DNA of 64,000 nt. Origin: Balanoglossus misakiensis. Taxonomy: Eukaryota > Animalia > Hemichordata. Shown piece after piece: positions 1 through 64,000 of this stretch. Location of the stretch: contig CM082595.2 of assembly GCA_040954595.2 (NCBI GenBank), forward strand, positions 395,690-459,689, read 5' to 3'. The notes beneath the pieces were generated by a model. It was not told where the DNA came from. It saw nothing but the letters and a program-made list of their open reading frames with translations, and did no database searches. Position numbers and translations under genes: made by a program. Every line of letters begins with the position of its first letter. Positions within the stretch are counted from its first letter, which is position 1.

Positions 1-637
1 TTCAATCATTGCGTTGAAGAACTACCATTCTGACGCGTGACGCGTTGTTATTTTCCTCGACAGACGTCGTCAGTGCAGCTGGCAAACCTTGAACAAATGT
101 CCTTCGTTTCCTCAGATATCATTTTCCGGATGTTTGTGGATCAGTGGTCAGTCCTGCTTGTGTTCAGTCCAAAGTTCCTCTAACTGTCATGTTATCTGTT
201 GGCGCGGGAAAACTTTTTTTCTCTGAACTCCTGGTAGACGAACGAACAGATCACCTTCTGTTCTTTGTGCATCTGCCTCACTTTGGCACTGATGTCCAGC
301 TTTTATACCAACAAATTTGCATCAATTTGCATGAAAAGACAAAAGCTTGTCCAAGTCCTTCCCACCTGCGTGTCTTCGTCAAAATATTTTAGCAACACTA
401 ATTAGCATTCATTTGCATTGAAACAATCAACAGGTTGGCCAACCGCAGTTTCCTATTTTTTCTTTGACGCGGCAGCTGTCAGAAGAGTTGCAAAGTGTTC
501 CGTTTTCTCAATTTCTAGTGATGAAAAGTCAATAAAAGTCACCAAAACTGTAATCTGATAGGTATGAAAGAAAAAGACGTTTATCGGACTACTAATTTGT
601 AAAAGTAAACCTATAGGCCCTAATTCTAAATCGACAT

Positions 638-710
638 GCCCGGTTAGCTCAGTCGGTAGAGCGTGGGACTTTTAATCCTAAGGTCAAGGGTTCGACCCCC
701 TTAGCGGGCG
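638..710 (+). tRNA. tRNA-Lys, anticodon TTT
   Basis: 73-nt GCCCGGTTAGCTCAGTCGGTAGAGC...GGTTCGACCCCCTTAGCGGGCG folds as a cloverleaf. Anticodon arm TGGGA-CT-TTT-AA-TCCTA, T arm AAGGG-TTCGACC-CCCTT, intact A and B boxes, T6 Pol III terminator at 718-723. One G6:G67 mismatch in the acceptor stem. Confidence 0.92.
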
Positions 711-1159
711 ATCAAGATTTTTTGATTCGGAACTGAAGGAAAGGGTTTTTCCAGAACTTTGAATTAATAATTTAAAGTTGGGTGCATCATTTACGCTCCC
801 AACTCCTTTTTTTTCAATTTGGTTTACAAAAAGTTCTTTACATAATATTTTAGCCTTCCTTTAGATCAAGCATTATTTAATCCAAAATGTAGAAAAAAAT
901 CAAATAATCCAGAACAATCCAAAACAAATCCAAAACGGTTTTAGAATCTCTGAAGTACTAGTATATCTATTCGCGCAAATCCAGTCACCCCACAATGCAG
1001 CTCGACGGAAGTGAGAGACGCTCAACTGTACTGTGCAGATGACAGTCGTCACTTCCGGTTCTTACCAAAAACTACTTGCAAGCCGATCACGAAAGTGATG
1101 CGCTAGTCCATCTACTAACCTTGTTAATCTAGGCTAGAAAAAATCCTTTAACTGTAACT

Positions 1160-2080
1160 AAAATTTGTAAGTTGTACAACTCTCAGTCTATCCGAAAAAC
1201 ACGGTCCCATGGATATCGGGCCATGGCTCCCAGAGTCCTTTGCGGAAGAGTTTGTTCTATTCAAAATGGCGGTGTACGGCTATGTTACTAGCGCCACCAA
1301 CACGTTTACATTTTCCTCACTTTTGTTTATTTGTTAAAAATGTACGACTATCGACTTTATATTGTAATCCATCCCTTCTAACGAAATGGCGAGTGTAAAA
1401 TAAAACTTTTAAGTTGTAAAAACTCTCGGAAAACCCGAAAAATACGGTCTATGGATCGGGCCACGGAACGGCCGCCATTGATCCCAGAGTCCTTTGCGGA
1501 AGACATTGTTCTATTCAAAATGGCGGTGTACGGCTATGTTACTAGCGCCACCAACACGTTTACATTGTCCTCACTTTTGTTTATTTGTTAAAAATGTACG
1601 ACTATCGACTTTATATTGTAATCCATCCCTTCTAACGAAATGGCGAGTGTAAAATAAAACTTTTAAGTTGTAAAAACTCTCGGAAAACCCGAAAAATACG
1701 GTCTATGGATCGGGCCACGGAACGGCCGCCATTGATCCCAGAGTCCTTTGCGGAAGACTTTGTTCTATTCAAAATGGCGGTGTACGGCTATGTTACTAGC
1801 GCCACCAACACGTTTACATTTTCCTCACTTTTGTTTATTTGTTAAAAATGTACGACTATCGACTTTATATTGTAATCCATCCCTTCTAACGAAATGGCGA
1901 GTGTAAAATAAAACTTTTAAGTTGTAAAAACTCTCGGAAAACCCGAAAAATACGGTCTATGGATCGGGCCACGGAACGGCCGCCATTGATCCCAGAGTCC
2001 TTTGCGGAAGACATTGTTCTATTCAAAATGGCGGTGTACGGCTATGTTACTAGCGCCACCAACACGTTTACATTGTCCTC
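1160..2080 (+). repeat. Tandem array of a 254-bp unit (~3.6 copies); left arm of a long inverted repeat
   Basis: GGCGGTGTACGGCTATGTTACTAGCGCCACC recurs at 1268, 1522, 1776 and 2030 (period 254); copies nearly identical. Confidence 0.95.
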
Positions 2081-2139
2081 TATGGCAAGCCAAACGTTGC
2101 AATATTCTTGAAAAACTATTTTCTTGTTGTATAATTTTA

Positions 2140-2536
2140 TTTTTATTCTTCAATTTTACGCTTGCTTTGGTCAAATTATATTTGTGTTCTTCAAATCTAT
2201 ATTCTTGTTCTTCAAATCTATATTCTTGTTCTTCGAATTCATTTTTGCTTTCGTCAATTTACATTCTTGTTCTTCGAATTCATTTTTGCTTTCGTCAAAT
2301 TACATTCTTGTTCTTCGATTTCATTTTTGCTTTCGTCAAATTATTTTTGTGTTCTTCGATTTTATTTTTGCTTTCGTCAAATTATTTTTGTGTTCTTCGA
2401 TTTTATTTTTGCTTTCGTCAAATTATTTTTGTGTTCTTCGATTTTATTTTTGCTTTCGTCAAATTACATTCTTGTTCTTCGATTTCATTCTTGTTCTTCA
2501 ATTTCATTTTTGCTTTCGTCAAATTATTTTTGTGTT
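2140..2536 (+). repeat. ~39-bp AT-rich minisatellite
   Basis: Unit CTTCGATTTTATTTTTGCTTTCGTCAAATTATTTTTGTGTT and variants, repeated about 10 times. Confidence 0.92.
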
Positions 2537-2537
2537 C

Positions 2538-2766
2538 AAGGGAATGGGTGGTTGGCACAGTTTTTTTAAGGGAATGGGTGGTTAGCACAGTTTTTAAGGG
2601 AATGGGTGAGTAGCACAATTTTTTAAGGGAATGGGTGAGTGGCACAGTTTTTAGGGGAATGGGTGAGTGGCACAGTTTTTAAGGGAATGGGTGAGTGGCA
2701 CAGTTTTTAAGGGAATGGGTGAGTAGCACACTTTTTAAGGGAATGGGTGGTTAGCACAGTTTTTTT
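2538..2766 (+). repeat. ~28-29-bp G-rich minisatellite
   Basis: Unit AAGGGAATGGGTG(A/G)(G/T)T(G/A)GCACAGTTTTT repeated 8 times. Confidence 0.93.
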
Positions 2767-2861
2767 AACTTTGTCAGGTGACTACAATAGTTGACGCTGA
2801 TTGGTTATTCTGTAACTACAGAGATGACCCCACAGTCCCAGAAGTATGGCGGCTATCTTGA

Positions 2862-3925
2862 GGGATCCATGGGCCGTAACCGTGTTTTTCGGTTGTCCGA
2901 GAGTTTTTACAACTTAAAAGTTTTATTTTACACTCGCAATTTCGTAAGAAGGGGGATTACAATATAAAGTCGATAGTCGTACATTTTTAACAAATAAACG
3001 AAAATGTGGAAAATGTAAACGTGTTGGTAGCGCTAGAAACATAGCCGGACACCCCCAGATTGAACATAGAACAATCTCTTCCGCAAAGGACTCTGGGTTC
3101 AATGGCGGCCGTTCCGTGGCCCGATCCATGGACCGTGTTTTTCCGTTTTTCCGAGAGTTTTTACAACTTTAAAGTTTCATTTTACACTCGCTATTTCGTT
3201 AGATGGGGTGGGTTACAATATAAAGTCGATAGTCGTACATTTTTAACAAATAAACAAAAGTGAGGACAATGTAAACGTGTTGGGGGCGCTAGTAACATAG
3301 CCGGACACCCCCATTTTGAATAGAACAATCTCTTCCGCAAAGGACTCTGGGTTCAATGGCGGCCATTCCGTGGCCCGATCCATGGACCGTGTTTTTCGGG
3401 TTGTCCGAGAGTTTTCACAACTTTAAAGTTTCATTTTACACTCGCTATTTCGTTAGATGGGGTGGGTTACAATATAAAGTCGATAGTCGTACATTTTTAA
3501 CAAATAAACAAAAGTGAGGACAATGTAAACGTGTTGGGGGCGCTAGTAACATAGCCGGACACCCCCATTTTGAATAGAACAATCTCTTCCGCAAAGGACT
3601 CTGGGTTCAATGGCGGCCATTCCATGGCCCGATCCATGGACCGTGTTTTTCGGATTGTCCTAGAGTTTTTACAACTTAAAAGTTTTATTTTACATTTCGT
3701 TAGAAGGGGTGGGTTACAATATAAAGTCGATAGTCGTACATTTTTAACAAATAAACAAAAGTGAGGACAATGTAAACGTGTTGGTGGCGATAGTAGTACA
3801 GCGCCCTCTAGAGACGAGAGAAAGAGTAAGAGAGTCTGGGTAACCGAGACTATGGGATCCATGGCCCGATTCATGGGATCGTGTTTCTCGTCGTCCGAGA
3901 GTTGTGCAACTTACAAGTTTTATTT
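2862..3925 (-). repeat. Inverted tandem array of the same 254-bp unit (~3.7 copies) plus terminal module; right arm
   Basis: GTTTTTC...CCGAGAG recurs at about 2883, 3137, 3391 and 3645 (period 254) as the reverse complement of the left-arm unit. 3855-3925 is the reverse complement of 1160-1230. Confidence 0.93.
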
Positions 3926-3937
3926 AATATATTTTCC

Positions 3938-4026
3938 TAGCGCCACCAACATATTCACATTCCTCAATTTTGTTAAAAATAAGCGACTACCGGACTTTAT
4001 ATCGTAACCCACCCCTTCTAACGAAA
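3938..4026 (+). repeat. Diverged partial copy of the 254-bp unit in left-arm orientation
   Basis: CTAGCGCCACCAACATATTCACATTCCTC...GACTTTATATCGTAACCCACCCCTTCTAACGAAA aligns by eye to the unit. Confidence 0.8.
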
Positions 4027-4062
4027 ATGACAACAAAACGTATATGTTTCACATATTAAAAG

Positions 4063-4072
4063 TTTATTTATT
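4063..4072 (-). terminator. Probable poly(A) signal of the TTLL10-like transcript (3' UTR ~2 kb)
   Basis: Overlapping AATAAATAAA on the minus strand, followed about 25 nt later by a GT-rich element GTTTTGTTGTC. Confidence 0.6.
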
Positions 4073-4914
4073 CAATCATGAAAATATTGGATAAAACCAA
4101 CTTTAAAATACTGATTGTTTTCCTAAAAGGCTAGATTCCAGTTTTGTCATAAATCCCTGGACGGAAATGGAAATTTATGTACACCAACAGCAAAATATAC
4201 AGACTTAGTACATATGGTACAAATATCACTTATATTTGATGAGGTTCATGCAAGATACACTTGGTAAATATTGTCTTAATACTGATAAACGCAATGTGTA
4301 TGTTAGCATGCTGCAGGTCAGCAACTCATCATTGATTGGGTAATTTATATGCAAATATGTGTTCAATATTTGCATATCATATGATTTCATTCAGCCAATA
4401 GAATGTGATGGTATATTTCACAGGCAAGCAAGCTCGCAATGTTGAATATTTACTTGCGGTTTGCTGTTCATACATGCCATGGCTCAGATCAAAATGATCT
4501 AACAAAGTAATCAATTTCACAAGTAACAGACATATTTGCATATCTGAAACTCACCAATCAAGGTCCCGCTCCAGAGCTGCAGCTACACACATCATTACGA
4601 ACCAATCACATATAAAGCTGCAAAGTTCAAATTCTAGAAAAAGGGAAAACACTCTTGTTAAATCACTAACGCTCTCTTACTCATAAAAATATGTTAATTT
4701 TGCACATGCAAGCATTCATACACTCACACATCTCCTACATATTAGTCTAAATTGTCAAAAAAAATCGCTATGTATCAAGGTATCTAAATCAAGCTGGATG
4801 TAATGGAAGATTGAATGAAACATAATAATCATTTAAGTTTTCATTGAAACGCAGTCAATTCTTTGTTTGTGTGTTGCTGTGCATACAACACATTTTACTT
4901 GTAAGGTTTGAGAA

Positions 4915-4968
4915 TTTTAAGTTCGATAATATCAGACACTGTGTCCTTGAACAAGCACTTGAACCCTT
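4915..4968 (+). mobile_element. Degenerate tRNA-derived SINE fragment
   Basis: B-box-like GTTCGA followed by TGTGTCCTTGAACAAGCACTTGAACCC, resembling the post-tRNA body of invertebrate and fish SINE2 families. Confidence 0.4.
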
Positions 4969-6024
4969 CTATAAGTAGCAACACACATTTCTGCTTAATT
5001 CTGTTATTACATGTGTGGATCACAGACGTATGCTGTTGCCCTCATGGCCAGTCAATATATGTATGTTATTGCAATAAGTTTAGTTCATTCCATATACCAT
5101 GATTATTCGGGAACTGAACACAACACTTACATGTAAAACTTTTCTTTTGAAAATAAAAGAAACCACATAACTGTTGACCATATGAACTAAAGACTAACCC
5201 TTTCCTCCCTGTTTCCCTGTAAATAGGATCAACTTCGCCACGGAAAACAATGTAGCAAGATCCAATACAGTTTGTAAAATGGGATAGATCTTTGCTCCTT
5301 CAGATTCTGGAATGCTTAATTATTTTGGCAAATGGAAATTTGAAAGAAATTTGCATACCCAAATTATGTAAAGCAAAGTGAACATAAATATTGATTTGTA
5401 AATAAAATAAAAAGCTATAAGTTCCTCTAAGTATCAAGTGAAAATTTCACCAATCAATAATTTGTACATGTCATTATGGAATGAAAATTATAAAATATGA
5501 CTTCATTCTCTGTGTGAATATAGACTGTCCTAATTACTAGCTGAATAATATGAATGTCGAAGCCAAATCCACCTCCTACCTATATTCTTTGGTATGATCC
5601 TCCATTCTAACAATGGATGGGTGAGTCAACTATGAGATAGGTAGAAGTGTGTAAGTTCTAGATGAGATTTGTGCGTCTGTGTGTGTGCAGCACTTTAGAT
5701 TTTGGACAGAATGGCTCATTTCTCAGGAACAGACACTGGTTTGAAACGGAAAGTGTTAAACTCAAGTTCCAGAAAATCTTGCCTTTTGACAGTATGAGCA
5801 AAAGTATAATGATTGTGCCTGATTGGCAAGTAATCTGAATATCTTGCAGGGCAATGATTGATATTGGAGTCTTATTTTCAGCCCAATCTCTACTTGTATG
5901 GGCAACCCAATAAGTTAATTATCTGGACCCTGAAACAGATCCTCATAAGCCTTATGAACATGTCTACCACCATTTCAGTGGCAGAAAGAGCCCTTCCAAA
6001 GTAAAGTCTACAGACATCATAAAG

Positions 6025-6350
6025 TTATGATGCAGCCCCAGATGATCGACTCCCACTAGATGACTTGTACGTGGTTTCAGTCGGAGCTAAATACGGCGAC
6101 ACTTTCTTCCTGGTTGGTGAAATGCCAGGTCGTCTCTTGGGTGGTGACTGCGATCGTGTCGTCTGATTTGCCATGCTCCGTGGACGCGCACTACGAGGGG
6201 CAACTGGATTCTCAGCTGTCTGACTTCCTCCACCTCCTCCAGCCCCTCCACTGCCAGAACCATTGAACAGCATTTTGAAATTTTTCAAGGACTTGAGTGG
6301 CATGATTGGCTTGGCTTTTCGACTCTTCTCAAAGATCTCGAGTGTCAAAT
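6025..6350 (-). CDS. TTLL10: TTLL10-like glycylase, last coding exon ((D)LTLEIFEKSRKAKPIMPLKSLKNFKMLFNG plus basic Ser/Pro tail, TAA)
   Basis: Acceptor CCTTTCAG ending at 6351, phase 1; matches the recalled TTLL10 C-terminal motif ETLDLxLExF..S.....PL.S...F.LL.NG. Confidence 0.9.
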
Positions 6351-6608
6351 CTGAAAGGAAATTAAAAAGAAATCATCCATGAGTGGATAAAAATACTGCT
6401 TTTCAAGTCAATAAATAATATTGCCGGTACTTGTCACTGAATTAGATTATTGTAGAAATAAAATTACAGCAATTTTGAAATTGCACTGTTTTAATCATTA
6501 TTTGAGATACAGTATGCATGATAGAGTGGGCAGAACCAAATTGTACATTGCACGTTCTGCAGCCATACATTATTCGCTCTTGACTTTTCATGCAACACAA
6601 GTACTTAC

Positions 6609-6819
6609 CTAAAGTCTCTTCAATGACACCAGGAATGACTTCCAACAGAGCTTCACAATTGACATGCAAAGCTGGATTGACATTGATTTCCAGCAACCAA
6701 ACTTTCATGTCCGTGTCCAGCAGGAAGTCAAAGCCATAGAGATCAAAATATCCCAATTTGCACTGAAGTTTATTCTTCACAGAGTGGAAACACTGAAGCA
6801 TGATTTGATTCATCCGTTT
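6609..6819 (-). CDS. TTLL10: TTLL10-like exon with catalytic motifs (KLGYFDLYGFDFLLD...WLLEINVNPALH)
   Basis: CAG acceptor, GTAAGT donor, 211 nt, phase 0 to 1; TTL-family G-x-D and E-x-N-x-x-P motifs. Confidence 0.96.
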
Positions 6820-7064
6820 CTGTGGCAACAAAAAAGGAGAAGACATAATGTAATGATAGTTTTAACACAAAGAATATGAACACATTCAAATTTTATGAAC
6901 ATGTTTTGAATATAAAAAAACTTTTGAACTGAAAAGTTGGAAGTTGACATAAGCACACAACAAACTTTACCCTCTTGTCATGATTTCAAACAATCCTTCA
7001 TATCATTCGGTTTCAGCGAGCCATTCGATTCTAGATGAAAGAACACAAGTCTCAAAATACTCAC

Positions 7065-7205
7065 TGTTAAGTATCCATACACCCAATTTTCAGGCAAGCC
7101 TTTTTCTTCCGCAAGATTTGTGGTGACATATTCGTTGAATTTATCCATACTCCATGCTGTGTCCTCTTTCATAGCTTCATAATTGGGATCCTTTTTCTGG
7201 ACATA
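7065..7205 (-). CDS. TTLL10: TTLL10-like exon (YVQKKDPNY...KEDTAWSMDKFNEY...GLPENWV)
   Basis: TAG acceptor, GTGAGT donor, 141 nt, phase 0 to 0. Confidence 0.95.
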
Positions 7206-7448
7206 CTACAGAAAAATAATTTTGGTAAAATATCTTTAGTTTTGGCAATGTGAAATCTATAAATGTCTGCCTTTGTGATACATTAGGTTACTGTGTTTGT
7301 CAAATATTTGATTTGAATAAAGTCAGTCGTTTTCTACGGTATGTGATTTTAACCAGGTTGATAAAATCATGATGCCGTCACACACTGAAATAACACAGTC
7401 AGAATGTGATTGGTGGGTTGACATGTCAATCATCTTTCTCCCACTTAC

Positions 7449-7620
7449 CTGATTGGTCAGATGTGCTACCAGGTCCTTGCCTTCTGGGTCGTAGTCTTGG
7501 CACGAGAGTCGAAGGTATCCTTTGTGGTAGAACACCATGAATGGATTTGTGCAGCCAATCAGCAAATACGCCCTGATATCAAACTTCTTTCCGTTCAGAA
7601 GTAACGGGTTTGGAACATAC
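7449..7620 (-). CDS. TTLL10: TTLL10-like exon (YVPNPLLLNGKKFDIRAYLL...GYLRLS...HLTNQ)
   Basis: Poly-C tract plus CAG acceptor, GTAAGT donor, 172 nt, phase 2 to 0; KFDIR and HLTN TTL motifs. Confidence 0.96.
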
Positions 7621-7754
7621 CTGTGGGAGGGGGGGGGGGAATCAAGGATCAGTTTGAGGTTACAGAGTATTTCTTTTATTTTCACTTTGTGATGAAATAA
7701 AGTGAAGTAGACATGGAACTTTCTGCAGCTCATAACAAATCAAAGGTTACATAC

Positions 7755-7944
7755 CTTTGTATAAGCCTCTGCATGGGAGGCAATCTAGATTTCTTTCTTT
7801 GTTGTGGTTGTGTCGGCGCTGCGGCAGTTTGATCTGGATCCTCAGTGGGCGGATATTTCTTCTTCAGCTCTGTGATGTCATCCACCAAGTAGATACCTTT
7901 ACCCTGATTTAAACCAGTTGGCTTACAGATCCAGGTCTCTCCCT
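7755..7944 (-). CDS. TTLL10: TTLL10-like exon (GETWICKPTGLNQGKGIYLV...RLIQR)
   Basis: CAG acceptor, GTATGT donor, 190 nt, phase 1 to 2; WIxKP...QGxGI ATP-grasp motif. Confidence 0.96.
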
Positions 7945-8132
7945 CTGCAAAACAAAACAAAACACAGTGACATCTTGTGAAGCATTTCTTTGCAAATCAT
8001 CATTCTACTCACTGAGATATGTTGAATGACCATTTATGACTATTCAATCTAACCCAAATAATGTCAAAGGTTAGCGACTTTCCTTTTAAGACTGAAAAAT
8101 TGGGATCTTTGTAGTAGAAAAAGTTCACTCAC

Positions 8133-8342
8133 CTTTGAAAGTGTCAAAGAAAGCATCACGATCAGATTTGTAGTCAAGGATGTAGGTCTCCGGAACAAAT
8201 TCCTCCATTTTGAGCAATTTGGGTTGCTTCGTCCCCTTCTTGACACGGTCCATCACTCTCTCGTATTCTCTCAGACTGTTAATCAAACCAACCTTGGTGG
8301 CCAGTAGACTACTATTTGGAATTCTGTTGACTAGTTGTTCAC
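8133..8342 (-). CDS. TTLL10: TTLL10-like exon (GEQLVNRIPNSSLLATKVGL...MEEFVPETY)
   Basis: TTTTCAG acceptor, GTGAGT donor, 210 nt, phase 1 to 1. Confidence 0.95.
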
Positions 8343-10935
8343 CTGAAAAGGCAGGAACAAACAAGTTTGTCATTAGCTGTTCTAATTTCACCATTTTGCA
8401 AGTAGCTATTGACATATATAAATTTTGAAAATCACAACAATGTTATTAGATTTTTCCCCTTTCAAAGTCAGCTTATGAAAAGATTAGAAAAGCCAATGGC
8501 TGTGATGTCATCAAGTGCACAGCGCCCCCTCAGATCGTATCCTTTACCCGCACTGCTGTCAGCCACCTACGTCCCCCTATGGCATTTAAGCTCGACTCAA
8601 AGCAAGTTCCAAGATTAAAATCAAACATGGTAAACACTACAGCAAAAAACATTCTTGAAAAACGCTTGTAATTGCCAGTAAACAGATAGCATCAGACAGG
8701 AACGGATGGATCCAAGTTGTTTCCATATTTTGCCAATTCCTCCCGGGATCACTTAGTCTAAAGGGCTGAAGAGGGCACACTGCTAGATGATATGAGGGAA
8801 AACGTTGAAGTCAAGACTTAATCTTCATCTTATGCAAGCCATAGGCATTTTATGTACGTTTAGCGACATTACCTCTTGGGATATTTAGAATCAACCAACA
8901 GCATGAATAAGTTAGTGTGCAAAAATTTAGAGATGATGGGAGACTTAATTTTTTATGGCGCAATTCAGAATTGTCAAATGTTACTGTAGCAGATAACTCA
9001 ACCCACTTCTTTCTGAAGACTAATGGTTGACGTGATAAAATCAGACTTGTGTGTTTGCTGATGTTTTCTGAACCAGAGACGAAAAATCCCAACCATTAAG
9101 TCAGATTTGTTGCTAAATGTCAGGTCCATCAAAGACCAAACATTTTTTTTAGAATATGTACAAACAAAGAAGATTGTGTGATTATCTTGGTGATAGGACC
9201 TTCAAAATTTTATGAAGGAAATTATATGAAAGGAAAATGATTCAGACTTTCATGTCTTTTTTTTACCAATTTCTACATTTATTCTTTGCTAATGGGAATC
9301 TGTTCCTACTGATAATTCATGGATACTTCAATATATTCCTTCAGATTTCATGAGTTTAAGGAGTTATTCGTATGAAAAGGAAAGTCTGACAAATATAGGT
9401 TACATTGACATATGTAAATTATATCAATTAAAGCAAAAACTCTGACAGATAGATATTCTGATGACATTTACAATTAAATTTTTCTCCTTTTCCCCTGATG
9501 CTTCTGTTATGCCTGTTCCCTGCTGATCAGGCCACTGACAACAATGTCAAATATTGAGATTGCCACAGTCAGTATGTTCAGTGACGGGAATTAGAAAGGC
9601 TATCTTTTGGCCTCTGTCGATGGAACCCATGGATTTTCGCACACGGACGTCAATCATTTACGCCCCCAAGGGTGGCGTTTTGAGCCGCAAACTGATGAAA
9701 AAATTGGCTGAATATTGAAAGTGTGCAATATGAAGTAATGACACTGTGACTCGAGCAACCGACGTTATCAAACTGCTAAATGAATCTGTGGTTCCAGGAA
9801 AATAAAATGTCAGCCCACAGGAATATTACCTTGCTACAATTAATTATTTCAGTATCCCTGGGAGGGATGTGGTACATGCTTGAAAAGATTTTGATCAAAT
9901 TTGGTCATTATCAGTGAGAAATTATTTGTGATGAAAACAGAAATGAGAGGAAACACTGCAAAACTGTTCTCGCTACTTCACAGATCTAGTTCGATATTTA
10001 ATGAACTGAATCATATTTTTTGTTGTTCAACAGATAAATTATTCAGCTGCACAAAAATTGGCGATATTCAAATTGATTGTGCTACCAGTAATATTAAATC
10101 ATACATCATGATAAAACCCAACACTGGTGATATAATTCATGATAGACTTCTGTCGTAAAGTGTAGTTTAGCTCAAGTAAAAAAAATAGTTTCCTTCTTGA
10201 ATTTTTATGACCAATTATAAATCAAATCTGAAAGGAATGCCAGCAAAACTGGAAAAGAAGAGTGTGAGAAATATTACAGAGACAGCTGAGCCATGAACAG
10301 ACAGCCCCAGGTAGGATATTCCGCGACAGAACCTTGTACACATTTACAAGTCATATATCACAGCGCAGCTGAACAGATGGATTTGTCAACCAAAGAAAAT
10401 TGAATCAGAATTACTTTTTTCCATTGTTGGGGATATTAGCAAATGAAAACTAATGATGCAAAGAGAATAATGCATGTGAGTAATAGTCAGATAGTTTCAC
10501 ATTTGCTCATGGCATGGTTTGTTTTCTTGAATGAATTCAAAATTAAATCTATTTTTCCTTGGGTGAGCCTTGTGCGATATACCCGTTGTACATTAGTCAA
10601 GTTTGATGGTCGAGATGAATTTGTGATCAAAGTTTGTCTGATAAAGATAACTTTAGATATCAATCATGCGACTTCTATCATGCAATGATTTTTCCCTGCC
10701 TGATGGCAGCCTTTGGCTACGTTGTTGTGAAAAAGTGCCGGTAATGCCTTCTGTTTGATTATCTTTTGATGGGGATGAAAATAAGATGGGGAGACTTCAG
10801 AGAGTTGTAGAGTTAGCTACAGCATCAGTGCCAACAACTGAGTGCAATTACCAAGATATAATTATACCAAAGTTAATGCAATATGACCAGAGATAAGGTG
10901 GAGGTCCCAAGAGACAGTCTTATCAAGAAACCAAC

Positions 10936-11054
10936 CTTCGCGAAATGACTGGTAGTTAATGTTGCATTTGAGTTCCACCCATTTCAGTTTGAAGTCATCA
11001 CACGCCTTATCTCGTATCCTACGCCATCCGCGAGCCAGTAATGGCGTTTCAATT
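10936..11054 (-). CDS. TTLL10: Mutually exclusive exon A (IETPLLARGWRRIRDKACDDFKLKWVELKCNINYQSFRE)
   Basis: TTTTTGTCAG acceptor, GTTGGT donor, 119 nt, phase 2 to 1. Confidence 0.88.
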
Positions 11055-11306
11055 CTGACAAAAACAAACAACCAATCAGGGTGAGTCCTCGGCTGTCAAT
11101 CACACAGAGTTAACCATTAGTAGAAAAGGGCGGGGGAGTTTATTGTGTCGCTGAAACAAAAGGTTGCCTGTTTCCCATTTTACGCTTTTTGGAGGGGTGT
11201 CAGGGTGAGGGAAGGACTGTGACATGAAAGTGTGCCTGTAATAAAATATGGGGGGGGAGCATGTGGCAGGAAGCAGCAACACACTGGCATGCACATTGGG
11301 ACATAC

Positions 11307-11425
11307 CTTCTCTGAAAGTGGAAAAGTCAATATGACTTTTAAGCTCCACCCATTTCAGCTTGTAGCCATGACTGTATCTGTCTGAAATGCGCTGCCAGCC
11401 TTTTGCTAAGAGAGGTTCTGCAACT
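11307..11425 (-). CDS. TTLL10: Mutually exclusive exon B (VAEPLLAKGWQRISDRYSHGYKLKWVELKSHIDFSTFRE)
   Basis: CTCAG acceptor after a long pyrimidine tract, GTATGT donor, 119 nt, phase 2 to 1; paralogous to exon A. Confidence 0.9.
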
Positions 11426-12707
11426 CTGAGATCAAGGAGCAAAAAAAGAAACAAAAACAATAACAGACTATGCAAGAACACACACTACAAGAAGCAAGAT
11501 TTCAATATTCTAGGCTTGCAAAGTGCATCACAGAAAGAAAGCAGCAACTATAACAACATAGAGAAGTCACAAACACACTGAATAAAGGAAATAAGATAAT
11601 ACTTTCAGAAACATCACCATAAAATGTGACTTTTCATGTTCTTTATGACCACAATGGTCCAATTTTCATTTTTCAGAAAGAGCAGAAAACGTACATGTAC
11701 TGTAGAAAGTGCATGTTACTGTGGATGCGATTAAGGATCTTTAGATGTGAGACTGTTTGAATCTGAATGTGAGAAAAAAGTCTCAGTCAATTCAAGCGGT
11801 TTATCTCATTTCCCAGTGGACAGGATAAGAGCAAAGCCACGGACAGAACAGATACAACGATGGTACAACGTGGAATGTATTATGTACACTGCATGCTTGG
11901 GGAGTTCAAGTGATTCATGGAGTAAACGTTTGAATGACATGGAAATTTTTTCACTCAGGAAATGGAATGAGTAAAACGATGGCCATGAAATGTTAATGTG
12001 TGTAATGGGAATACGTTAACAACCTTTTATCTTATCGAACACAGTGAAATGATATGGAAATATATAATGAGATTTGAAAAGTATAATATGAGGTTATGTA
12101 CATGCAATTAACCCTTTGCACTCTGAACCCCTGGTATGAGTATGGGAGAATTTTTGTGTTTTCCCAGAACTTGGGTACACAATAATATGTGTCTGGTTCT
12201 GTATTAACATTAAAGGGCCCTATCTGTAACTTCTGGCAATTTTTCAGAGATCACACCTTTAGTTTGCCAATAATTTGTGATAACTGGGAACTTAAATTGA
12301 CAATTTCTCGTCTGATATTTTGCAAAGTTGACCAGTGAGATGTACTGTAACTTTCACTGCAAATGGCAATTCACATGAGACTTAATACTTACAAGTACAT
12401 CTACATGTATGTCAAGTCATTTGGGGGATTGAGGGAGAATTACAGAGTTCTGTTTGTGTATGTACATCTTCTACAGAGCCATGGATAATTGCATGTACAT
12501 GTACCAGGTGTACATTGAATATTACAGACCGAGCATGGGATTTTTTTGCATGGGTGGGTGACCAAAACAAAAAAGTGGCCAAATAAAATTCCATGTTCAG
12601 TCTTTAATATTTGATTAGCTGCTTTCCAATATAGTTCATCATCTTCTCTTTATGATTTCAATATGCAGATCTGGTAGTTTATAAATAATCTTTCGAACAA
12701 GACTTAC

Positions 12708-12903
12708 AGCGATACACCATTGCCGCCACCAACGTAAAACGCTGGCCCCGATTCTTTGCTTCTCCCGCTTCTGACGGTACTGATATGATTGTTTGGTTGC
12801 TCATTTTTGTCACCTCCACTGGACGACCGTTTTCCACCCGGTGTTTGGTTACCTCTCCCTGAGTTTCCGCTGGGCGTGTTGTTGGAAGAACTTCTTTCAC
12901 CGC
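12708..12903 (-). CDS. TTLL10: TTLL10-like exon: Ser/Gly/Asn linker then GPAFYVGGGNGVS
   Basis: CTTACAG acceptor, GTAAGT donor, 196 nt, phase 1 to 2; GP.FY.GG.NG is the recalled start of the TTLL10 core. Confidence 0.88.
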
Positions 12904-15619
12904 CTGTAAGACCAAGTTGCATAGAAGTGAGGGCGCTTTTATCATGTGAATTGAGGTTTACGATAATAGGATACAAGCAACATAAATCATGGTTCCATGA
13001 AAAGTGAATATCAGGGTTCAAACTGTACACTCACAGACACTAGAAATTCTCAGACTTTCCAGGAAATATCTCAGCATCTGTTTCTAAAGAATAGTTGAAG
13101 TTACAAGTGTCATGTTCCAGGAAATATATGGTATGGTAATCATGTAATATTATGTGTCCAAAATAAATATGCATTTTTTATATTATTTCACACTGAATAT
13201 TTTCTGTTGCATAGACAACAACAAATACAGACAGAAAAGATTTCTGTGTATGAAATTACTTCAAAATCAAGTGGACTGCAATATGAATCACCCACCCACA
13301 GAACAGCCACTCAGAATGCAAGTAAAAACAAACGTGTATGGTTCTCATTGCATGAATACCTACTTGTCAGAACTATCGATATCAATAAAACAATCCACTG
13401 AATTTCCTCCGCAGTTTCTAGAGAACATGCAAATTGAGAACACACACAAGGATACAGGTTCTTTCAAACAACACACAATGTCTTAAAGGTCACTAATGGA
13501 AACCTTTTAAGCCGTAAACAGAAATAATCAATAAACCTGACAAGTTTATTAAAAGGAACTTCCTTCTCGCTGCTGTCAGAACATTTCTATAGTCTAATTT
13601 CAAAAACATATTTCATGAATTATTAATGGTCTTGTGTTGTATTTTCATACAATATTTGTTGAAAGTTAATCATTCATCTCACCTGCCTTCATTTTCTGCA
13701 TCATGCATTATGATTGCAAACATAAATCACTCCTTGCTGATAAACTAAATATATCTACACAAAGTAAAGTCTAATTTAATCAGTTTCTTTTCTTGATGGA
13801 TTATTTCTCAATAATGCAGTTTATTAAAATGGAATGGTGGGACTGTGAATGGATGTATAAAAGGACACACATAAAGGAAGTTTTTTTTGACAGCAGGACT
13901 GATAGATTTTATGAAATATGATTTTTATAGAATGAAAAGTTCAATGTAAAATTAAACAAATAATAACAAAATGTAATGTACACAAGGCAACCCAGATTCT
14001 CAAGGTTCCCTTAGCAATCTGTTGAATTCAACCCAAAATGGATACAGCCTAATCATAGTTAAAACCTGATGGTGGTTCCCCACTTATTTAAAATTAAGTT
14101 TGGACGTGCTGTACGTATGCAGAGTGTGTAAACTACAAACTAAAATGCAAATAGCATTCTTTCTTATACAAATTACTAGCATGTGAAAATGTATCCACAA
14201 ACGGAATATGATGTTCGGAACACAGGTCTGCATAAATTCACTATTGAGTAAAAATCTCTTTTATGTCCACTCGTTGAATAATTCAGTCTTTCTGGGATGA
14301 CATTTGCAGAAGGTGTCCCAGTCTCACCTCGATTTAATGTCAATGCTTTGACATACAATGCGAGCCAGAGATTTACAGTCAATTTGAAAAGCAACGGTTA
14401 TGCATATGCGTTTTCCACTCCATCTGAGAAGCCATCGGGTGATATCCATGCGAACTGGGTCACTAGGTATAAGCACAATACCAAAATGCTCTATGTTAGA
14501 CAGGCTGAGATAACTTTGATAGCATTCAATGTTATCATGTGAAAATTTCTTTTCTTCTCCCAGATATTCTTGTTTATAAATCATAAATGAGAAAGAGATA
14601 TATACTGAACTTACAGAGTCAAATTACATCAAACCTATTTTTGTACGGTTTTCCATAATGGAGTAGAAATATGTTATTAAAAACTGAGTGGTCTCTCAGT
14701 AGTAAGAATTAATCAAATTGCTTTTTAAGTTCAGTCAACATCATTAGAGGCTCAGCAAGTGTTCTTAGGTTTGAGATGTTTTGATGTCTTGGATTATTTC
14801 TCAAGGAAACTTGGGGCATAACTTGAAATATCTCTCCTTAGAAGGGCAGATGTTCTTGACATCATAGCCATCTACAAAAACTAGTTTGCTATGAATTGGC
14901 AGCATGATATTGGATGTACAGAGAGAATGTTGTATACAATACCGGTTACAATAATACCCGTGCATTTCACAATACAGAAACATATTCAAGAAATTCTAAT
15001 CCAATAACATCATTGGGATCAGGTGATGTTACCCTAATTGCTGTCACAAAATTTTCCTAAGCTGTCATGAGATTTTCTAAGCTTACCTGATTTGCTTTTT
15101 ATGCAAATTGTCTCATTTTTTTATTACCACGAACATTTCGTGCGACGGACACCCTAACAGAGTCAGGTTCAAGACTTTCATTGTTTGCTGCTAAGCTCTC
15201 AAATCCCATTTGGATGCTTTAATTGAATTTGTCCATTAGAAGTGTGGTCTCTCCCTCTCCTGACATTTTCCATGTGAAACCTGTCAAAACCCATCGTGTG
15301 AATCACAGTTTATTGATGTCTCTGCTAATGTTGATATGATGCAGTCTGGCACTGCCTGCCAAAAAGGCTCAAAGCACGGTACAACGACCTCTAGATTACA
15401 AATTCAATTTTTCGCTACGAGTAACGAAGTACAAATTTTTAGAACACAATACAATGACCTCCCGTTCAAAAAAATGCAACTCCCCTCCACACTCTAATTA
15501 TTTCAGTAATCATCTTAATTTGCAGGAAATCCAGGAGATCTGACTGAGTCTTCTCAATACGTTGACAAAACTTCCCAAGACTCAACCACCGCTTCTTGCC
15601 AATGGAACGGGATAACGCA

Positions 15620-15633
15620 GTATCCATGGCAAC
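15620..15633. promoter_or_regulatory. RFX X-box-like motif GTATCCATGGCAAC in the intron between the NlpC/P60 and TTLL10 halves
   Basis: Matches the X-box consensus GTHNYY-AT-RRNAAC; a weaker motif lies at about 15595-15608. Confidence 0.45.
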
Positions 15634-18566
15634 AAAGACACACTTATCATTTTCAGGGTCAACACAGATGCTCTCATACGAGGTTCCTACTGTTTATCTA
15701 TCTCATTTCTTGCGCAAAGTAATTGATTCCAGAATGCATCCATCTGAAACATTTCTCACAATGTTTATGCACTGCAGGATACTGGAGTGAAATGATTTTA
15801 TTCTTTCATTTCACAAATTGTGTGCAATGTTCAGAAACCAAAATGAAAACATACGCAAATCAGAAATCCACCAGAACCGCCCCATAAATGTAGCCATTAT
15901 TCCAACTACCCAAGAGAGATGCAGCTAAGAGATTAAACGATATTTTATGGGAATGATGATAAACGATCGAATCTTCAAGATCTTTGTACATGTGGGATGC
16001 CAGTGACAAATTTACGACTAACAGCTCACTGTAATGCTAAATGGTTAGACTCTGTGTCAAGCCAATTTAAAATCCAAACAGAGAGTCATTTTCAAATAAG
16101 ATCCCTCATTCTAATGCTTACACGTATTAAGACATACTGAGCCATGACAGGGTACGTTCTTTAAGAATTATCCTGTCTAACAAAAAAGGGATCAACAAAA
16201 TGCATCTGTGCCTTCGTCAGTGTCTCTCTTATTCATCCAAAAAGTCGATGATCCATTCTTTGCCGTGAAATTGTATTCATTTATCATAAAAAAAGACATA
16301 ACTGTACAACTACTAGCATCACCTATGACCTCCTATCATACAATACATTCCCATGTTTGTACAGTACATGGAAATGGCTGATGTCGGCCATCTTGAATTT
16401 CAATTTGATGGTCAGGATGTTGGCCATTTTGAATTTCAAAGATTGGTATTAAAATTTGATCTATACTGGCTGTCTAGTTTTGCATATGGGCCCAAACTAA
16501 AAGTTTATTTTTCACACACTTCTAAAAGTAGTTCAGTTACTTTTAAAACTCAGGATGCATGGAAAATGCATGTGTTCTTTCTACTTAATTCTATCCCCAC
16601 TTTTAACCAACGGTACAAATCATACAGGAAGAGTGTAGTAAACAGCCACTTTGCTGCAACAGAAATTCTGTCTTCCGCTTTTCTGTCTCACGCTGACAGA
16701 AAGTGAAGATTTTATTTCCTGAAGATGTTCACAAGGATATGCCTGGGAGGAAATGTGATTTTCGTTAACAAGGTGAGTGAAGTTTGCTGGGGAAATTCGA
16801 TTTGGTCGGTCACTAGAGAAAGCCATGAGAGCACTTTTCTCATTGTGTAGAAATTAGGACAGAGAGCGTTGCAAGAGAAAGTCAGTCAGTTTTGGAGAGA
16901 TCTCCAATTTGTGTGTTAGATTTTTCACCTTTTATGACCTCGGTCAAATTGTTCGTGCGGAAGCTCTATGGATCTTCACTTAGTCATGCCTTAATTGGTA
17001 GCAAACGTGAATGAAATAGCACAGATGCTAATTTAATTTCTACACTTCCTTTGAAGATTTATAATGTAATATGAAAGAATACATCACTTCTCCTGTGTTA
17101 ACTAAGAAATAGTGCAGTAACCCACGCTTCGTATTAAATCATGGGCATCTATCTTTACACGTACATGATGAAAACTTGACATTTCATTCACTTTAACAGT
17201 CACACCACCTGTATATCATTAAACATTTTGTCAAAAACAAATCTGACAGCAAACACACTTCACACTTTCATCGCCTACAGCAGAAATTATTGTTGACATG
17301 TCATATTCTAATCAAACTTTAACTGAAATTTCACTTTGAATGATACCTGAACTCATTTCATTTTAAATTTGGCTAGTCAGAAATGCAACCAATAGCGAGC
17401 CAGCCTGTGATAAGAACGTCGGAGAAAAGTCCCACAAAAAATTGAAGAGGCAACAAATAAGAACTGGTGATTGAAGATAATTACACCAGGATTGTGAATA
17501 AGTATTTCTTCGGGAACAGATTCCCTAATCCCTTGTTTGATCATAATCCTTTTTAACACCATGATAAATCAGTGTGTCTCTCACACACAGAGCAGAAACA
17601 AAACCCCAGCCATCAATCAACAGCAAAATCTGTCAATACTCCTTCAAAGGCCGTCATTTCCCTCCAAAACTTAATAGTACCATCTCCACTTCCGATTATT
17701 TGCATAATTTCTTTGCAAACAATGAAATTTGCTTCCAAGAAAGCCAATCTTTCCAAATCTCGCCATAATCTCATTCTTTGATGAGAGGATTATTTACAAA
17801 ATTGCACCTGTAGTATTTGCCGTTGATGACTTCATCAGTGAATTCACAGCTATTTTCCCTCAATTTTTGATGATTGTGCTGTCAATCAAAACATAGCTGG
17901 TTTCCTTTAGAAGAACTTTGATATTTTTTGACAGGCTAGTTAAAACAGCACAAAAAAATTTCAGAAAATCCCAGACTACAATTTCTGGGCATTCTCGAAC
18001 ACATTATATTTACTATCATGGCGATGATCATATATATGTTAAAGTACACAAGATATTATCTCAGTCTTCAGTTATGTGATCAAATCTAGCAGCTTTTAGA
18101 GGAAATAACAAAAACACTTGGAAGACATAATGAACATTTCCATCTGTGATTTTAGTCCAAGCGCTTGTTGACTTTACTTCTGCACCAACCATATTTAATA
18201 ATCTCCCAATACATTCTATTGTGCCTTGCACTGTTTCCACATTTCCTTCCAAAATAAAATCCAATATGGCTACCGGCAAACAGATTTGAAAATACAGTAA
18301 TTGCATCAATGATTTAAGCATGTCTACCAGTCCCTTGGGGTATTACAGTTGATATACACTATCAAACACATTCTGATCATTTCACCATTACTGGACAGGA
18401 ATAAAACCGGAGCAGAAGTCCCCATTAAGCAGAGATTTGGCAGATTACAAGTTCGGCATCACGACCAGCATTTGTTTGTGGGAAGAAAAGCAGAAAATCT
18501 TCTTAAATAAATCTATCTGGGGAGTCCCTGTAGTTAAACTATTAGAGGAAGATCTAATGCACTAAC

Positions 18567-19165
18567 CCCTGCCGCCTATGGAGGAACCTTTACTCTTTTG
18601 TTTGTCATCACCATCGCATGGTTCCTCATCGTCTTCGCTTGCCTCCTCTAGCTCACCATAGTAACTCTCTATGACGCAGTCATCCTCACTGTGGTTGCTG
18701 TGGCAACAATCGACATCTCTATCTTCGTCCTCACTGTCGTCCATCTCGCAGATTGAACAGTTGTCAGAGAATGCACTGTCATCATCCTTGTTCTCATTCA
18801 CACAGCAAACATTCTCCTCCACCTCATCTCTCGTCCTTTTCTCGTGTTTGCAAACGTCTTCACTGCCAGAATGAGCTCTTGCCAACTCTTTACTTTCCTC
18901 TTGAAATAAACTTTCATTTTCAAACACTACTTTGTGTCCTTCTGTCCTGTCAATCAAGCCATCTCCACCACTCTTTATCTGACCTGATGATGAGATGTCT
19001 TCCCTGTTGTCCTGGCAACACTCTGAGACATCATCCTGATCATCATCATCATCATCAAAATCTTCTGCTGCTTCGTCTTGCTCTGTTTCAGAATCTTCAA
19101 GTGCAAATATTGACATCTTTCCAGGTTCGTATTTGGATTTGCGCCATGGATGCTCGGGGCAGAAA
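18567..19165 (-). CDS. End of the NlpC/P60 module (FCPEHPW) and ~180-aa Asp/Glu-rich, Cys-studded linker
   Basis: TCATCCAG acceptor in phase 2 continues ...GICRS; 599 nt to a G|GTTAGT phase-1 donor. If unspliced it terminates at TAG 18562-18564. Confidence 0.8.
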
Positions 19166-19841
19166 CTGGATGACGAAAAATCATTGTAAATCAATATTTA
19201 GATGGATTTAAGGAACTAATGGTTGTCTACAGGTATTGATGGCTTGAAGCTAAGCTTTCTTTATTCTGTAAAGGTTTGTTTAAAGGTATGATAAAACAGT
19301 AATAATTGCATACAGTGGCAGAACACAATAGATGAGAGAATATCTCATGTAATTGTAAAGTACTGAACTAGAATTCAAGCCTAATTATGTAAATATGTAC
19401 ACCAGCATAGTCTACTGGTCTCTGGTTAATTTGATGTTATTCTGCCCAAGGCTATCTTGAAACAAGAATCTCTTGTCTTTTGTAACAGAGTCTCTAATTG
19501 GATGACCTTGACCATCTAAAGTCATTGTCCCCAAGATAAAAAGATAGTGGGGTTTAAATCATGGAGATGGTACAGGCATAAAATGTAGATTCATATTATA
19601 ATCATAACTGTGCGAGCAGGATTCCTACTTTAATTCAAACAAATTGTTGGACTTTTCTTGGGAAGATTCCTTTTTTTTTCCAGTTCCTTTGGGACTTTCC
19701 TGGAGCGGTTTAAATTCCAGGACTTTGCAGGAGCAAAGATTGCCAGTCTGGGCAACGTGAAAATGACCACAACTCGGTGCAAGTCAGATGGAACATCTAC
19801 AGCAGTTCGTTTCACACTGCAATGACTAAGAAACCAATTAC

Positions 19842-20031
19842 CTTCTGCATATACCCTGTAGCCAAGTGTCAATGGATTTGAAGTGATACACCATGCTGTG
19901 ATAACTCTTGGAGATGAATTTGTAGGAATCAAAGACTTGTACATGACCCTTCTGCCATCTTGCACCAACTGACTTCTCTCCATCTCCTGCCCAGATCTCC
20001 ACATGCACCATATTATGTCGCTGCTTCCGAG
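19842..20031 (-). CDS. NlpC/P60 exon with catalytic His (RKQRHNMVHVEIWAGDGEKSVGARW...WLQGICR)
   Basis: TTTGTTTAG acceptor, GTAATT donor, 190 nt, phase 1 to 2; HVxI..G.G motif. Confidence 0.9.
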
Positions 20032-20458
20032 CTAAACAAAACAAACAAAATAAAGATCAGAATAAAATGCTCACATTTCCATTGATCACTGACAAGTCTC
20101 GCGATTTCGCCCATGGCTTGCAAAATGCCATCAAATGGAATAAACACACAGTGCAAAGGTTCTTATAGATACCGGCAAACAAGACTGTCAAGACAAGATG
20201 GAAAAGAACGAATGACAGCTCTCATCACCTTTTCTTGGCCCTGGAGTTTAAGTATAGTTTTACACAGTATTACAAGTCTCACTGGGACCTATTTCTTTCT
20301 GAAATGCCGGAAAATCTTCATAGCAGGGGACTTGGGTTTGGAAACTAAGCACATAATTACAACTTTTTTCAGTCTAAATTATCAATACAATATCCTATAG
20401 ACTGTCCATGAAATAATTCCTCAACAGAGGAACTCCAAAGTAATTCTGAGACTCTCAC

Positions 20459-20665
20459 CTTTTGGATTGAAATATACGGCCGATATAAACACCAGGTCAC
20501 CTGGTTTCATGTCTTCTTCCCTTTCTATGGTGACCGGCAATGTGTCATACTGGTACGCCTGATTCCATGCACCGACATTGAAGCCAAAATCTTCTTTCAA
20601 GTCTCGTAGAACTCGTCGTGTCAGACCACAGCAGTCCAAGAAGAGGGGAGCGTCGTAGTCTGGTG
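20459..20665 (-). CDS. NlpC/P60 exon with catalytic Cys (PLFLDCCGLTRRV...NQAYQY...MKPGDLVF)
   Basis: TTTTCAG acceptor, GTGAGA donor, 207 nt, phase 1 to 1; DCxG and PGDLVF motifs. Confidence 0.92.
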
Positions 20666-21217
20666 CTGAAAACAGAAACAGAAAAAGAACAAAACTTGAA
20701 GTTATCCAAGAACTATGCAAAACTACGTCTGTGGCTTGATCACAGATGAATGCTGGGACTGACCTCAACATCTGAATCACAGAAAAGAGAGAAGTTGTTG
20801 ACTGCAAATGACCTTGAGGCACAAATTGCTCAAAGACAAGAAGTACCATGGGAATTACAACCTCTCTTACTCTTAGGTATAGCTGCTGAATGCCCTGAGA
20901 GCCAGTCCATGTGTTCATCAGACATTAGTAAATTGAATTGAACTTGTACTTATAGTAATGTACCTACATACATGTATGTATGTATAAGGCCTTATCAGGG
21001 GAGGATTTTGTTCAAACTTGAGTAAAGCCCTTCTTAACAAATAATCTTTCTTGTAATAAACACCCACCTTAATAACACTTTTAATCATCTACTGAACGAG
21101 GAAAAGTGAAAGCTTTTTGTTTTTGTGAATCCACACTGAGTCAGGAGATTTCAAAATAATTAGTAGTTTTAATAAAATTAAATGGAGGATTTTTATTCTT
21201 CTGTAAATCTCTTACTC

Positions 21218-21268
21218 TGTCTATCTCTGTTTATCTATCTATGTGTCTATCTAGCTATCTATCTATCT
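21218..21268 (+). repeat. Imperfect (TCTA)n microsatellite
   Basis: TCTATCTATG...CTATCTATCTATCT visible. Confidence 0.75.
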
Positions 21269-24200
21269 GTGCAAGTTTCAGTTGCGTGCAACAGAAATGT
21301 GCTTCTCAAATCCCCCATCACTCCTGCAAATGATTGACTACTTTAGCAACTGCTAAATGGACGACACTCTTCCATTCCAAGCCCCTACAGCATTACGGAA
21401 GATTCATGCTCCAAACACATCCATTTACAGACACGTAACAAATCTGACTAACAGTTCACCCTGGCAGATTTCAGCACACTTAGCACTCCAAATTATCATC
21501 TCTCCTTCGCTCCATCAGCAGCCTGGCTGAGCAAAGACACGCAAATTTTCTAAGTCTGTCATTTCCTGTTAAAAGCGATTGTACGCTTTCCCAGAGGGTG
21601 TCTTGAGAAGAGATAGGGAAGGCTTGAGCCAGATAAATAATGCAATGGCTACATCTTTTTGCACAAACTCTTGAGTGCTTTCAATTGAAGGTCTTTCTAT
21701 CCTGCCTGATACAAGTAATTTAATTTGAAGGCAGTCGTTGTCACGCAGTTAAAAAAAACTGCAACTGATCAGAATGATGTAGAATTTTTACATTTACTGA
21801 GCCAATCCATGTACCACCAATCGTCCGTTCGCAAGGGTCATTGGCTCGACTACATTGCATGTACAGACAGAATCAAACAGACTATGCATTGTTACGGTTC
21901 AAAAGCTTGACACTTGTATAAGGTCAACTGTTTGCAGTCGTGAGTGAATGTGCAACATTAAAAAACTCTCATAAACTTATACAACGTATTTTTCCTGTCA
22001 GATGTGGTGAAGTGCTTATTCAGGCAGGTGACACAGTAAATGTTCATCTCACGTCTATGCAATGGCTTTTTCTGTTAAAAAAAAAAACTGAAACAAAATG
22101 GAAACGGCCACCAAATTGATGACAATTTTGCAAGATAAGTCAAGTCAAGACCTACAATCTTAGTTTTTCACATTAATTTTCTGACATAAAAAAACATGAT
22201 ATTCTTTATTTTTACTACTTAGTCATGCCATTCGGTTTTCATTTGCAGAACAGCAGACCGACAACTTGAGGGAAATCATTCTTGCCAATTCAGGGGTGAA
22301 TGTATTCAAACAATTTCAACATTAATCAGTTTAATTCCATGTTGTATTGATGATAAAATGCAATTTTCCCCCTCTAAAATTTAATCAGCCTGTTCTGGCT
22401 CTAAAAGCAACACACACATGAGTCATTAATGGACGCACAAACCCAGAGGCCAAAGTTATTTTCCCATTATGACGATCGACTTATTATTGATCATATATGG
22501 ACGGCTGCCAGGGTTGTCATACATGCTCTGCCCAGCAATTAAATTGAATTTGAAACAAGCCAACCAACCAGGGACCTGATATCTTTTTTATGACATTCCA
22601 AGAAATGAAATAAGTTAATAACCTTAATTGGATTCTGGTCTCTTAAGACACAGCCCTTCAAGCTCAGCAAAACCACTTGTCGGATACAATAAGTCCTGCT
22701 CCAGATTATTTACTTTCAGTGCAAAGAAAACAGTAAAAGGTAGGTTCGAGGAGAGTGAAAGACAAATCTTATAAAAATGTCTGTCGTAGCCAATCTACTC
22801 AATTCTTGATTGGAGTCTGGCTACATAGAGTCTTTTCTCCCATGATTCAGTTCAGCTTCACAATGTCTGCGTCGGTTGCCCCGGGCACCTGTTGAGCTGC
22901 CATGGCAACAGTGACAAGCAACTGTTTAGGGGGAAAACTCTTTCCTGTTGCATTAAAATCTTGGCGGGACACTTCTTGACCGAAAATGTCTGCATAAAAA
23001 TAAAAGTTTATGGAGACCGCGTTTCGGATCAGGCAGGTGTTTGGTTGGTGAGGATGAAGAAACTGAACAATAAGCTTCGAATAAACCTGTTCAGTTTTCT
23101 TTTTATCTTGTTTACAGTGATCATGAATTATACATAGTGTACTTGCAAAACTTGAAAAGAAAGAACAGTTACACAATATCTGCAGTGATGCAGACAGAAA
23201 CGGAAGTTATCCAGTCGCCCACGGGTTTCTTTGCATATGAACATTTTAAAATGACGGATTCTGAAGGATTTCCATTTTTCTCAAATTCTAATCCTCAGGT
23301 GTCGGCTAGACTCTCTGTAATAAACACAAGCCTAAGCAATGAATAAAATATATGGTTGGTCTTTTTCTAGACGAGCACTTCCGCTAGTGAAGACACATGT
23401 ATATTTTAAGACATGTTACCGAGATATCCTCTTTTTAGAGCACAGACACCACTGGGCAGATTGGAAAAGAACTGTCAATGAATTAGTGAGGTGGTGACAA
23501 CACTGATAATCTCAACGTTGCAAGACTTTTACTGGTAAACATACAGGTTTGATGCAAAGAAATTTCTCATTAAGATTATTGAAGGCACGCCTCTTGGGAG
23601 AAATAGTTAAGGAGTAAAATGGGAACAAAATTTTTGGCATAAGAATGATTTGAACGTAATCATTCATAACCATGCATGATGACATTAGTGAAACAGCTAC
23701 GTTAGTGTATACTGTGAGTGGCATCATTCTTTTATGTATGGTACATTGTGGGGTGAAATGGAGGAGTGGGGGAGGGGAGGGGGGCTAAGTGCATTGCATG
23801 TACAGGTCTTGTGCATTCCAGCATATTCCTCCAGGGAATGGTGGTCTCCATAGAGAGTTCCTATTTGGGAAACAAGTCTCCTTTCCGGCGTCACTTTTAT
23901 TGAAGTGATAAGAAATGTCTCAGAAGACATCTTACTAGTTGCAAAAATGCATTGAAGAAGAGATTGAAATTTCAAACGTGTATGTAACTGTACAAAATTC
24001 GTATCATAAAAGCATTGGCACCAGAGAAAAATTTGATATTCTGGATGGATCCACTCTACGAGACAGTTCAATGAAAAGAGAAACTTTCATTCATTCCCCA
24101 CTCTCATGAACATATATATTGTGTACTTTTAAAAACAACTCCTAAGGTATTTCATGTAATATCAAGCTTCCTTGCCAAAGAAAGACAAGGAAGCAGAATT

Positions 24201-27200
24201 TGCTGTTACCTGGAAAGCAATCAAGCAAGTCGAACAGACAATAGACCCAGCAAGCGCTTGTACAAAGAAAATCACCCGCGAAACACGTCATAGATAGTGG
24301 ATTATTGTCGGACAAAAAAGAGAAATTTCCTCGCACAATGGCCACCTCGCTGTGAAAATGTCATCTATTCTGGCAGAATCATTAACACTGCAAATAGCAC
24401 GTGAGGTTTACCAATCTCCTCCGAGCCGGGACATAATAGCTGGCAATCTCGTCGTATACTTTTCACATTTATTGAAATTGCTGCCACCGTGAAAAGTTCA
24501 TGCAAGGGATCAAGCTATGCTTTATTCTCTAATTATCTGTTTCTGTGGGGAGGCCATACAAAAGTGGAATAATATACAAGACCTACGGTGCTAAGTGGGA
24601 AGCTAAGGTATAGGAACGCGTGGGTGTTAGCACTTTTTTTCTCAAAATATTGAAATTCACATTTTGACAATGAACAGGAAATGTTACTAACATTGTTAGA
24701 TCCCATGTATTATAACTACAAACACCAAATACTATTTTGGTCATTTGGTTTCATTTGACGAATGAATATTCAGTTCAAAGAGACGTGCTGAAATATCAGT
24801 AAGCTTCCGAGATGTTTGAAAATTACAATTGCGGAGAAACAACGCTTTTTCTTGGTCTGGCCATTATGACAATATGAGTGTTAAACCTGTTACTTCCAGG
24901 AAATTGGCCAAACGACGGAATTAGCACAGCAAAAACATAAGACAGTTTTCGGGATGAATTATTTTCACAACACACCTGGCCACCTGCACACAATTATACT
25001 TGAGATAATAGATCTCTTTGTGTTTTATACTTTTAAGGGTCTTTCGGTCTTTCAGCCCCCAGATCAAATTCAGTGAATTATAGCGCACTTATAAAAAGAA
25101 TACTTCACCGGCAAACAAGGAATTAAAATAATCGTCTTTAATTTACCTCTATCTGTTCTGTCTCCCCTGTATCTAGTGACAATAAACCGCTCAGACAGAG
25201 ACTAGACTCCATCCATGGTAACATTAGAGCAGTGCCTCCACTTGTTCTAAAATGATTTAGGGTCTTATTTCTCAGAGGAAACAACGTCACACTAAATCAG
25301 GATACATTTAGTTTGCAGTCTCTATACTAACGGGAATACTAATCTGACTGCTGTCAACATTACAACCTTGAGTTTAACTTGGATTATGAGCGCGATCTGC
25401 CTTGGGTATCCAAATCCCATTGCAGGCCACCATTGCAGATCAGGGGTAATGTACTCCATTTCTAACACTAGTAACAGACATCAGTACTCAAACATTTGTA
25501 CATTAAAGGTATACAATCACCCATATATTGTTTAACCCGCGTATCTATGACTGTGTGGTGGCCACCCCATGAAAAACTACCATTGGCTAGAGATCTCAAC
25601 TTGCCATGGTAACTGCTACTAAATTTGCATAGGTGCCCCATTTCTTCTACTGTGACCATGGGGTTGTGCACTTTTTTGTGTGGCCCCAACTGAGAGTCTG
25701 TGACTGGCTAGATCTTCAGTATTCACAGCATCTTTTAGAAGATTTATATCAGTGACAGTGTCACTTTAAACTGTGACAATCCATTTCCTAGTGGGTACGT
25801 CACTACCATATGCTGTCACTGTTTGAAAGCTGTACCTTTTAACAACTTACACAATCCTTCAGGGGGCTCCAGGTACTTATCTGTCCTTCAGTCAGAAAGT
25901 CGTGACTGCGGAGAGATGAATCACTTTTTTATGACTCAGGAATATCTAATTTATGAATTTCAACATGTTATATCGATAGGGATTGTTCCCACTCATAAAA
26001 ACTCATGAATCTGTGGACTGTCATGACTCGAAGGAAGGAAATGAAATCCCTAGTAATAAAAGATCTGCCACCTGCCATACAAATACACAATAGTGAGTCA
26101 ATATTTGACATTACAGGTTACAAGTTGTGCATAGGCAATAGTCTCTGCAGTTTAATGCACTTTGACTTCAGGTCACAGATAGCATGTTTTTCTTTTTTAC
26201 CCCGTGTCCTGATCAGCGTTGCACAATCGATTTTTGCGAGGCAGTTTCACTAATGACCTGCTGAGTGCCCTGTGACTTGATTGGAAAATGAAATCTGTTT
26301 CTAAATAAGGATTTATTTCAAAGAAACAGGGGTTTTTAAACCTCAGTTGCTGTCTCGTATTTGAATTGTTTTTATGATCTCAATAACGTCTTAGTTTACG
26401 GCTATGAAGCGTTCCAGTTGCTGCTTTATACTGGTAGTATTTTTACGTTCTTATTAACTTTGCAGTTGTGAACAAGGTTTATCCTTCTGACTCTGGTTTA
26501 CTGCATGTGAGAGATTCAGTCTGCAGGAGCAGATCTTGTTTGCCATCTAGGTGACGTGTGTCTGTACCTTCTCTCAGACTCATTTCAGGTGTGTCTATAA
26601 GCGAGGTGATGTTCGCCTCGGGCACACAAAGAAGAGACTATCAACACCTCATTTTCTCTCAAGAGAAAGCCAATTAATGCTAAATCATACATTTTGTGAC
26701 AGTGACAACTATCGCACACAAAAGAAGACTACACACTGTACAAATAAAGGGAATCTGTGTGACAGATCCAAGTGAGTCTGGCCAAGACACATCTCAGACA
26801 AGCCTGAGACTCTTCACCCCAGTGTAATTCTATTTGGCGTATACCAAACCTCTGTGAAATCCTTGCTCTGCTTATAATCTAAGCTCAGCGCACTGGTTAG
26901 ATTTGAAACCACAAGACACATTAGTGGAACTGGCAAAAAATAACAAATACATGTATATGGTGCCACAACTCCCCTGCCAAATACAGGTTTCATTAGCCGC
27001 GTCATTATGAATTTTTGCAGGAACATGCAGTCAATCAGGGCAACAATAAAAATTGGTAAGTGGAGTTTGAAGAGGAAAATCTTTTTGAGTTGCGGTGAGA
27101 TGTCATGACTCTGCCTTCAGTCTGTTGAATGGGATCAGATGTGTCAGCGTTTGTTAATGCGTTCTGCTTGACAAGGCATGGCGCAGACTAACACATCTTA

Positions 27201-28130
27201 GGAGCTGGTCTCCTCATTACTGCCAAATGGAAGAGGCAAGGGGCAATTTGTCAGACTTTTTAACCTGTCTTGCAAAGGGTCAGTGATTTTACATGGGGGA
27301 GAAGTACACACACAAAAACCTAAAGCTCTTCAGTGTCAGGAGAGCAGAAAAAAACAGGAATACTAATGTAGAATAGATCACTGAAGCAATTTATCCTGAT
27401 GTGATTTCAGTTTCTCTTTTCAGGTGAAATCATGGCCTTAGGGAGACATCTTCAAGGAGGCTAGGAGTTATGAATAAGTGTGGGAAAACCACACATAGAC
27501 TGTAGCGCTATAGGGGTGCCTGTTTGTTAGTTTGCGGACAAGAAAACGAGACTGCACACATAGCCGGTTTTAGGATACTGATGAGTGAAAACTTAACTAC
27601 TAGTAGTCCAACATCACAAACTTTAATACCATATAAAAAGGGGCAAGCTCCAACTGGACAACATCTGTGAATCAGTCACTTTGAAATTAGTACCCAAGTA
27701 AATGTTGCAAATGTCAAACACTGCCAATTGATTTTGAAGCTGTTGGTTTTCTCAACTCCAGCAAAAACATGGGACCTATGGATATTAGCATGTGTCAATG
27801 TTTGCTGTGTTAACATCTGAGATCCTGTCCATTGCTTTAGTTTCCTGCAATATTAAGATATTGAGAGGCTCATATTGAGGATAAAACTTGCATGTCGACC
27901 TGGGCACACACACCCACTCATTCGCAAACTCTGCCTGCACCTGTGACTTTGTCAAAATTTCAGGGGCGACCTGCAACACTTTGAATGGTGTCATTTCATT
28001 GAAGTTATCATTTGATAATTGAAACATCTGTTGCACAAATCTATGATCGGAGTTCTGTGCCAACCCTTGGTCAGCAAATTTAGAACCCTGTTCTCACATC
28101 TCACATTATCAGCATACAAATACATAAAAC

Positions 28131-28296
28131 ACAGTAAAACCTGTCTAAACCAAACCCTGTCTAATCAGGAAACCTGTCTATACTGAACACAATTTCTAGT
28201 CCCTTTCACATAGCACCACAGGACAAAAGACCCTCTATAAACCGAACACCACTGCAAACCAATTTCTTCGGTCCCTTCGGTGTCCAGTTTAACAGA
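28131..28296 (+). mobile_element. Degenerate Tigger/pogo-like MITE relic
   Basis: Begins CAGTAAAACCTGTCTAAACC with three subterminal CCTGTCTA repeats and an internal TTCGGTCCC; right TIR decayed. Confidence 0.4.
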
Positions 28297-30941
28297 CTAC
28301 ATCAGGATAAGTAAAACAGCTAGTGACACAAGCTGCACAGTACATGGAAAATAGCTAACACTCAGCTAAACCATTGTGAGCACAATGCTAGCAAATCGCG
28401 AAAGAACACCTGATCTGTACTGTACCAAAATATATGTACAGTTTGGTGTGAACAAAAAGCCAATTGATCAGAAACTTCTCTGCATCGACTGACAATCACA
28501 GTGCACTCACAGAGGCAATTGCAGAAGCAGTGTAAATTGGCACCTCCTTTTAATAATCTGCAAACTTGTTCAATGAAAACCCCCAGGGAGACGGACTGGA
28601 TCAGTTGGTCGGTGATGAATAGGAAAACCTCTAAAATTGATTTCCCTCAAGCACAGAAAGTCTGCAAATATTTCCCCCGAACCTTATCGCATTCCCTATT
28701 CTGGAAATCCCAGGATAAACACACCATCATGTTGGAATGGAAAATCTGTTGAGTTTTATTATGTATTCTTCAGAGTGACAATATTTGACAATTTCTGTAG
28801 AATGATGGTTTTGCCACAGAACTAATTTATAACATACTTTCTATTTTCAACTGATGCAACACTTAAAGCATGACCACAGTTTCTACATTTGTCATTTAAG
28901 TTTTCTGAATCGGCCAGCACCCTGTAAGAGAAGTATTATGACTGGGTCAACCAAACATGAAATAAAATCAACAGGTGGTCATTAATTTCTTGTTAAATGT
29001 GGAGAACATTCAACATTTTAAACGTGTGAACATATTTTGTACAGAAAGGTCTCTTTCTTCCAATACACATCAGTAAATCAAATAATGATGCCTGCAATAC
29101 AACCAAAGTTAGCAATGTATCACCACTACAATGAGCCCTCAGTTACCTCCAAATTATGCAGAGACATGCTTTACGACAACCTAACATGTAATGTTTTCTG
29201 AGAACTGTTCAAACAAGGGCTGTTTGTCAAGCTTACATTGGCAAGATTTGACTTTATTAAACGCACACAGACGAATCATTGCCTGCAGGCTCTGTAATAA
29301 AATGAAATGAAATCGTAATCAGGGCTAAGTCGGAGGTGACAGCCTCAAATCTCAGCCAATTTATTACCCACCATTTTTCATCATGAAGCACAGTTGTGTT
29401 GTTTGAACTTTATGAAGAATCCAAGCCTCTCTCCAAACACCCGTGGGTGACCCCGACCACACGAAGCAATTTTCCCAATAAGAGCATAAATGACACGATT
29501 TTTGATGAAGCACTTACGCTATAAACTACTTGAAAGATACTGTGATTGAATTTGCTTTCTCCAGATGAGTTGCAATAGATAGACTTGGTCTGAATCCTTT
29601 CAGACTCATTTCAAACACATTTACAAATACAAAATATACTCCACCTTTTTTACAATTGTGATGGTGGTTCAGTTTTGTGATCGCAAGTATCAAGTTACAA
29701 AAAAAAATCATTAACCATGTGCCTTAGTATCACTGAATAGAGTGTGGACATGATCAGACAGCATAGACTGCCATTTGAGGGGATCGAACCAACGAAAATG
29801 AAAGGCTTTACATGAACATCTTTCCACGTCTTGTGACTTCTCAGCAGTTCTGCTTTGTAGGGATCAGCTGCAGAGCAGAATTGTAATAAGCAATTACAGA
29901 GTTGTCAGGGGGCAGAAGTCAAAGGTGACATTTGATGTCTTGATGTATACTGCCTCAGCTGTTTGTACCATCTGCCGGGGACGATGAAGAAATTAGGGTT
30001 ATGCAATTCAATGACATCGCAATAATCTAACCACTATGACTTTTTCTCTGCATTGCTTTCTCCAGAATATTCTCAGTCGATATCCCCAACTGACAATTCT
30101 AATCTCTTTTTGAAGTCACTGTTTTACCGACTTGACTACAGAAGCTATTGCATATAAGCAAAGCACAGACATCACTGAGACAGTTGACAGCAAAACCAGA
30201 TATCATATAAAGGCCATATAAGTATCCTCTACTTCCACACTTGTAAGGTACTTATAAGGCCTGATGCAAAAATATTTGGAAAATTGCAGTTGTTTAGATT
30301 TGTTTTTCATTAAATTTTTCTTCCTACTCTGCCACTGGATATTAGCAGTGAAAACTTTCAATGTCTCATCAGGTTCATATAAGTCTTCCTCACAAAGGCA
30401 CTCGCTTATTTCAAACACCACTTAAATGCAAATTTCTCGGTGATGAGATTTCTTAGTTCCTGGGTGTGGGTGTGTATGGCTTGAAGGGATCGTTTGCCTC
30501 AAATCAAGGGCTTTATAGAAACCAACGACAGGAAATTAAAGTGGCTTTGAAGGGTTAGATTGACTCAATATTCACAGCTATTTTACATTAATTTAATGTC
30601 ATTAGCCTGGAAGGATGGGTGACTCTCTTAACAACAGATCTTAGTCTAGAGATGAAATTGAAATTTTGCAATATTACACTACCCCTTAAGGAAGCTGTGT
30701 AACATGGTTTGGGGGTGGGAATTTCATCATTTCACAGTAATACAGCATGTACACAATTCAAGGTATACATGTAATCAGGCAGTGCAAAATGTTGTAGCCT
30801 CAGCCTTTACCATAAATGCTGACTTGATGAGCAAAAACATCCCTCAAGATTCCTGGAGAGATGAAACCATCAAGTCACATTTATACAGAGCAAAAACAGG
30901 AAAGGATGAGCAAGATAGCATCAACAAAATGAAGCACTTAC

Positions 30942-31092
30942 TTCCTGGGGAGTGGTATCGTTTTGCATAAGGAACTCCGAAATATTGCTTGGCCGTATCC
31001 AGGAATTTCATTCGCAGAGACCACATGCGTTCTGTGTCCAGCTTTGCAGACAGCTCTCTTTCCTTCATCAGTTGCTCTGTTCTGTGCTCTGC
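30942..31092 (-). CDS. NlpC/P60 N-terminal exon (AEHRTEQLMKERE...KFLDTAKQYFGVPYAKRYHSPG)
   Basis: TTTTCACACAG acceptor, GTAAGT donor, 151 nt, phase 0 to 1; A..Y.GVPY motif; joins in frame to 20665 across a 10.3-kb intron. Confidence 0.88.
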
Positions 31093-34000
31093 CTGTGTGA
31101 AAACATCATAAAGAAGAAGACCATATATGTCAGTACTGGTATAGAGAAATGCCGCCAAGTTTATCATGAAATATGTTGTTGTTTGCAAATGAGATACTAC
31201 ACTATGGTTGTGAAAGGGTGAATTTTGCAAATTTTTGAAAAAGCGTTCTGTGAAAAAATAAAGTAGCTGTGAAAATAACACCCAGATAGGAACATGGGAG
31301 ACAAAGTAAAGCTACTTAAAGACAATTTAAAACATGAAATACTGTTTTCTGTATGCCAGTGTATATCAATATTTGATGACTGTTTCTGGGAATTCCTATC
31401 ACAAAATGTAAATTCATCTTTTACATTAGCCCAAAGGTGATGTAAATGGCATGCAATGGTCGCCATGACGTGATATTCAATATTTCCCTGCTCTCTATTC
31501 CAGGTAGATTATTTTAAATTTTCAGATCAAATTACCTTTCTGGGAAACAAACAGGCATGAACTTTAATTATTAATTTCGCTGCTGTTAGAATTCTATGAA
31601 GGCGATATTAAAAAGTGTAGGGGACAAAATCCGATGCCTTGATTAAACCTGAAACCTTTCAACATCAGAGTGGTTTGAAATAGAAACTGTTTTTGTAATA
31701 AGCCAACAAATTATTTTTTATACTTTCATAATCTATAAGTGGAGGACACACACTGATTACAATAACGATATTGAAAATACATACAGGTGTGTCATGTTAT
31801 ATTTATACCAGGGTTTTAAAATTGTTGCAATTGAAAAGAGTACCAACACAGTACAAAGTATACACACAAACCGAGTAAATAATATATTGAATATTCATAT
31901 TTATAGCCTTGACTCTCTCTTGCCTGACCTTTATGGTCAGAGCCAGACGCAGTCACCCTGTCCTGTTTCTCGTTTGACACCCCTCCCCCCCCCCCACCTC
32001 CCTTTTCCAAGGTGATTCAGAAAAGAACACCCGACCCAGACATCACTATTGCAGATGGCAGACCTCCAGCTGCACACTCCATGGACAATAGCAACCAGCA
32101 TTCATCTGCAATCGGGCACCTCCCATCCAATTTGCAAAGGCTGTTTCGGTCTCACATGAATGGCTAAATTGGGCCACCGACGCATAAATTAACACCCGCA
32201 GCCAAACCAAGGCCACCGTACAGCAAATATCACAGCTTCTGTTGATTGTGAAAATTGACTCAATTATCAAATCAAACGATTGCAAAATTCCAATCGCTCA
32301 ACCGGGCGCAAAATACAATATTTAGATCACTGACTTTGAGTGGTTTGTCACATTTTTGTCAAAACACGATTGTTGAGCTGTCACACCGACACATCAACAT
32401 GTGGCACAGGCTTCAAGCATTTTGCTGATTTGTGGGGAAACATTGCCGCTCTGAGGAAAGCGATCCTGGCACTTTGTGTGTCAACATTTTCGTTTCTACA
32501 TTTGACACAGTCTGTTATCACAAGAACAGTTGCCTTGGAAACTCGTCAGTCTTGACTAATGCGTCGATGGAAAGATCATTAAGCATGTGAACTTGCTGAG
32601 TGTTTCTTACGATTTTGTTATACCATGACAACAGTATACGTCTGCCATAATCTACACAGATCAATACTTTTCAGCCATTAAACCCTTTCCATAACTTGAC
32701 TGGAATCCTGCATAACCCTGTTCCCTTGAGGATGACATTTTCATGCACGGTTTGACACCAGAGCCACAGAGGCACATCAATTCACCGCAAAACCAATTAG
32801 ACATCAACTCACTCCCCATTCTTTTGTCACATTTTGTAAACAGCCTATTCTTTGCAGCTCAAAACAGAACTGTTCTATCCTACAAACAAAATTACACTTG
32901 GCAAAATTGAAATGAAAAACGATAAAATTTGTGTTGTCTGCACTTCATAAAGGGTTTTATGACTGGTTTATTGTCATGCGTCTGTTTATGATTCTCAACT
33001 TAATTAGATCGCTGAGACTAACCTTTATATCTCACGTTTGTGTCTGGCAGAATAGATGATGCATTGCTAAATTAAATACATGAAAGGAACCGACAGAATT
33101 TTATGGCCCAATGCAAAACATGATATATATGAACCCGGTGTATACTGCATATACAGAAATAAACGTCCTTCATTTGAGAAATTTTTAAAGAGATCAATGA
33201 CTCTTCCCAAAGCATGGAACAGATATAATATATACAGAGAAACTTTTATTTTATCTCATTACACAATTTTTCCAAACATATCATTTGATATATTTACACT
33301 TTGGTAAAAAAATTTCTTTGATCAAACACTAACCAAGTACGTCTGGAGAGTCATGCAGGGTTGACACACAGTATTTCAAGTAAAATATTAACGAGTAGAT
33401 CGTATCTCTCCATTCCACAAAATGGATTTGATTCTGCACAAGCTTTGATTGTTGTTTTTAAAGTTTTCCTACAAAGTTACGACTTATTCTTCAGCCAAAA
33501 TAAGCGGCCGCGATAAACCTCCCATGGTATTGCCTGAGGCTTTTCAAATCCCCAATAGCACTGCAATGTTATATCTGCAACAGCTCACACGCTGAAATAA
33601 TTGGCTTTTTTCCCCGGCAAAGAAGGAATACAGTTTCATTCCAATTTGCTTCGGTTTATCTGCTATATTAAGAACTGAAGAAAACATCAAATGCGAATTT
33701 CGATCCGAATCATTTCTGTTTGTGTGACGTGGACTCTGTATGCCATGAAATGAAAACGCTATTTCATGAGGTCTGTATGCCTGCTAAAACTTCTGTAATG
33801 AGGAAATCGTTCGAATCACAAAAGAGTCTTCACTCCACAGCTGTGAGGTTGGTAAATTTTGATGACAGCACTATTCAGACCGAAACCGGCCACAAATTAT
33901 TTCTGCACGAAAACATCAAAGTCATTAGAGCTCGTAAGTGGGCAAAGTCATCGCGTCTTGGCAGGAATAAGTGAAAGTATGCCTATTTTTGTCACGGTTC

Positions 34001-37000
34001 TTTCTTCATCTAAACTGAAATTGATCCCTGTGCCTTTTCATCTGTATATTAAGCATAGCTCGTTTAAACTTTTAATGCCACGCTCACTTCTCGGGTTAAA
34101 TATTTCACAAAAGTCTCATAATCGCTGACTGCCTACAGGGGAGGGAAGTACCCTTTGACATTATCAATACCATTACTGGCTTGTTTCTCGCCTTTTAAAA
34201 GACTTCAGAATCAACTTGCTAGGTTTTATACACATCTACCCTTCTTTGACCTAACCATCCCTATTTGATGTCAATAAACTGAACCAGTTAGACACATCTG
34301 AAGCTAAAGCACCTAGCTCTAAGAAGGTCATTGATTGAGACGTCCGGTTGACCGTTCATGAGGTCATCTATTGAGTGGTCACATCAGGTCATATCCCTTT
34401 AAGGTCAATCAACAATCAGGTGGTCATTCAATTCAACGCCTGACCATTCACTACAGGTTCAAACATTCAGTTTTCCGGCAGTGAGGTCATTCCTCTGGGC
34501 GTGGTGACTATGAGGTCATTTCATTTATGTCATTTATCTGGGTCATTTATTCTTATTATTCCTGATATAATTTAGTGCACTCATTTCAATCTCTGTGAAC
34601 GTCATCAAAGGTAAAACCATATATGGTCACTTTATTTGGATTGGCTTTGTTCATTCCAACAAACAAGATGGCATAGGACCATTCATTTTATTCTGTCGCA
34701 TCGAACATCGTCACACATGGTGTCAATAAACCCATAAAACAGATGTTTGCCACATCAATAAGCACAATTTCTACTCATATTTATTCGATTTTCTTGTTGG
34801 CCTTGACTCTCATGAGCAAAGACCTGCAAATTTCCTCCCATCAGCTACCCACCTGCAAAAAATTCCCTTACAAGGTTTATGTCATCTTCAAACATTAAGA
34901 GGGAAAATCAGTAGAATTTTTCTCAGCGATGAATTCTACCACCACATGGCACTGTGAGACAGTTTGCTGTTCCAAGCTTATAATCTCACAAACCACGACC
35001 AGTTATGTCAAGCTCTCCAAGTGTGAGAGACTGAACTATTGACACCATGATATTACCCAAGAGCAGAAAGCCTCAAAAAGATCAGCTAAAACTTTAAGAC
35101 TGTCATATTATTTTTACTGTGAAACCTTTTCACCTTTGAGTCTTTCAGGAGGAAGTTCGTCCTTTGAGGGAATCCGCCAACAGGCCCTGAAGATTTCTTT
35201 TACTTTCTTTTGTTCAAAAACACCAACAAATGGTTGTAAAAGTCTCAGAAGGCTAAACTCTACACATCAACGAATGAATACTTATCAATGTACTGCATCT
35301 GCATCGACAAGGCGGGAAATGCAACAATTCTGGCGGCAAATTGCAAAAGTATTTCTTTTCTTTGTAAATTCCTTCAATTGCGGATGCGTAGTTGTGGAAG
35401 CAGACCTCGCCCTGCCCATATCAATGTATACCTATCAACAATACACCCATATTCCCCTTAAAAACTATTTGTATTTTGCTGTCCTGGTGACATCATATTA
35501 CCCACAGGTATGGCCCACTGAGTTTGTTTTCCAAATGCTTCAAATGAGTGCTTGACGATTTAAAACACCCTAAATAATCACCATCAACATTTACCATTTA
35601 ACTTGAGAGTGAAAGTCTCTACACCAGACAGAAGTTGTAGTGTATACACAGAATAAAAATACTGAAAGTATCAGCAAACCTATGGCTGTTGTCCCTTTAA
35701 GGTAAACTTTTTGTAGAATCCCAGCTGAGACAGTCTGTCGCCTGTGAAGAGTCTGCACTGTGGGGTATCTTTTCATGGTCACACACTTGTAGAGCTTTCC
35801 TTTGGAATTAGGACAAAACGACTCAGCAGACAAGTAGGACTATACTTAGTAGAAGAACCTGTAGCCAAAGAATTTTGAGTTTCCTTCCCATAAAAGAAAC
35901 TTCACACAAACAATAGTGGTTATAGTGGCCATTTATTTGGATCGTCTGGTTTATTTTTGCCATATTATTGGCTGAATTTGTGTTCAGAAAAAGCAGTAGT
36001 TTTCATGAAGACTTTGTATACGTTGGATTATCTTCCAATTGTGTGGTTTTATATCTTATCACAATGTGTATGTGTGTGTGTATGAGACAGAGACAATGAC
36101 AGACAGACAGAGATTGACTATAAGGCGCATACACTGTATATGAATGCAAGAGAGAAACAGAACAGAGTTCCAGACTAGAGTGTTTCCTTTTTTAGCTAAG
36201 AAAACCTGGCTACTGCTAAAAGAACGACACACACAAGACAGACTAGAAGACATCAATGAACCCATCGCATCAGGGTGTGGCATCCAACACTGCACAGTAT
36301 GCATAATAAAATTCAATGTTTGATATTCATCTCCCATGCCTACGAGTAAACATAACAAACTCAAACAGTTCCTCCAAGTACCCGTTTCTAACAAGGAAAC
36401 TCATGTCCACAGACTGATTTGCTACATGTCAGCAGCACCGAGTGCTGGCAATTATTTTCCCCCTCAGAGTGGAGCCTGAATTCGCTGCGGCTCTCAACAC
36501 AAGGAGCCAGGGTACGGACATGCCGGGGCAAATAATGAACTGATATTTTTCTCGGTTTGTTCATGCTCAGGTACAATAGAAGTGACTATGGAATTTCTAG
36601 GATGAATGAGTTCTTTTATTTGATGGAGAACTGGCAAGCATCTATTAATTACATTGGTGTTTAATTTGAGCATCTCTCCCGCACTTTTTCATTGAGTACA
36701 TGTCAGTCTCCAGCTGCAGTCCCTTCTATTATGTGAAGTAGTCTGCGCGTCTCGTTAACGTGGTTTGGCTCCAGCGAAGTCTTCGTGCTGGGAATATTGA
36801 TGATTTTGCGAGACCATAACAACAGACAGGGGCATGATCTCCTATGGAGTATACAAAACACACCATCTAATGTGCAAGTAGAATGAGAATATTTTTTATT
36901 CTGAAAAAAATGGCACAGATATGCGGGCACATCCGCCATCTTGGATATCGACTAATTTGCATATGTACGTGATTGGGCCATCCATCTTCGAGAGGGACCC

Positions 37001-39285
37001 ATTCGCCATGTTTGTAACTAGTTGCAGCAAATCCGTGAACTGCACTCTCTGCTATCACATCACAATATGCCTCACGTACAGCTAAACAAACTACACGACG
37101 GCTATTAATAGACCTGCCATTTTATTTCATTAGGGGAACACATTGAAAGTTTCAAAGAAATCACATTGCTAAATGCGTACAAAGAATAAAGCATCTCCCC
37201 TGACTGACAATCCGGGATCTGACTATTCAGTCTATGGACCATCAAAGACAGGGTGAAATTCTCTTATTGGGATGACTCTGAAAGCCAGCTGTACAAATTA
37301 GACAGGTTGGCGTAGGCATACTGACATCTGAAATTTGCTCAAAGCTTCCTGCATGTAAACTCACAGTCAATTTGATAGCATTAGCGCCTTCTGGGTTGTT
37401 GTAATCACAAGATCTACATGGGACACCGTTTTTAATACAAGCGTCTCACTAAGATTTTAATACTGACAGCGAAATGTGACCAGAGGTCTCGAGCCGTCAG
37501 TCAGTCAGCCAAAGAGTTCATAACTCACTCATTTTTGGGCAATATAAAAAAACAAAAAGACACATAGGTTAAGTTTGATGTTCCGGTATTTTATTTTTTT
37601 ATTGCAAAACTTAATAAGAAGACATTAAGAGAACTGCAACCATATATATAAACAGGATAATAACAGTGTTACACGGATGTAAAATTATTCGTCGTACTAT
37701 AGTCTGTGCCCCACCCCCAACCCTCCAAAATGCCACTGACTACAACTCTTTTGACAGTTTCAGTATTGAATATTGCTTCAGAACTTGCTGGGGTCTATAC
37801 TGGATCTCTGAATATTTAATAATCTGAATTGGACACAGAAATGAAGGCAGATCTAAATTGCCCAGGTTAACCAGCCTGAGAGGAACAGAACCAAGATGAA
37901 CCTTTTCATCGACGATGAATGATTGACACAGAGATTCCCCATTAAAATCACCCTCTGAGTCATGACTGCCATCCCTCGTCAGATGGCAACGAAGACACCC
38001 CTGTTGTCTGATTTCATAATCTCCCCAACCACCTCAAAAGAAAATCATCCTTTTACGCCGAGATAATAAATCTTCGACAGTAGAGAGCAAATCAAGCTGT
38101 CACTGGGACAAGCAGTCTGCAAATGAACAACTCTTTACGGCCAGAAAATTGCTGGCGGCGTAGAAATTAATGATTCTGGGCTTTTCTAAAGTGCTGCATG
38201 TAACAGTCAAACTGTCAGAGATGGTGTGACTTTTCACCACTTTTAATGCCATGCCCGCCCCAGATGGAACACCCGTGCGATGCTCAATTTTCATCCCCCA
38301 GGTTTTAGAATCAACGCCCACAGCAGTCTTCCAATATTAAGCAATACTTTTCAGGTAAGTCCAGGCTCTGATTTCACATGTGTGACGCTTTTGACAAAAA
38401 AGAAAGGAATGCTGATTTGAGCTACGAGGTGGCAATCCTTTACAAAAGACACTCATATTACATCCATGGATTTGTTATAAAGTCCGTTGATTCTTCCCCT
38501 ATCAAAGAATTGTATCTCTGATGCTCTGAAGTCTCATAGCCAAAATTCCTCACAACTCAGTCATTGGGTTGATTGAATATTCTACTTTATGACATGCTAG
38601 GCTTACAAAAAAACATCAATCAAAACAGTACATGTACTTCTCATGAGCCGATGGAACTTCTGGTTTTGATCTGTCAAAAGATCATGAATCAAAACTCTGA
38701 AACTGCAGGAATTCAATAGTCAAAGCATACAGTCACCAATGCAAATTTAACCACAGTTACAATCGAGACCTCGCCAATAACAGACTTTCACATGACGGCC
38801 ATGTGAAAAGAAAAGTGCACCACAACACCACCACACGGTTATCTGAAGACCAAGACAAACCATTTTAACCATAAATGTAAATCAGAAGTGATTGTATGCC
38901 TCTCTTAGAAGGAGAAACCATAGAAATAAGAGCATCAGCAATCTTCTATCAGTATGGTGAGATACATGTACTGTAGAAACTGGCTGCATACGCCCTCTGC
39001 ATTAGTAGTAGTACTAGATGGTTTAGATGAGTTGTGTCTGGTTGTCTCTGGTTAGTAGTGGTTAATCATTGATGAGATGGTGAAACCTATTAACATCATT
39101 ACCAGACAGTATTAGAGAATGCATAACAAGTCTAATGCTGTCGAGTAAGATGTCAATCGAATTCACACCACATCAACCCAAGAGATCTTCTGGGGTCAAG
39201 CGTTATGCCCCAAAGAGGTCAGAAGTCATGTGTCATCAGAACCAGAGAGTTCCCTGTCCGGTCTCTCTGGTTGCCGTTGTCTCAC

Positions 39286-39324
39286 CTGGTAGTGTCTGGA
39301 GTCCATCCTGCATTGAATCTTCAT
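39286..39324 (-). CDS. Candidate upstream or start exon (MKIQCRMDSRHYQ)
   Basis: Two in-frame ATGs ending at a strong CAG|GTGAGA phase-0 donor compatible with the 31092 acceptor; no homology support. Confidence 0.25.
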
Positions 39325-42119
39325 GACACCACTGCACAAGTGTCAAAATTGCCTGCCTCCTAGCCACCACTGGCCATTTTCACACCAGAAAGCCACAACC
39401 ACCAGAAAAAGACTTATTCTTGCATATTTCAAACAGAGGATCTGTTTCAAAAACAGCACACCAAATCCCGGTGACCAAAAAGGACTTTAACACAACACAA
39501 ATGGCCAAAACACCATCAGCTTGTAATGCGACAAGGCTTCTCAACGACCGACACACCATCTGGCCTCTGCCTCCGCCAACCTCTCCACCAGAAATGCCAC
39601 GTTACACCGACCCATCTAATATTAGAACAACCACACAGACAATACCGTGACCACTTGGCGGCCGACCAAAACTCAAATCCAAAAAAAGTCAAACTCTTGT
39701 GAACTTTTTTATTTCTTTTATGACTGACTTGCCTTCCATTGGTCTGGTGTCTTTGTTAACGGTCAGGATGCAGGAACACACACGTAAATCAGGTAGTATC
39801 ATGCACAGACTTGCAGACTATTAAAGAACTGAAAAAATGACCCCTTACACAAAGCGCTTCAACAACACAGAAACAACCACGATATGTCTCTTTGCAGCCC
39901 CACCCTAATATAATTGCATCTTTACAGAGAAAAATTTAACGGAACAAAATCCCTGCACACACCTGTTGAATACACAACCTGGTTATGATCAGTAAACCGC
40001 TCGAAACAGACAAAAAAATCTGCAAAATTGAGGTGCGGCTCAGCACAATGCTGTTTCTTTTCCGCGATGATGCTGAAAAGATATATGATGCCCAGCTAAA
40101 TAATCCAATATGGAGTCGCAGGGTCTGAAATGAATTCGCATGGAAATACTACAGCTGATGATAAAGAATAAGAACAACAGTCCACATGTGATACCAGACT
40201 TGAAAGGATGAATGCTGCGGTCAAACTGTACCGAAACGGCAAGACATTTCACAAAAATTGAAACGGACATAAGCCCCAAGGTTAATTAAATGGTACATTT
40301 TAAAGATTCATTCATTGTGTTAAATGTGCCGTGAGCAAACAGGACAGCCGGCCTTGTGAAATCCATGGAACTGCCCACCACCAGTAAGTTATATTCCAGC
40401 TCAATATCAAACATATGGGATTTCATCGTCTCGTTTCCCTCGCGAGTGTCGATACATTCCTCCTGAGTTGCATGTGCATCTCCGAAACTGACTCATCCGT
40501 GTGAACTTGATAGCAGACGCAGTGTCTGTGATAGAGCAGCCTGCTGACGTATCAGCTCCATCTGTAGCCGGCCAACATGTGACCACAAACGCATGGTGTG
40601 CCCATGCGCCTATAGGGGTGAATGTACCTGGAAGTCTAACGGTTACGGCTGTGTCAGGTCAGATCTCAGAGGTGTCACCAACACATTCAGTGTCAGAATA
40701 AGGACTTACGGGGGTCAGTGAACAGAAATGCCGACGCCCATCACTTGTTAACAAAAAGGAGGGTCCGGGCTGTGCTGACGATGACGTCAAACTCTTACAC
40801 TGCACACACAACAACCCCACCCAGTGACCTCAACAAGGGAACAACGGAGAGAGAGAAAAGTACAATGGAATTTTCCAAATGCTTGGTTCCGCACAAAGGG
40901 CGAGTCTGGAGCCAACCACAATTGCTGCATCCCAACCACAATAGTTGCTCAGGAGAGGACGTAGCTTGCCATGAAGATTGGCTTTTCAGGCACATCGGAG
41001 GACAAAGCGATGATTTTGTAAAAGCCGTCAACTCCTCATTGTGGTGTAACAGTCTCATTAGGGCCAGTCGGATTTTTTGAACAGCATTGTACGCTTACAC
41101 TAAATCTGTTTGTGTTTTATCGCTAAGCCAATAAGATCATTAACAACACTTCAGATGGCATGGACACTCACAACCTTGGAAACCACAAAGCCTCGTACAA
41201 TTAACACACCCTACAAAACCGCTGCTTTTTTAGCAATTAGTTCATTGGCCCAACAAACATTGCGAGCAAGATGGCCACATCATTATATTTAATATAACAC
41301 CAATCAATACATGATTGGACAGATTCAATGTCTTCAGCTCTATTTCAAATATTTCGCCTTCAATTTTCAAAACACACAATCCAGCCAGATACTTTGAAGC
41401 ACGTTACTAAAAGAAAAAAAGCCTGTCCACAAAAGACGACATATTGCTCTACATATTTTAAATGCAAATGCGATCGCGAGAGTAAAATAACCTACAAAAG
41501 TAGCCATAAATTGTACATACCCACTACGAGTATTACACATGAACAAACCTACTTGACATCAATGCAGATAGAGTGCACTCCTTGCAATAAACAAATTCAA
41601 GTTAACAGAATACCACTGGTATGTACTTGTAGTTGTGGCCAGAGGCATGATATATCTCTGAATACCACCTTTCCATCTGGGCAGATACATCAAACAAACT
41701 TAACCCCATACTTCTTAACACAAGACTCCTCCTTCTGTTCACCACTCTTTTCATGCACATAGGTCAAGCCTCACCCACTGAATAAACTTTGGTTAAACCA
41801 CACAACAGGGTGGGACAGGTCACAGTACTTTTGGAGATTCAAACCCATATAATGCAACAAAGAGCACTAGTGCAAAGTTTGGGGGCAACTTTACCAACAC
41901 CTAGGCTAGGTCTTTTTTTGTCATTAAAGTTAAAAACCTGAAAACATATATCGTAAACAAAAAGGCTTCTAAATTCCTGTGAAGACCACATTCCTTTAGT
42001 ATTAGTATTTGATTTTGAGGCACAAAATTACACACACAAACTTGTACAGCTACAGGAATTCTCACAAGAAAAATCCTTGATAGAAATGCAACGTTTACAT
42101 CGTACCACATCTCTGGGAA

Positions 42120-42191
42120 GTAACATTACCACATCAGACTGTAACATTTAGTACATCAGAAAGTAACGTTACCACATCAGACTGTAACATT
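42120..42191 (+). repeat. Short tandem repeat (21-22-bp unit, 43-bp higher order)
   Basis: GTAAC(A/G)TTACCACATCAGACTGTAACATT occurs twice. Confidence 0.8.
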
Positions 42192-43907
42192 GACTACATT
42201 CAATGACATGTATTTCAGTTATTTGTCTATGAATTTCAGCACCACCTACATGTACTGACCACTGTAAGTAAACCACACAGAGAATATTTGCTTCTCTGGG
42301 GAGGTCATTTCAAAGGATCATTAAATAATTTGTACAGCATGCTACTTGCGCTCAGCACACATCAGGGTCAAACCGACAATGCTGCCAAAACTCAATGCAA
42401 TTACCTGGCCATTCTGTCAACTCGCAGAAAAATTACTGAAACACAATACCTCAATTATTGCCTTGCTCAGAGTCTAATATTCCCACAGTACTGTCACATT
42501 CACAGGAGATGGTTTACAGAGAAGCTCGTAATGAAGAAATTTGACAAACCTAAACAATACATCATCCTCCTCTAAAAAGGAACACTGATGGTATCTCTTT
42601 CACTAGTGCTTTGATAACCAACCCTTTGATTACTGTTATCTCCACTGGTATGTTGCCATGGAAATATATCAAATCATCCCAAGCAATTTTGAGAAGTAAT
42701 TACCCGCCAAGATGCTACATCTTTCAATATCTGAGACAGTCCTTCTTGCAAAATTGCATTAAGTGTCTTCTACAAATGAGCATCTGTATTCGACTCTGGT
42801 TTTGCCTTGCCCTCTTTTCTCTTCTGATTTTGGATTCATGATATCTGGCGATGTGACTGTTCTGCGAGGAGTTAACTGGTGATTTGATGTCAACCCAAAT
42901 TGGAAAGGGGAACTGCCATCATTACAGAAAACACCGAGAAATTGGCAAACATTGAAACAGTTGTGTGGTTTACCAGCGTGATTGTAGCAACTCTGGAGTG
43001 TTCTAATGGCCTCACCAATCTCTCCCTTTCTCGTTATATTCTAGGCAAGGCCACACAAAATCACATCTTTAATAACACTGAAATTTCCTGTAGCATCTTC
43101 AACATTAATGAGATCACCTGCTGAAGTTTGCAGATGATATTGACCTCTACATCAAAGAGAGAACCGACACACGTGCATAGATGGACCTACGAACACACGT
43201 CTCAGCTAGTCTCTGTATTATTAACCGTAAAAATCACTGAGGTGGATTTGGTTTCACAGAGCAAATCCGCACGATTGGCCTAACATTCTCGCACCAGTTT
43301 CAACTCAGGCAGTAAATTGGAAATGTGTGTCTATCTAGGCTAATCCACAACCACAATTTTTGTCAGACACAACTGTTTTCGAAAAACCTCAATTGGACGA
43401 CAGAGTTAAAACTACTGGTAGCTTCCATAGAACTCCTTCAAGAATTACTGAACAATCTTGGCGGGAACTGCAGACAATGAAACAGTTGACTCATCATGGC
43501 TAGTACACAGATTGTTCACTAAATGCCTACAAGACATGTTGACAGATCACTGCTAAGCCAACATATTGATGACAATGTTTGTCTTCTAATCTGACTTAGG
43601 AGTGTTTCTTCTTCAAACAAATGTATTCAACTTCAATGGTCATTGTTTCAGACTTGCTTCAAATGTTGTAAAGTCTGCAGTTATTCAAACTTATTCTTTT
43701 AACTTCTACTTGCCAGGGATACATGACATCATGCAGGCCATTAAATTGGCTTGGGTTATTTTTATTATCTCTTTCAGTTTATGAGACCAACTTTGATATT
43801 GTGTGTTTGTATTCAACTGCACATGTGACTACCTTATATATGTTCATGTGACTAACTTTCTCCTTTTGTCAACTATGCATTGTCTGCCTGTGTGCATGTG
43901 TCCACAT

Positions 43908-43992
43908 GTCTGTCTGCTTGTCTTTGTCTGTCTGTCTGTCTGTCTATCTATCTGTCTCTCTCAGTGTCTGTCTGTCTGTCTCAGTGTCTGTC
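43908..43992 (+). repeat. Imperfect (TCTG)n microsatellite
   Basis: TGTCTGTCTGTCTGTCTGTCTATC... visible. Confidence 0.8.
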
Positions 43993-46900
43993 ATGTCATT
44001 GGTAAGAAACATACATGAACTGTACGCTGGTACTAGCTGTGCTGGTTTACATCACACGTTTTGTTTGTTTTTGGCTTGACTTTTGAACCCAGGATTAGAT
44101 GGTGCAACTATTCCAGCTGTGAAATATACATTAAATGTTCATGAAGCTGTCTTTTTACTTTCCCTATTGGTCTCCTATCTGCTGTTCTCTCCATCATCAC
44201 TCTCTGTATCTATCACTTGTCCTGGACAATCTGTGTTAATTTGTATTTTGAAGTAGAAAAAAGTGCCAAACTAGAAAAAAGTGCCAAAAGACAAAACAAC
44301 AAAACGGACACAAAGTAACGCCCTACAGGTTACATGTTGTGTCTTCAGTGAACCCAAATCAACAGAAGGAATTTCCAAAAAAAATCACTGTTTAAAACAC
44401 TCGATTTCAAAGCTTGAAATTGTCAATTTTTCGAGCTGCATCAGTAAAGTCTCAGTGGCTTTCTTCCCACGTACACAAGACTCTTGGTATTCACAGACGA
44501 GTGTGGATACCTAGAACTGTCTCGCTTGGGGTCATGCCACACTGCTGAGACGGAAGCAGAACGCCCACTGTCTTTTGTATCCTTTCATCTAATAAAGGTA
44601 ACTCTGACATAAAAAAAACTAACATCATAAAACCGAGTATCAAATCCTGCTGTTTTAGGATCTGCCGTGTTTTCTTCTTTCATATATCACCCACAATTAT
44701 TCTTTGCTATGGTTGCAGGATGTATCACAAAGATGACTTCAACATTCCTTGAAATTTTGATTCATCTGAAAGGCATCCTTAATGCATGCCACAAATCCAG
44801 CACATTTTGTAACACTAAACAGCTCACCGACCGACAACGAGAGTGGCCATTACACAGCTGATTCATGTACTCAGTGAGACAACTTATTCAGAGTTCTGAA
44901 GAAAGCTGGCACTGATGGATTTGAAAATGATTGACATGCGCGTACACACCTGTATGCATACAATTCTTGGAACATAATGCAGAGAGAATTTCTGCGAAGA
45001 AGAAAAAAAGTACAAACTTGGAGATACAGCTTACGGCTTCAGATTGAGATCTGTCAATTTATATGCAAAAGCAGAGAATTATACCAATTTGGCTACATTT
45101 CTGAGAGTACATCAGTTTTGGACAGACAGTCTAATTTAACACATGTATGAACACTGATTGGCGTTTCCATGGCAAGGAGTAAGAATATCAAAATCAATTT
45201 TCAGGTGTGCCGGCAACAGGATGAATTAAATTTGATACCTTGCCTAGATGATTGATAGTGAGGTCTGAATCAGGAGCCGGGATAATTTGCCACTAGGTTT
45301 TGCAGAAACTAGATGTAAAATCATAAATGTCGATTATAAAAATGCAGATGGAACTTTGTCGTTTTATGGCGTATGCAGCTATCACCAGCAAATCAGAGTG
45401 ACCTGTGATGTCACGACAGAATATAAAAATAATCTTGAAACAGAAATGAGAGAGATTCATCTATTCTTTGGATCACCACGGTTGCTAGGCATAACAGAAC
45501 TTGTTTCTCCTGGAGACAAGTCACACTGAAAAGCGTGGCAAATCATTTTAACGAGGTGTGCACGCTGAATCTGTTAAACTTTTAATGATTCAAAATCACC
45601 AGATGATCAATGAGCTAATTCTTACTTTCTCAAAATCCTGCACATAAAAAAGGTACCAATTGCTGACTCTATTTATTGTAAATTTTGACAGCATACTTTG
45701 CAGATGAAACGTAACTCTTGTGGCTTACAACAGCAAGTGATTTTGCTATTTTGTTCATCTCACACTGTGACACTCTGCTTTTTCTTCATCTCACTTTTAG
45801 TTAGAAGATTTCAAACGCAACACTGCCCATCACTTAAAATATTCCTAATTATGGTTGTATTTAGTTATGTGTATACAAAGTGCAAAGTCTGGGAATGATT
45901 ACAGTTTGTTACTAAGTGGAAGCTACTCGGTTGTTGCTAGGCGTGGGGTTACTACACTACTCTATGGTTACAGGTATTATTGATCCTCTTTGAAATTTTA
46001 ACTTCACATGAAAAATTTGTAGCAATTTCAAACTCAGTGCCTGTTTATTACTCAAAAATGTTTGTTGGAGATAAATGCGTTCAGGAGTGCATAATTCTGA
46101 CAAAATCTAACAGTAAATGATGTGGCCACTATGAACAGATATTGTCCATTCAGGTGAACGTTTGTGTTTATGAATTCGAGATCGGTATAAAAGGCATGAC
46201 CCAGCTGGGGTCAAAGGTATTGATTTCAGAATAATACCATCCAATGACATGAAGACATGTTTCATCTCATGAATAAATTATATGTAGGGAGAATGACCGA
46301 ATTAAAAAAATCACAAATATTTCTCAATATGGCCAGTATCGTGGACTAACTGTGAATGGAAATTGAACGGTAGAAAACGAGTTCTGACACATAAAACTAT
46401 GCACACACATACACAAGCTCTGCTTCTTTAGAATAAAACAAATGATTCTATGTATGAATGAACTATGGAGATAAGAAAAAAGTGCCACTCCCATTTACGT
46501 TTTCAGTACTGGGTACCAACACCCTTTTCTATATACTATTTCTATTCAGTACGCCCACTCACAAACCTTACACAAAACATCAAATTCATCCCAAAGTGTC
46601 AAAACACATCTTAAATGCCAAATGCAAAACTAATTCACATTTAAGAAAATAAATGCAATAAATTTTCCCATTACGTTTATCTTGTTCAAAAGGAAAGGCC
46701 ATAAAAAGATCATTTTTTCAGATATGAGTAAAAGTCTTTCAATATGATCTCCCGGGCGACCGATATCTATTTTTTATCATCGTTTTGGTCATATTGGAAA
46801 TATTCTAAATTTGAAATAGTAAAATCGTGCATGCCACAAATCATACAACAGCCACACCCACTCAAGGACAATGTGGACTTCATAGATTTCTGATCAGTGT

Positions 46901-48830
46901 ACCAAATAACTTCAATCTGGGATTTTCAAAAATCATTTGCAAGAACCAGCCATTATATCTTGAATGATTACTCTGTGTTTTGTGTTTTGTTTTTAAAAAT
47001 CCCCTTACTCATCCAAAGTTGAATAAAACTGGAATAAAACGGGAAGAGTAACACATTTGCCATAAAAATATCAAATTCACTTCTCAGATAAGAAATTGTC
47101 CCCTGTTGGCATGATAGTCACACCCTATAAATTTGATTAGCCTGAGTCTGTATCTGGGGAAAATCAAAGATAATCTTGCGGAAAAATGCAATCGCGAGTG
47201 TTGGTCAAAGAGAGAGGGTTTTCAGGTTATACTCACAGAGACAGTCCATCACTGTTAACACAGATGGGTGACTGAACGAGATACGTCTTCCTCAAGCCAC
47301 TTTTGACTTTGTTAATGCCGATCATGATGCGAGTGTGACGCCTTGGCAACGGATGACTTACAACATGTAAGCATCTCACCGGGACGATAACACTAAACTC
47401 CACATCAAACAAGTCATCTCTGCCACAGTGTTAGGCATACCTTATCTCTGCCACAATGCCATAGGCAGCTACACGTACAGACTTCAACTGGACACTGGGA
47501 ATACGTTGTACACCTACGATAACATCTCGCTATTAATTTATATCAGGGTGTTGTCTCGCTTTCATTCCAGCCCATCGCAAGTCAAGGTTGGCAAATGCCC
47601 ATACACAACATTTAGCACTATAAAAAATCCATTTATGATCATTTCCTGTAGGGCATTAGGCGATCATTTTGGCTTTTACCAGAGCACTTACATTTTCTTG
47701 GCTCTCTCTCCGCACGAAAAAAAAAGAACAAAATCCATTATCTAAATTTTTTGAGCACGTACTCTCCGTTCATCAATTTAACCGGAAAAGTGATAAATGA
47801 AAACCATACAAATCAACCACGACAACACATCTCAATCTACTCAGTGACCTAAAAATTGAGAAATTCATTTAAGCCCGACATGGAGACGTACAACGCACTA
47901 TTTGTGTATCAGCATCTAATTGGTCATAAAAAATCCATGACTTTGAGACTAATGATATCTAAATTCAGAAGCTTAATGGAATAATTCTGCCTGGTCCGCT
48001 CCAATACTTTCAGTATTATATCTTATCAGACGTTCACATCATGTTTCAATATTTATCTTTCTAACAGCAATCAATTTCCGTTGTTACAACCGCAGTAAAA
48101 AGGGAGAAAAAGCCATCCATGCAGTTTACCGTAAATAGAATGGAATATAAGATCTTCCAACCATATCTAATTTCGAGGGGAACTTCCTCAGATATTCCAG
48201 CAAGATAATTCTTTATCAGCTCATGAATAAATGGCACAACTCATTCATTACCAGCACATGAAATGTCAATGTCTTTTGAAACGTGTACCATGTACCGGAA
48301 CAGTCAACAAACAGACTCACGACCAAAATCAATCAAATAGCCAATTTTGCTTTTCTTCTGCTACAAACATTCCACCCTGGCTCACTAAGACAGCACATCA
48401 CTGCACTGAAACAGTATCGAAATACAGTAGCCCCACTTAAAGATATATCCACTGCTTGTATACTTGGGGGAAACTCAAGCATGTAGCTGAAAACAAAAGC
48501 TGTTTCACCTATCTCGTATCCCTTCAAGCGATTTTCCAGCTTTTTAAATATTTACAAGTGGTGTGCGTGAGAAGGAACTGCCTTGCTCTCTCATCTGTGT
48601 CTCCATGCAGCGAGTTTTTTTTTTAACTGATGCACACAAATCGCTAACCCTAGTCTCTCTAATTTCAAATCCCAATAAGAAATGCTACCTTTCTCATTTT
48701 CAAATACCAACAATTACATATTTCACAGATTTGTGTCACAGTAAGGCAGGAATTCCACTGAATGTGAAGTTCAACGATGCTCTACATATGGCTGTGTGCC
48801 TGTTTGTAATGTCTGTCTTTCCGCCTCTTT

Positions 48831-48938
48831 CTGTCAGTCAGTCTATCTGTCTGCTTGCCTGTCCGCCTATCTGCCTGCCTCTGTCAGTCAGTCTATCTGT
48901 CTGCTTGCCTGTCCGCCTATCCGCCTGCCTCTGTCAGT
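48831..48938 (+). repeat. 50-bp tandem duplication
   Basis: CTGTCAGTCAGTCTATCTGTCTGCTTGCCTGTCCGCCTATC(T/C)GCCTGCCT at 48831 and 48881. Confidence 0.9.
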
Positions 48939-51900
48939 ATGACTACTACCAATATACAACCAGATCTTATTTGTCTGTCTGTCTGTCTGTGTATGTCTGT
49001 CTAACTATATAGCTACATAAACAGACAGGTGTCTACCCTTCGTCAGTGTTCTCTCTATACAAGTCTTTTTTAAAAAACAAATACAACTTGATCATGACCC
49101 ACCTTGACATTTTCGAACATCACTTTTTGATAAAATGCATTACCTCTGCTAAATTATGATTGCCAATTCACAGAACCTTTTATGTAGATATAATAATGAC
49201 CTTCATAACATTCCAGTAACGGACACATCAGATAAATATATTTTTAAACGATGCCCTGTAGTCATGACATTTTCAGGATGCAACTCGCCCACATATCAAA
49301 AAATTTCACTCAGATAAAATTATTAGAACTGATGCACCATTAATAAACCAACGAGTATGGCTCCAGGCAAACTCCAAATTCTAAGTTTCAAGATTATCTC
49401 AGGAAAAAAACAGATAAAAATGTGGCTGTCCAATGGGTTCAAATGTCAAAACTGCCTAGCAACGACAATTTTTATTTGTGTTGTCATCTATAAACATATA
49501 CTGGTAACTGGGAGGATCTGTCAACTAAGATTTAAATAAAAAAAACGTATTCATGGACTAGTTTCCAGACAAAAATTCACATTAGAGTCAATCTCCACAG
49601 ACAATAGATTCAACAGCTATAACAATCATAATCTTTCTAGATCCACAGACATAAATGTTGGTAGACTTTATGAATTATTAATATCACAGAACTGCATATT
49701 CAGAAATGATTATGTGATCAGGCGGCTTTCTACAAAGGGAAAAAAGGACGTAAAATTTTACAAGGCTGTGCTGGTACAAGGACATTGCCCCCAGGTACTC
49801 CACCCAAACTCCGATAAAAATATCCATTCTTCTGCTCTGACCTCGAACACTGTCTGCCCTGCCCTTAAAAATATGTCAGTGTCAAGCCACCGGTACAGAC
49901 AGCAAGCCGAAAGATTGGACATTTACAACAACAAAACCAGGCAAAACAAACACAAAAAAGGCAAGAGATTGGCCATACAACAAATAAACTCCAAAATACA
50001 GAAAGGTTGTGCTCATTGATGCAACAGACCGATGTAACCAACATGTACGACTTTCCAAGACACCAAACAAAAGTCGGCCGGCGGTGAAAAGTCGACCACA
50101 GAAATGACATTTCTGCTGAGTGCGCAAACAGGAACATCGACAAAAGTAAATACCTGTCACCTAGCTGTCTATGCTAACACTTAGAGCAGCTGATACTAGA
50201 AATCGAAAACTAGATTGACTCCCATGAAACAGAATGAATGCAATAACCCTGTGATAAAAAAGTGAGTATACCTGACATGCTGCAGAAGCCTCCGGAGGCT
50301 ACCATCATAAGAGCTTTTTAAAAGATTACACTCTTTTTTTTTCTGATGACAGCAACACACTGTGACAGGAGGATTACCATCATGATGCGTCTGGCAGTCG
50401 GCTTGAAGCTGCAATAAGACCTGGTGTCCTTCATTCGAGGGGGAGTATACTCTATAGTCACACCCTGACATCGTTACCATACCAGCACAAAGTTTTGGAC
50501 GATAAACACATCAGCACAGCTGCCGACCGACACTCCTAGTTCGTCCCTGCACCAATAGCTTTTCTCTCTTTTTTTGTTATTGGACCCCTAGCCTTTTGTT
50601 ATCACCTGGCTCATTTAGTTTTTTTTTATCGGTGAATGCGTGGCCCAGTGGTTAAAAGTGCTAAGGACAGAGGTGGGTGTAAAGGGCGGACACCACTTTG
50701 CTAGGGGAACTAAACATTCCTGCCTGAAGCAAAGTACTTTTTTCAGCATTTGTAAACTGGGAGTTGACACTCTCTGTTGTCTCCCAAACCTCAAAGCAGT
50801 TTATTCTCTCGACCAGAACGCTTGAATTGGGGTGACGTGCTCCTGGAGTCTTCCCCCTTGCTGTTTGCAGACAAAGCCCGGCAACCTCACTCAGTGTGAA
50901 CTGATGTCGCCCGAAAGCAACGGCATCATTCATTTACACCCGGCCGCAGGTAGAAATGACAGCTTTATCTGGCCTGTCCTCCAGTCACAAAATGCTCATA
51001 TATGGTGACCGAACACACAGGCATGGTCTCAATGTCCACTGCTCTATTCAAGCCACATGTTTTTGTCTGAATCATGACATTAAAAAACAGAATTGTAAGA
51101 CACTTAAACAATTACCTCATGCTTCTAAATATTAAACCTGTTTCCATGACAACATACATAAACACACAGACAAGTCTCTGTCGGGATATACAAAATATAA
51201 TACGACTAAGCTTCTTTTTGGATATATAGTATGCACTGCCTTTTTGAATGAAAGGAACTGCGTAAACATCTGCGTTTCCCGCGTGTGTACAATCTCTGCC
51301 ATACAAACTGAAAGAGTACATACTTTAGAATAAAAGACATTCTTCCGGCTTAGCTAAGGTCACTTGATTTGACTGGTTCTATTCGTGTATGTTTTTTCAG
51401 TGGTAACAAACATGTGCCCTGGTTCGCAATCTGCCAGTCCCTGTACAGACCGAGTAAGCGGCAAAAATGAAACAAACCTACGGTATTAAGTAAAAAACAG
51501 AAAATATTCAAATTATTTCTCTTTACTTGCAATTTACCAGGCTATCATTGCCTACAAACAGTCAATCATATTGAGGAAAAAAACAGAATTTCTCCAGTTA
51601 ATAAAGTTTAACTAATCTCTTGAGAAGTATATTTAGTTTCATGAATTTGAATTAGTCTTTATTTATATATTCATTTACTACACAAGCATTATAAGCTCAT
51701 ATTGCATTTGTGAAAAGTGAGTTAAAATGTGACAGCTGGCAGCCTTGTTTGTTCTGCAATTTTCACCTTAAGTAGCACAACATAATATAGGCTTTGTGCT
51801 TGCATCATGAGACCAACGCCTAATTTTTGTTGGTGTACGCCACCTTGCCATCAAAGGCAGGGAGTGTTTTGATTGACAGGGCAAGGTCATTGGTGTTTTT

Positions 51901-53825
51901 CAGAGTTTTGTTCTATGTGGATAGAACACTGTCTGGTTAAAGTGCATGTTTTTGTTTTTGTTGTGTAGGTTGCCGTGGAGATGCTGGAGATGGGTGGGGT
52001 TGTTTGGTCGCCACAAGTGATGTATGGGGAGGGGAATGCAGGGGAGGGGAGAAAAATGTGCTGGGTGACAGAGATAGAGACATTGTACCATACAAGCATA
52101 CAGTGATATACATGAAACCAATGCAAACAAAATTGAAAATACAGTGATCAAATCTTCATCAAAACCAGAGTGATGCACCTAACAATCCATGGACTTACCG
52201 GTAAATTCAAACATGCTTAAGAACAAAGGACACACTGTACAAAAAGATGGTTAAAGATAAATATTTAATAACTCATACTTGTGAAAATGAATATTGTCAT
52301 ACTTGACGTGCACCGGAACAGTTTTGCCTGATTTGCATACCATGAAAGGTAGTCTGTGTGACACTACAAGGCCAGCTGGTGGTGTGGCCACAATCACTAA
52401 AATGACTTCATCACAGACAGCCAGACAGACTGATATACAAACAGAAATGAGGTTATCAATTGTTCGGTGGCTAAGAAACAAAAAACCTGGGTGAGACAAT
52501 TGCAGACATAAACAAAGGAGTAGTTCTTTGCAAAGACCACTGCAGTAGTAAAGTTTTATCACTTCCCAGTATTATAAGTCTGTCGGTCTGCGTTTCAACC
52601 AGTGCTGGGAAAGGTCGTTGTTCTGTGTGTCCATGGCCTGAAACATATAAAACCATCCCAGCTATTTAACTGCAAGGGGAGGGACACCAGACTTGAGGGC
52701 CATCAAATCTCAATACAAACAATAACACAATGAAAGGCAGTTTTATTCATAAGAACCAAACTGTAATCCAGTTTACTCTCAAAAGGAATTCTACCTTGGA
52801 CGAAATTCAACATAAATGGCATCTGGTACAGATATCTAATTGGATCCTTAATGCGTCATGTGACAAGGGGAAGTTTCATGCTTGGCAGAATCACTATTCT
52901 AATTGGTGGTGTTATGTGACAAATTGAGGTGACACAGGCACAGAAATACTGCATTCTGATTGGATGTACATGTACTTACATACATCCAATGCAATGGAGG
53001 GGGCCGGGGCTTATATCACAGTTCTAACTGGCTCATTTATGTCACATGACATGTCAAAATGATAATGTTCATTGCTGTCCCAGGTGGTGATGTTACAATA
53101 TGCAAAGATGCCGAGAAAACACTGAGATTCAAAACCAAACCATGCATCAAAGCCACAGGCTAGACTTGTATACTTGGCTAACAACCTGTTGCCAAAGTAA
53201 ATAACCAAATCTCACTAGATCTCATAATTGCGAAGACAAATCATCTATTCCAGTTGATGATAAATAATGGCTGAAAAATTACACAGCATTTATAGTCAAA
53301 GCCTAAGGGACACTTTGACCTTATACAAGCTTCTCCCCATTATCGTCAGGTGTATCGTATATCTGTACAACTTTTTTCACTGCCAGAGAACGAGGGAAAC
53401 TTCATAACTTTCTGTCACTGCCCCATGTGTGCGATTTTAAAACTTCTCAGTGATCGGTTTAGCGGTGGTGCAAGGTGACCCATGGATGATTTCAACGACC
53501 CCGTCATTTGTGAGAAAAACAGCAATCTGACACCTTAATCACAGTGGCGGCAGATATCCACTGGAACTGTCGCCCTGGCAACAACTAACAAAGGAACATC
53601 CGGAGGGCAGTCAAATTGCACTTCCTAATGACTGCATGAGATGAATTTATTTCAAACCGACACGTGATGTAAAGCGAATGTCTGTTTCTGAGCCTCGGGG
53701 CACTGGAGGATCCTTTAAAGTTCTCTCCAGAAAAAAAGTGACCAAAACATGCGTGTGTAACATTTATAGAAATTGATTGTTGAAAGTTACAATCACAAAG
53801 CAAGAGTACACACAGCGAGGGGGCT

Positions 53826-53918
53826 TTAACCCTGTTCACCCTCAGTTCCCTTGACAGAGGTCCAACTTTACTGTAGAAAACACTGGATTTGGACCAAACC
53901 ATGGTGGTGAAAGGGTAA
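53826..53918 (+). mobile_element. ~92-bp piggyBac-type MITE (TTAA-CCC...GGG-TAA)
   Basis: Homologous inverted copy at 60158-60250 and partial copy at 5194-5253. Confidence 0.6.
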
Positions 53919-56900
53919 TAAGAAACTCGCTGCAAGCAAGGGCAGAGTACAATTACGTCGCGTGTATGATTCATCAAAGAAACCATTTGATGACAAACTG
54001 CATCCAACAATAAATGTGACTTAGACGTTTGCCTGTTTAGGAAAACAGATGAATAGAGACAAAAAAATTACCGACAACATGTTTGCCAGGTGCTGCCAAT
54101 CTGCCACAAATCAGGATTACATTCAGGATTCTCAAATCCCTAACAAGACTGTTTCAGGTTTCAATTCAGTGGGATGAATCAGCTAGATTCTATGCGTTTT
54201 GATAAGATTTATTTCTTTTTTGGCATCAAAAGGCAGCTAATTTTTTGCCACCATCAATGATCATGCAGTCTGCCTAATTATTTTCAAATTGCACCATCAA
54301 CACCTTAGAATGGTTCATCACTGATTTTATCCCGCACAGCGAAAAGTTATTATTAAAAAATACACATTCACTCTACAACAAGACCTGTCAAACAAGACTA
54401 CGGTGAATTTGTGCTTTAATAATAGGCAGTGACAACAAATTTTGGCTCACACAGCAAGAGAAATTGGAATTACTTGGTCAAAAAAGTACGGTGGCTCACA
54501 AATTTGCTGTCACCTTTATGATGTTATTCCTCAAGTTGAGAGTACCTCATAAAATGTAGAAAAAGCAGATGAAATTTTTCGTGTTTTTCCACATGAAGTG
54601 CCGATCAATATTGGCATGAAATGAGCAATTATGAAACACACAAAAACACAGGAAACTTGATATTAAGACAACAGTGGAGTTTCATCTGATGAAAAGAATA
54701 CTACAGCATAGTCATCTTAGTTCTGGAGGGTATATTCCTCTTCATTTATTTTGATAGATTAGATTACTTTCATGTGCACTAAAAAGTCTCATTCACTGAC
54801 TAACTTTATCTTCATTAGTCAAGATCCCTCTGTAATGATTAAATGAAGAATACTTTTCCATCCTCTTTTTTTTCAACTGCACTGATTTCTCACCATAGAA
54901 ATCGTAAAAAATTTCAATGACATTGGGCACATTGCATCAGGCAAAAGCTGTTAACATTTCCAGCTACAGTCGCCCAAAATGACATGTGTATAAATGACAA
55001 ATACAGAGTGCTTTGGTCTAAAACATGGTGAACTGAAATACGTACATGTGGGCAGTGAAGGCCATTACTTTCATTCACACATGTACCCTCCTAACCAACT
55101 GCAGCATCATTCATTTCTCGGACAAGCCAGCCACCAGATCGGAACCACCCAACAAGAACAAAACACAGATCGCACACATTTTTCTTGTCTAAATTTTACA
55201 CAGTAATGATTTGCCGGACAAGCAATGACGTCAATGAGTCCCATTCAAAACTGAATTAAGATAATCTCGGGATCTCTTCAAGTGATGTTCAGATGGCTGT
55301 ACTGGGTCATCTCTTCTCTAATTGTCTTTTTGCTTCCTACTTTTTTTTCTTCTTATGATCACTTATCAACTCACACGTGAGTGAATCAGAATTTCTCAGC
55401 CGGTCGATCTGCATCACAAGTGGCTAGTCTGCAGCAATAACCATTAAAAGGTCATCTAGCATCTATTGTACAGCTCAATATTATCATGCGGTTTCAACCA
55501 TCTTTTCCTACAGTAACAATTATGAATTTCATATAGCATACAAAAGTATATTAGCAACAAGACAATTTTTCTTTCATTGGCTTGGCATTAAAATTTTAAC
55601 CTCTATCCCTTGTGTGCATTTTAATACTATCGATCCATAAATGTGATAAGCTCTTAACCATACATATATGGACAGACAGTGGATACAAGACTTCATCTCA
55701 ATCACTGTCTGTGTATACTATTTTCTTCTTTCATCCAAATCCACAGAAAACACGAATTCAAATCTCAAGTTTTTATCTATCCTTCAGGATCTATTTGCGG
55801 GCTTCAACTCGACATGTATATCTTAGCACTGTGAGAACAGAGATCAATGGGACACGCGGGTATTTTTAACAAGCAAGCTGAGGATGACAGACTGCACATG
55901 ACAGCTCCCGTATTTTCCCATTATTTCCTCATCTTCCCTGGAAGTGCCACCAGCGGAATGGCCGGCAGCATTCCGGCAGATTAGATCCAACCCAATCACT
56001 TCGTCTTTGTGTGAAATCCGTCTGTTTACCCAATTACATGGAGCAGAGACTTCAGGGCCTTTGATGAAAACCTACAATGCCTCTCTCCCTTTCAGCAAAA
56101 ACCTCATCTATCTGCGCAACTCTTTTCAAGCTTATTCCGTAACTTGACCTTCCGACCTGATGAGGGACCTGGAACCTAATACAAATCGTCAAAGATAATC
56201 CAATCCATATCCCTGGGCTATTACAAACCTGAAAAGCCATCTTCTCAAAATATTGTACTGCTTTTGGCTTTTACAACACGATATCTTACAACTGCTGAAA
56301 AAAATCTAACTGCTGATAATAAAATGATTCTCTGCTTTTCAGAAAACTTGAAGTGCAGGAACGATGGATTTTTTCCCTTCCGGTAAAAACTGCGAGAAAA
56401 ACGTGAAGTCAACAAAGAGCAAACTGCAGTAAGAAGTTCCTGAAGATGAAGACAATGCATTCTGACTACGACAGTCTTCGAAAGACAAATGGCGCTGCAC
56501 CTTTCAAACGTTTCATAACTCCAACTGCAGCTTCCTGATCAAAACAAGCTGGCAGTTACCATGACTGCAGAATATTGATGTCATGATGAGAAACAGCCAA
56601 TGGTAGAGCTGTCTGTAACTCTTGCATGCATGTACATCATGTATAACATGATCTAAACTTGGAAATATGGTATTAGACTCACAGCCTGGTATTGTCAGAA
56701 ATCGAAGTGGCCCTTATTCCTTAGAGCAACGAACTGTTCAATGAAACATGAGGTCACATTTTGAGGCAAGAGAAGTATACATTGACCCAAACTTAATTAT
56801 AAAGAACTCCCATGGATTAAAAGTTGATGAATAAATAATTTCATATTTATTGAAGACTGAAAGATTACGTCTGGGATTACTCTTGTGGAAGATATGGAAC

Positions 56901-57733
56901 TTTTATACAGCACATTCAAAATTCAATAATTGATGAAACTTGTGCATGACTGAGTCATACAAATGTCATTAGGGAGAACTTTCATTTGCTAACTACCACA
57001 AGCCTTTTAATGGAATGGGTGGTCAGAGTCAGAGAACAAGAAGAGAATATGTTTTCAGGGTTTCTGTTTTTTAATTAAAATAAAATTGTGGACATTTTGC
57101 GGTCAATTTTAAGAGAGAATAAATCTTAAGTTGTGTTGAGCAAAATAAAGTAAAATTCCTGAAAGAATAACCCATTTGACACTGATGTAAAATGGTATTT
57201 AACACTCAAAGGATAATTTCTTGTGGTTTCCTTCCTCAAATGAATTGTCTACGAAGAAGATGGTGATTTCTAAAATGAGCCTTTACTGTGAAGTGGTAAA
57301 ATAAAAGAGCTGGCTAAAGTGGCTTTGCGAAACAAACTCTTATTAATAATCAATTGTAAAATTGAAATGGAAATCAGTTAAAAGCTAGGGTTTATGCTCA
57401 CAATAGTTGAACTGAATTCATCGGAATATGAACAATTTATTAATATACAGACCACAGAGACATTGACAGGTTTTTATATGAGCAAGCAGTCTCATTTGCC
57501 TCATAAAAGTACAACCTTTTGTACAGCTTTGGAACTACCTTTGAGAGAAAAGCTACTTTTTTCTCTGAAGCAACAGGAGTAATTCTGCGTTTTACAGGTG
57601 TATACGTGTTTCATTATTGAGAACAAGGTTTGTTGATACGCTGCCATGGTTACGCCTTGTCTCCTATCCGCTGTTCAAGCAGAACTGTAAAGCCTTAATG
57701 GCTCTTGCATGTAGCAGGTCCCTTTGTTTACCA

Positions 57734-57747
57734 GTTTCCATAGCAAC
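57734..57747. promoter_or_regulatory. RFX X-box-like motif GTTTCCATAGCAAC
   Basis: Consensus match; second motif GCTGCCATGGTTAC at 57640-57653. Confidence 0.4.
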
Positions 57748-60157
57748 AATCCCTCGCACTTGCCAGAACTTATCACTGTCACACAAAACAGCTCCCCGTA
57801 TGGAGCGCACATTAATAAGACACTATTGTAATGCGATATTCTCAATGTCAATATCGTTGGGTCACGTTTTATGATTGAATCCCGGTGAGCTTTTGTTCTG
57901 CTTCATTTTCTTATCGCTCGCAATCCATTCGCACGATGTATTGAAATTCTCATTTGAGATCAATAATGGCACAGTGAATGCAAAAGCTTCATACATATTT
58001 GAAAAATGCATTTTTCCATCAACACTGAGATAATGGAAGAAAAGGCTACATTTGATAAATATACCTGACACATCCCTGCAACATCACTCCATTTTCTACA
58101 AAACCTTTCTTGTTCAAAGGTTTATGGTCACCTAAGTATGTAAATTTAGTCACAGTTACCATTATTGAAGTGCACATACAAGAAATACTATTTTATTTGT
58201 AACTACTGTTTTGGGGGGGATACATACACATGATACAAGACCCATCTCTCAAACTCTGCTCTATCTTAGATTCGCAATGGGTGTGAATATTCCGTCGAAG
58301 TCTGTAAGGCAATCCAATAGAAGCTGATTATATAAACAGCTCTCAGAAACGATGATAGTTCATGGATAGGGGATAACTGATGATGTGAAAATGCAATTTT
58401 GGTCGATGCCCCCACAAGATTTACCGTTCCTATTCAACCTGTAATGAACAAATAATGAAAACCTTTGTCCGTTTCGATATGTCCTATGGGCTGCCCCCAC
58501 ATGGCCACCACTGAAGTTAATGAGATTGTCAGGCTGTTGTAGCAGCGATTCAGAATTCTACACTCGTACTAATCCGTAGGGAACAGTAGCTAATACCTTG
58601 CACACAGATGTAGAAATCCCTACCCTCGGATCCAATCCAATTTTATCTGAACTGTCCACAGTTAACAAGTATTCATGTTACATCAAATCTGTTTGTCACC
58701 ATTTTGATTACTTTTCAATCATCAGTTTAGGTTTGTCAAAATCATGGACTGCTTTCTGTATCTGTCATCTATTATCCATTTCCTACATAAAACCCCAAAA
58801 ATCCAGCTTTATGCCCCACTTGCATTTTAATCCACAACATGCAGACTTATCCACGACACGCAAGCTTTATTTATCTCCCAGGCATGCACAGATACACTAA
58901 CTACCAGTACACTCGCAGCGCCAAATGATCGCATCATTTGCAGTCAAAATGACGTGTCTCTTCAACGCTATACCTACATGTGTACAATGCACGCCTATGA
59001 GCAATTATTGGCAACAGGAAAATCAGAACATTTCAAATAATTGCTCGAGTCCAACCCATTCCCATCAACCCATGTTTTACGCCATTACCATCTCCATGTA
59101 AAAGACACAAGGAAAGCATACAACGTTTGAATAATTCACCAGTTTCGCTTGCCAAATATAAAATCACAATGACACGCAAATACTTCCATACCACGCTATG
59201 TCATTAGCTTTCAACAAATTTCCTTGATTTTTGCACTATTTCTGTATTGCGTGTTGACGTCACTCTGACAATTCAAAACATCCCCAATTTGATAATTCTG
59301 TTTATCATCATTTTGAGCATCATGTGACCACAATCATCTCGAAAGATGTGAATCTGGGTAGGAAGTGGAACCTGAAACACGTCCTCTAACGAGTAATGGG
59401 ATACGAATTTGTACCTTTCTATAAAAGAACCACATCTTCATGGGAAAAATGTCAGCAGATAAAGGGTTTATTTTCAATACCATGTGGTGTTTCTTGCTTC
59501 AAGAATAAGAATGCAAACACAAAATAGATAAAAATGGTTATTTTTAATATTTTAGTATACTAATATCGTTTACATTGCAGGATGATGAATAGGTTTCACT
59601 TTTAGTGATAACATTTCAAAGAAAATTTGCTTTCCTCTCTCTACATTTAAATGAGATTTTTATCGTCTTGAAGGGACAAAGTCTAATATCATTCCAAAAT
59701 CGATGCTCCATTTTGAAATATTTATGTGAAATTATATAGGTAGGAAATCTCGTATCACCATGCCATTATAAAAATAAACTTTACATTTCATTGATCATAT
59801 GAACCTCTAGTATTTGCTCAGTGATCGTGCACACATCTCAGGTTTTTAACAGTATTGTATTTGCATAATCTGTACATACAGCTGATAACATTTCCATAGA
59901 TCCAGACTTTACATTGTATATTGTTTTCACTCCAAATGGATATATTACAATTTGGTCAGTATTTCCCCCAAAAGGATCAGTCACAAACATACAATTGTAT
60001 ATATTTACAATTCAAAGCCATGGATTCAGGGTCTCGCCGCATTAGCTCTATTTCTCAGAGTATAAGGTTTAACCCCTCCAGGTTTAACCTTACAAACATC
60101 TCATTTTGGTTCAAACCCTGAGGTTTTGAAATGTTGTGGGTATCAAATGCTATGGGT

Positions 60158-60250
60158 TTAACCCTTTTGCTACCATGGTTTGGTCCAATTCCAATGATCT
60201 CAATGGCAATGCTGGACCTCTACATTAGAGAAATTGGGGGTTAAAGGGTT
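60158..60250 (-). mobile_element. ~92-bp piggyBac-type MITE, second copy
   Basis: TTAACCCTTTTGCTACCATGGTTTGGTCCAATTCCA...TGGACCTCT...AAAGGGTT aligns to the reverse complement of 53826-53918. Confidence 0.6.
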
Positions 60251-60850
60251 GTTATAAACAAAAACATTTCATTTGGTGAGATAGTACATGTACAACTAAG
60301 TTTTACTGATGTCACAACACTGCCGAATCTGAAGTCTGAGAGCCTCACTACCACTCGATGAAATCCTGGTGAACAGAAAGCGCAAAGTTTCATCCTTTAG
60401 ACTCACACAGAGTAGAAACAACCAGAAGGCTAATCCTTCTCTTGATCACATTATATCACTCCTTTCAAATCCCAGCTTTACTAAGGGTGACTTGATATTC
60501 ATTTCCTTTCTTAGCATGATCATATACCCGTACAATCCCTTCCAGATCTTCAGGTAATTAAAACTCTACACTGTCAACAACCTGATCAGGTAAGATTGTA
60601 TGAGCCAGACATTCATCGCCAGTAATTTCTATCCATCAAGCTGTTGCACTTTTATTCACCAACAGATTTTTGTTGTGGGCTGAATTTACACAAGAATTCC
60701 TGGTGAGTACAATTACGTGGTACTGTGTCTATCCCGCAAATATCTTCACAATTATGACAGCTTGAGGTACCATGGTAATTATCAGAAAAGAGGAAGATGA
60801 GCCGATTAAAATAGCTTGAATTACATTTTATTATAGTGATACTACGAGTG

Positions 60851-60864
60851 GTAACCATGGCAAC
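60851..60864. promoter_or_regulatory. RFX X-box-like motif GTAACCATGGCAAC
   Basis: Consensus match. Confidence 0.4.
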
Positions 60865-61531
60865 AAACCTAGTATAATTCTGTTGTGTGGTTCCGGTTTT
60901 AAAGAAAATACTTGTATGATAACACAACCCTGGAAGAAGGATTTTAGTAATTAAAATTTTAAAATGTTACATTTTTGACAAATTTGGAGAGAATAAATTC
61001 AGAGTAATTCTTACACTAAGTTTGGTTTATGGCTTGGATTTTCACAAACACATTCACACATCAAATCTACAGGATATCTAAGATTTTTGAATGATTCAAT
61101 GTCTTTTTTATTCCATAAATTTAACTCTCAAGATTAGCATTTAGAAACAGCATGAGTGCAGATGAACCACACCTCCTGAACTTTGTACTCTGAGTTTTTG
61201 AACTCTTGTGAAAAGTTTTTGTACAAAGTACATTTGGGTAGAAGTATTATGGGATATACACAATCCTGTTTCACGATAGGCCACTTTCATGACCCCTGGG
61301 CCATCCTGGTCTTGTTTGCTGATGAATGGGAAAAGGTCTGTCCATTTTCTTTGCAAAAAAGCTTGTGTGATATCAGCAATACATGTTATTTACACATTCC
61401 GGTATCAGATTGATGTTTTACCAGTTTGTAAATGCAAGTCCCTGATTGGTTGGTTCCTGCTATTTGGCTGTGAACAGGTGCAAATGTACACAACTGCTCT
61501 ACAGGCATTCAATTGTTCATTCATTCAAATT

Positions 61532-61638
61532 AGCATAGTTCATTTGTATTCAGTTGTTTCTGAATGGCCAGTCTTGTTTGTTTGTTTATTCAAATCAGCA
61601 TAGTCCACTTGTATTCAGTTGTTTCTGAATGGTCAGTC
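61532..61638 (+). repeat. ~42-bp direct duplication
   Basis: AGCATAGT(T/C)CA(T/C)TTGTATTCAGTTGTTTCTGAATGG(C/T)CAGTC at about 61532 and 61598. Confidence 0.8.
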
Positions 61639-64000
61639 TCTATGTCTGAATTTGTTTATCAATAGTGTAGACCTAGTGTATGAATATGCGTAATTCAGGC
61701 TTTCTGGGGTGTTCTAATTTAGTTGCACTGTTTTGATCAGTTGCTGTCAGAACCCTGTCCGAGTTTAGTTGCACCAATCTGGTGTAGCTGTTCCCTTGCT
61801 GTCAGTACAGATCTTTCCTTCTACTTTTCTTGCATTTACTGCCACTGAAGACCTTGGCATTTTAGGTAAGGACCTGCCTTTGTTACACCCTCCATGAGCA
61901 GAGGAGTTTCTAGAATTCTGACAGATTCTATCATTGAAATGTTGTCATTATTGGGCAACGTGCCATTTCATTTCAACTGCATGCTTTTGAACAGTTTTCA
62001 ACTTCAGTGTTTAGTCACCGGTGTTGCAAGCCAGAGATTGCTTCAAATTTGGTTGCAACACGAATTTTACAGTGTTACTGATGTTGTATTTATGCAGTTT
62101 AAACTTACCCTTTATCTATTTATTTTGTTTCATTCAGAACCATGTGTATGTGCCTAGTCACAGAGTGCTGTCTCTAATGTATACAATTGTGAGACTGTGC
62201 AACAAATACTACAAGAGAATCAATGGTCGTAATGGAGTGTTCCTCCTGGTAGAAAGTAAATAAAGAGCCATTTTATGAGTGTCCACAGAGTGCTTCTCCA
62301 AAGGGCCATGCTGCATTGGATATGGATCCTACCTACACAGATGATCTTGATGGTAAAAAGACAATAAAGGTACTAGTATTTTGTGTGTATATGCGAGAGT
62401 TCAAAACACAGTACTTTCCTTGAAACATATCCTTGGACCAAATCAACAAAACGAAAGGGAAATCTCATTGATTTTATCAAAGCGTAAAACCTCCCTGAGA
62501 CTGAACAAAGTTTAGTGAATCAACAACACTTTCAGGATTTTAAGTTCACCTGGATCAGCTGAGATCAGCCACACTGCCAATCAAGGAGACTCCATGTGCA
62601 TAGATTATATCGTACACATGCCATCAGCTTTCTGTCTATTGAAAGGGATGAATAATTTTCATAGTTTACAACGAGATAGCATATCCTTTCTGATACATTG
62701 TCAGACCGTATCGATTATTTTCTGTTTTCAGTCTTATGATACTATTTCAATGCACATTGATTTTTTTTATGTATCTTGTATGCTCCAAGACTGCACTGAA
62801 AGCTGTTGTGATCTGGGCTTAGCATAGAGTACATCACTGTCATGTTGCTAGGGTCACCAACTGCAGTGACTCATCTGAGGAAAGAGACACAGATGTCAAT
62901 CAGAATTGAAGGTGCCTGTTATCATGGCAAACCAGCAGATAAACCAATGATAAAGTTTGAACATTTTTGTTCAGGTACAGAAGAATCTTTTTTCTAATTC
63001 TCGCCACAGTTCCATTAACGGAATCCATCTTTGTTGAGCGACATACAAACTGATGTAACATCTCTCATTTTCTCGGAACTGTACCATCTTGATAAAAACG
63101 AATGATAAGCCAGGATTGGTTTCATCATCTAAATTGTATACTAGACAAAGGCCCAGACTTTTGAGAATTACATTGAAGTTCTTGTAATATCAAAGTTGCA
63201 TGAGTATACATCTAATCAGCAAAACTGACAAAAACAGCACTCAAGAACGATATAAATGGGGGATAAAAATTAATAAAGCCACTGTAATATGTTCTTTCTT
63301 GGAACACCAAGATGTAAATTTTGACCTCTGAACTTCAACCCTTTGACCTCAAAATTTTAAGTTTCCATGAAAGGAAATTAACATTTAAGCATTGATGAAT
63401 GTTACAATCAATCAATTGCAAATGTGAATGTGAAATTTCCAAAAATGATTTGCCATTCAGTTCCAAGAAACCTAGGATCTGCATCGAGTCATTTCACGGA
63501 AAGGTTCGACTTCTTTAGAAAAAGTGGGGGCTATATGCAGAAAGTGGATTCGTTAATAATATATGTAAAGCATGTGATCAATAAAAAATGGCCAAATCGA
63601 TAGAAATCAACTGTCTACACAGCACAGTGCACTTTGAGAATATTATCTGGAACATGCAACACTGCCCGACTACTGCTACTTGTGTTATCATTGAAGTGCA
63701 GAGCCCATATATGTTTACTCCCTAGAGATGCAGCACCGCAAATACACAAGAACTAAAGCCGTGGAGGCAGCAAATTATGAGATTTGTAGAACGGGAGGGA
63801 AATGAAAACACACAACAACAAAAAAGGTCTGAAGCCTTGCATTGGAAGGACTTTATCATATTAGACGGTCTTCATGAAAGCATAATGTTTGGATTGATGG
63901 TGGCACATGAGGTTTTCGTCACAATCTCTATTTTCATCATCAATTCTATTATCATAGTTTGCACTGCTTGCAGATGAGAACAAAATGGATCTTTTCAGAG

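Follow-up and report, generated by a model that had tools for sequence, protein, structure and literature searches.

The fused TTLL10 gene of Balanoglossus misakiensis

The window, that is, the whole stretch of 64,000 nucleotides that was analysed, carries a TTLL10 gene and, 5' of it on the same strand, a miR-8/200 hairpin (Table 1). Twelve minus-strand exons of the TTLL10 gene, each flanked by AG and GT and joined in matching phase, were spliced into a model of 2712 nt, which encodes 903 amino acids followed by one stop codon. Either of two 119-nt exons can be used, and the frame is broken if both are included together. This exon chain had been proposed in a sequence-only reading and was confirmed by the orthologue of Ptychodera flava (XP_070560557, TTLL10-like), with which the model shares 740 of 910 residues (81% identity over the full length). 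The alignment is gap-free through the exon 4/5 junction (SSIGGRG/GERS), and the junction residues are conserved in all 6 P. flava models. Because the alignment spans the whole model including the junction, the chain is real rather than a product of chance, and the junction itself is demonstrated by orthology at the sequence level. The reading in which an NlpC/P60 domain with its Cys and His is joined in frame to TTLL10 was therefore borne out across the junction. The alternative exons also have counterparts in P. flava, with 37 of 39 residues of exon 6b matching isoform X2 and 34 of 39 residues of exon 6a matching isoform X1.

Table 1 Features of the TTLL10 locus in the window (Tyr42, oxyanion-site Tyr)
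Feature	Position	Strand	Content
Exon 1 (first coding exon found; internal acceptor)	30942..31092	-	N-terminal helix end, GVPY motif; AKQYFGVPY 30993-30967; Tyr42 codon 30969-30967; in-frame ATG at 31068
Exon 2	20459..20665	-	Asp61-Cys62-Cys63, WNQAYQ, PGDLVF; LDCCGL 20639-20622; nucleophile codon 20633-20631; KPGDLVF 20507-20487
Exon 3	19842..20031	-	His129 (20005-20003), Glu131 (19999-19997), Gly142, Arg144 (19960-19958); HVEIWAGDG 20005-19979
Exon 4	18567..19165	-	C-x3-C-x2-H-x-W domain end, then acidic linker
Exon 5	12708..12903	-	Gly/Ser-rich linker end and TTLL10 core start (PAFYVGGGNG)
Exon 6a	11307..11425	-	119 nt; mutually exclusive with 6b; matches P. flava isoforms X1/X3/X5
Exon 6b	10936..11054	-	119 nt; mutually exclusive with 6a; matches P. 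flava isoforms X2/X4
Exon 7	8133..8342	-	TTL domain
Exon 8	7755..7944	-	TTL domain, WICKPTGLNQGKGI
Exon 9	7449..7620	-	TTL domain, KFDIR, HLTNQ; Pfam TTL E 1.6e-15
Exon 10	7065..7205	-	TTL domain
Exon 11	6609..6819	-	TTL domain, GFDF, EINVNP; Pfam TTL E 1e-14
Exon 12	6025..6350	-	TTL domain end, basic low-complexity tail, stop
miR-8/141/200 precursor	39089..39157	-	Rfam RF00241, 68.8 bits (gathering 47)

The model is incomplete at its 5' end, as the exon at 31092 opens with a splice acceptor. P. flava isoform X5 starts at the position of the in-frame ATG in this exon. The upstream exon for the LQEAF helix, which is conserved in orthologues, was not found within the window by PSSM or permissive tblastn. 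The linker of exon 4 contains 64 Asp or Glu among 177 residues, and the first Met 3' of the linker is residue 518, which already lies within the ligase.

Pfam TTL matches were obtained on three exons of the C-terminal half, and the ATP-grasp motifs KP..NQGKGI, KFDIR, HLTN, GFD and EINVNP were all present. The TTL core is 52-55% identical to the cores of vertebrate (frog) TTLL10 proteins, named by automatic annotation, and solved TTL, TTLL6, TTLL7 and TTLL11 were matched at E values of 1e-8 to 1e-19. Judged by sequence similarity, the C-terminal half is closer to TTLL10 than to other TTLLs.

Fold and catalytic residues of the NlpC/P60 domain

The four NlpC/P60 motifs named in the sequence-only reading were located on the minus strand in the order that it gave. 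Of the profile matches that it expected, those to TTL were obtained as described, whereas Pfam NLPC_P60 (PF00877) matched exon 2 alone (E 0.0024) with 18.3 bits against a cut-off of 23; a Pfam scan of 38 selected proteins gave PF00877 scores of 23.3-26.7 in five relatives. Sequence searches of the domain against the PDB returned nothing significant (best profile E 0.47; one exon gave an unrelated CD276 match), and the placement of the domain came from the fold search alone. The model of the Stentor orthologue P0057 (pLDDT 82.5) matched P60-type gamma-D-Glu endopeptidases at a Foldseek E of 3.7e-5, with Z scores of 12-13 and rmsd of 2.4-3.9, among them a Z of 13.0 over 117 residues with an rmsd of 2.7. 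As modelled, the orthologue of the window's domain has the papain-like NlpC/P60 fold anticipated by the earlier reading.

Cys62 and His129 stand in the canonical order, and Tyr42 is the signature Tyr before the catalytic Cys, whose role in NlpC/P60 enzymes has been described (PMC3142127). Among 294 domains, non-redundant at 90%, the family conserves Cys in 276/276, His in 267/268, Glu in 267/268, Tyr in 257/258, Asp in 274/275 and Arg in 260/262, and Tyr, Cys, His, Glu and Arg are all intact in 236/237 domains, counts that are partly biased because two of the three search types rely on shared words. The usual third-triad site, assigned via motif spacing and predicted strands and occupied by Gly142 in the window, holds Gly in 250, Ala in 11 and Ser in 2 of 263 domains, with no polar His, Glu, Gln or Asn. 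We predict that the domain is active, as a cysteine amidase.

In YkfC, Trp228 and Ser239 mark L-Ala-gamma-D-Glu binding, while Tyr226 and Asp237 contact gamma-Glu (PMC2954226). The equivalents of Tyr226 and Asp237 are both retained in the family, and the Trp228 site is Lys, Arg, Gln or Glu and the Ser239 site is Cys in 273 of 276 domains. As the gamma-D-Glu pocket is remodelled at Ser239 (to Cys) and Trp228 (to Lys/Arg), the bacterial specificity is not transferable. The alignment register at YkfC Arg255 is ambiguous by one residue, and this position was left out of the argument. A hydrophobic N-terminus was present in just 1 of 131 full-length members. In each of the 10 fused orthologues compared, conservation was higher in the domain than in the ligase (59-65% against 36-46% in protist orthologues), which fits a very conserved substrate.

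Distribution and age of the fusion

The fusion, which the sequence-only reading had suggested seeking in other invertebrates and protists, was observed from sponges to sharks, coelacanth and reptiles, and also in a choanoflagellate, an ichthyosporean, a jakobid and a ciliate. The claim that vertebrate TTLL10 has no such domain proved wrong, as lamprey, sharks, bichir, sturgeons, tarpon, coelacanth, caecilians, axolotl, turtles, crocodile and squamates carry it. Among the best 120 of 785 proteins, 87 had the Cys/His domain together with TTL, 7 had part of it and 26 were without the domain. Fused ORFs were also found in de novo transcriptomes of Oscarella pearsei, Salpingoeca kvevrii, Stygiella incarcerata and Protocruzia adherens. 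On metagenome contigs, TTL sequence was located at 26 of 58 family loci, always downstream and on the same strand, in one ORF at 11 loci by the standard code and at 8 more by table 6. TTL was carried by 34 of 45 representatives of at least 500 aa, and the Pfam scan of the 38 selected proteins showed no recurring partner domain besides it. All the hosts named belong to what we take to be ciliated or flagellated lineages.

This wide spread suggests, from sequence occurrence, that the fusion is likely as old as eukaryotes, and a lineage-specific novelty was rejected. A read-through artefact of two neighbours was ruled out by the conservation of the fusion. The domain tree broadly tracks host phylogeny and gives no hint of recent transfer, with strong support at just 10 of its 44 inner branches. 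A recent bacterial transfer was rejected.

No domain copy from mammals, birds or frogs was present among the matches listed. Mammal and bird TTLL10 rank below the best 120 of 785, and loss here means absence among the matches listed; the domain was absent in all 6 frog TTLL10 models. The halves are separate in Stentor, Blepharisma, Moneuplotes and volvocine algae, and form separate gene models in tunicates and Macrostomum. Split gene models were also found in Saccoglossus and five squamates, and some Anolis isoforms are without the domain. Stand-alone domain copies persist in four volvocine algae, and stand-alone copies retain the catalytic residues.

The linker varies from about 30 to over 1000 residues across orthologues, and a full-length model of a sponge orthologue showed two well-predicted domains joined by a disordered linker (pTM 0.57); given these two observations, tight domain coupling is not supported. 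Contact prediction for the domains of the sponge orthologue gave a score of 0.48 (best of three controls, 0.27), with agreement between runs in at least 62% of contacts and a partner pLDDT of at least 76. Of the solved pairs, 51 of 78 attained the mark used, as did 2 of 108 mismatched ones, and scores up to 0.60 included just 5 of the 78 solved pairs but all 4 mismatches that passed. These predictions weakly suggest a contact between the two domains in the sponge orthologue.

Comparison with known systems

The ATP-grasp motifs are intact in the window gene as in mouse and Xenopus TTLL10. The window gene differs from frog TTLL10 in its extra N-terminal NlpC/P60-fold domain and acidic linker, and from mouse and Xenopus TTLL10 in its mutually exclusive exon pair. 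Biochemistry on Xenopus TTLL10 used construct 105-570, without the NlpC/P60-fold domain.

YkfC, MepS/Spr, RipA, SagA and PgdS share the fold (Z 12-13) and the order of Tyr, Asp-Cys, GDL and His. The family differs from these P60-like endopeptidases in the Gly at the third-triad site, an invariant Glu at His+2, DCC in place of DCS, the lack of Trp228, new invariant NQ and GAR motifs, and a C-x3-C-x2-H-x-W tail, and it is eukaryotic, joined to TTL and without a signal peptide. The analogy with GspS and TryS drawn in the sequence-only reading holds for the architecture, an N-terminal papain-like amidase followed by a C-terminal ATP-grasp amide ligase. It does not extend to the fold, as the GspS (Z 5.9) and trypanothione synthetase (Z 5.2) amidases are distant matches and the P60 type is far closer; the ligase exons match TTL and no GSP synthetase family, and membership of the GspS/TryS family was rejected. 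In addition, the linker is long and variable, the halves are often split, and the putative substrate is a protein side chain.

Vasohibins, which act on tubulin tails, are papain-like cysteine peptidases as well (PMC10318531), but are neither NlpC/P60-type nor fused to a writer. The same differences apply to other known or proposed erasers of tubulin marks, namely CCP and TMCP, ciliary transglutaminase-like domains and the Giardia M20 dipeptidases, the last being metallopeptidases acting on 14-3-3 (PMC4230590). Papain-fold domains were proposed by Zhang and Aravind to erase TTL tags (PMC3495828). In that paper NlpC appears in a reference title, and in the vasohibin paper (PMC10318531) no mention of TTLL was found. 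We found no paper on TTLL10 with NlpC, or on NlpC with tubulin tyrosine ligase; Iyer et al. 2009 may already note the architecture.

A candidate tubulin deglycylase

A writer-eraser reading of the fusion is reasonable and gains from the fusion being old, widespread and conserved. We infer the substrate from the fusion partner and the modelled fold, and consider it about an even call that the domain removes glycine side chains from tubulin tails. The ATP-grasp half, as we assume from knowledge of the family, would add Gly onto pre-existing Gly branches. In the NlpC/P60 domain, His129 would activate Cys62 for attack on the amide carbonyl, with the oxyanion stabilised by Tyr42, Glu131 putatively replacing the missing third triad residue and Arg144 binding the leaving glycine by its free carboxylate. 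The bond cut would most likely be the gamma-glutamyl-glycine branch point, with Gly-Gly trimming as a second option. The long acidic linker may serve as a loose tether of both domains, so that writer and eraser would act on the same microtubules, and a futile cycle could be avoided through timing, alternative transcripts or domain contact. Counting against an eraser role, TTLL10 limits its own activity even in the absence of an eraser (10.1101/2024.03.31.587457).

Chlamydomonas, a relative of the volvocine algae that carry stand-alone copies, has monoglycylation and lacks TTLL10 (PMC11244163), which would favour the branch point as the substrate. Polyglycylation exists in mammals, as in bull sperm (PMC11244163), yet no mammalian domain copy is among the matches listed, so the domain would not be a universal eraser. 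If mammals and frogs have lost the domain, this would account for the failure to find a deglycylase in the usual models. A tentative proposal, somewhat doubtful as a whole, is that the family represents the original tubulin deglycylase of eukaryotes, which has formed a writer-eraser with TTLL10 from the last eukaryotic common ancestor onwards and cuts the gamma-Glu-Gly isopeptide by a rearranged Cys-His-Glu triad. Mammals, birds and frogs would then have lost it, and screens there would have missed it for that reason.

An active amidase or acyltransferase could instead work on another substrate, such as a non-tubulin client of TTLL10, a small gamma-glutamyl compound or its own linker. The catalytic residues are invariant in a pocket unlike all solved relatives, NlpC/P60 enzymes span hydrolases, phospholipases and acyltransferases (PMC3142127), and stand-alone forms exist; with TTL as the sole recurring partner, we regard this as unlikely, and pure autoprocessing is opposed by the retention of catalytic residues in stand-alone copies. 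Stripping of glutamate branches (gamma-Glu-Glu), which would free tail sites for glycylation, accords with the closest folds cleaving gamma-glutamyl amides, with the degradation of poly-gamma-glutamate by the NlpC/P60 domains of PgdS (PMC5880399) and with a glutamate carboxylate that fits the invariant Arg equally well. It is nevertheless distinctly unlikely: glutamylation is already removed by CCP and TMCP enzymes (PMC11244163, PMC4230590), and since TTLL10 elongates rather than starts branches and is stimulated by glutamylation (10.1101/2024.03.31.587457), clearing of sites would give it no direct help. A non-catalytic reader of monoglycylated tails that recruits or regulates the elongase appears improbable, because Cys, His and Tyr are near-invariant throughout eukaryotes, and the Gly at the third triad site, which would suit a reader, loses weight as PPPDE1 and LRAT can do without the third residue or have another in its place (PMC3142127). 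Such a reader would also suit the primed substrate required by TTLL10, and non-catalytic NlpC/P60 domains do exist (RipD, among the Foldseek matches).

It is very improbable that the halves are separate genes or transcripts in Balanoglossus misakiensis. The exon 4 donor (G/GTTAG) is weak and leaves an in-frame TAG when unspliced, and the split models of Saccoglossus and the squamates and the domain-less Anolis isoforms point the same way. Against this, all 6 P. flava models share the junction residues, exon 5 lacks a start codon, none of the three candidates for an alternative TTLL10 first exon that a scan of intron 4 turned up was convincing, and the fusion occurs in transcriptomes and single-ORF contigs of other organisms. 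Hardly credible is a peptidoglycan hydrolase directed against bacteria, like those of Trichomonas or mites. Although cell-wall endopeptidases, Trichomonas NlpC1 among them, head the structural matches, the residues equivalent to Trp228 and Ser239 (PMC2954226) are replaced, a signal-like N-terminus is missing in 130 of 131 members, the fusion partner is a cytosolic ligase, and the tree broadly follows the hosts without sign of recent transfer (just 10/44 inner branches strongly supported).

Glycylation is a major modification of tubulin tails, and the deglycylase was still termed unidentified in papers of 2025 and 2026. The domain-TTLL10 fusion offers a testable candidate for the glycine-removing enzyme, small and compact, with a predicted nucleophile and natural stand-alone versions that should express easily; work on mouse, human and frog would have missed it for an evolutionary reason. 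If active, the domain would supply a missing piece of the tubulin code and provide a tool to strip glycylation off microtubules, and ciliary glycylation would be regulated differently in most animals than in mammals. Even with another substrate, TTLL10 biochemistry would have used a form without a domain retained for more than 1 billion years.

The miR-8/200 hairpin lies 8 kb 5' of the first TTLL10 exon found, on the same strand, and is likely hosted by or linked to the TTLL10 gene. Mouse Ttll10 is likewise the host gene of miR-200b/a/429 (PMC5356520).

Gene structure and identity of the ligase

The 12-exon minus-strand model proposed in the sequence-only reading held up: the exons had AG/GT flanks and matching phases and were joined into 2712 nt, with a single stop after 903 residues whichever of the two 119-nt exons was chosen, and the four NlpC/P60 motifs that it had listed were all present in the order claimed. 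When both 119-nt exons were included, translation of the splice model showed a broken frame. Over its whole length the spliced model aligned with Ptychodera flava XP_070560557 at 81% identity (740/910), and the exon 4/5 junction was ungapped in this alignment. The predicted amidase-TTLL10 junction in Balanoglossus misakiensis is supported by orthology, and the NlpC/P60-TTLL10 feature is real. The two 119-nt exons are counterparts of P. flava isoforms X1 and X2, and this mutually exclusive pair may produce two ligase variants. The model is 5'-incomplete; orthologues start with a basic helix, LQEAF..F[KR], whose exon was sought within the 64-kb window and not found. If intron 4 is left unspliced at the donor at 18567, an in-frame TAG leaves the amidase and acidic linker alone, and Saccoglossus and other animals have annotated products of a similar kind. 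For this fusion P. flava also has a second model under its own number (XP_070562189, P0063 in our homologue set).

Three exons matched Pfam TTL, with intact ATP-grasp motifs. The ligase core shared 52-55% identity with vertebrate proteins annotated as TTLL10, and vertebrate TTLL10 matches were far above those to solved TTL, TTLL6, TTLL7 and TTLL11. The miR-8/200 hairpin located 5' on the same strand, as in mouse, where Ttll10 is given as the host gene of miR-200b/a/429 in a passage of PMC5356520, provides independent support for TTLL10 orthology. A single miR-8/141/200 copy was found in 20700-64000, and the miR-200-Ttll10 link is likely as old as the deuterostome ancestor.

Features of the gene and of the surrounding window
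Feature	Position	Strand	Remarks
tRNA-Lys(TTT) gene	637-711	+	
254-bp repeat, two arrays (3.4 + 3.6 copies)	1220-3795		flanking 41-bp and 28-bp arrays
Duplicated mutually exclusive 119-nt exons, in tandem	10936-11425	-	early TTL domain; 21/39 residues identical; kept in P. flava isoforms
C-x3-C-x2-H-x-W motif	19842-19850 and 19140-19165	-	after catalytic core; across the family Cys 221/253, Cys 204/233, His 199/226
miR-8/141/200 precursor	39089-39157	-	same strand as gene, 8 kb 5' of first exon found

Identity of the N-terminal domain

The NlpC/P60 fold expected from the sequence was seen in the model of the Stentor orthologue (mean pLDDT 82.5), for which P60-type gamma-D-glutamyl endopeptidases were ranked first by Foldseek (E 4e-5) and VIA-align (Z 12-13), far above the amidases of GspS (Z 5.9) and trypanothione synthetase (Z 5.2). 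Across 294 non-redundant domains, Tyr, Asp-Cys, His, the Glu at His+2 and the Arg of a GAR motif were near-invariant, and Tyr, Cys, His, Glu and Arg were all intact in 236 of the 237 rows covering the five. The amidase domain was more conserved than the ligase in 10/10 fused orthologues. The domain departs from its bacterial counterparts in two features. At the position that normally holds the third triad residue, 263/263 domains had Gly, Ala or Ser; the invariant Glu appears to take the place of the third triad residue, and other superfamily members tolerate changes there, according to part of PMC3142127. As compared with the YkfC residues described in a section of PMC2954226, the peptidoglycan-pocket Trp228 and Ser239 are replaced in the domain family, and the gamma-Glu-contacting Tyr226 and Asp237 are kept. 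A hydrophobic N-terminus was found in only 1/131 full-length members. The fold match, the replaced YkfC pocket and the rarity of hydrophobic N-termini together show that the domain is an NlpC/P60 superfamily member and not a cell-wall endopeptidase. Some family members already carry the UniRef name 'NlpC/P60 domain-containing'. The C-x3-C-x2-H-x-W motif, lost in volvocine algae, is a possible metal site.

The linker between the two domains is acidic (64 Asp/Glu in 177 residues) and varies widely in length among orthologues. In the full-length sponge orthologue model (pTM 0.57) the two domains were independent. When the two domains of the sponge protein were predicted as a complex, they scored 0.48 against 0.27 for the best control, with at least 62% contact agreement between runs and partner pLDDT of at least 76, in a range where scores of 0.60 or less among mark-reaching pairs came from only 5 of 78 solved pairs and from all 4 mismatches that passed; the mark itself was reached by 51/78 solved and 2/108 mismatched pairs. 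This prediction weakly supports physical contact between the sponge amidase and ligase domains.

Distribution and evolution of the fusion

Exon 2 alone, used as a query, retrieved 61 proteins, which included many full-length TTLL10 sequences. A profile built from 30 fusions gave 785 matches, and among the best 120 of these the domain, with Cys and His, was accompanied by TTL in 87, partial in 7 and absent in 26. Invertebrate carriers included sponges, cnidarians, molluscs, annelids, a brachiopod, nemerteans and echinoderms; non-animal carriers, several of them known from transcriptome assemblies, were Salpingoeca kvevrii, Chromosphaera perkinsii, the jakobid Stygiella incarcerata and the ciliate Protocruzia adherens. 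The fusion was found in both groups in which the sequence-only reading had proposed to look for it, other invertebrates (sponges, cnidarians, molluscs) and ciliated protists (P. adherens). Its statement that vertebrate TTLL10 has no such domain was wrong, as lampreys, sharks, bichir, sturgeons, tarpon, coelacanth, caecilians, axolotl, turtles, crocodile and squamates are carriers. Since Holozoa, Discoba and alveolates all have carriers, the fusion probably dates back to the last eukaryotic common ancestor. The domain tree broadly followed host groups, with limited support (10/44 inner branches starred).

With a cut-off of E 1e-30, a whole-library HMMER search returned 345 representatives, and TTL was present in 34/45 proteins of at least 500 aa among the matches listed; a Pfam scan of 38 selected proteins found no recurring partner other than TTL. 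Of 80 metagenome loci, 58 belonged to the domain family; TTL sequence occurred at 26 of these, invariably downstream on the same strand, in a single ORF at 11 under the standard code and at 8 more under table 6. The other 32 showed no TTL sequence, many of them on short or interrupted contigs. Four unnamed fusions (P0323, P0326, P0329 and P0342) had TTL halves scoring 76-89 bits with no Pfam TTL match at E 1e-4, possibly a decayed or partial ligase next to a kept amidase.

Short TTL-free forms were found in protists and algae (Stentor, Blepharisma, Moneuplotes, Gonium, Pleodorina, Volvox, Tetrabaena, Symbiodinium, Andalucia) and in animals (two tunicates, Macrostomum). Some short forms are annotation splits, such as those in five squamates, each with a domain-only model plus a separate TTLL10-only model, the two lying on contigs of equal length. 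The domain was absent from 6/6 frog TTLL10 models, and no mammal, bird or frog appeared among 114 crocodile-query or the 61 exon-2-query matches; judged from these protein match lists, it was likely lost in all three groups.

A candidate tubulin deglycylase

The ligase half presumably extends Gly chains, and the predicted amidase could reverse tubulin glycylation, a candidate deglycylase role to which we give about an even chance. Its cut site would most plausibly be the gamma-Glu-Gly branch, because the nearest folds cut gamma-glutamyl amides, because the invariant Arg near the leaving-group site could hold a terminal carboxylate, and because volvocine algae, kin to Chlamydomonas, retain the domain on its own, and Chlamydomonas, according to part of PMC11244163, only monoglycylates and lacks TTLL10. 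Against the deglycylase reading, polyglycylation also occurs in mammals, none of which appeared among the domain matches, and TTLL10 can restrain its own activity, as indicated in a portion of 10.1101/2024.03.31.587457.

Passages of papers from 2014, 2024, 2025 and 2026 call the glycylation eraser unidentified, and the only one named there is a Giardia M20 enzyme with 14-3-3 as substrate. Papain-fold erasers of TTL tags have been proposed for other domains (part of PMC3495828). No paper on the NlpC/P60-TTLL10 fusion was found in the main texts searched, which included neither Iyer et al. 2009 nor Anantharaman and Aravind 2003; this ligase-amidase architecture inside the TTLL family is ancient and largely overlooked. 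The fusion makes the long-standing question of the glycylation eraser directly testable. Precedents, each from a section of the source cited, are the vasohibins, papain-like enzymes acting on tubulin (PMC10318531), and PgdS, an NlpC/P60 enzyme acting on poly-gamma-glutamate (PMC5880399).

Follow-up and report, generated by a model that had tools for sequence, protein, structure and literature searches.

The TTLL10-like gene of the hemichordate Balanoglossus misakiensis very probably yields two full-length isoforms that differ by the choice between two neighboring exons. In the 64-kb window, that is, the whole stretch of DNA analyzed here, these exons, termed U (transcript-upstream) and D (transcript-downstream), are best read as old, diverged tandem duplicates of one exon of the TTL N-domain, encoding its first helix, two strands, and two loops, and as a mutually exclusive pair. 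The pair is genuine but, as duplicated exons with alternative splicing go, fairly ordinary and of a textbook type; at present it amounts to a well-supported fact of annotation in a single hemichordate lineage, implicit in RefSeq. Tandem duplication giving mutually exclusive exons is a well-described route to two versions of one module, and U and D offer a clean, conserved example in a tubulin-code enzyme; the isoform-level regulation of glycylases has been little explored.

Host gene and feature coordinates

By homology, the host gene of U and D is a TTLL10-like member of the tubulin-tyrosine-ligase family (PF03133), of the tubulin polyglycylase type. The Pfam TTL model matched three of ten translated window pieces, namely stop-to-stop frames downstream of the pair (E 1.2e-4, 1.7e-15, and 9.2e-15), and it matched the Ptychodera flava orthologue XP_070560556 (isoform X1) at E 3.7e-50. 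A protein search with the exon-D frame returned one match, 'protein polyglycylase TTLL10-like isoform X2 [Ptychodera flava]', at 95% over the exon. When the region around the alternative block was searched, 284 proteins were found at E<=1e-5; among the matches listed, from crinoids to mammals, the names are TTLL10 or polyglycylase, and it is by these names that TTLL10 is preferred over other TTLLs. The AlphaFold (AF2) model of the P. flava protein contains a confident TTL domain whose best PDB folds in Foldseek are TTLL6 and TTL (E about 1e-20); PDB sequence matches span the central and C domains only and leave the alternative block uncovered. TTLL10 is described as the enzyme elongating glycine chains on tubulin (PMC9513239, PMC11244163), and glycine-chain elongation is the putative activity of the protein encoded in the window.

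Aligning the P. flava X1 and X2 proteins to the window by tblastn gave a 12-exon match (Table 1), with a per-exon amino-acid identity of 61-97%. Residues 458-536 of P. flava fall on the match immediately upstream of the pair (12943-12707) and residues 576-645 on the downstream constitutive exon, at 94% identity, whereas the first ~80 residues found no place on the window in this tblastn search.

Table 1. Coordinates of the exon pair, its host gene, and other features of the window
Feature	Positions	Strand	Description
Exon U	11425-11307	minus	119 nt, transcript-upstream; 'B' of the sequence-only reading; P. flava X1/X3/X5 type
Exon D	11054-10936	minus	119 nt, transcript-downstream; 'A' of the sequence-only reading; P. 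flava X2/X4 type
Intron between U and D	11306-11055	minus	252 nt
Upstream constitutive exon	12903-12708	minus	start inferred from acceptor 'cttacag'; donor gtaagt at 12707
Downstream constitutive exon	8342-8133	minus	end inferred from donor AAAG/gtgagt
TTLL10-like gene extent	31095-6028	minus	tblastn of P. flava X1/X2 proteins, 12-exon match
Gene exon matches, 5' part	31095-30940, 20663-20445, 20032-19844, 19167-18538, 12943-12707, then U or D	minus	tblastn
Gene exon matches, 3' part	8343-8134, 7951-7733, 7622-7434, 7205-7023, 6819-6610, 6351-6028	minus	tblastn
Exons of NlpC/P60-like domain	20663-20445, 20032-19844	minus	N-terminal; P. flava X1 residues ~139-257
Acidic linking exon	19167-18538	minus	between NlpC/P60-like and TTL domains
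Tandem repeat block	1220-2080, 2133-2532, 2538-2764, 2879-3795		3' of the TTLL10-like gene

Structure of the exon pair

In the exon map obtained by tblastn, U and D are neighbors on one strand and lie between the same two constitutive exons. A sequence-only reading of this stretch had described two paralogous 119-nt exons of the same phase, open and with valid splice sites, 252 nt apart, in a TTLL10 gene. All of its numbers were confirmed, the junction coordinates that it proposed (12708, 11425, 11307, 11054, 10936, and 8342) match the splice sites as read here, and the gene assignment agrees with the Pfam TTL, P. flava TTLL10-like, and fold matches given above. Exon U is preceded by a long pyrimidine tract (86% Y) ending in ...ctcAG/ and followed by the donor AAG/gtatgt, which equals the consensus at eight of nine positions. 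The signals of exon D are weaker: the tract is 68% Y, the acceptor is ...gtcAG/ (preceding sequence ttgtttgtttttgtcAG), and the donor AAG/gttggt equals the consensus at seven of nine.

The two exons are also alike in phase, entering after two nucleotides of a codon and leaving after one. The upstream constitutive exon ends as ...GGT GTA TCG CT/gtaagt at 12708, where CT represents two nucleotides of a split codon, and its product, ...GPAFYVGGGNGVS(L), forms the first strand of the TTL N-domain. The downstream constitutive exon begins at 8342 as ag/GTGAACAA, i.e., ag/GT GAA CAA CTA GTC AAC; its first two nucleotides complete a Gly codon, and its product starts EQLVNRIPNSSLLATKVGL... Either U or D finishes the Leu codon, adds 39 codons, and opens the Gly codon that the 8342 exon ends. 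The translations are VAEPLLAKGWQRISDRYSHGYKLKWVELKSHIDFSTFRE for U and IETPLLARGWRRIRDKACDDFKLKWVELKCNINYQSFRE for D, and both contain the motif PLLA.GW.RI.D.....KLKWVELK..I....FREG that the earlier reading had singled out as shared. In each exon, only the coding frame is open, the other two frames holding two and two stops in U and six and one in D.

U and D are identical at 69 of 119 nucleotides and, by codon, at 21 of 39; 13 of these 21 identical residues are encoded by different codons, for example GAG/GAA and CTT/CTC. Their residue content differs, with 5 Arg and 2 Cys in D against 3 Arg, 2 His, and 4 Ser in U, in line with the proposed contrast between an exon A richer in Arg with two Cys and an exon B with His and Ser. 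In a tblastn search of the 64-kb window with one exon peptide, the other exon was recovered at E 8e-13, and the next best match reached only E 0.08-0.15. A repeat finder likewise reported a direct repeat (D1) with a 48-nt shared core, 77% identity, and 371-nt spacing. This repeat is confined to the 48 nt of exon core, and no likeness was detected between the intron flanks of U and D. Judged by these comparisons, the resemblance is beyond chance. A chance likeness or an assembly artefact is hardly credible as an explanation: it would have to account for the E value of 8e-13 between the exons, for copies that are 58% identical in DNA and hence represent no collapsed or duplicated assembly segment, and for the presence of both types in the independent genome annotation of P. 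flava. Possible third copies in the intron after D, at 9062-8970 ('FRKKWVEL') and 8599-8578 ('VELKCH'), scored within the shuffle and background range and were rejected; since shuffled sequence and other parts of the window score at least as well as these look-alikes, the cluster has two members.

For mutually exclusive exon clusters, the title of Pillmann et al. (2011) reportedly gives as criteria exon length, splice sites with reading-frame phase, and homology. U and D agree with one another in length, in splice sites and phase, and in homology, and they are adjacent, as in a homologous tandem mutually exclusive cluster.

Isoforms of Ptychodera flava

RefSeq lists TTLL10-like isoforms of P. 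flava in two pairs, X1/X2 (XP_070560556/57, 988 aa each) and X3/X4 (XP_070560558/59, 971 aa each). X1 and X2 show 15 differences, all in residues 539-574, and X3 and X4 differ likewise in residues 522-557, so that within both pairs the differences are confined to the 40-residue block of the U/D exon. Six proteins make up the cluster of the P. flava protein at 90% identity; 844 of their 989 alignment columns are invariant, and the sole variable stretch besides N-terminal length is the U/D block. Each model protein holds exactly one block type; X5 and a second gene model have the U-type block only. Because two versions occur in otherwise identical proteins, the NCBI annotation already treats the exons as alternatives. 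These isoforms are automated gene models; alternative RefSeq models normally rest on RNA alignments. The mutually exclusive reading originally advanced for the window is thereby supported, given that the RefSeq isoforms differ only by the two block versions; in B. misakiensis, both U and D are probably used.

The second P. flava gene model, XP_070562189.1 (864 aa), lies on the same 47-Mb contig as the first gene and is identical to it over the shared part, including a U-type block. Such a match suggests that a segment was duplicated very recently, or else that the assembly contains it twice.

Conservation, selection, and age of the duplication

A dN/dS-type comparison of the exons, which the sequence-only reading had called for, gave pN 0.30 and pS 0.93 (saturated) between U and D within the window, with identity at 23, 28, and 16 of 39 first, second, and third codon positions. 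A pN of 0.30 alongside saturated synonymous sites indicates that the duplication is old and that purifying selection has acted since. Across the two genomes, U agrees with the X1 block at 35 of 40 residues (87.5% by tblastn) and D matches the X2 block at 38 of 40 (95% by tblastn), whereas cross-type comparisons between the window and P. flava reach 23-24 of 40. In a tree of this 40-residue segment, the two U types group together with support of 99/99, and the two D types with 92/81. Owing to this type-for-type match across genomes, the duplication is placed before the split of B. misakiensis and P. flava. Both exons are as well conserved as the constitutive exons (61-97%), or better. Substitution patterns thus indicate that both copies are under purifying selection, and the suggestion of selection on both, first made from their codon differences, is strengthened by the gap between pN and pS and by the type-specific conservation.

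For a broader comparison, 217 proteins gave 197 gap-free segments and, from these, 136 distinct non-Ptychodera orthologue segments. Among the 136, 11 positions are at least 90% conserved; U keeps 10 of them and D all 11. Mean conservation is 0.51 over the 18 positions that distinguish U from D, compared with 0.78 over those at which they agree.

These data bear on the possibility that a single exon, probably U, is functional and that the other is a rarely spliced or decaying duplicate caught by gene predictors. The weaker polypyrimidine tract and donor of D would fit such a reading, as would the U type being the only one carried by the second P. flava model and by X5. However, D shows the higher conservation (38 of 40 residues against P. 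flava, 95% by tblastn), retains 11 of the 11 family-invariant positions, and is open in its coding frame only. Moreover, with synonymous sites saturated and pN at 0.30, a decaying copy of this age would not persist intact in two diverged genomes. We therefore regard a single functional exon as unlikely and retain two conserved, alternative exons as the preferred reading.

The arrangement may be confined to a small lineage, because in ten annotated clusters all members of each carry one and the same block version. These clusters, in which annotated isoforms only were compared, are from Asterias, Antedon, Acanthaster, Diadema, Branchiostoma lanceolatum, Lytechinus, Strongylocentrotus, Lingula, Mercenaria, and Ruditapes. 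U and D share 22 of 40 residues with each other, and either shares 17-29 of 40 with echinoderm orthologues. A tree grouping the four hemichordate segments is only 0.28 log-likelihood units worse and is not rejected (p-AU 0.48); 40 columns are too few to order events relative to echinoderms. No Saccoglossus protein appeared in the block region search or in a search for shorter proteins with the P. flava block plus flanks, and the 60 matches of the latter, all at <=60% identity, included no hemichordate transcript-derived protein fragments.

Predicted effect of the alternative block on the protein

The block corresponds to P. flava residues 537-576 and comprises most of the helix at 534-543, the strand at 547-549, a nine-residue loop, the strand at 559-561, and the loop that runs into the EGEQLVN strand. 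In the AF2 models of X1 and X2, the secondary structure of the block is identical and its pLDDT is 78-95, the equal confidence stemming largely from the shared alignment and being weak as evidence. The differences between U and D, at 18 of 40 positions, fall mostly at variable positions and cluster at the helix start, in the loop between strands 2 and 3 (RYSHGY vs KACDDF), and in the loop between strands 3 and 4 (SH.DFST vs CN.NYQS). We infer that neither isoform loses a residue that defines the fold or is invariant in the family. Because these residues are kept and the differences lie at mostly variable positions, a change in the surface of the N-domain is predicted, which may affect substrate or partner preference rather than catalysis. 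Should the block versions alter the preference for tubulin tails or partners, they would give natural access to what determines specificity beyond the active site.

Frame logic and proposed splicing mechanism

In silico, joining either U alone or D alone to the constitutive exons produced a frame reading on into the TTL core, whose conserved start is ...EGEQLVNRIPNSSLLATKVGL... The exon length of 119 nt equals 3n+2. As had been foreseen from this length, both or neither exon breaks the frame: the join of U and D shifts it and meets a stop 23 codons into D, and the join without U and D gives CTG TGA at the junction. Since the both-in and both-out joins hit stops, the ligase is encodable from single-inclusion mRNAs only. 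At the level of mRNA, this frame rule likely keeps the two exons exclusive, and products with both exons or with neither would presumably be cleared by nonsense-mediated decay (NMD). U is likely the default exon, and D would require activation in particular cells or stages; U is taken as the default because of its stronger polypyrimidine tract and donor, which is a guess based on sequence alone.

The early stops in the both-in and both-out products also fit a different role for the pair, namely a dosage switch in which regulated double inclusion or skipping yields NMD substrates that lower enzyme output, and in which the differing residues of U and D are of secondary importance. NMD-coupled unproductive splicing is a known regulatory mode (PMC6547761). 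For such a switch, however, a poison exon would suffice, and neither the type-specific amino-acid conservation of both copies nor the two full-length isoform models in P. flava would be explained. A dosage switch is consequently unlikely, and we continue with two protein isoforms made by mutually exclusive splicing.

Four mechanisms of mutual exclusion are under discussion (PMC4165533, PMC6071210). Steric hindrance between U and D is ruled out, since the intervening intron is 252 nt long. In mammals, splicing requires a minimum of 50-60 nt from donor to branch point. For C. elegans, the limit below which an intron is too short, and thus imposes steric exclusion, is given as ~40 nt (PMC4165533). 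Spliceosome incompatibility is unlikely, as all four sites look U2-type (gtaagt, gtatgt, gttggt, and a pyrimidine tract with AG). Inverted repeats in the U/D introns are only short (14-19 nt, 78-94% complementarity). The best inter-intron duplexes, at -36.3, -35.0, and -30.8 kcal/mol, compare with -37.3, -35.2, and -37.1 kcal/mol for the best of eight shuffles each. Docking/selector RNA pairings at U and D are not supported by these predicted duplexes, and the repeat and RNA-duplex searches of the locus introns found no regulatory element choosing U or D. The frame rule with NMD is the mechanism remaining and, by analogy, the likely one, its structural condition being present here. In C. elegans, 14 of 19 mutually exclusive clusters with exon lengths other than 3n undergo NMD-dependent removal of aberrant isoforms (PMC4165533).

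Other observations at the locus

Two upstream exons of the gene encode an N-terminal NlpC/P60-like domain, a papain-fold cysteine peptidase/amidase type, with the motifs 'DCCGL' and 'HVEIWAG'. Of 40 TTLL10 orthologues, 22 have a Pfam NLPC_P60 match at E<=0.05, with a best value of 2.5e-5; in the three of three that were inspected, the match falls below the curated cut-off. A literature search pairing NlpC P60 with glycylase or TTLL10 returned nothing. Tubulin deglycylases are still described as unidentified (PMC11244163); on that account, the fused NlpC/P60-like domain is a candidate for an editing or reversing role, which is a pure inference. The exon linking the NlpC/P60-like and TTL domains is large, acidic, and rich in Cys and Asp/Glu. 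It is 61% identical to its P. flava counterpart and predicted to be disordered, the model pLDDT being <50 over residues 288-519. Outside the gene, on its 3' side, the tandem repeat block consists of two arrays with a 254-nt period (3.4 and 3.6 copies; 98% and 93% matches) that flank 41/123-nt and 28-nt arrays.

Comparison with known systems

No published description was found of the U/D pair or the P. flava isoforms, nor of a comparable pair in any glycylase. The claim of the sequence-only reading that mutually exclusive splicing in a TTLL glycylase had gone unreported accordingly stands as far as the papers searched are concerned; its novelty is reduced by the P. flava isoform pair, which is already public in RefSeq, and by a bivalve TTLL10 pair that seems to involve a different exon.

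Clusters of the Dscam and 14-3-3 type resemble U and D in their origin by tandem exon duplication and in the inclusion of one exon per transcript. They employ docking/selector pairings (PMC6071210), whereas U and D are two exons only, with no predicted pairing above the shuffled level. The C. elegans clusters with non-3n exon lengths (PMC4165533) are likewise tandem, homologous, equal-length exons whose length is not a multiple of three. NMD removal is shown there and predicted from the frame here, and the gene and the phylum differ.

Within the same family, TTLL10-like protein pairs of the bivalves Mercenaria mercenaria (P0030/P0149) and Ruditapes philippinarum (P0031/P0156) also consist of equal-length isoforms with one contiguous differing block. 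These pairs differ at 17-18 positions, in a pattern conserved between the genera. Their block is distinct from that of U and D: it covers residues 415-444 of the ATP-grasp C-domain, around 'DTDMK..L.E.N.NP', and the N-domain block is present in a single version. The protein sequences suggest an independent second alternative module, which looks like mutually exclusive exons at another point of the TTLL10-like gene. A more speculative extension, which we consider rather doubtful, is that TTLL10 gained mutually exclusive modules repeatedly in invertebrates (the N-domain in ptychoderids and the catalytic 'L.E.N.NP' loop in venerid bivalves), with splicing tuning polyglycylase specificity by cell type. 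If true, the versions could distinguish, for example, sperm flagella from epithelial or larval cilia, or alpha- from beta-tubulin tails.

The nearest counterpart remains P. flava. Although its genome is a different one, with a per-exon identity of 61-97% to the window, and its RefSeq entries are automated models, X1/X2 and X3/X4 represent the same family, the same exon, and the same two types, and in the window U is orthologous to the X1 type and D to the X2 type.
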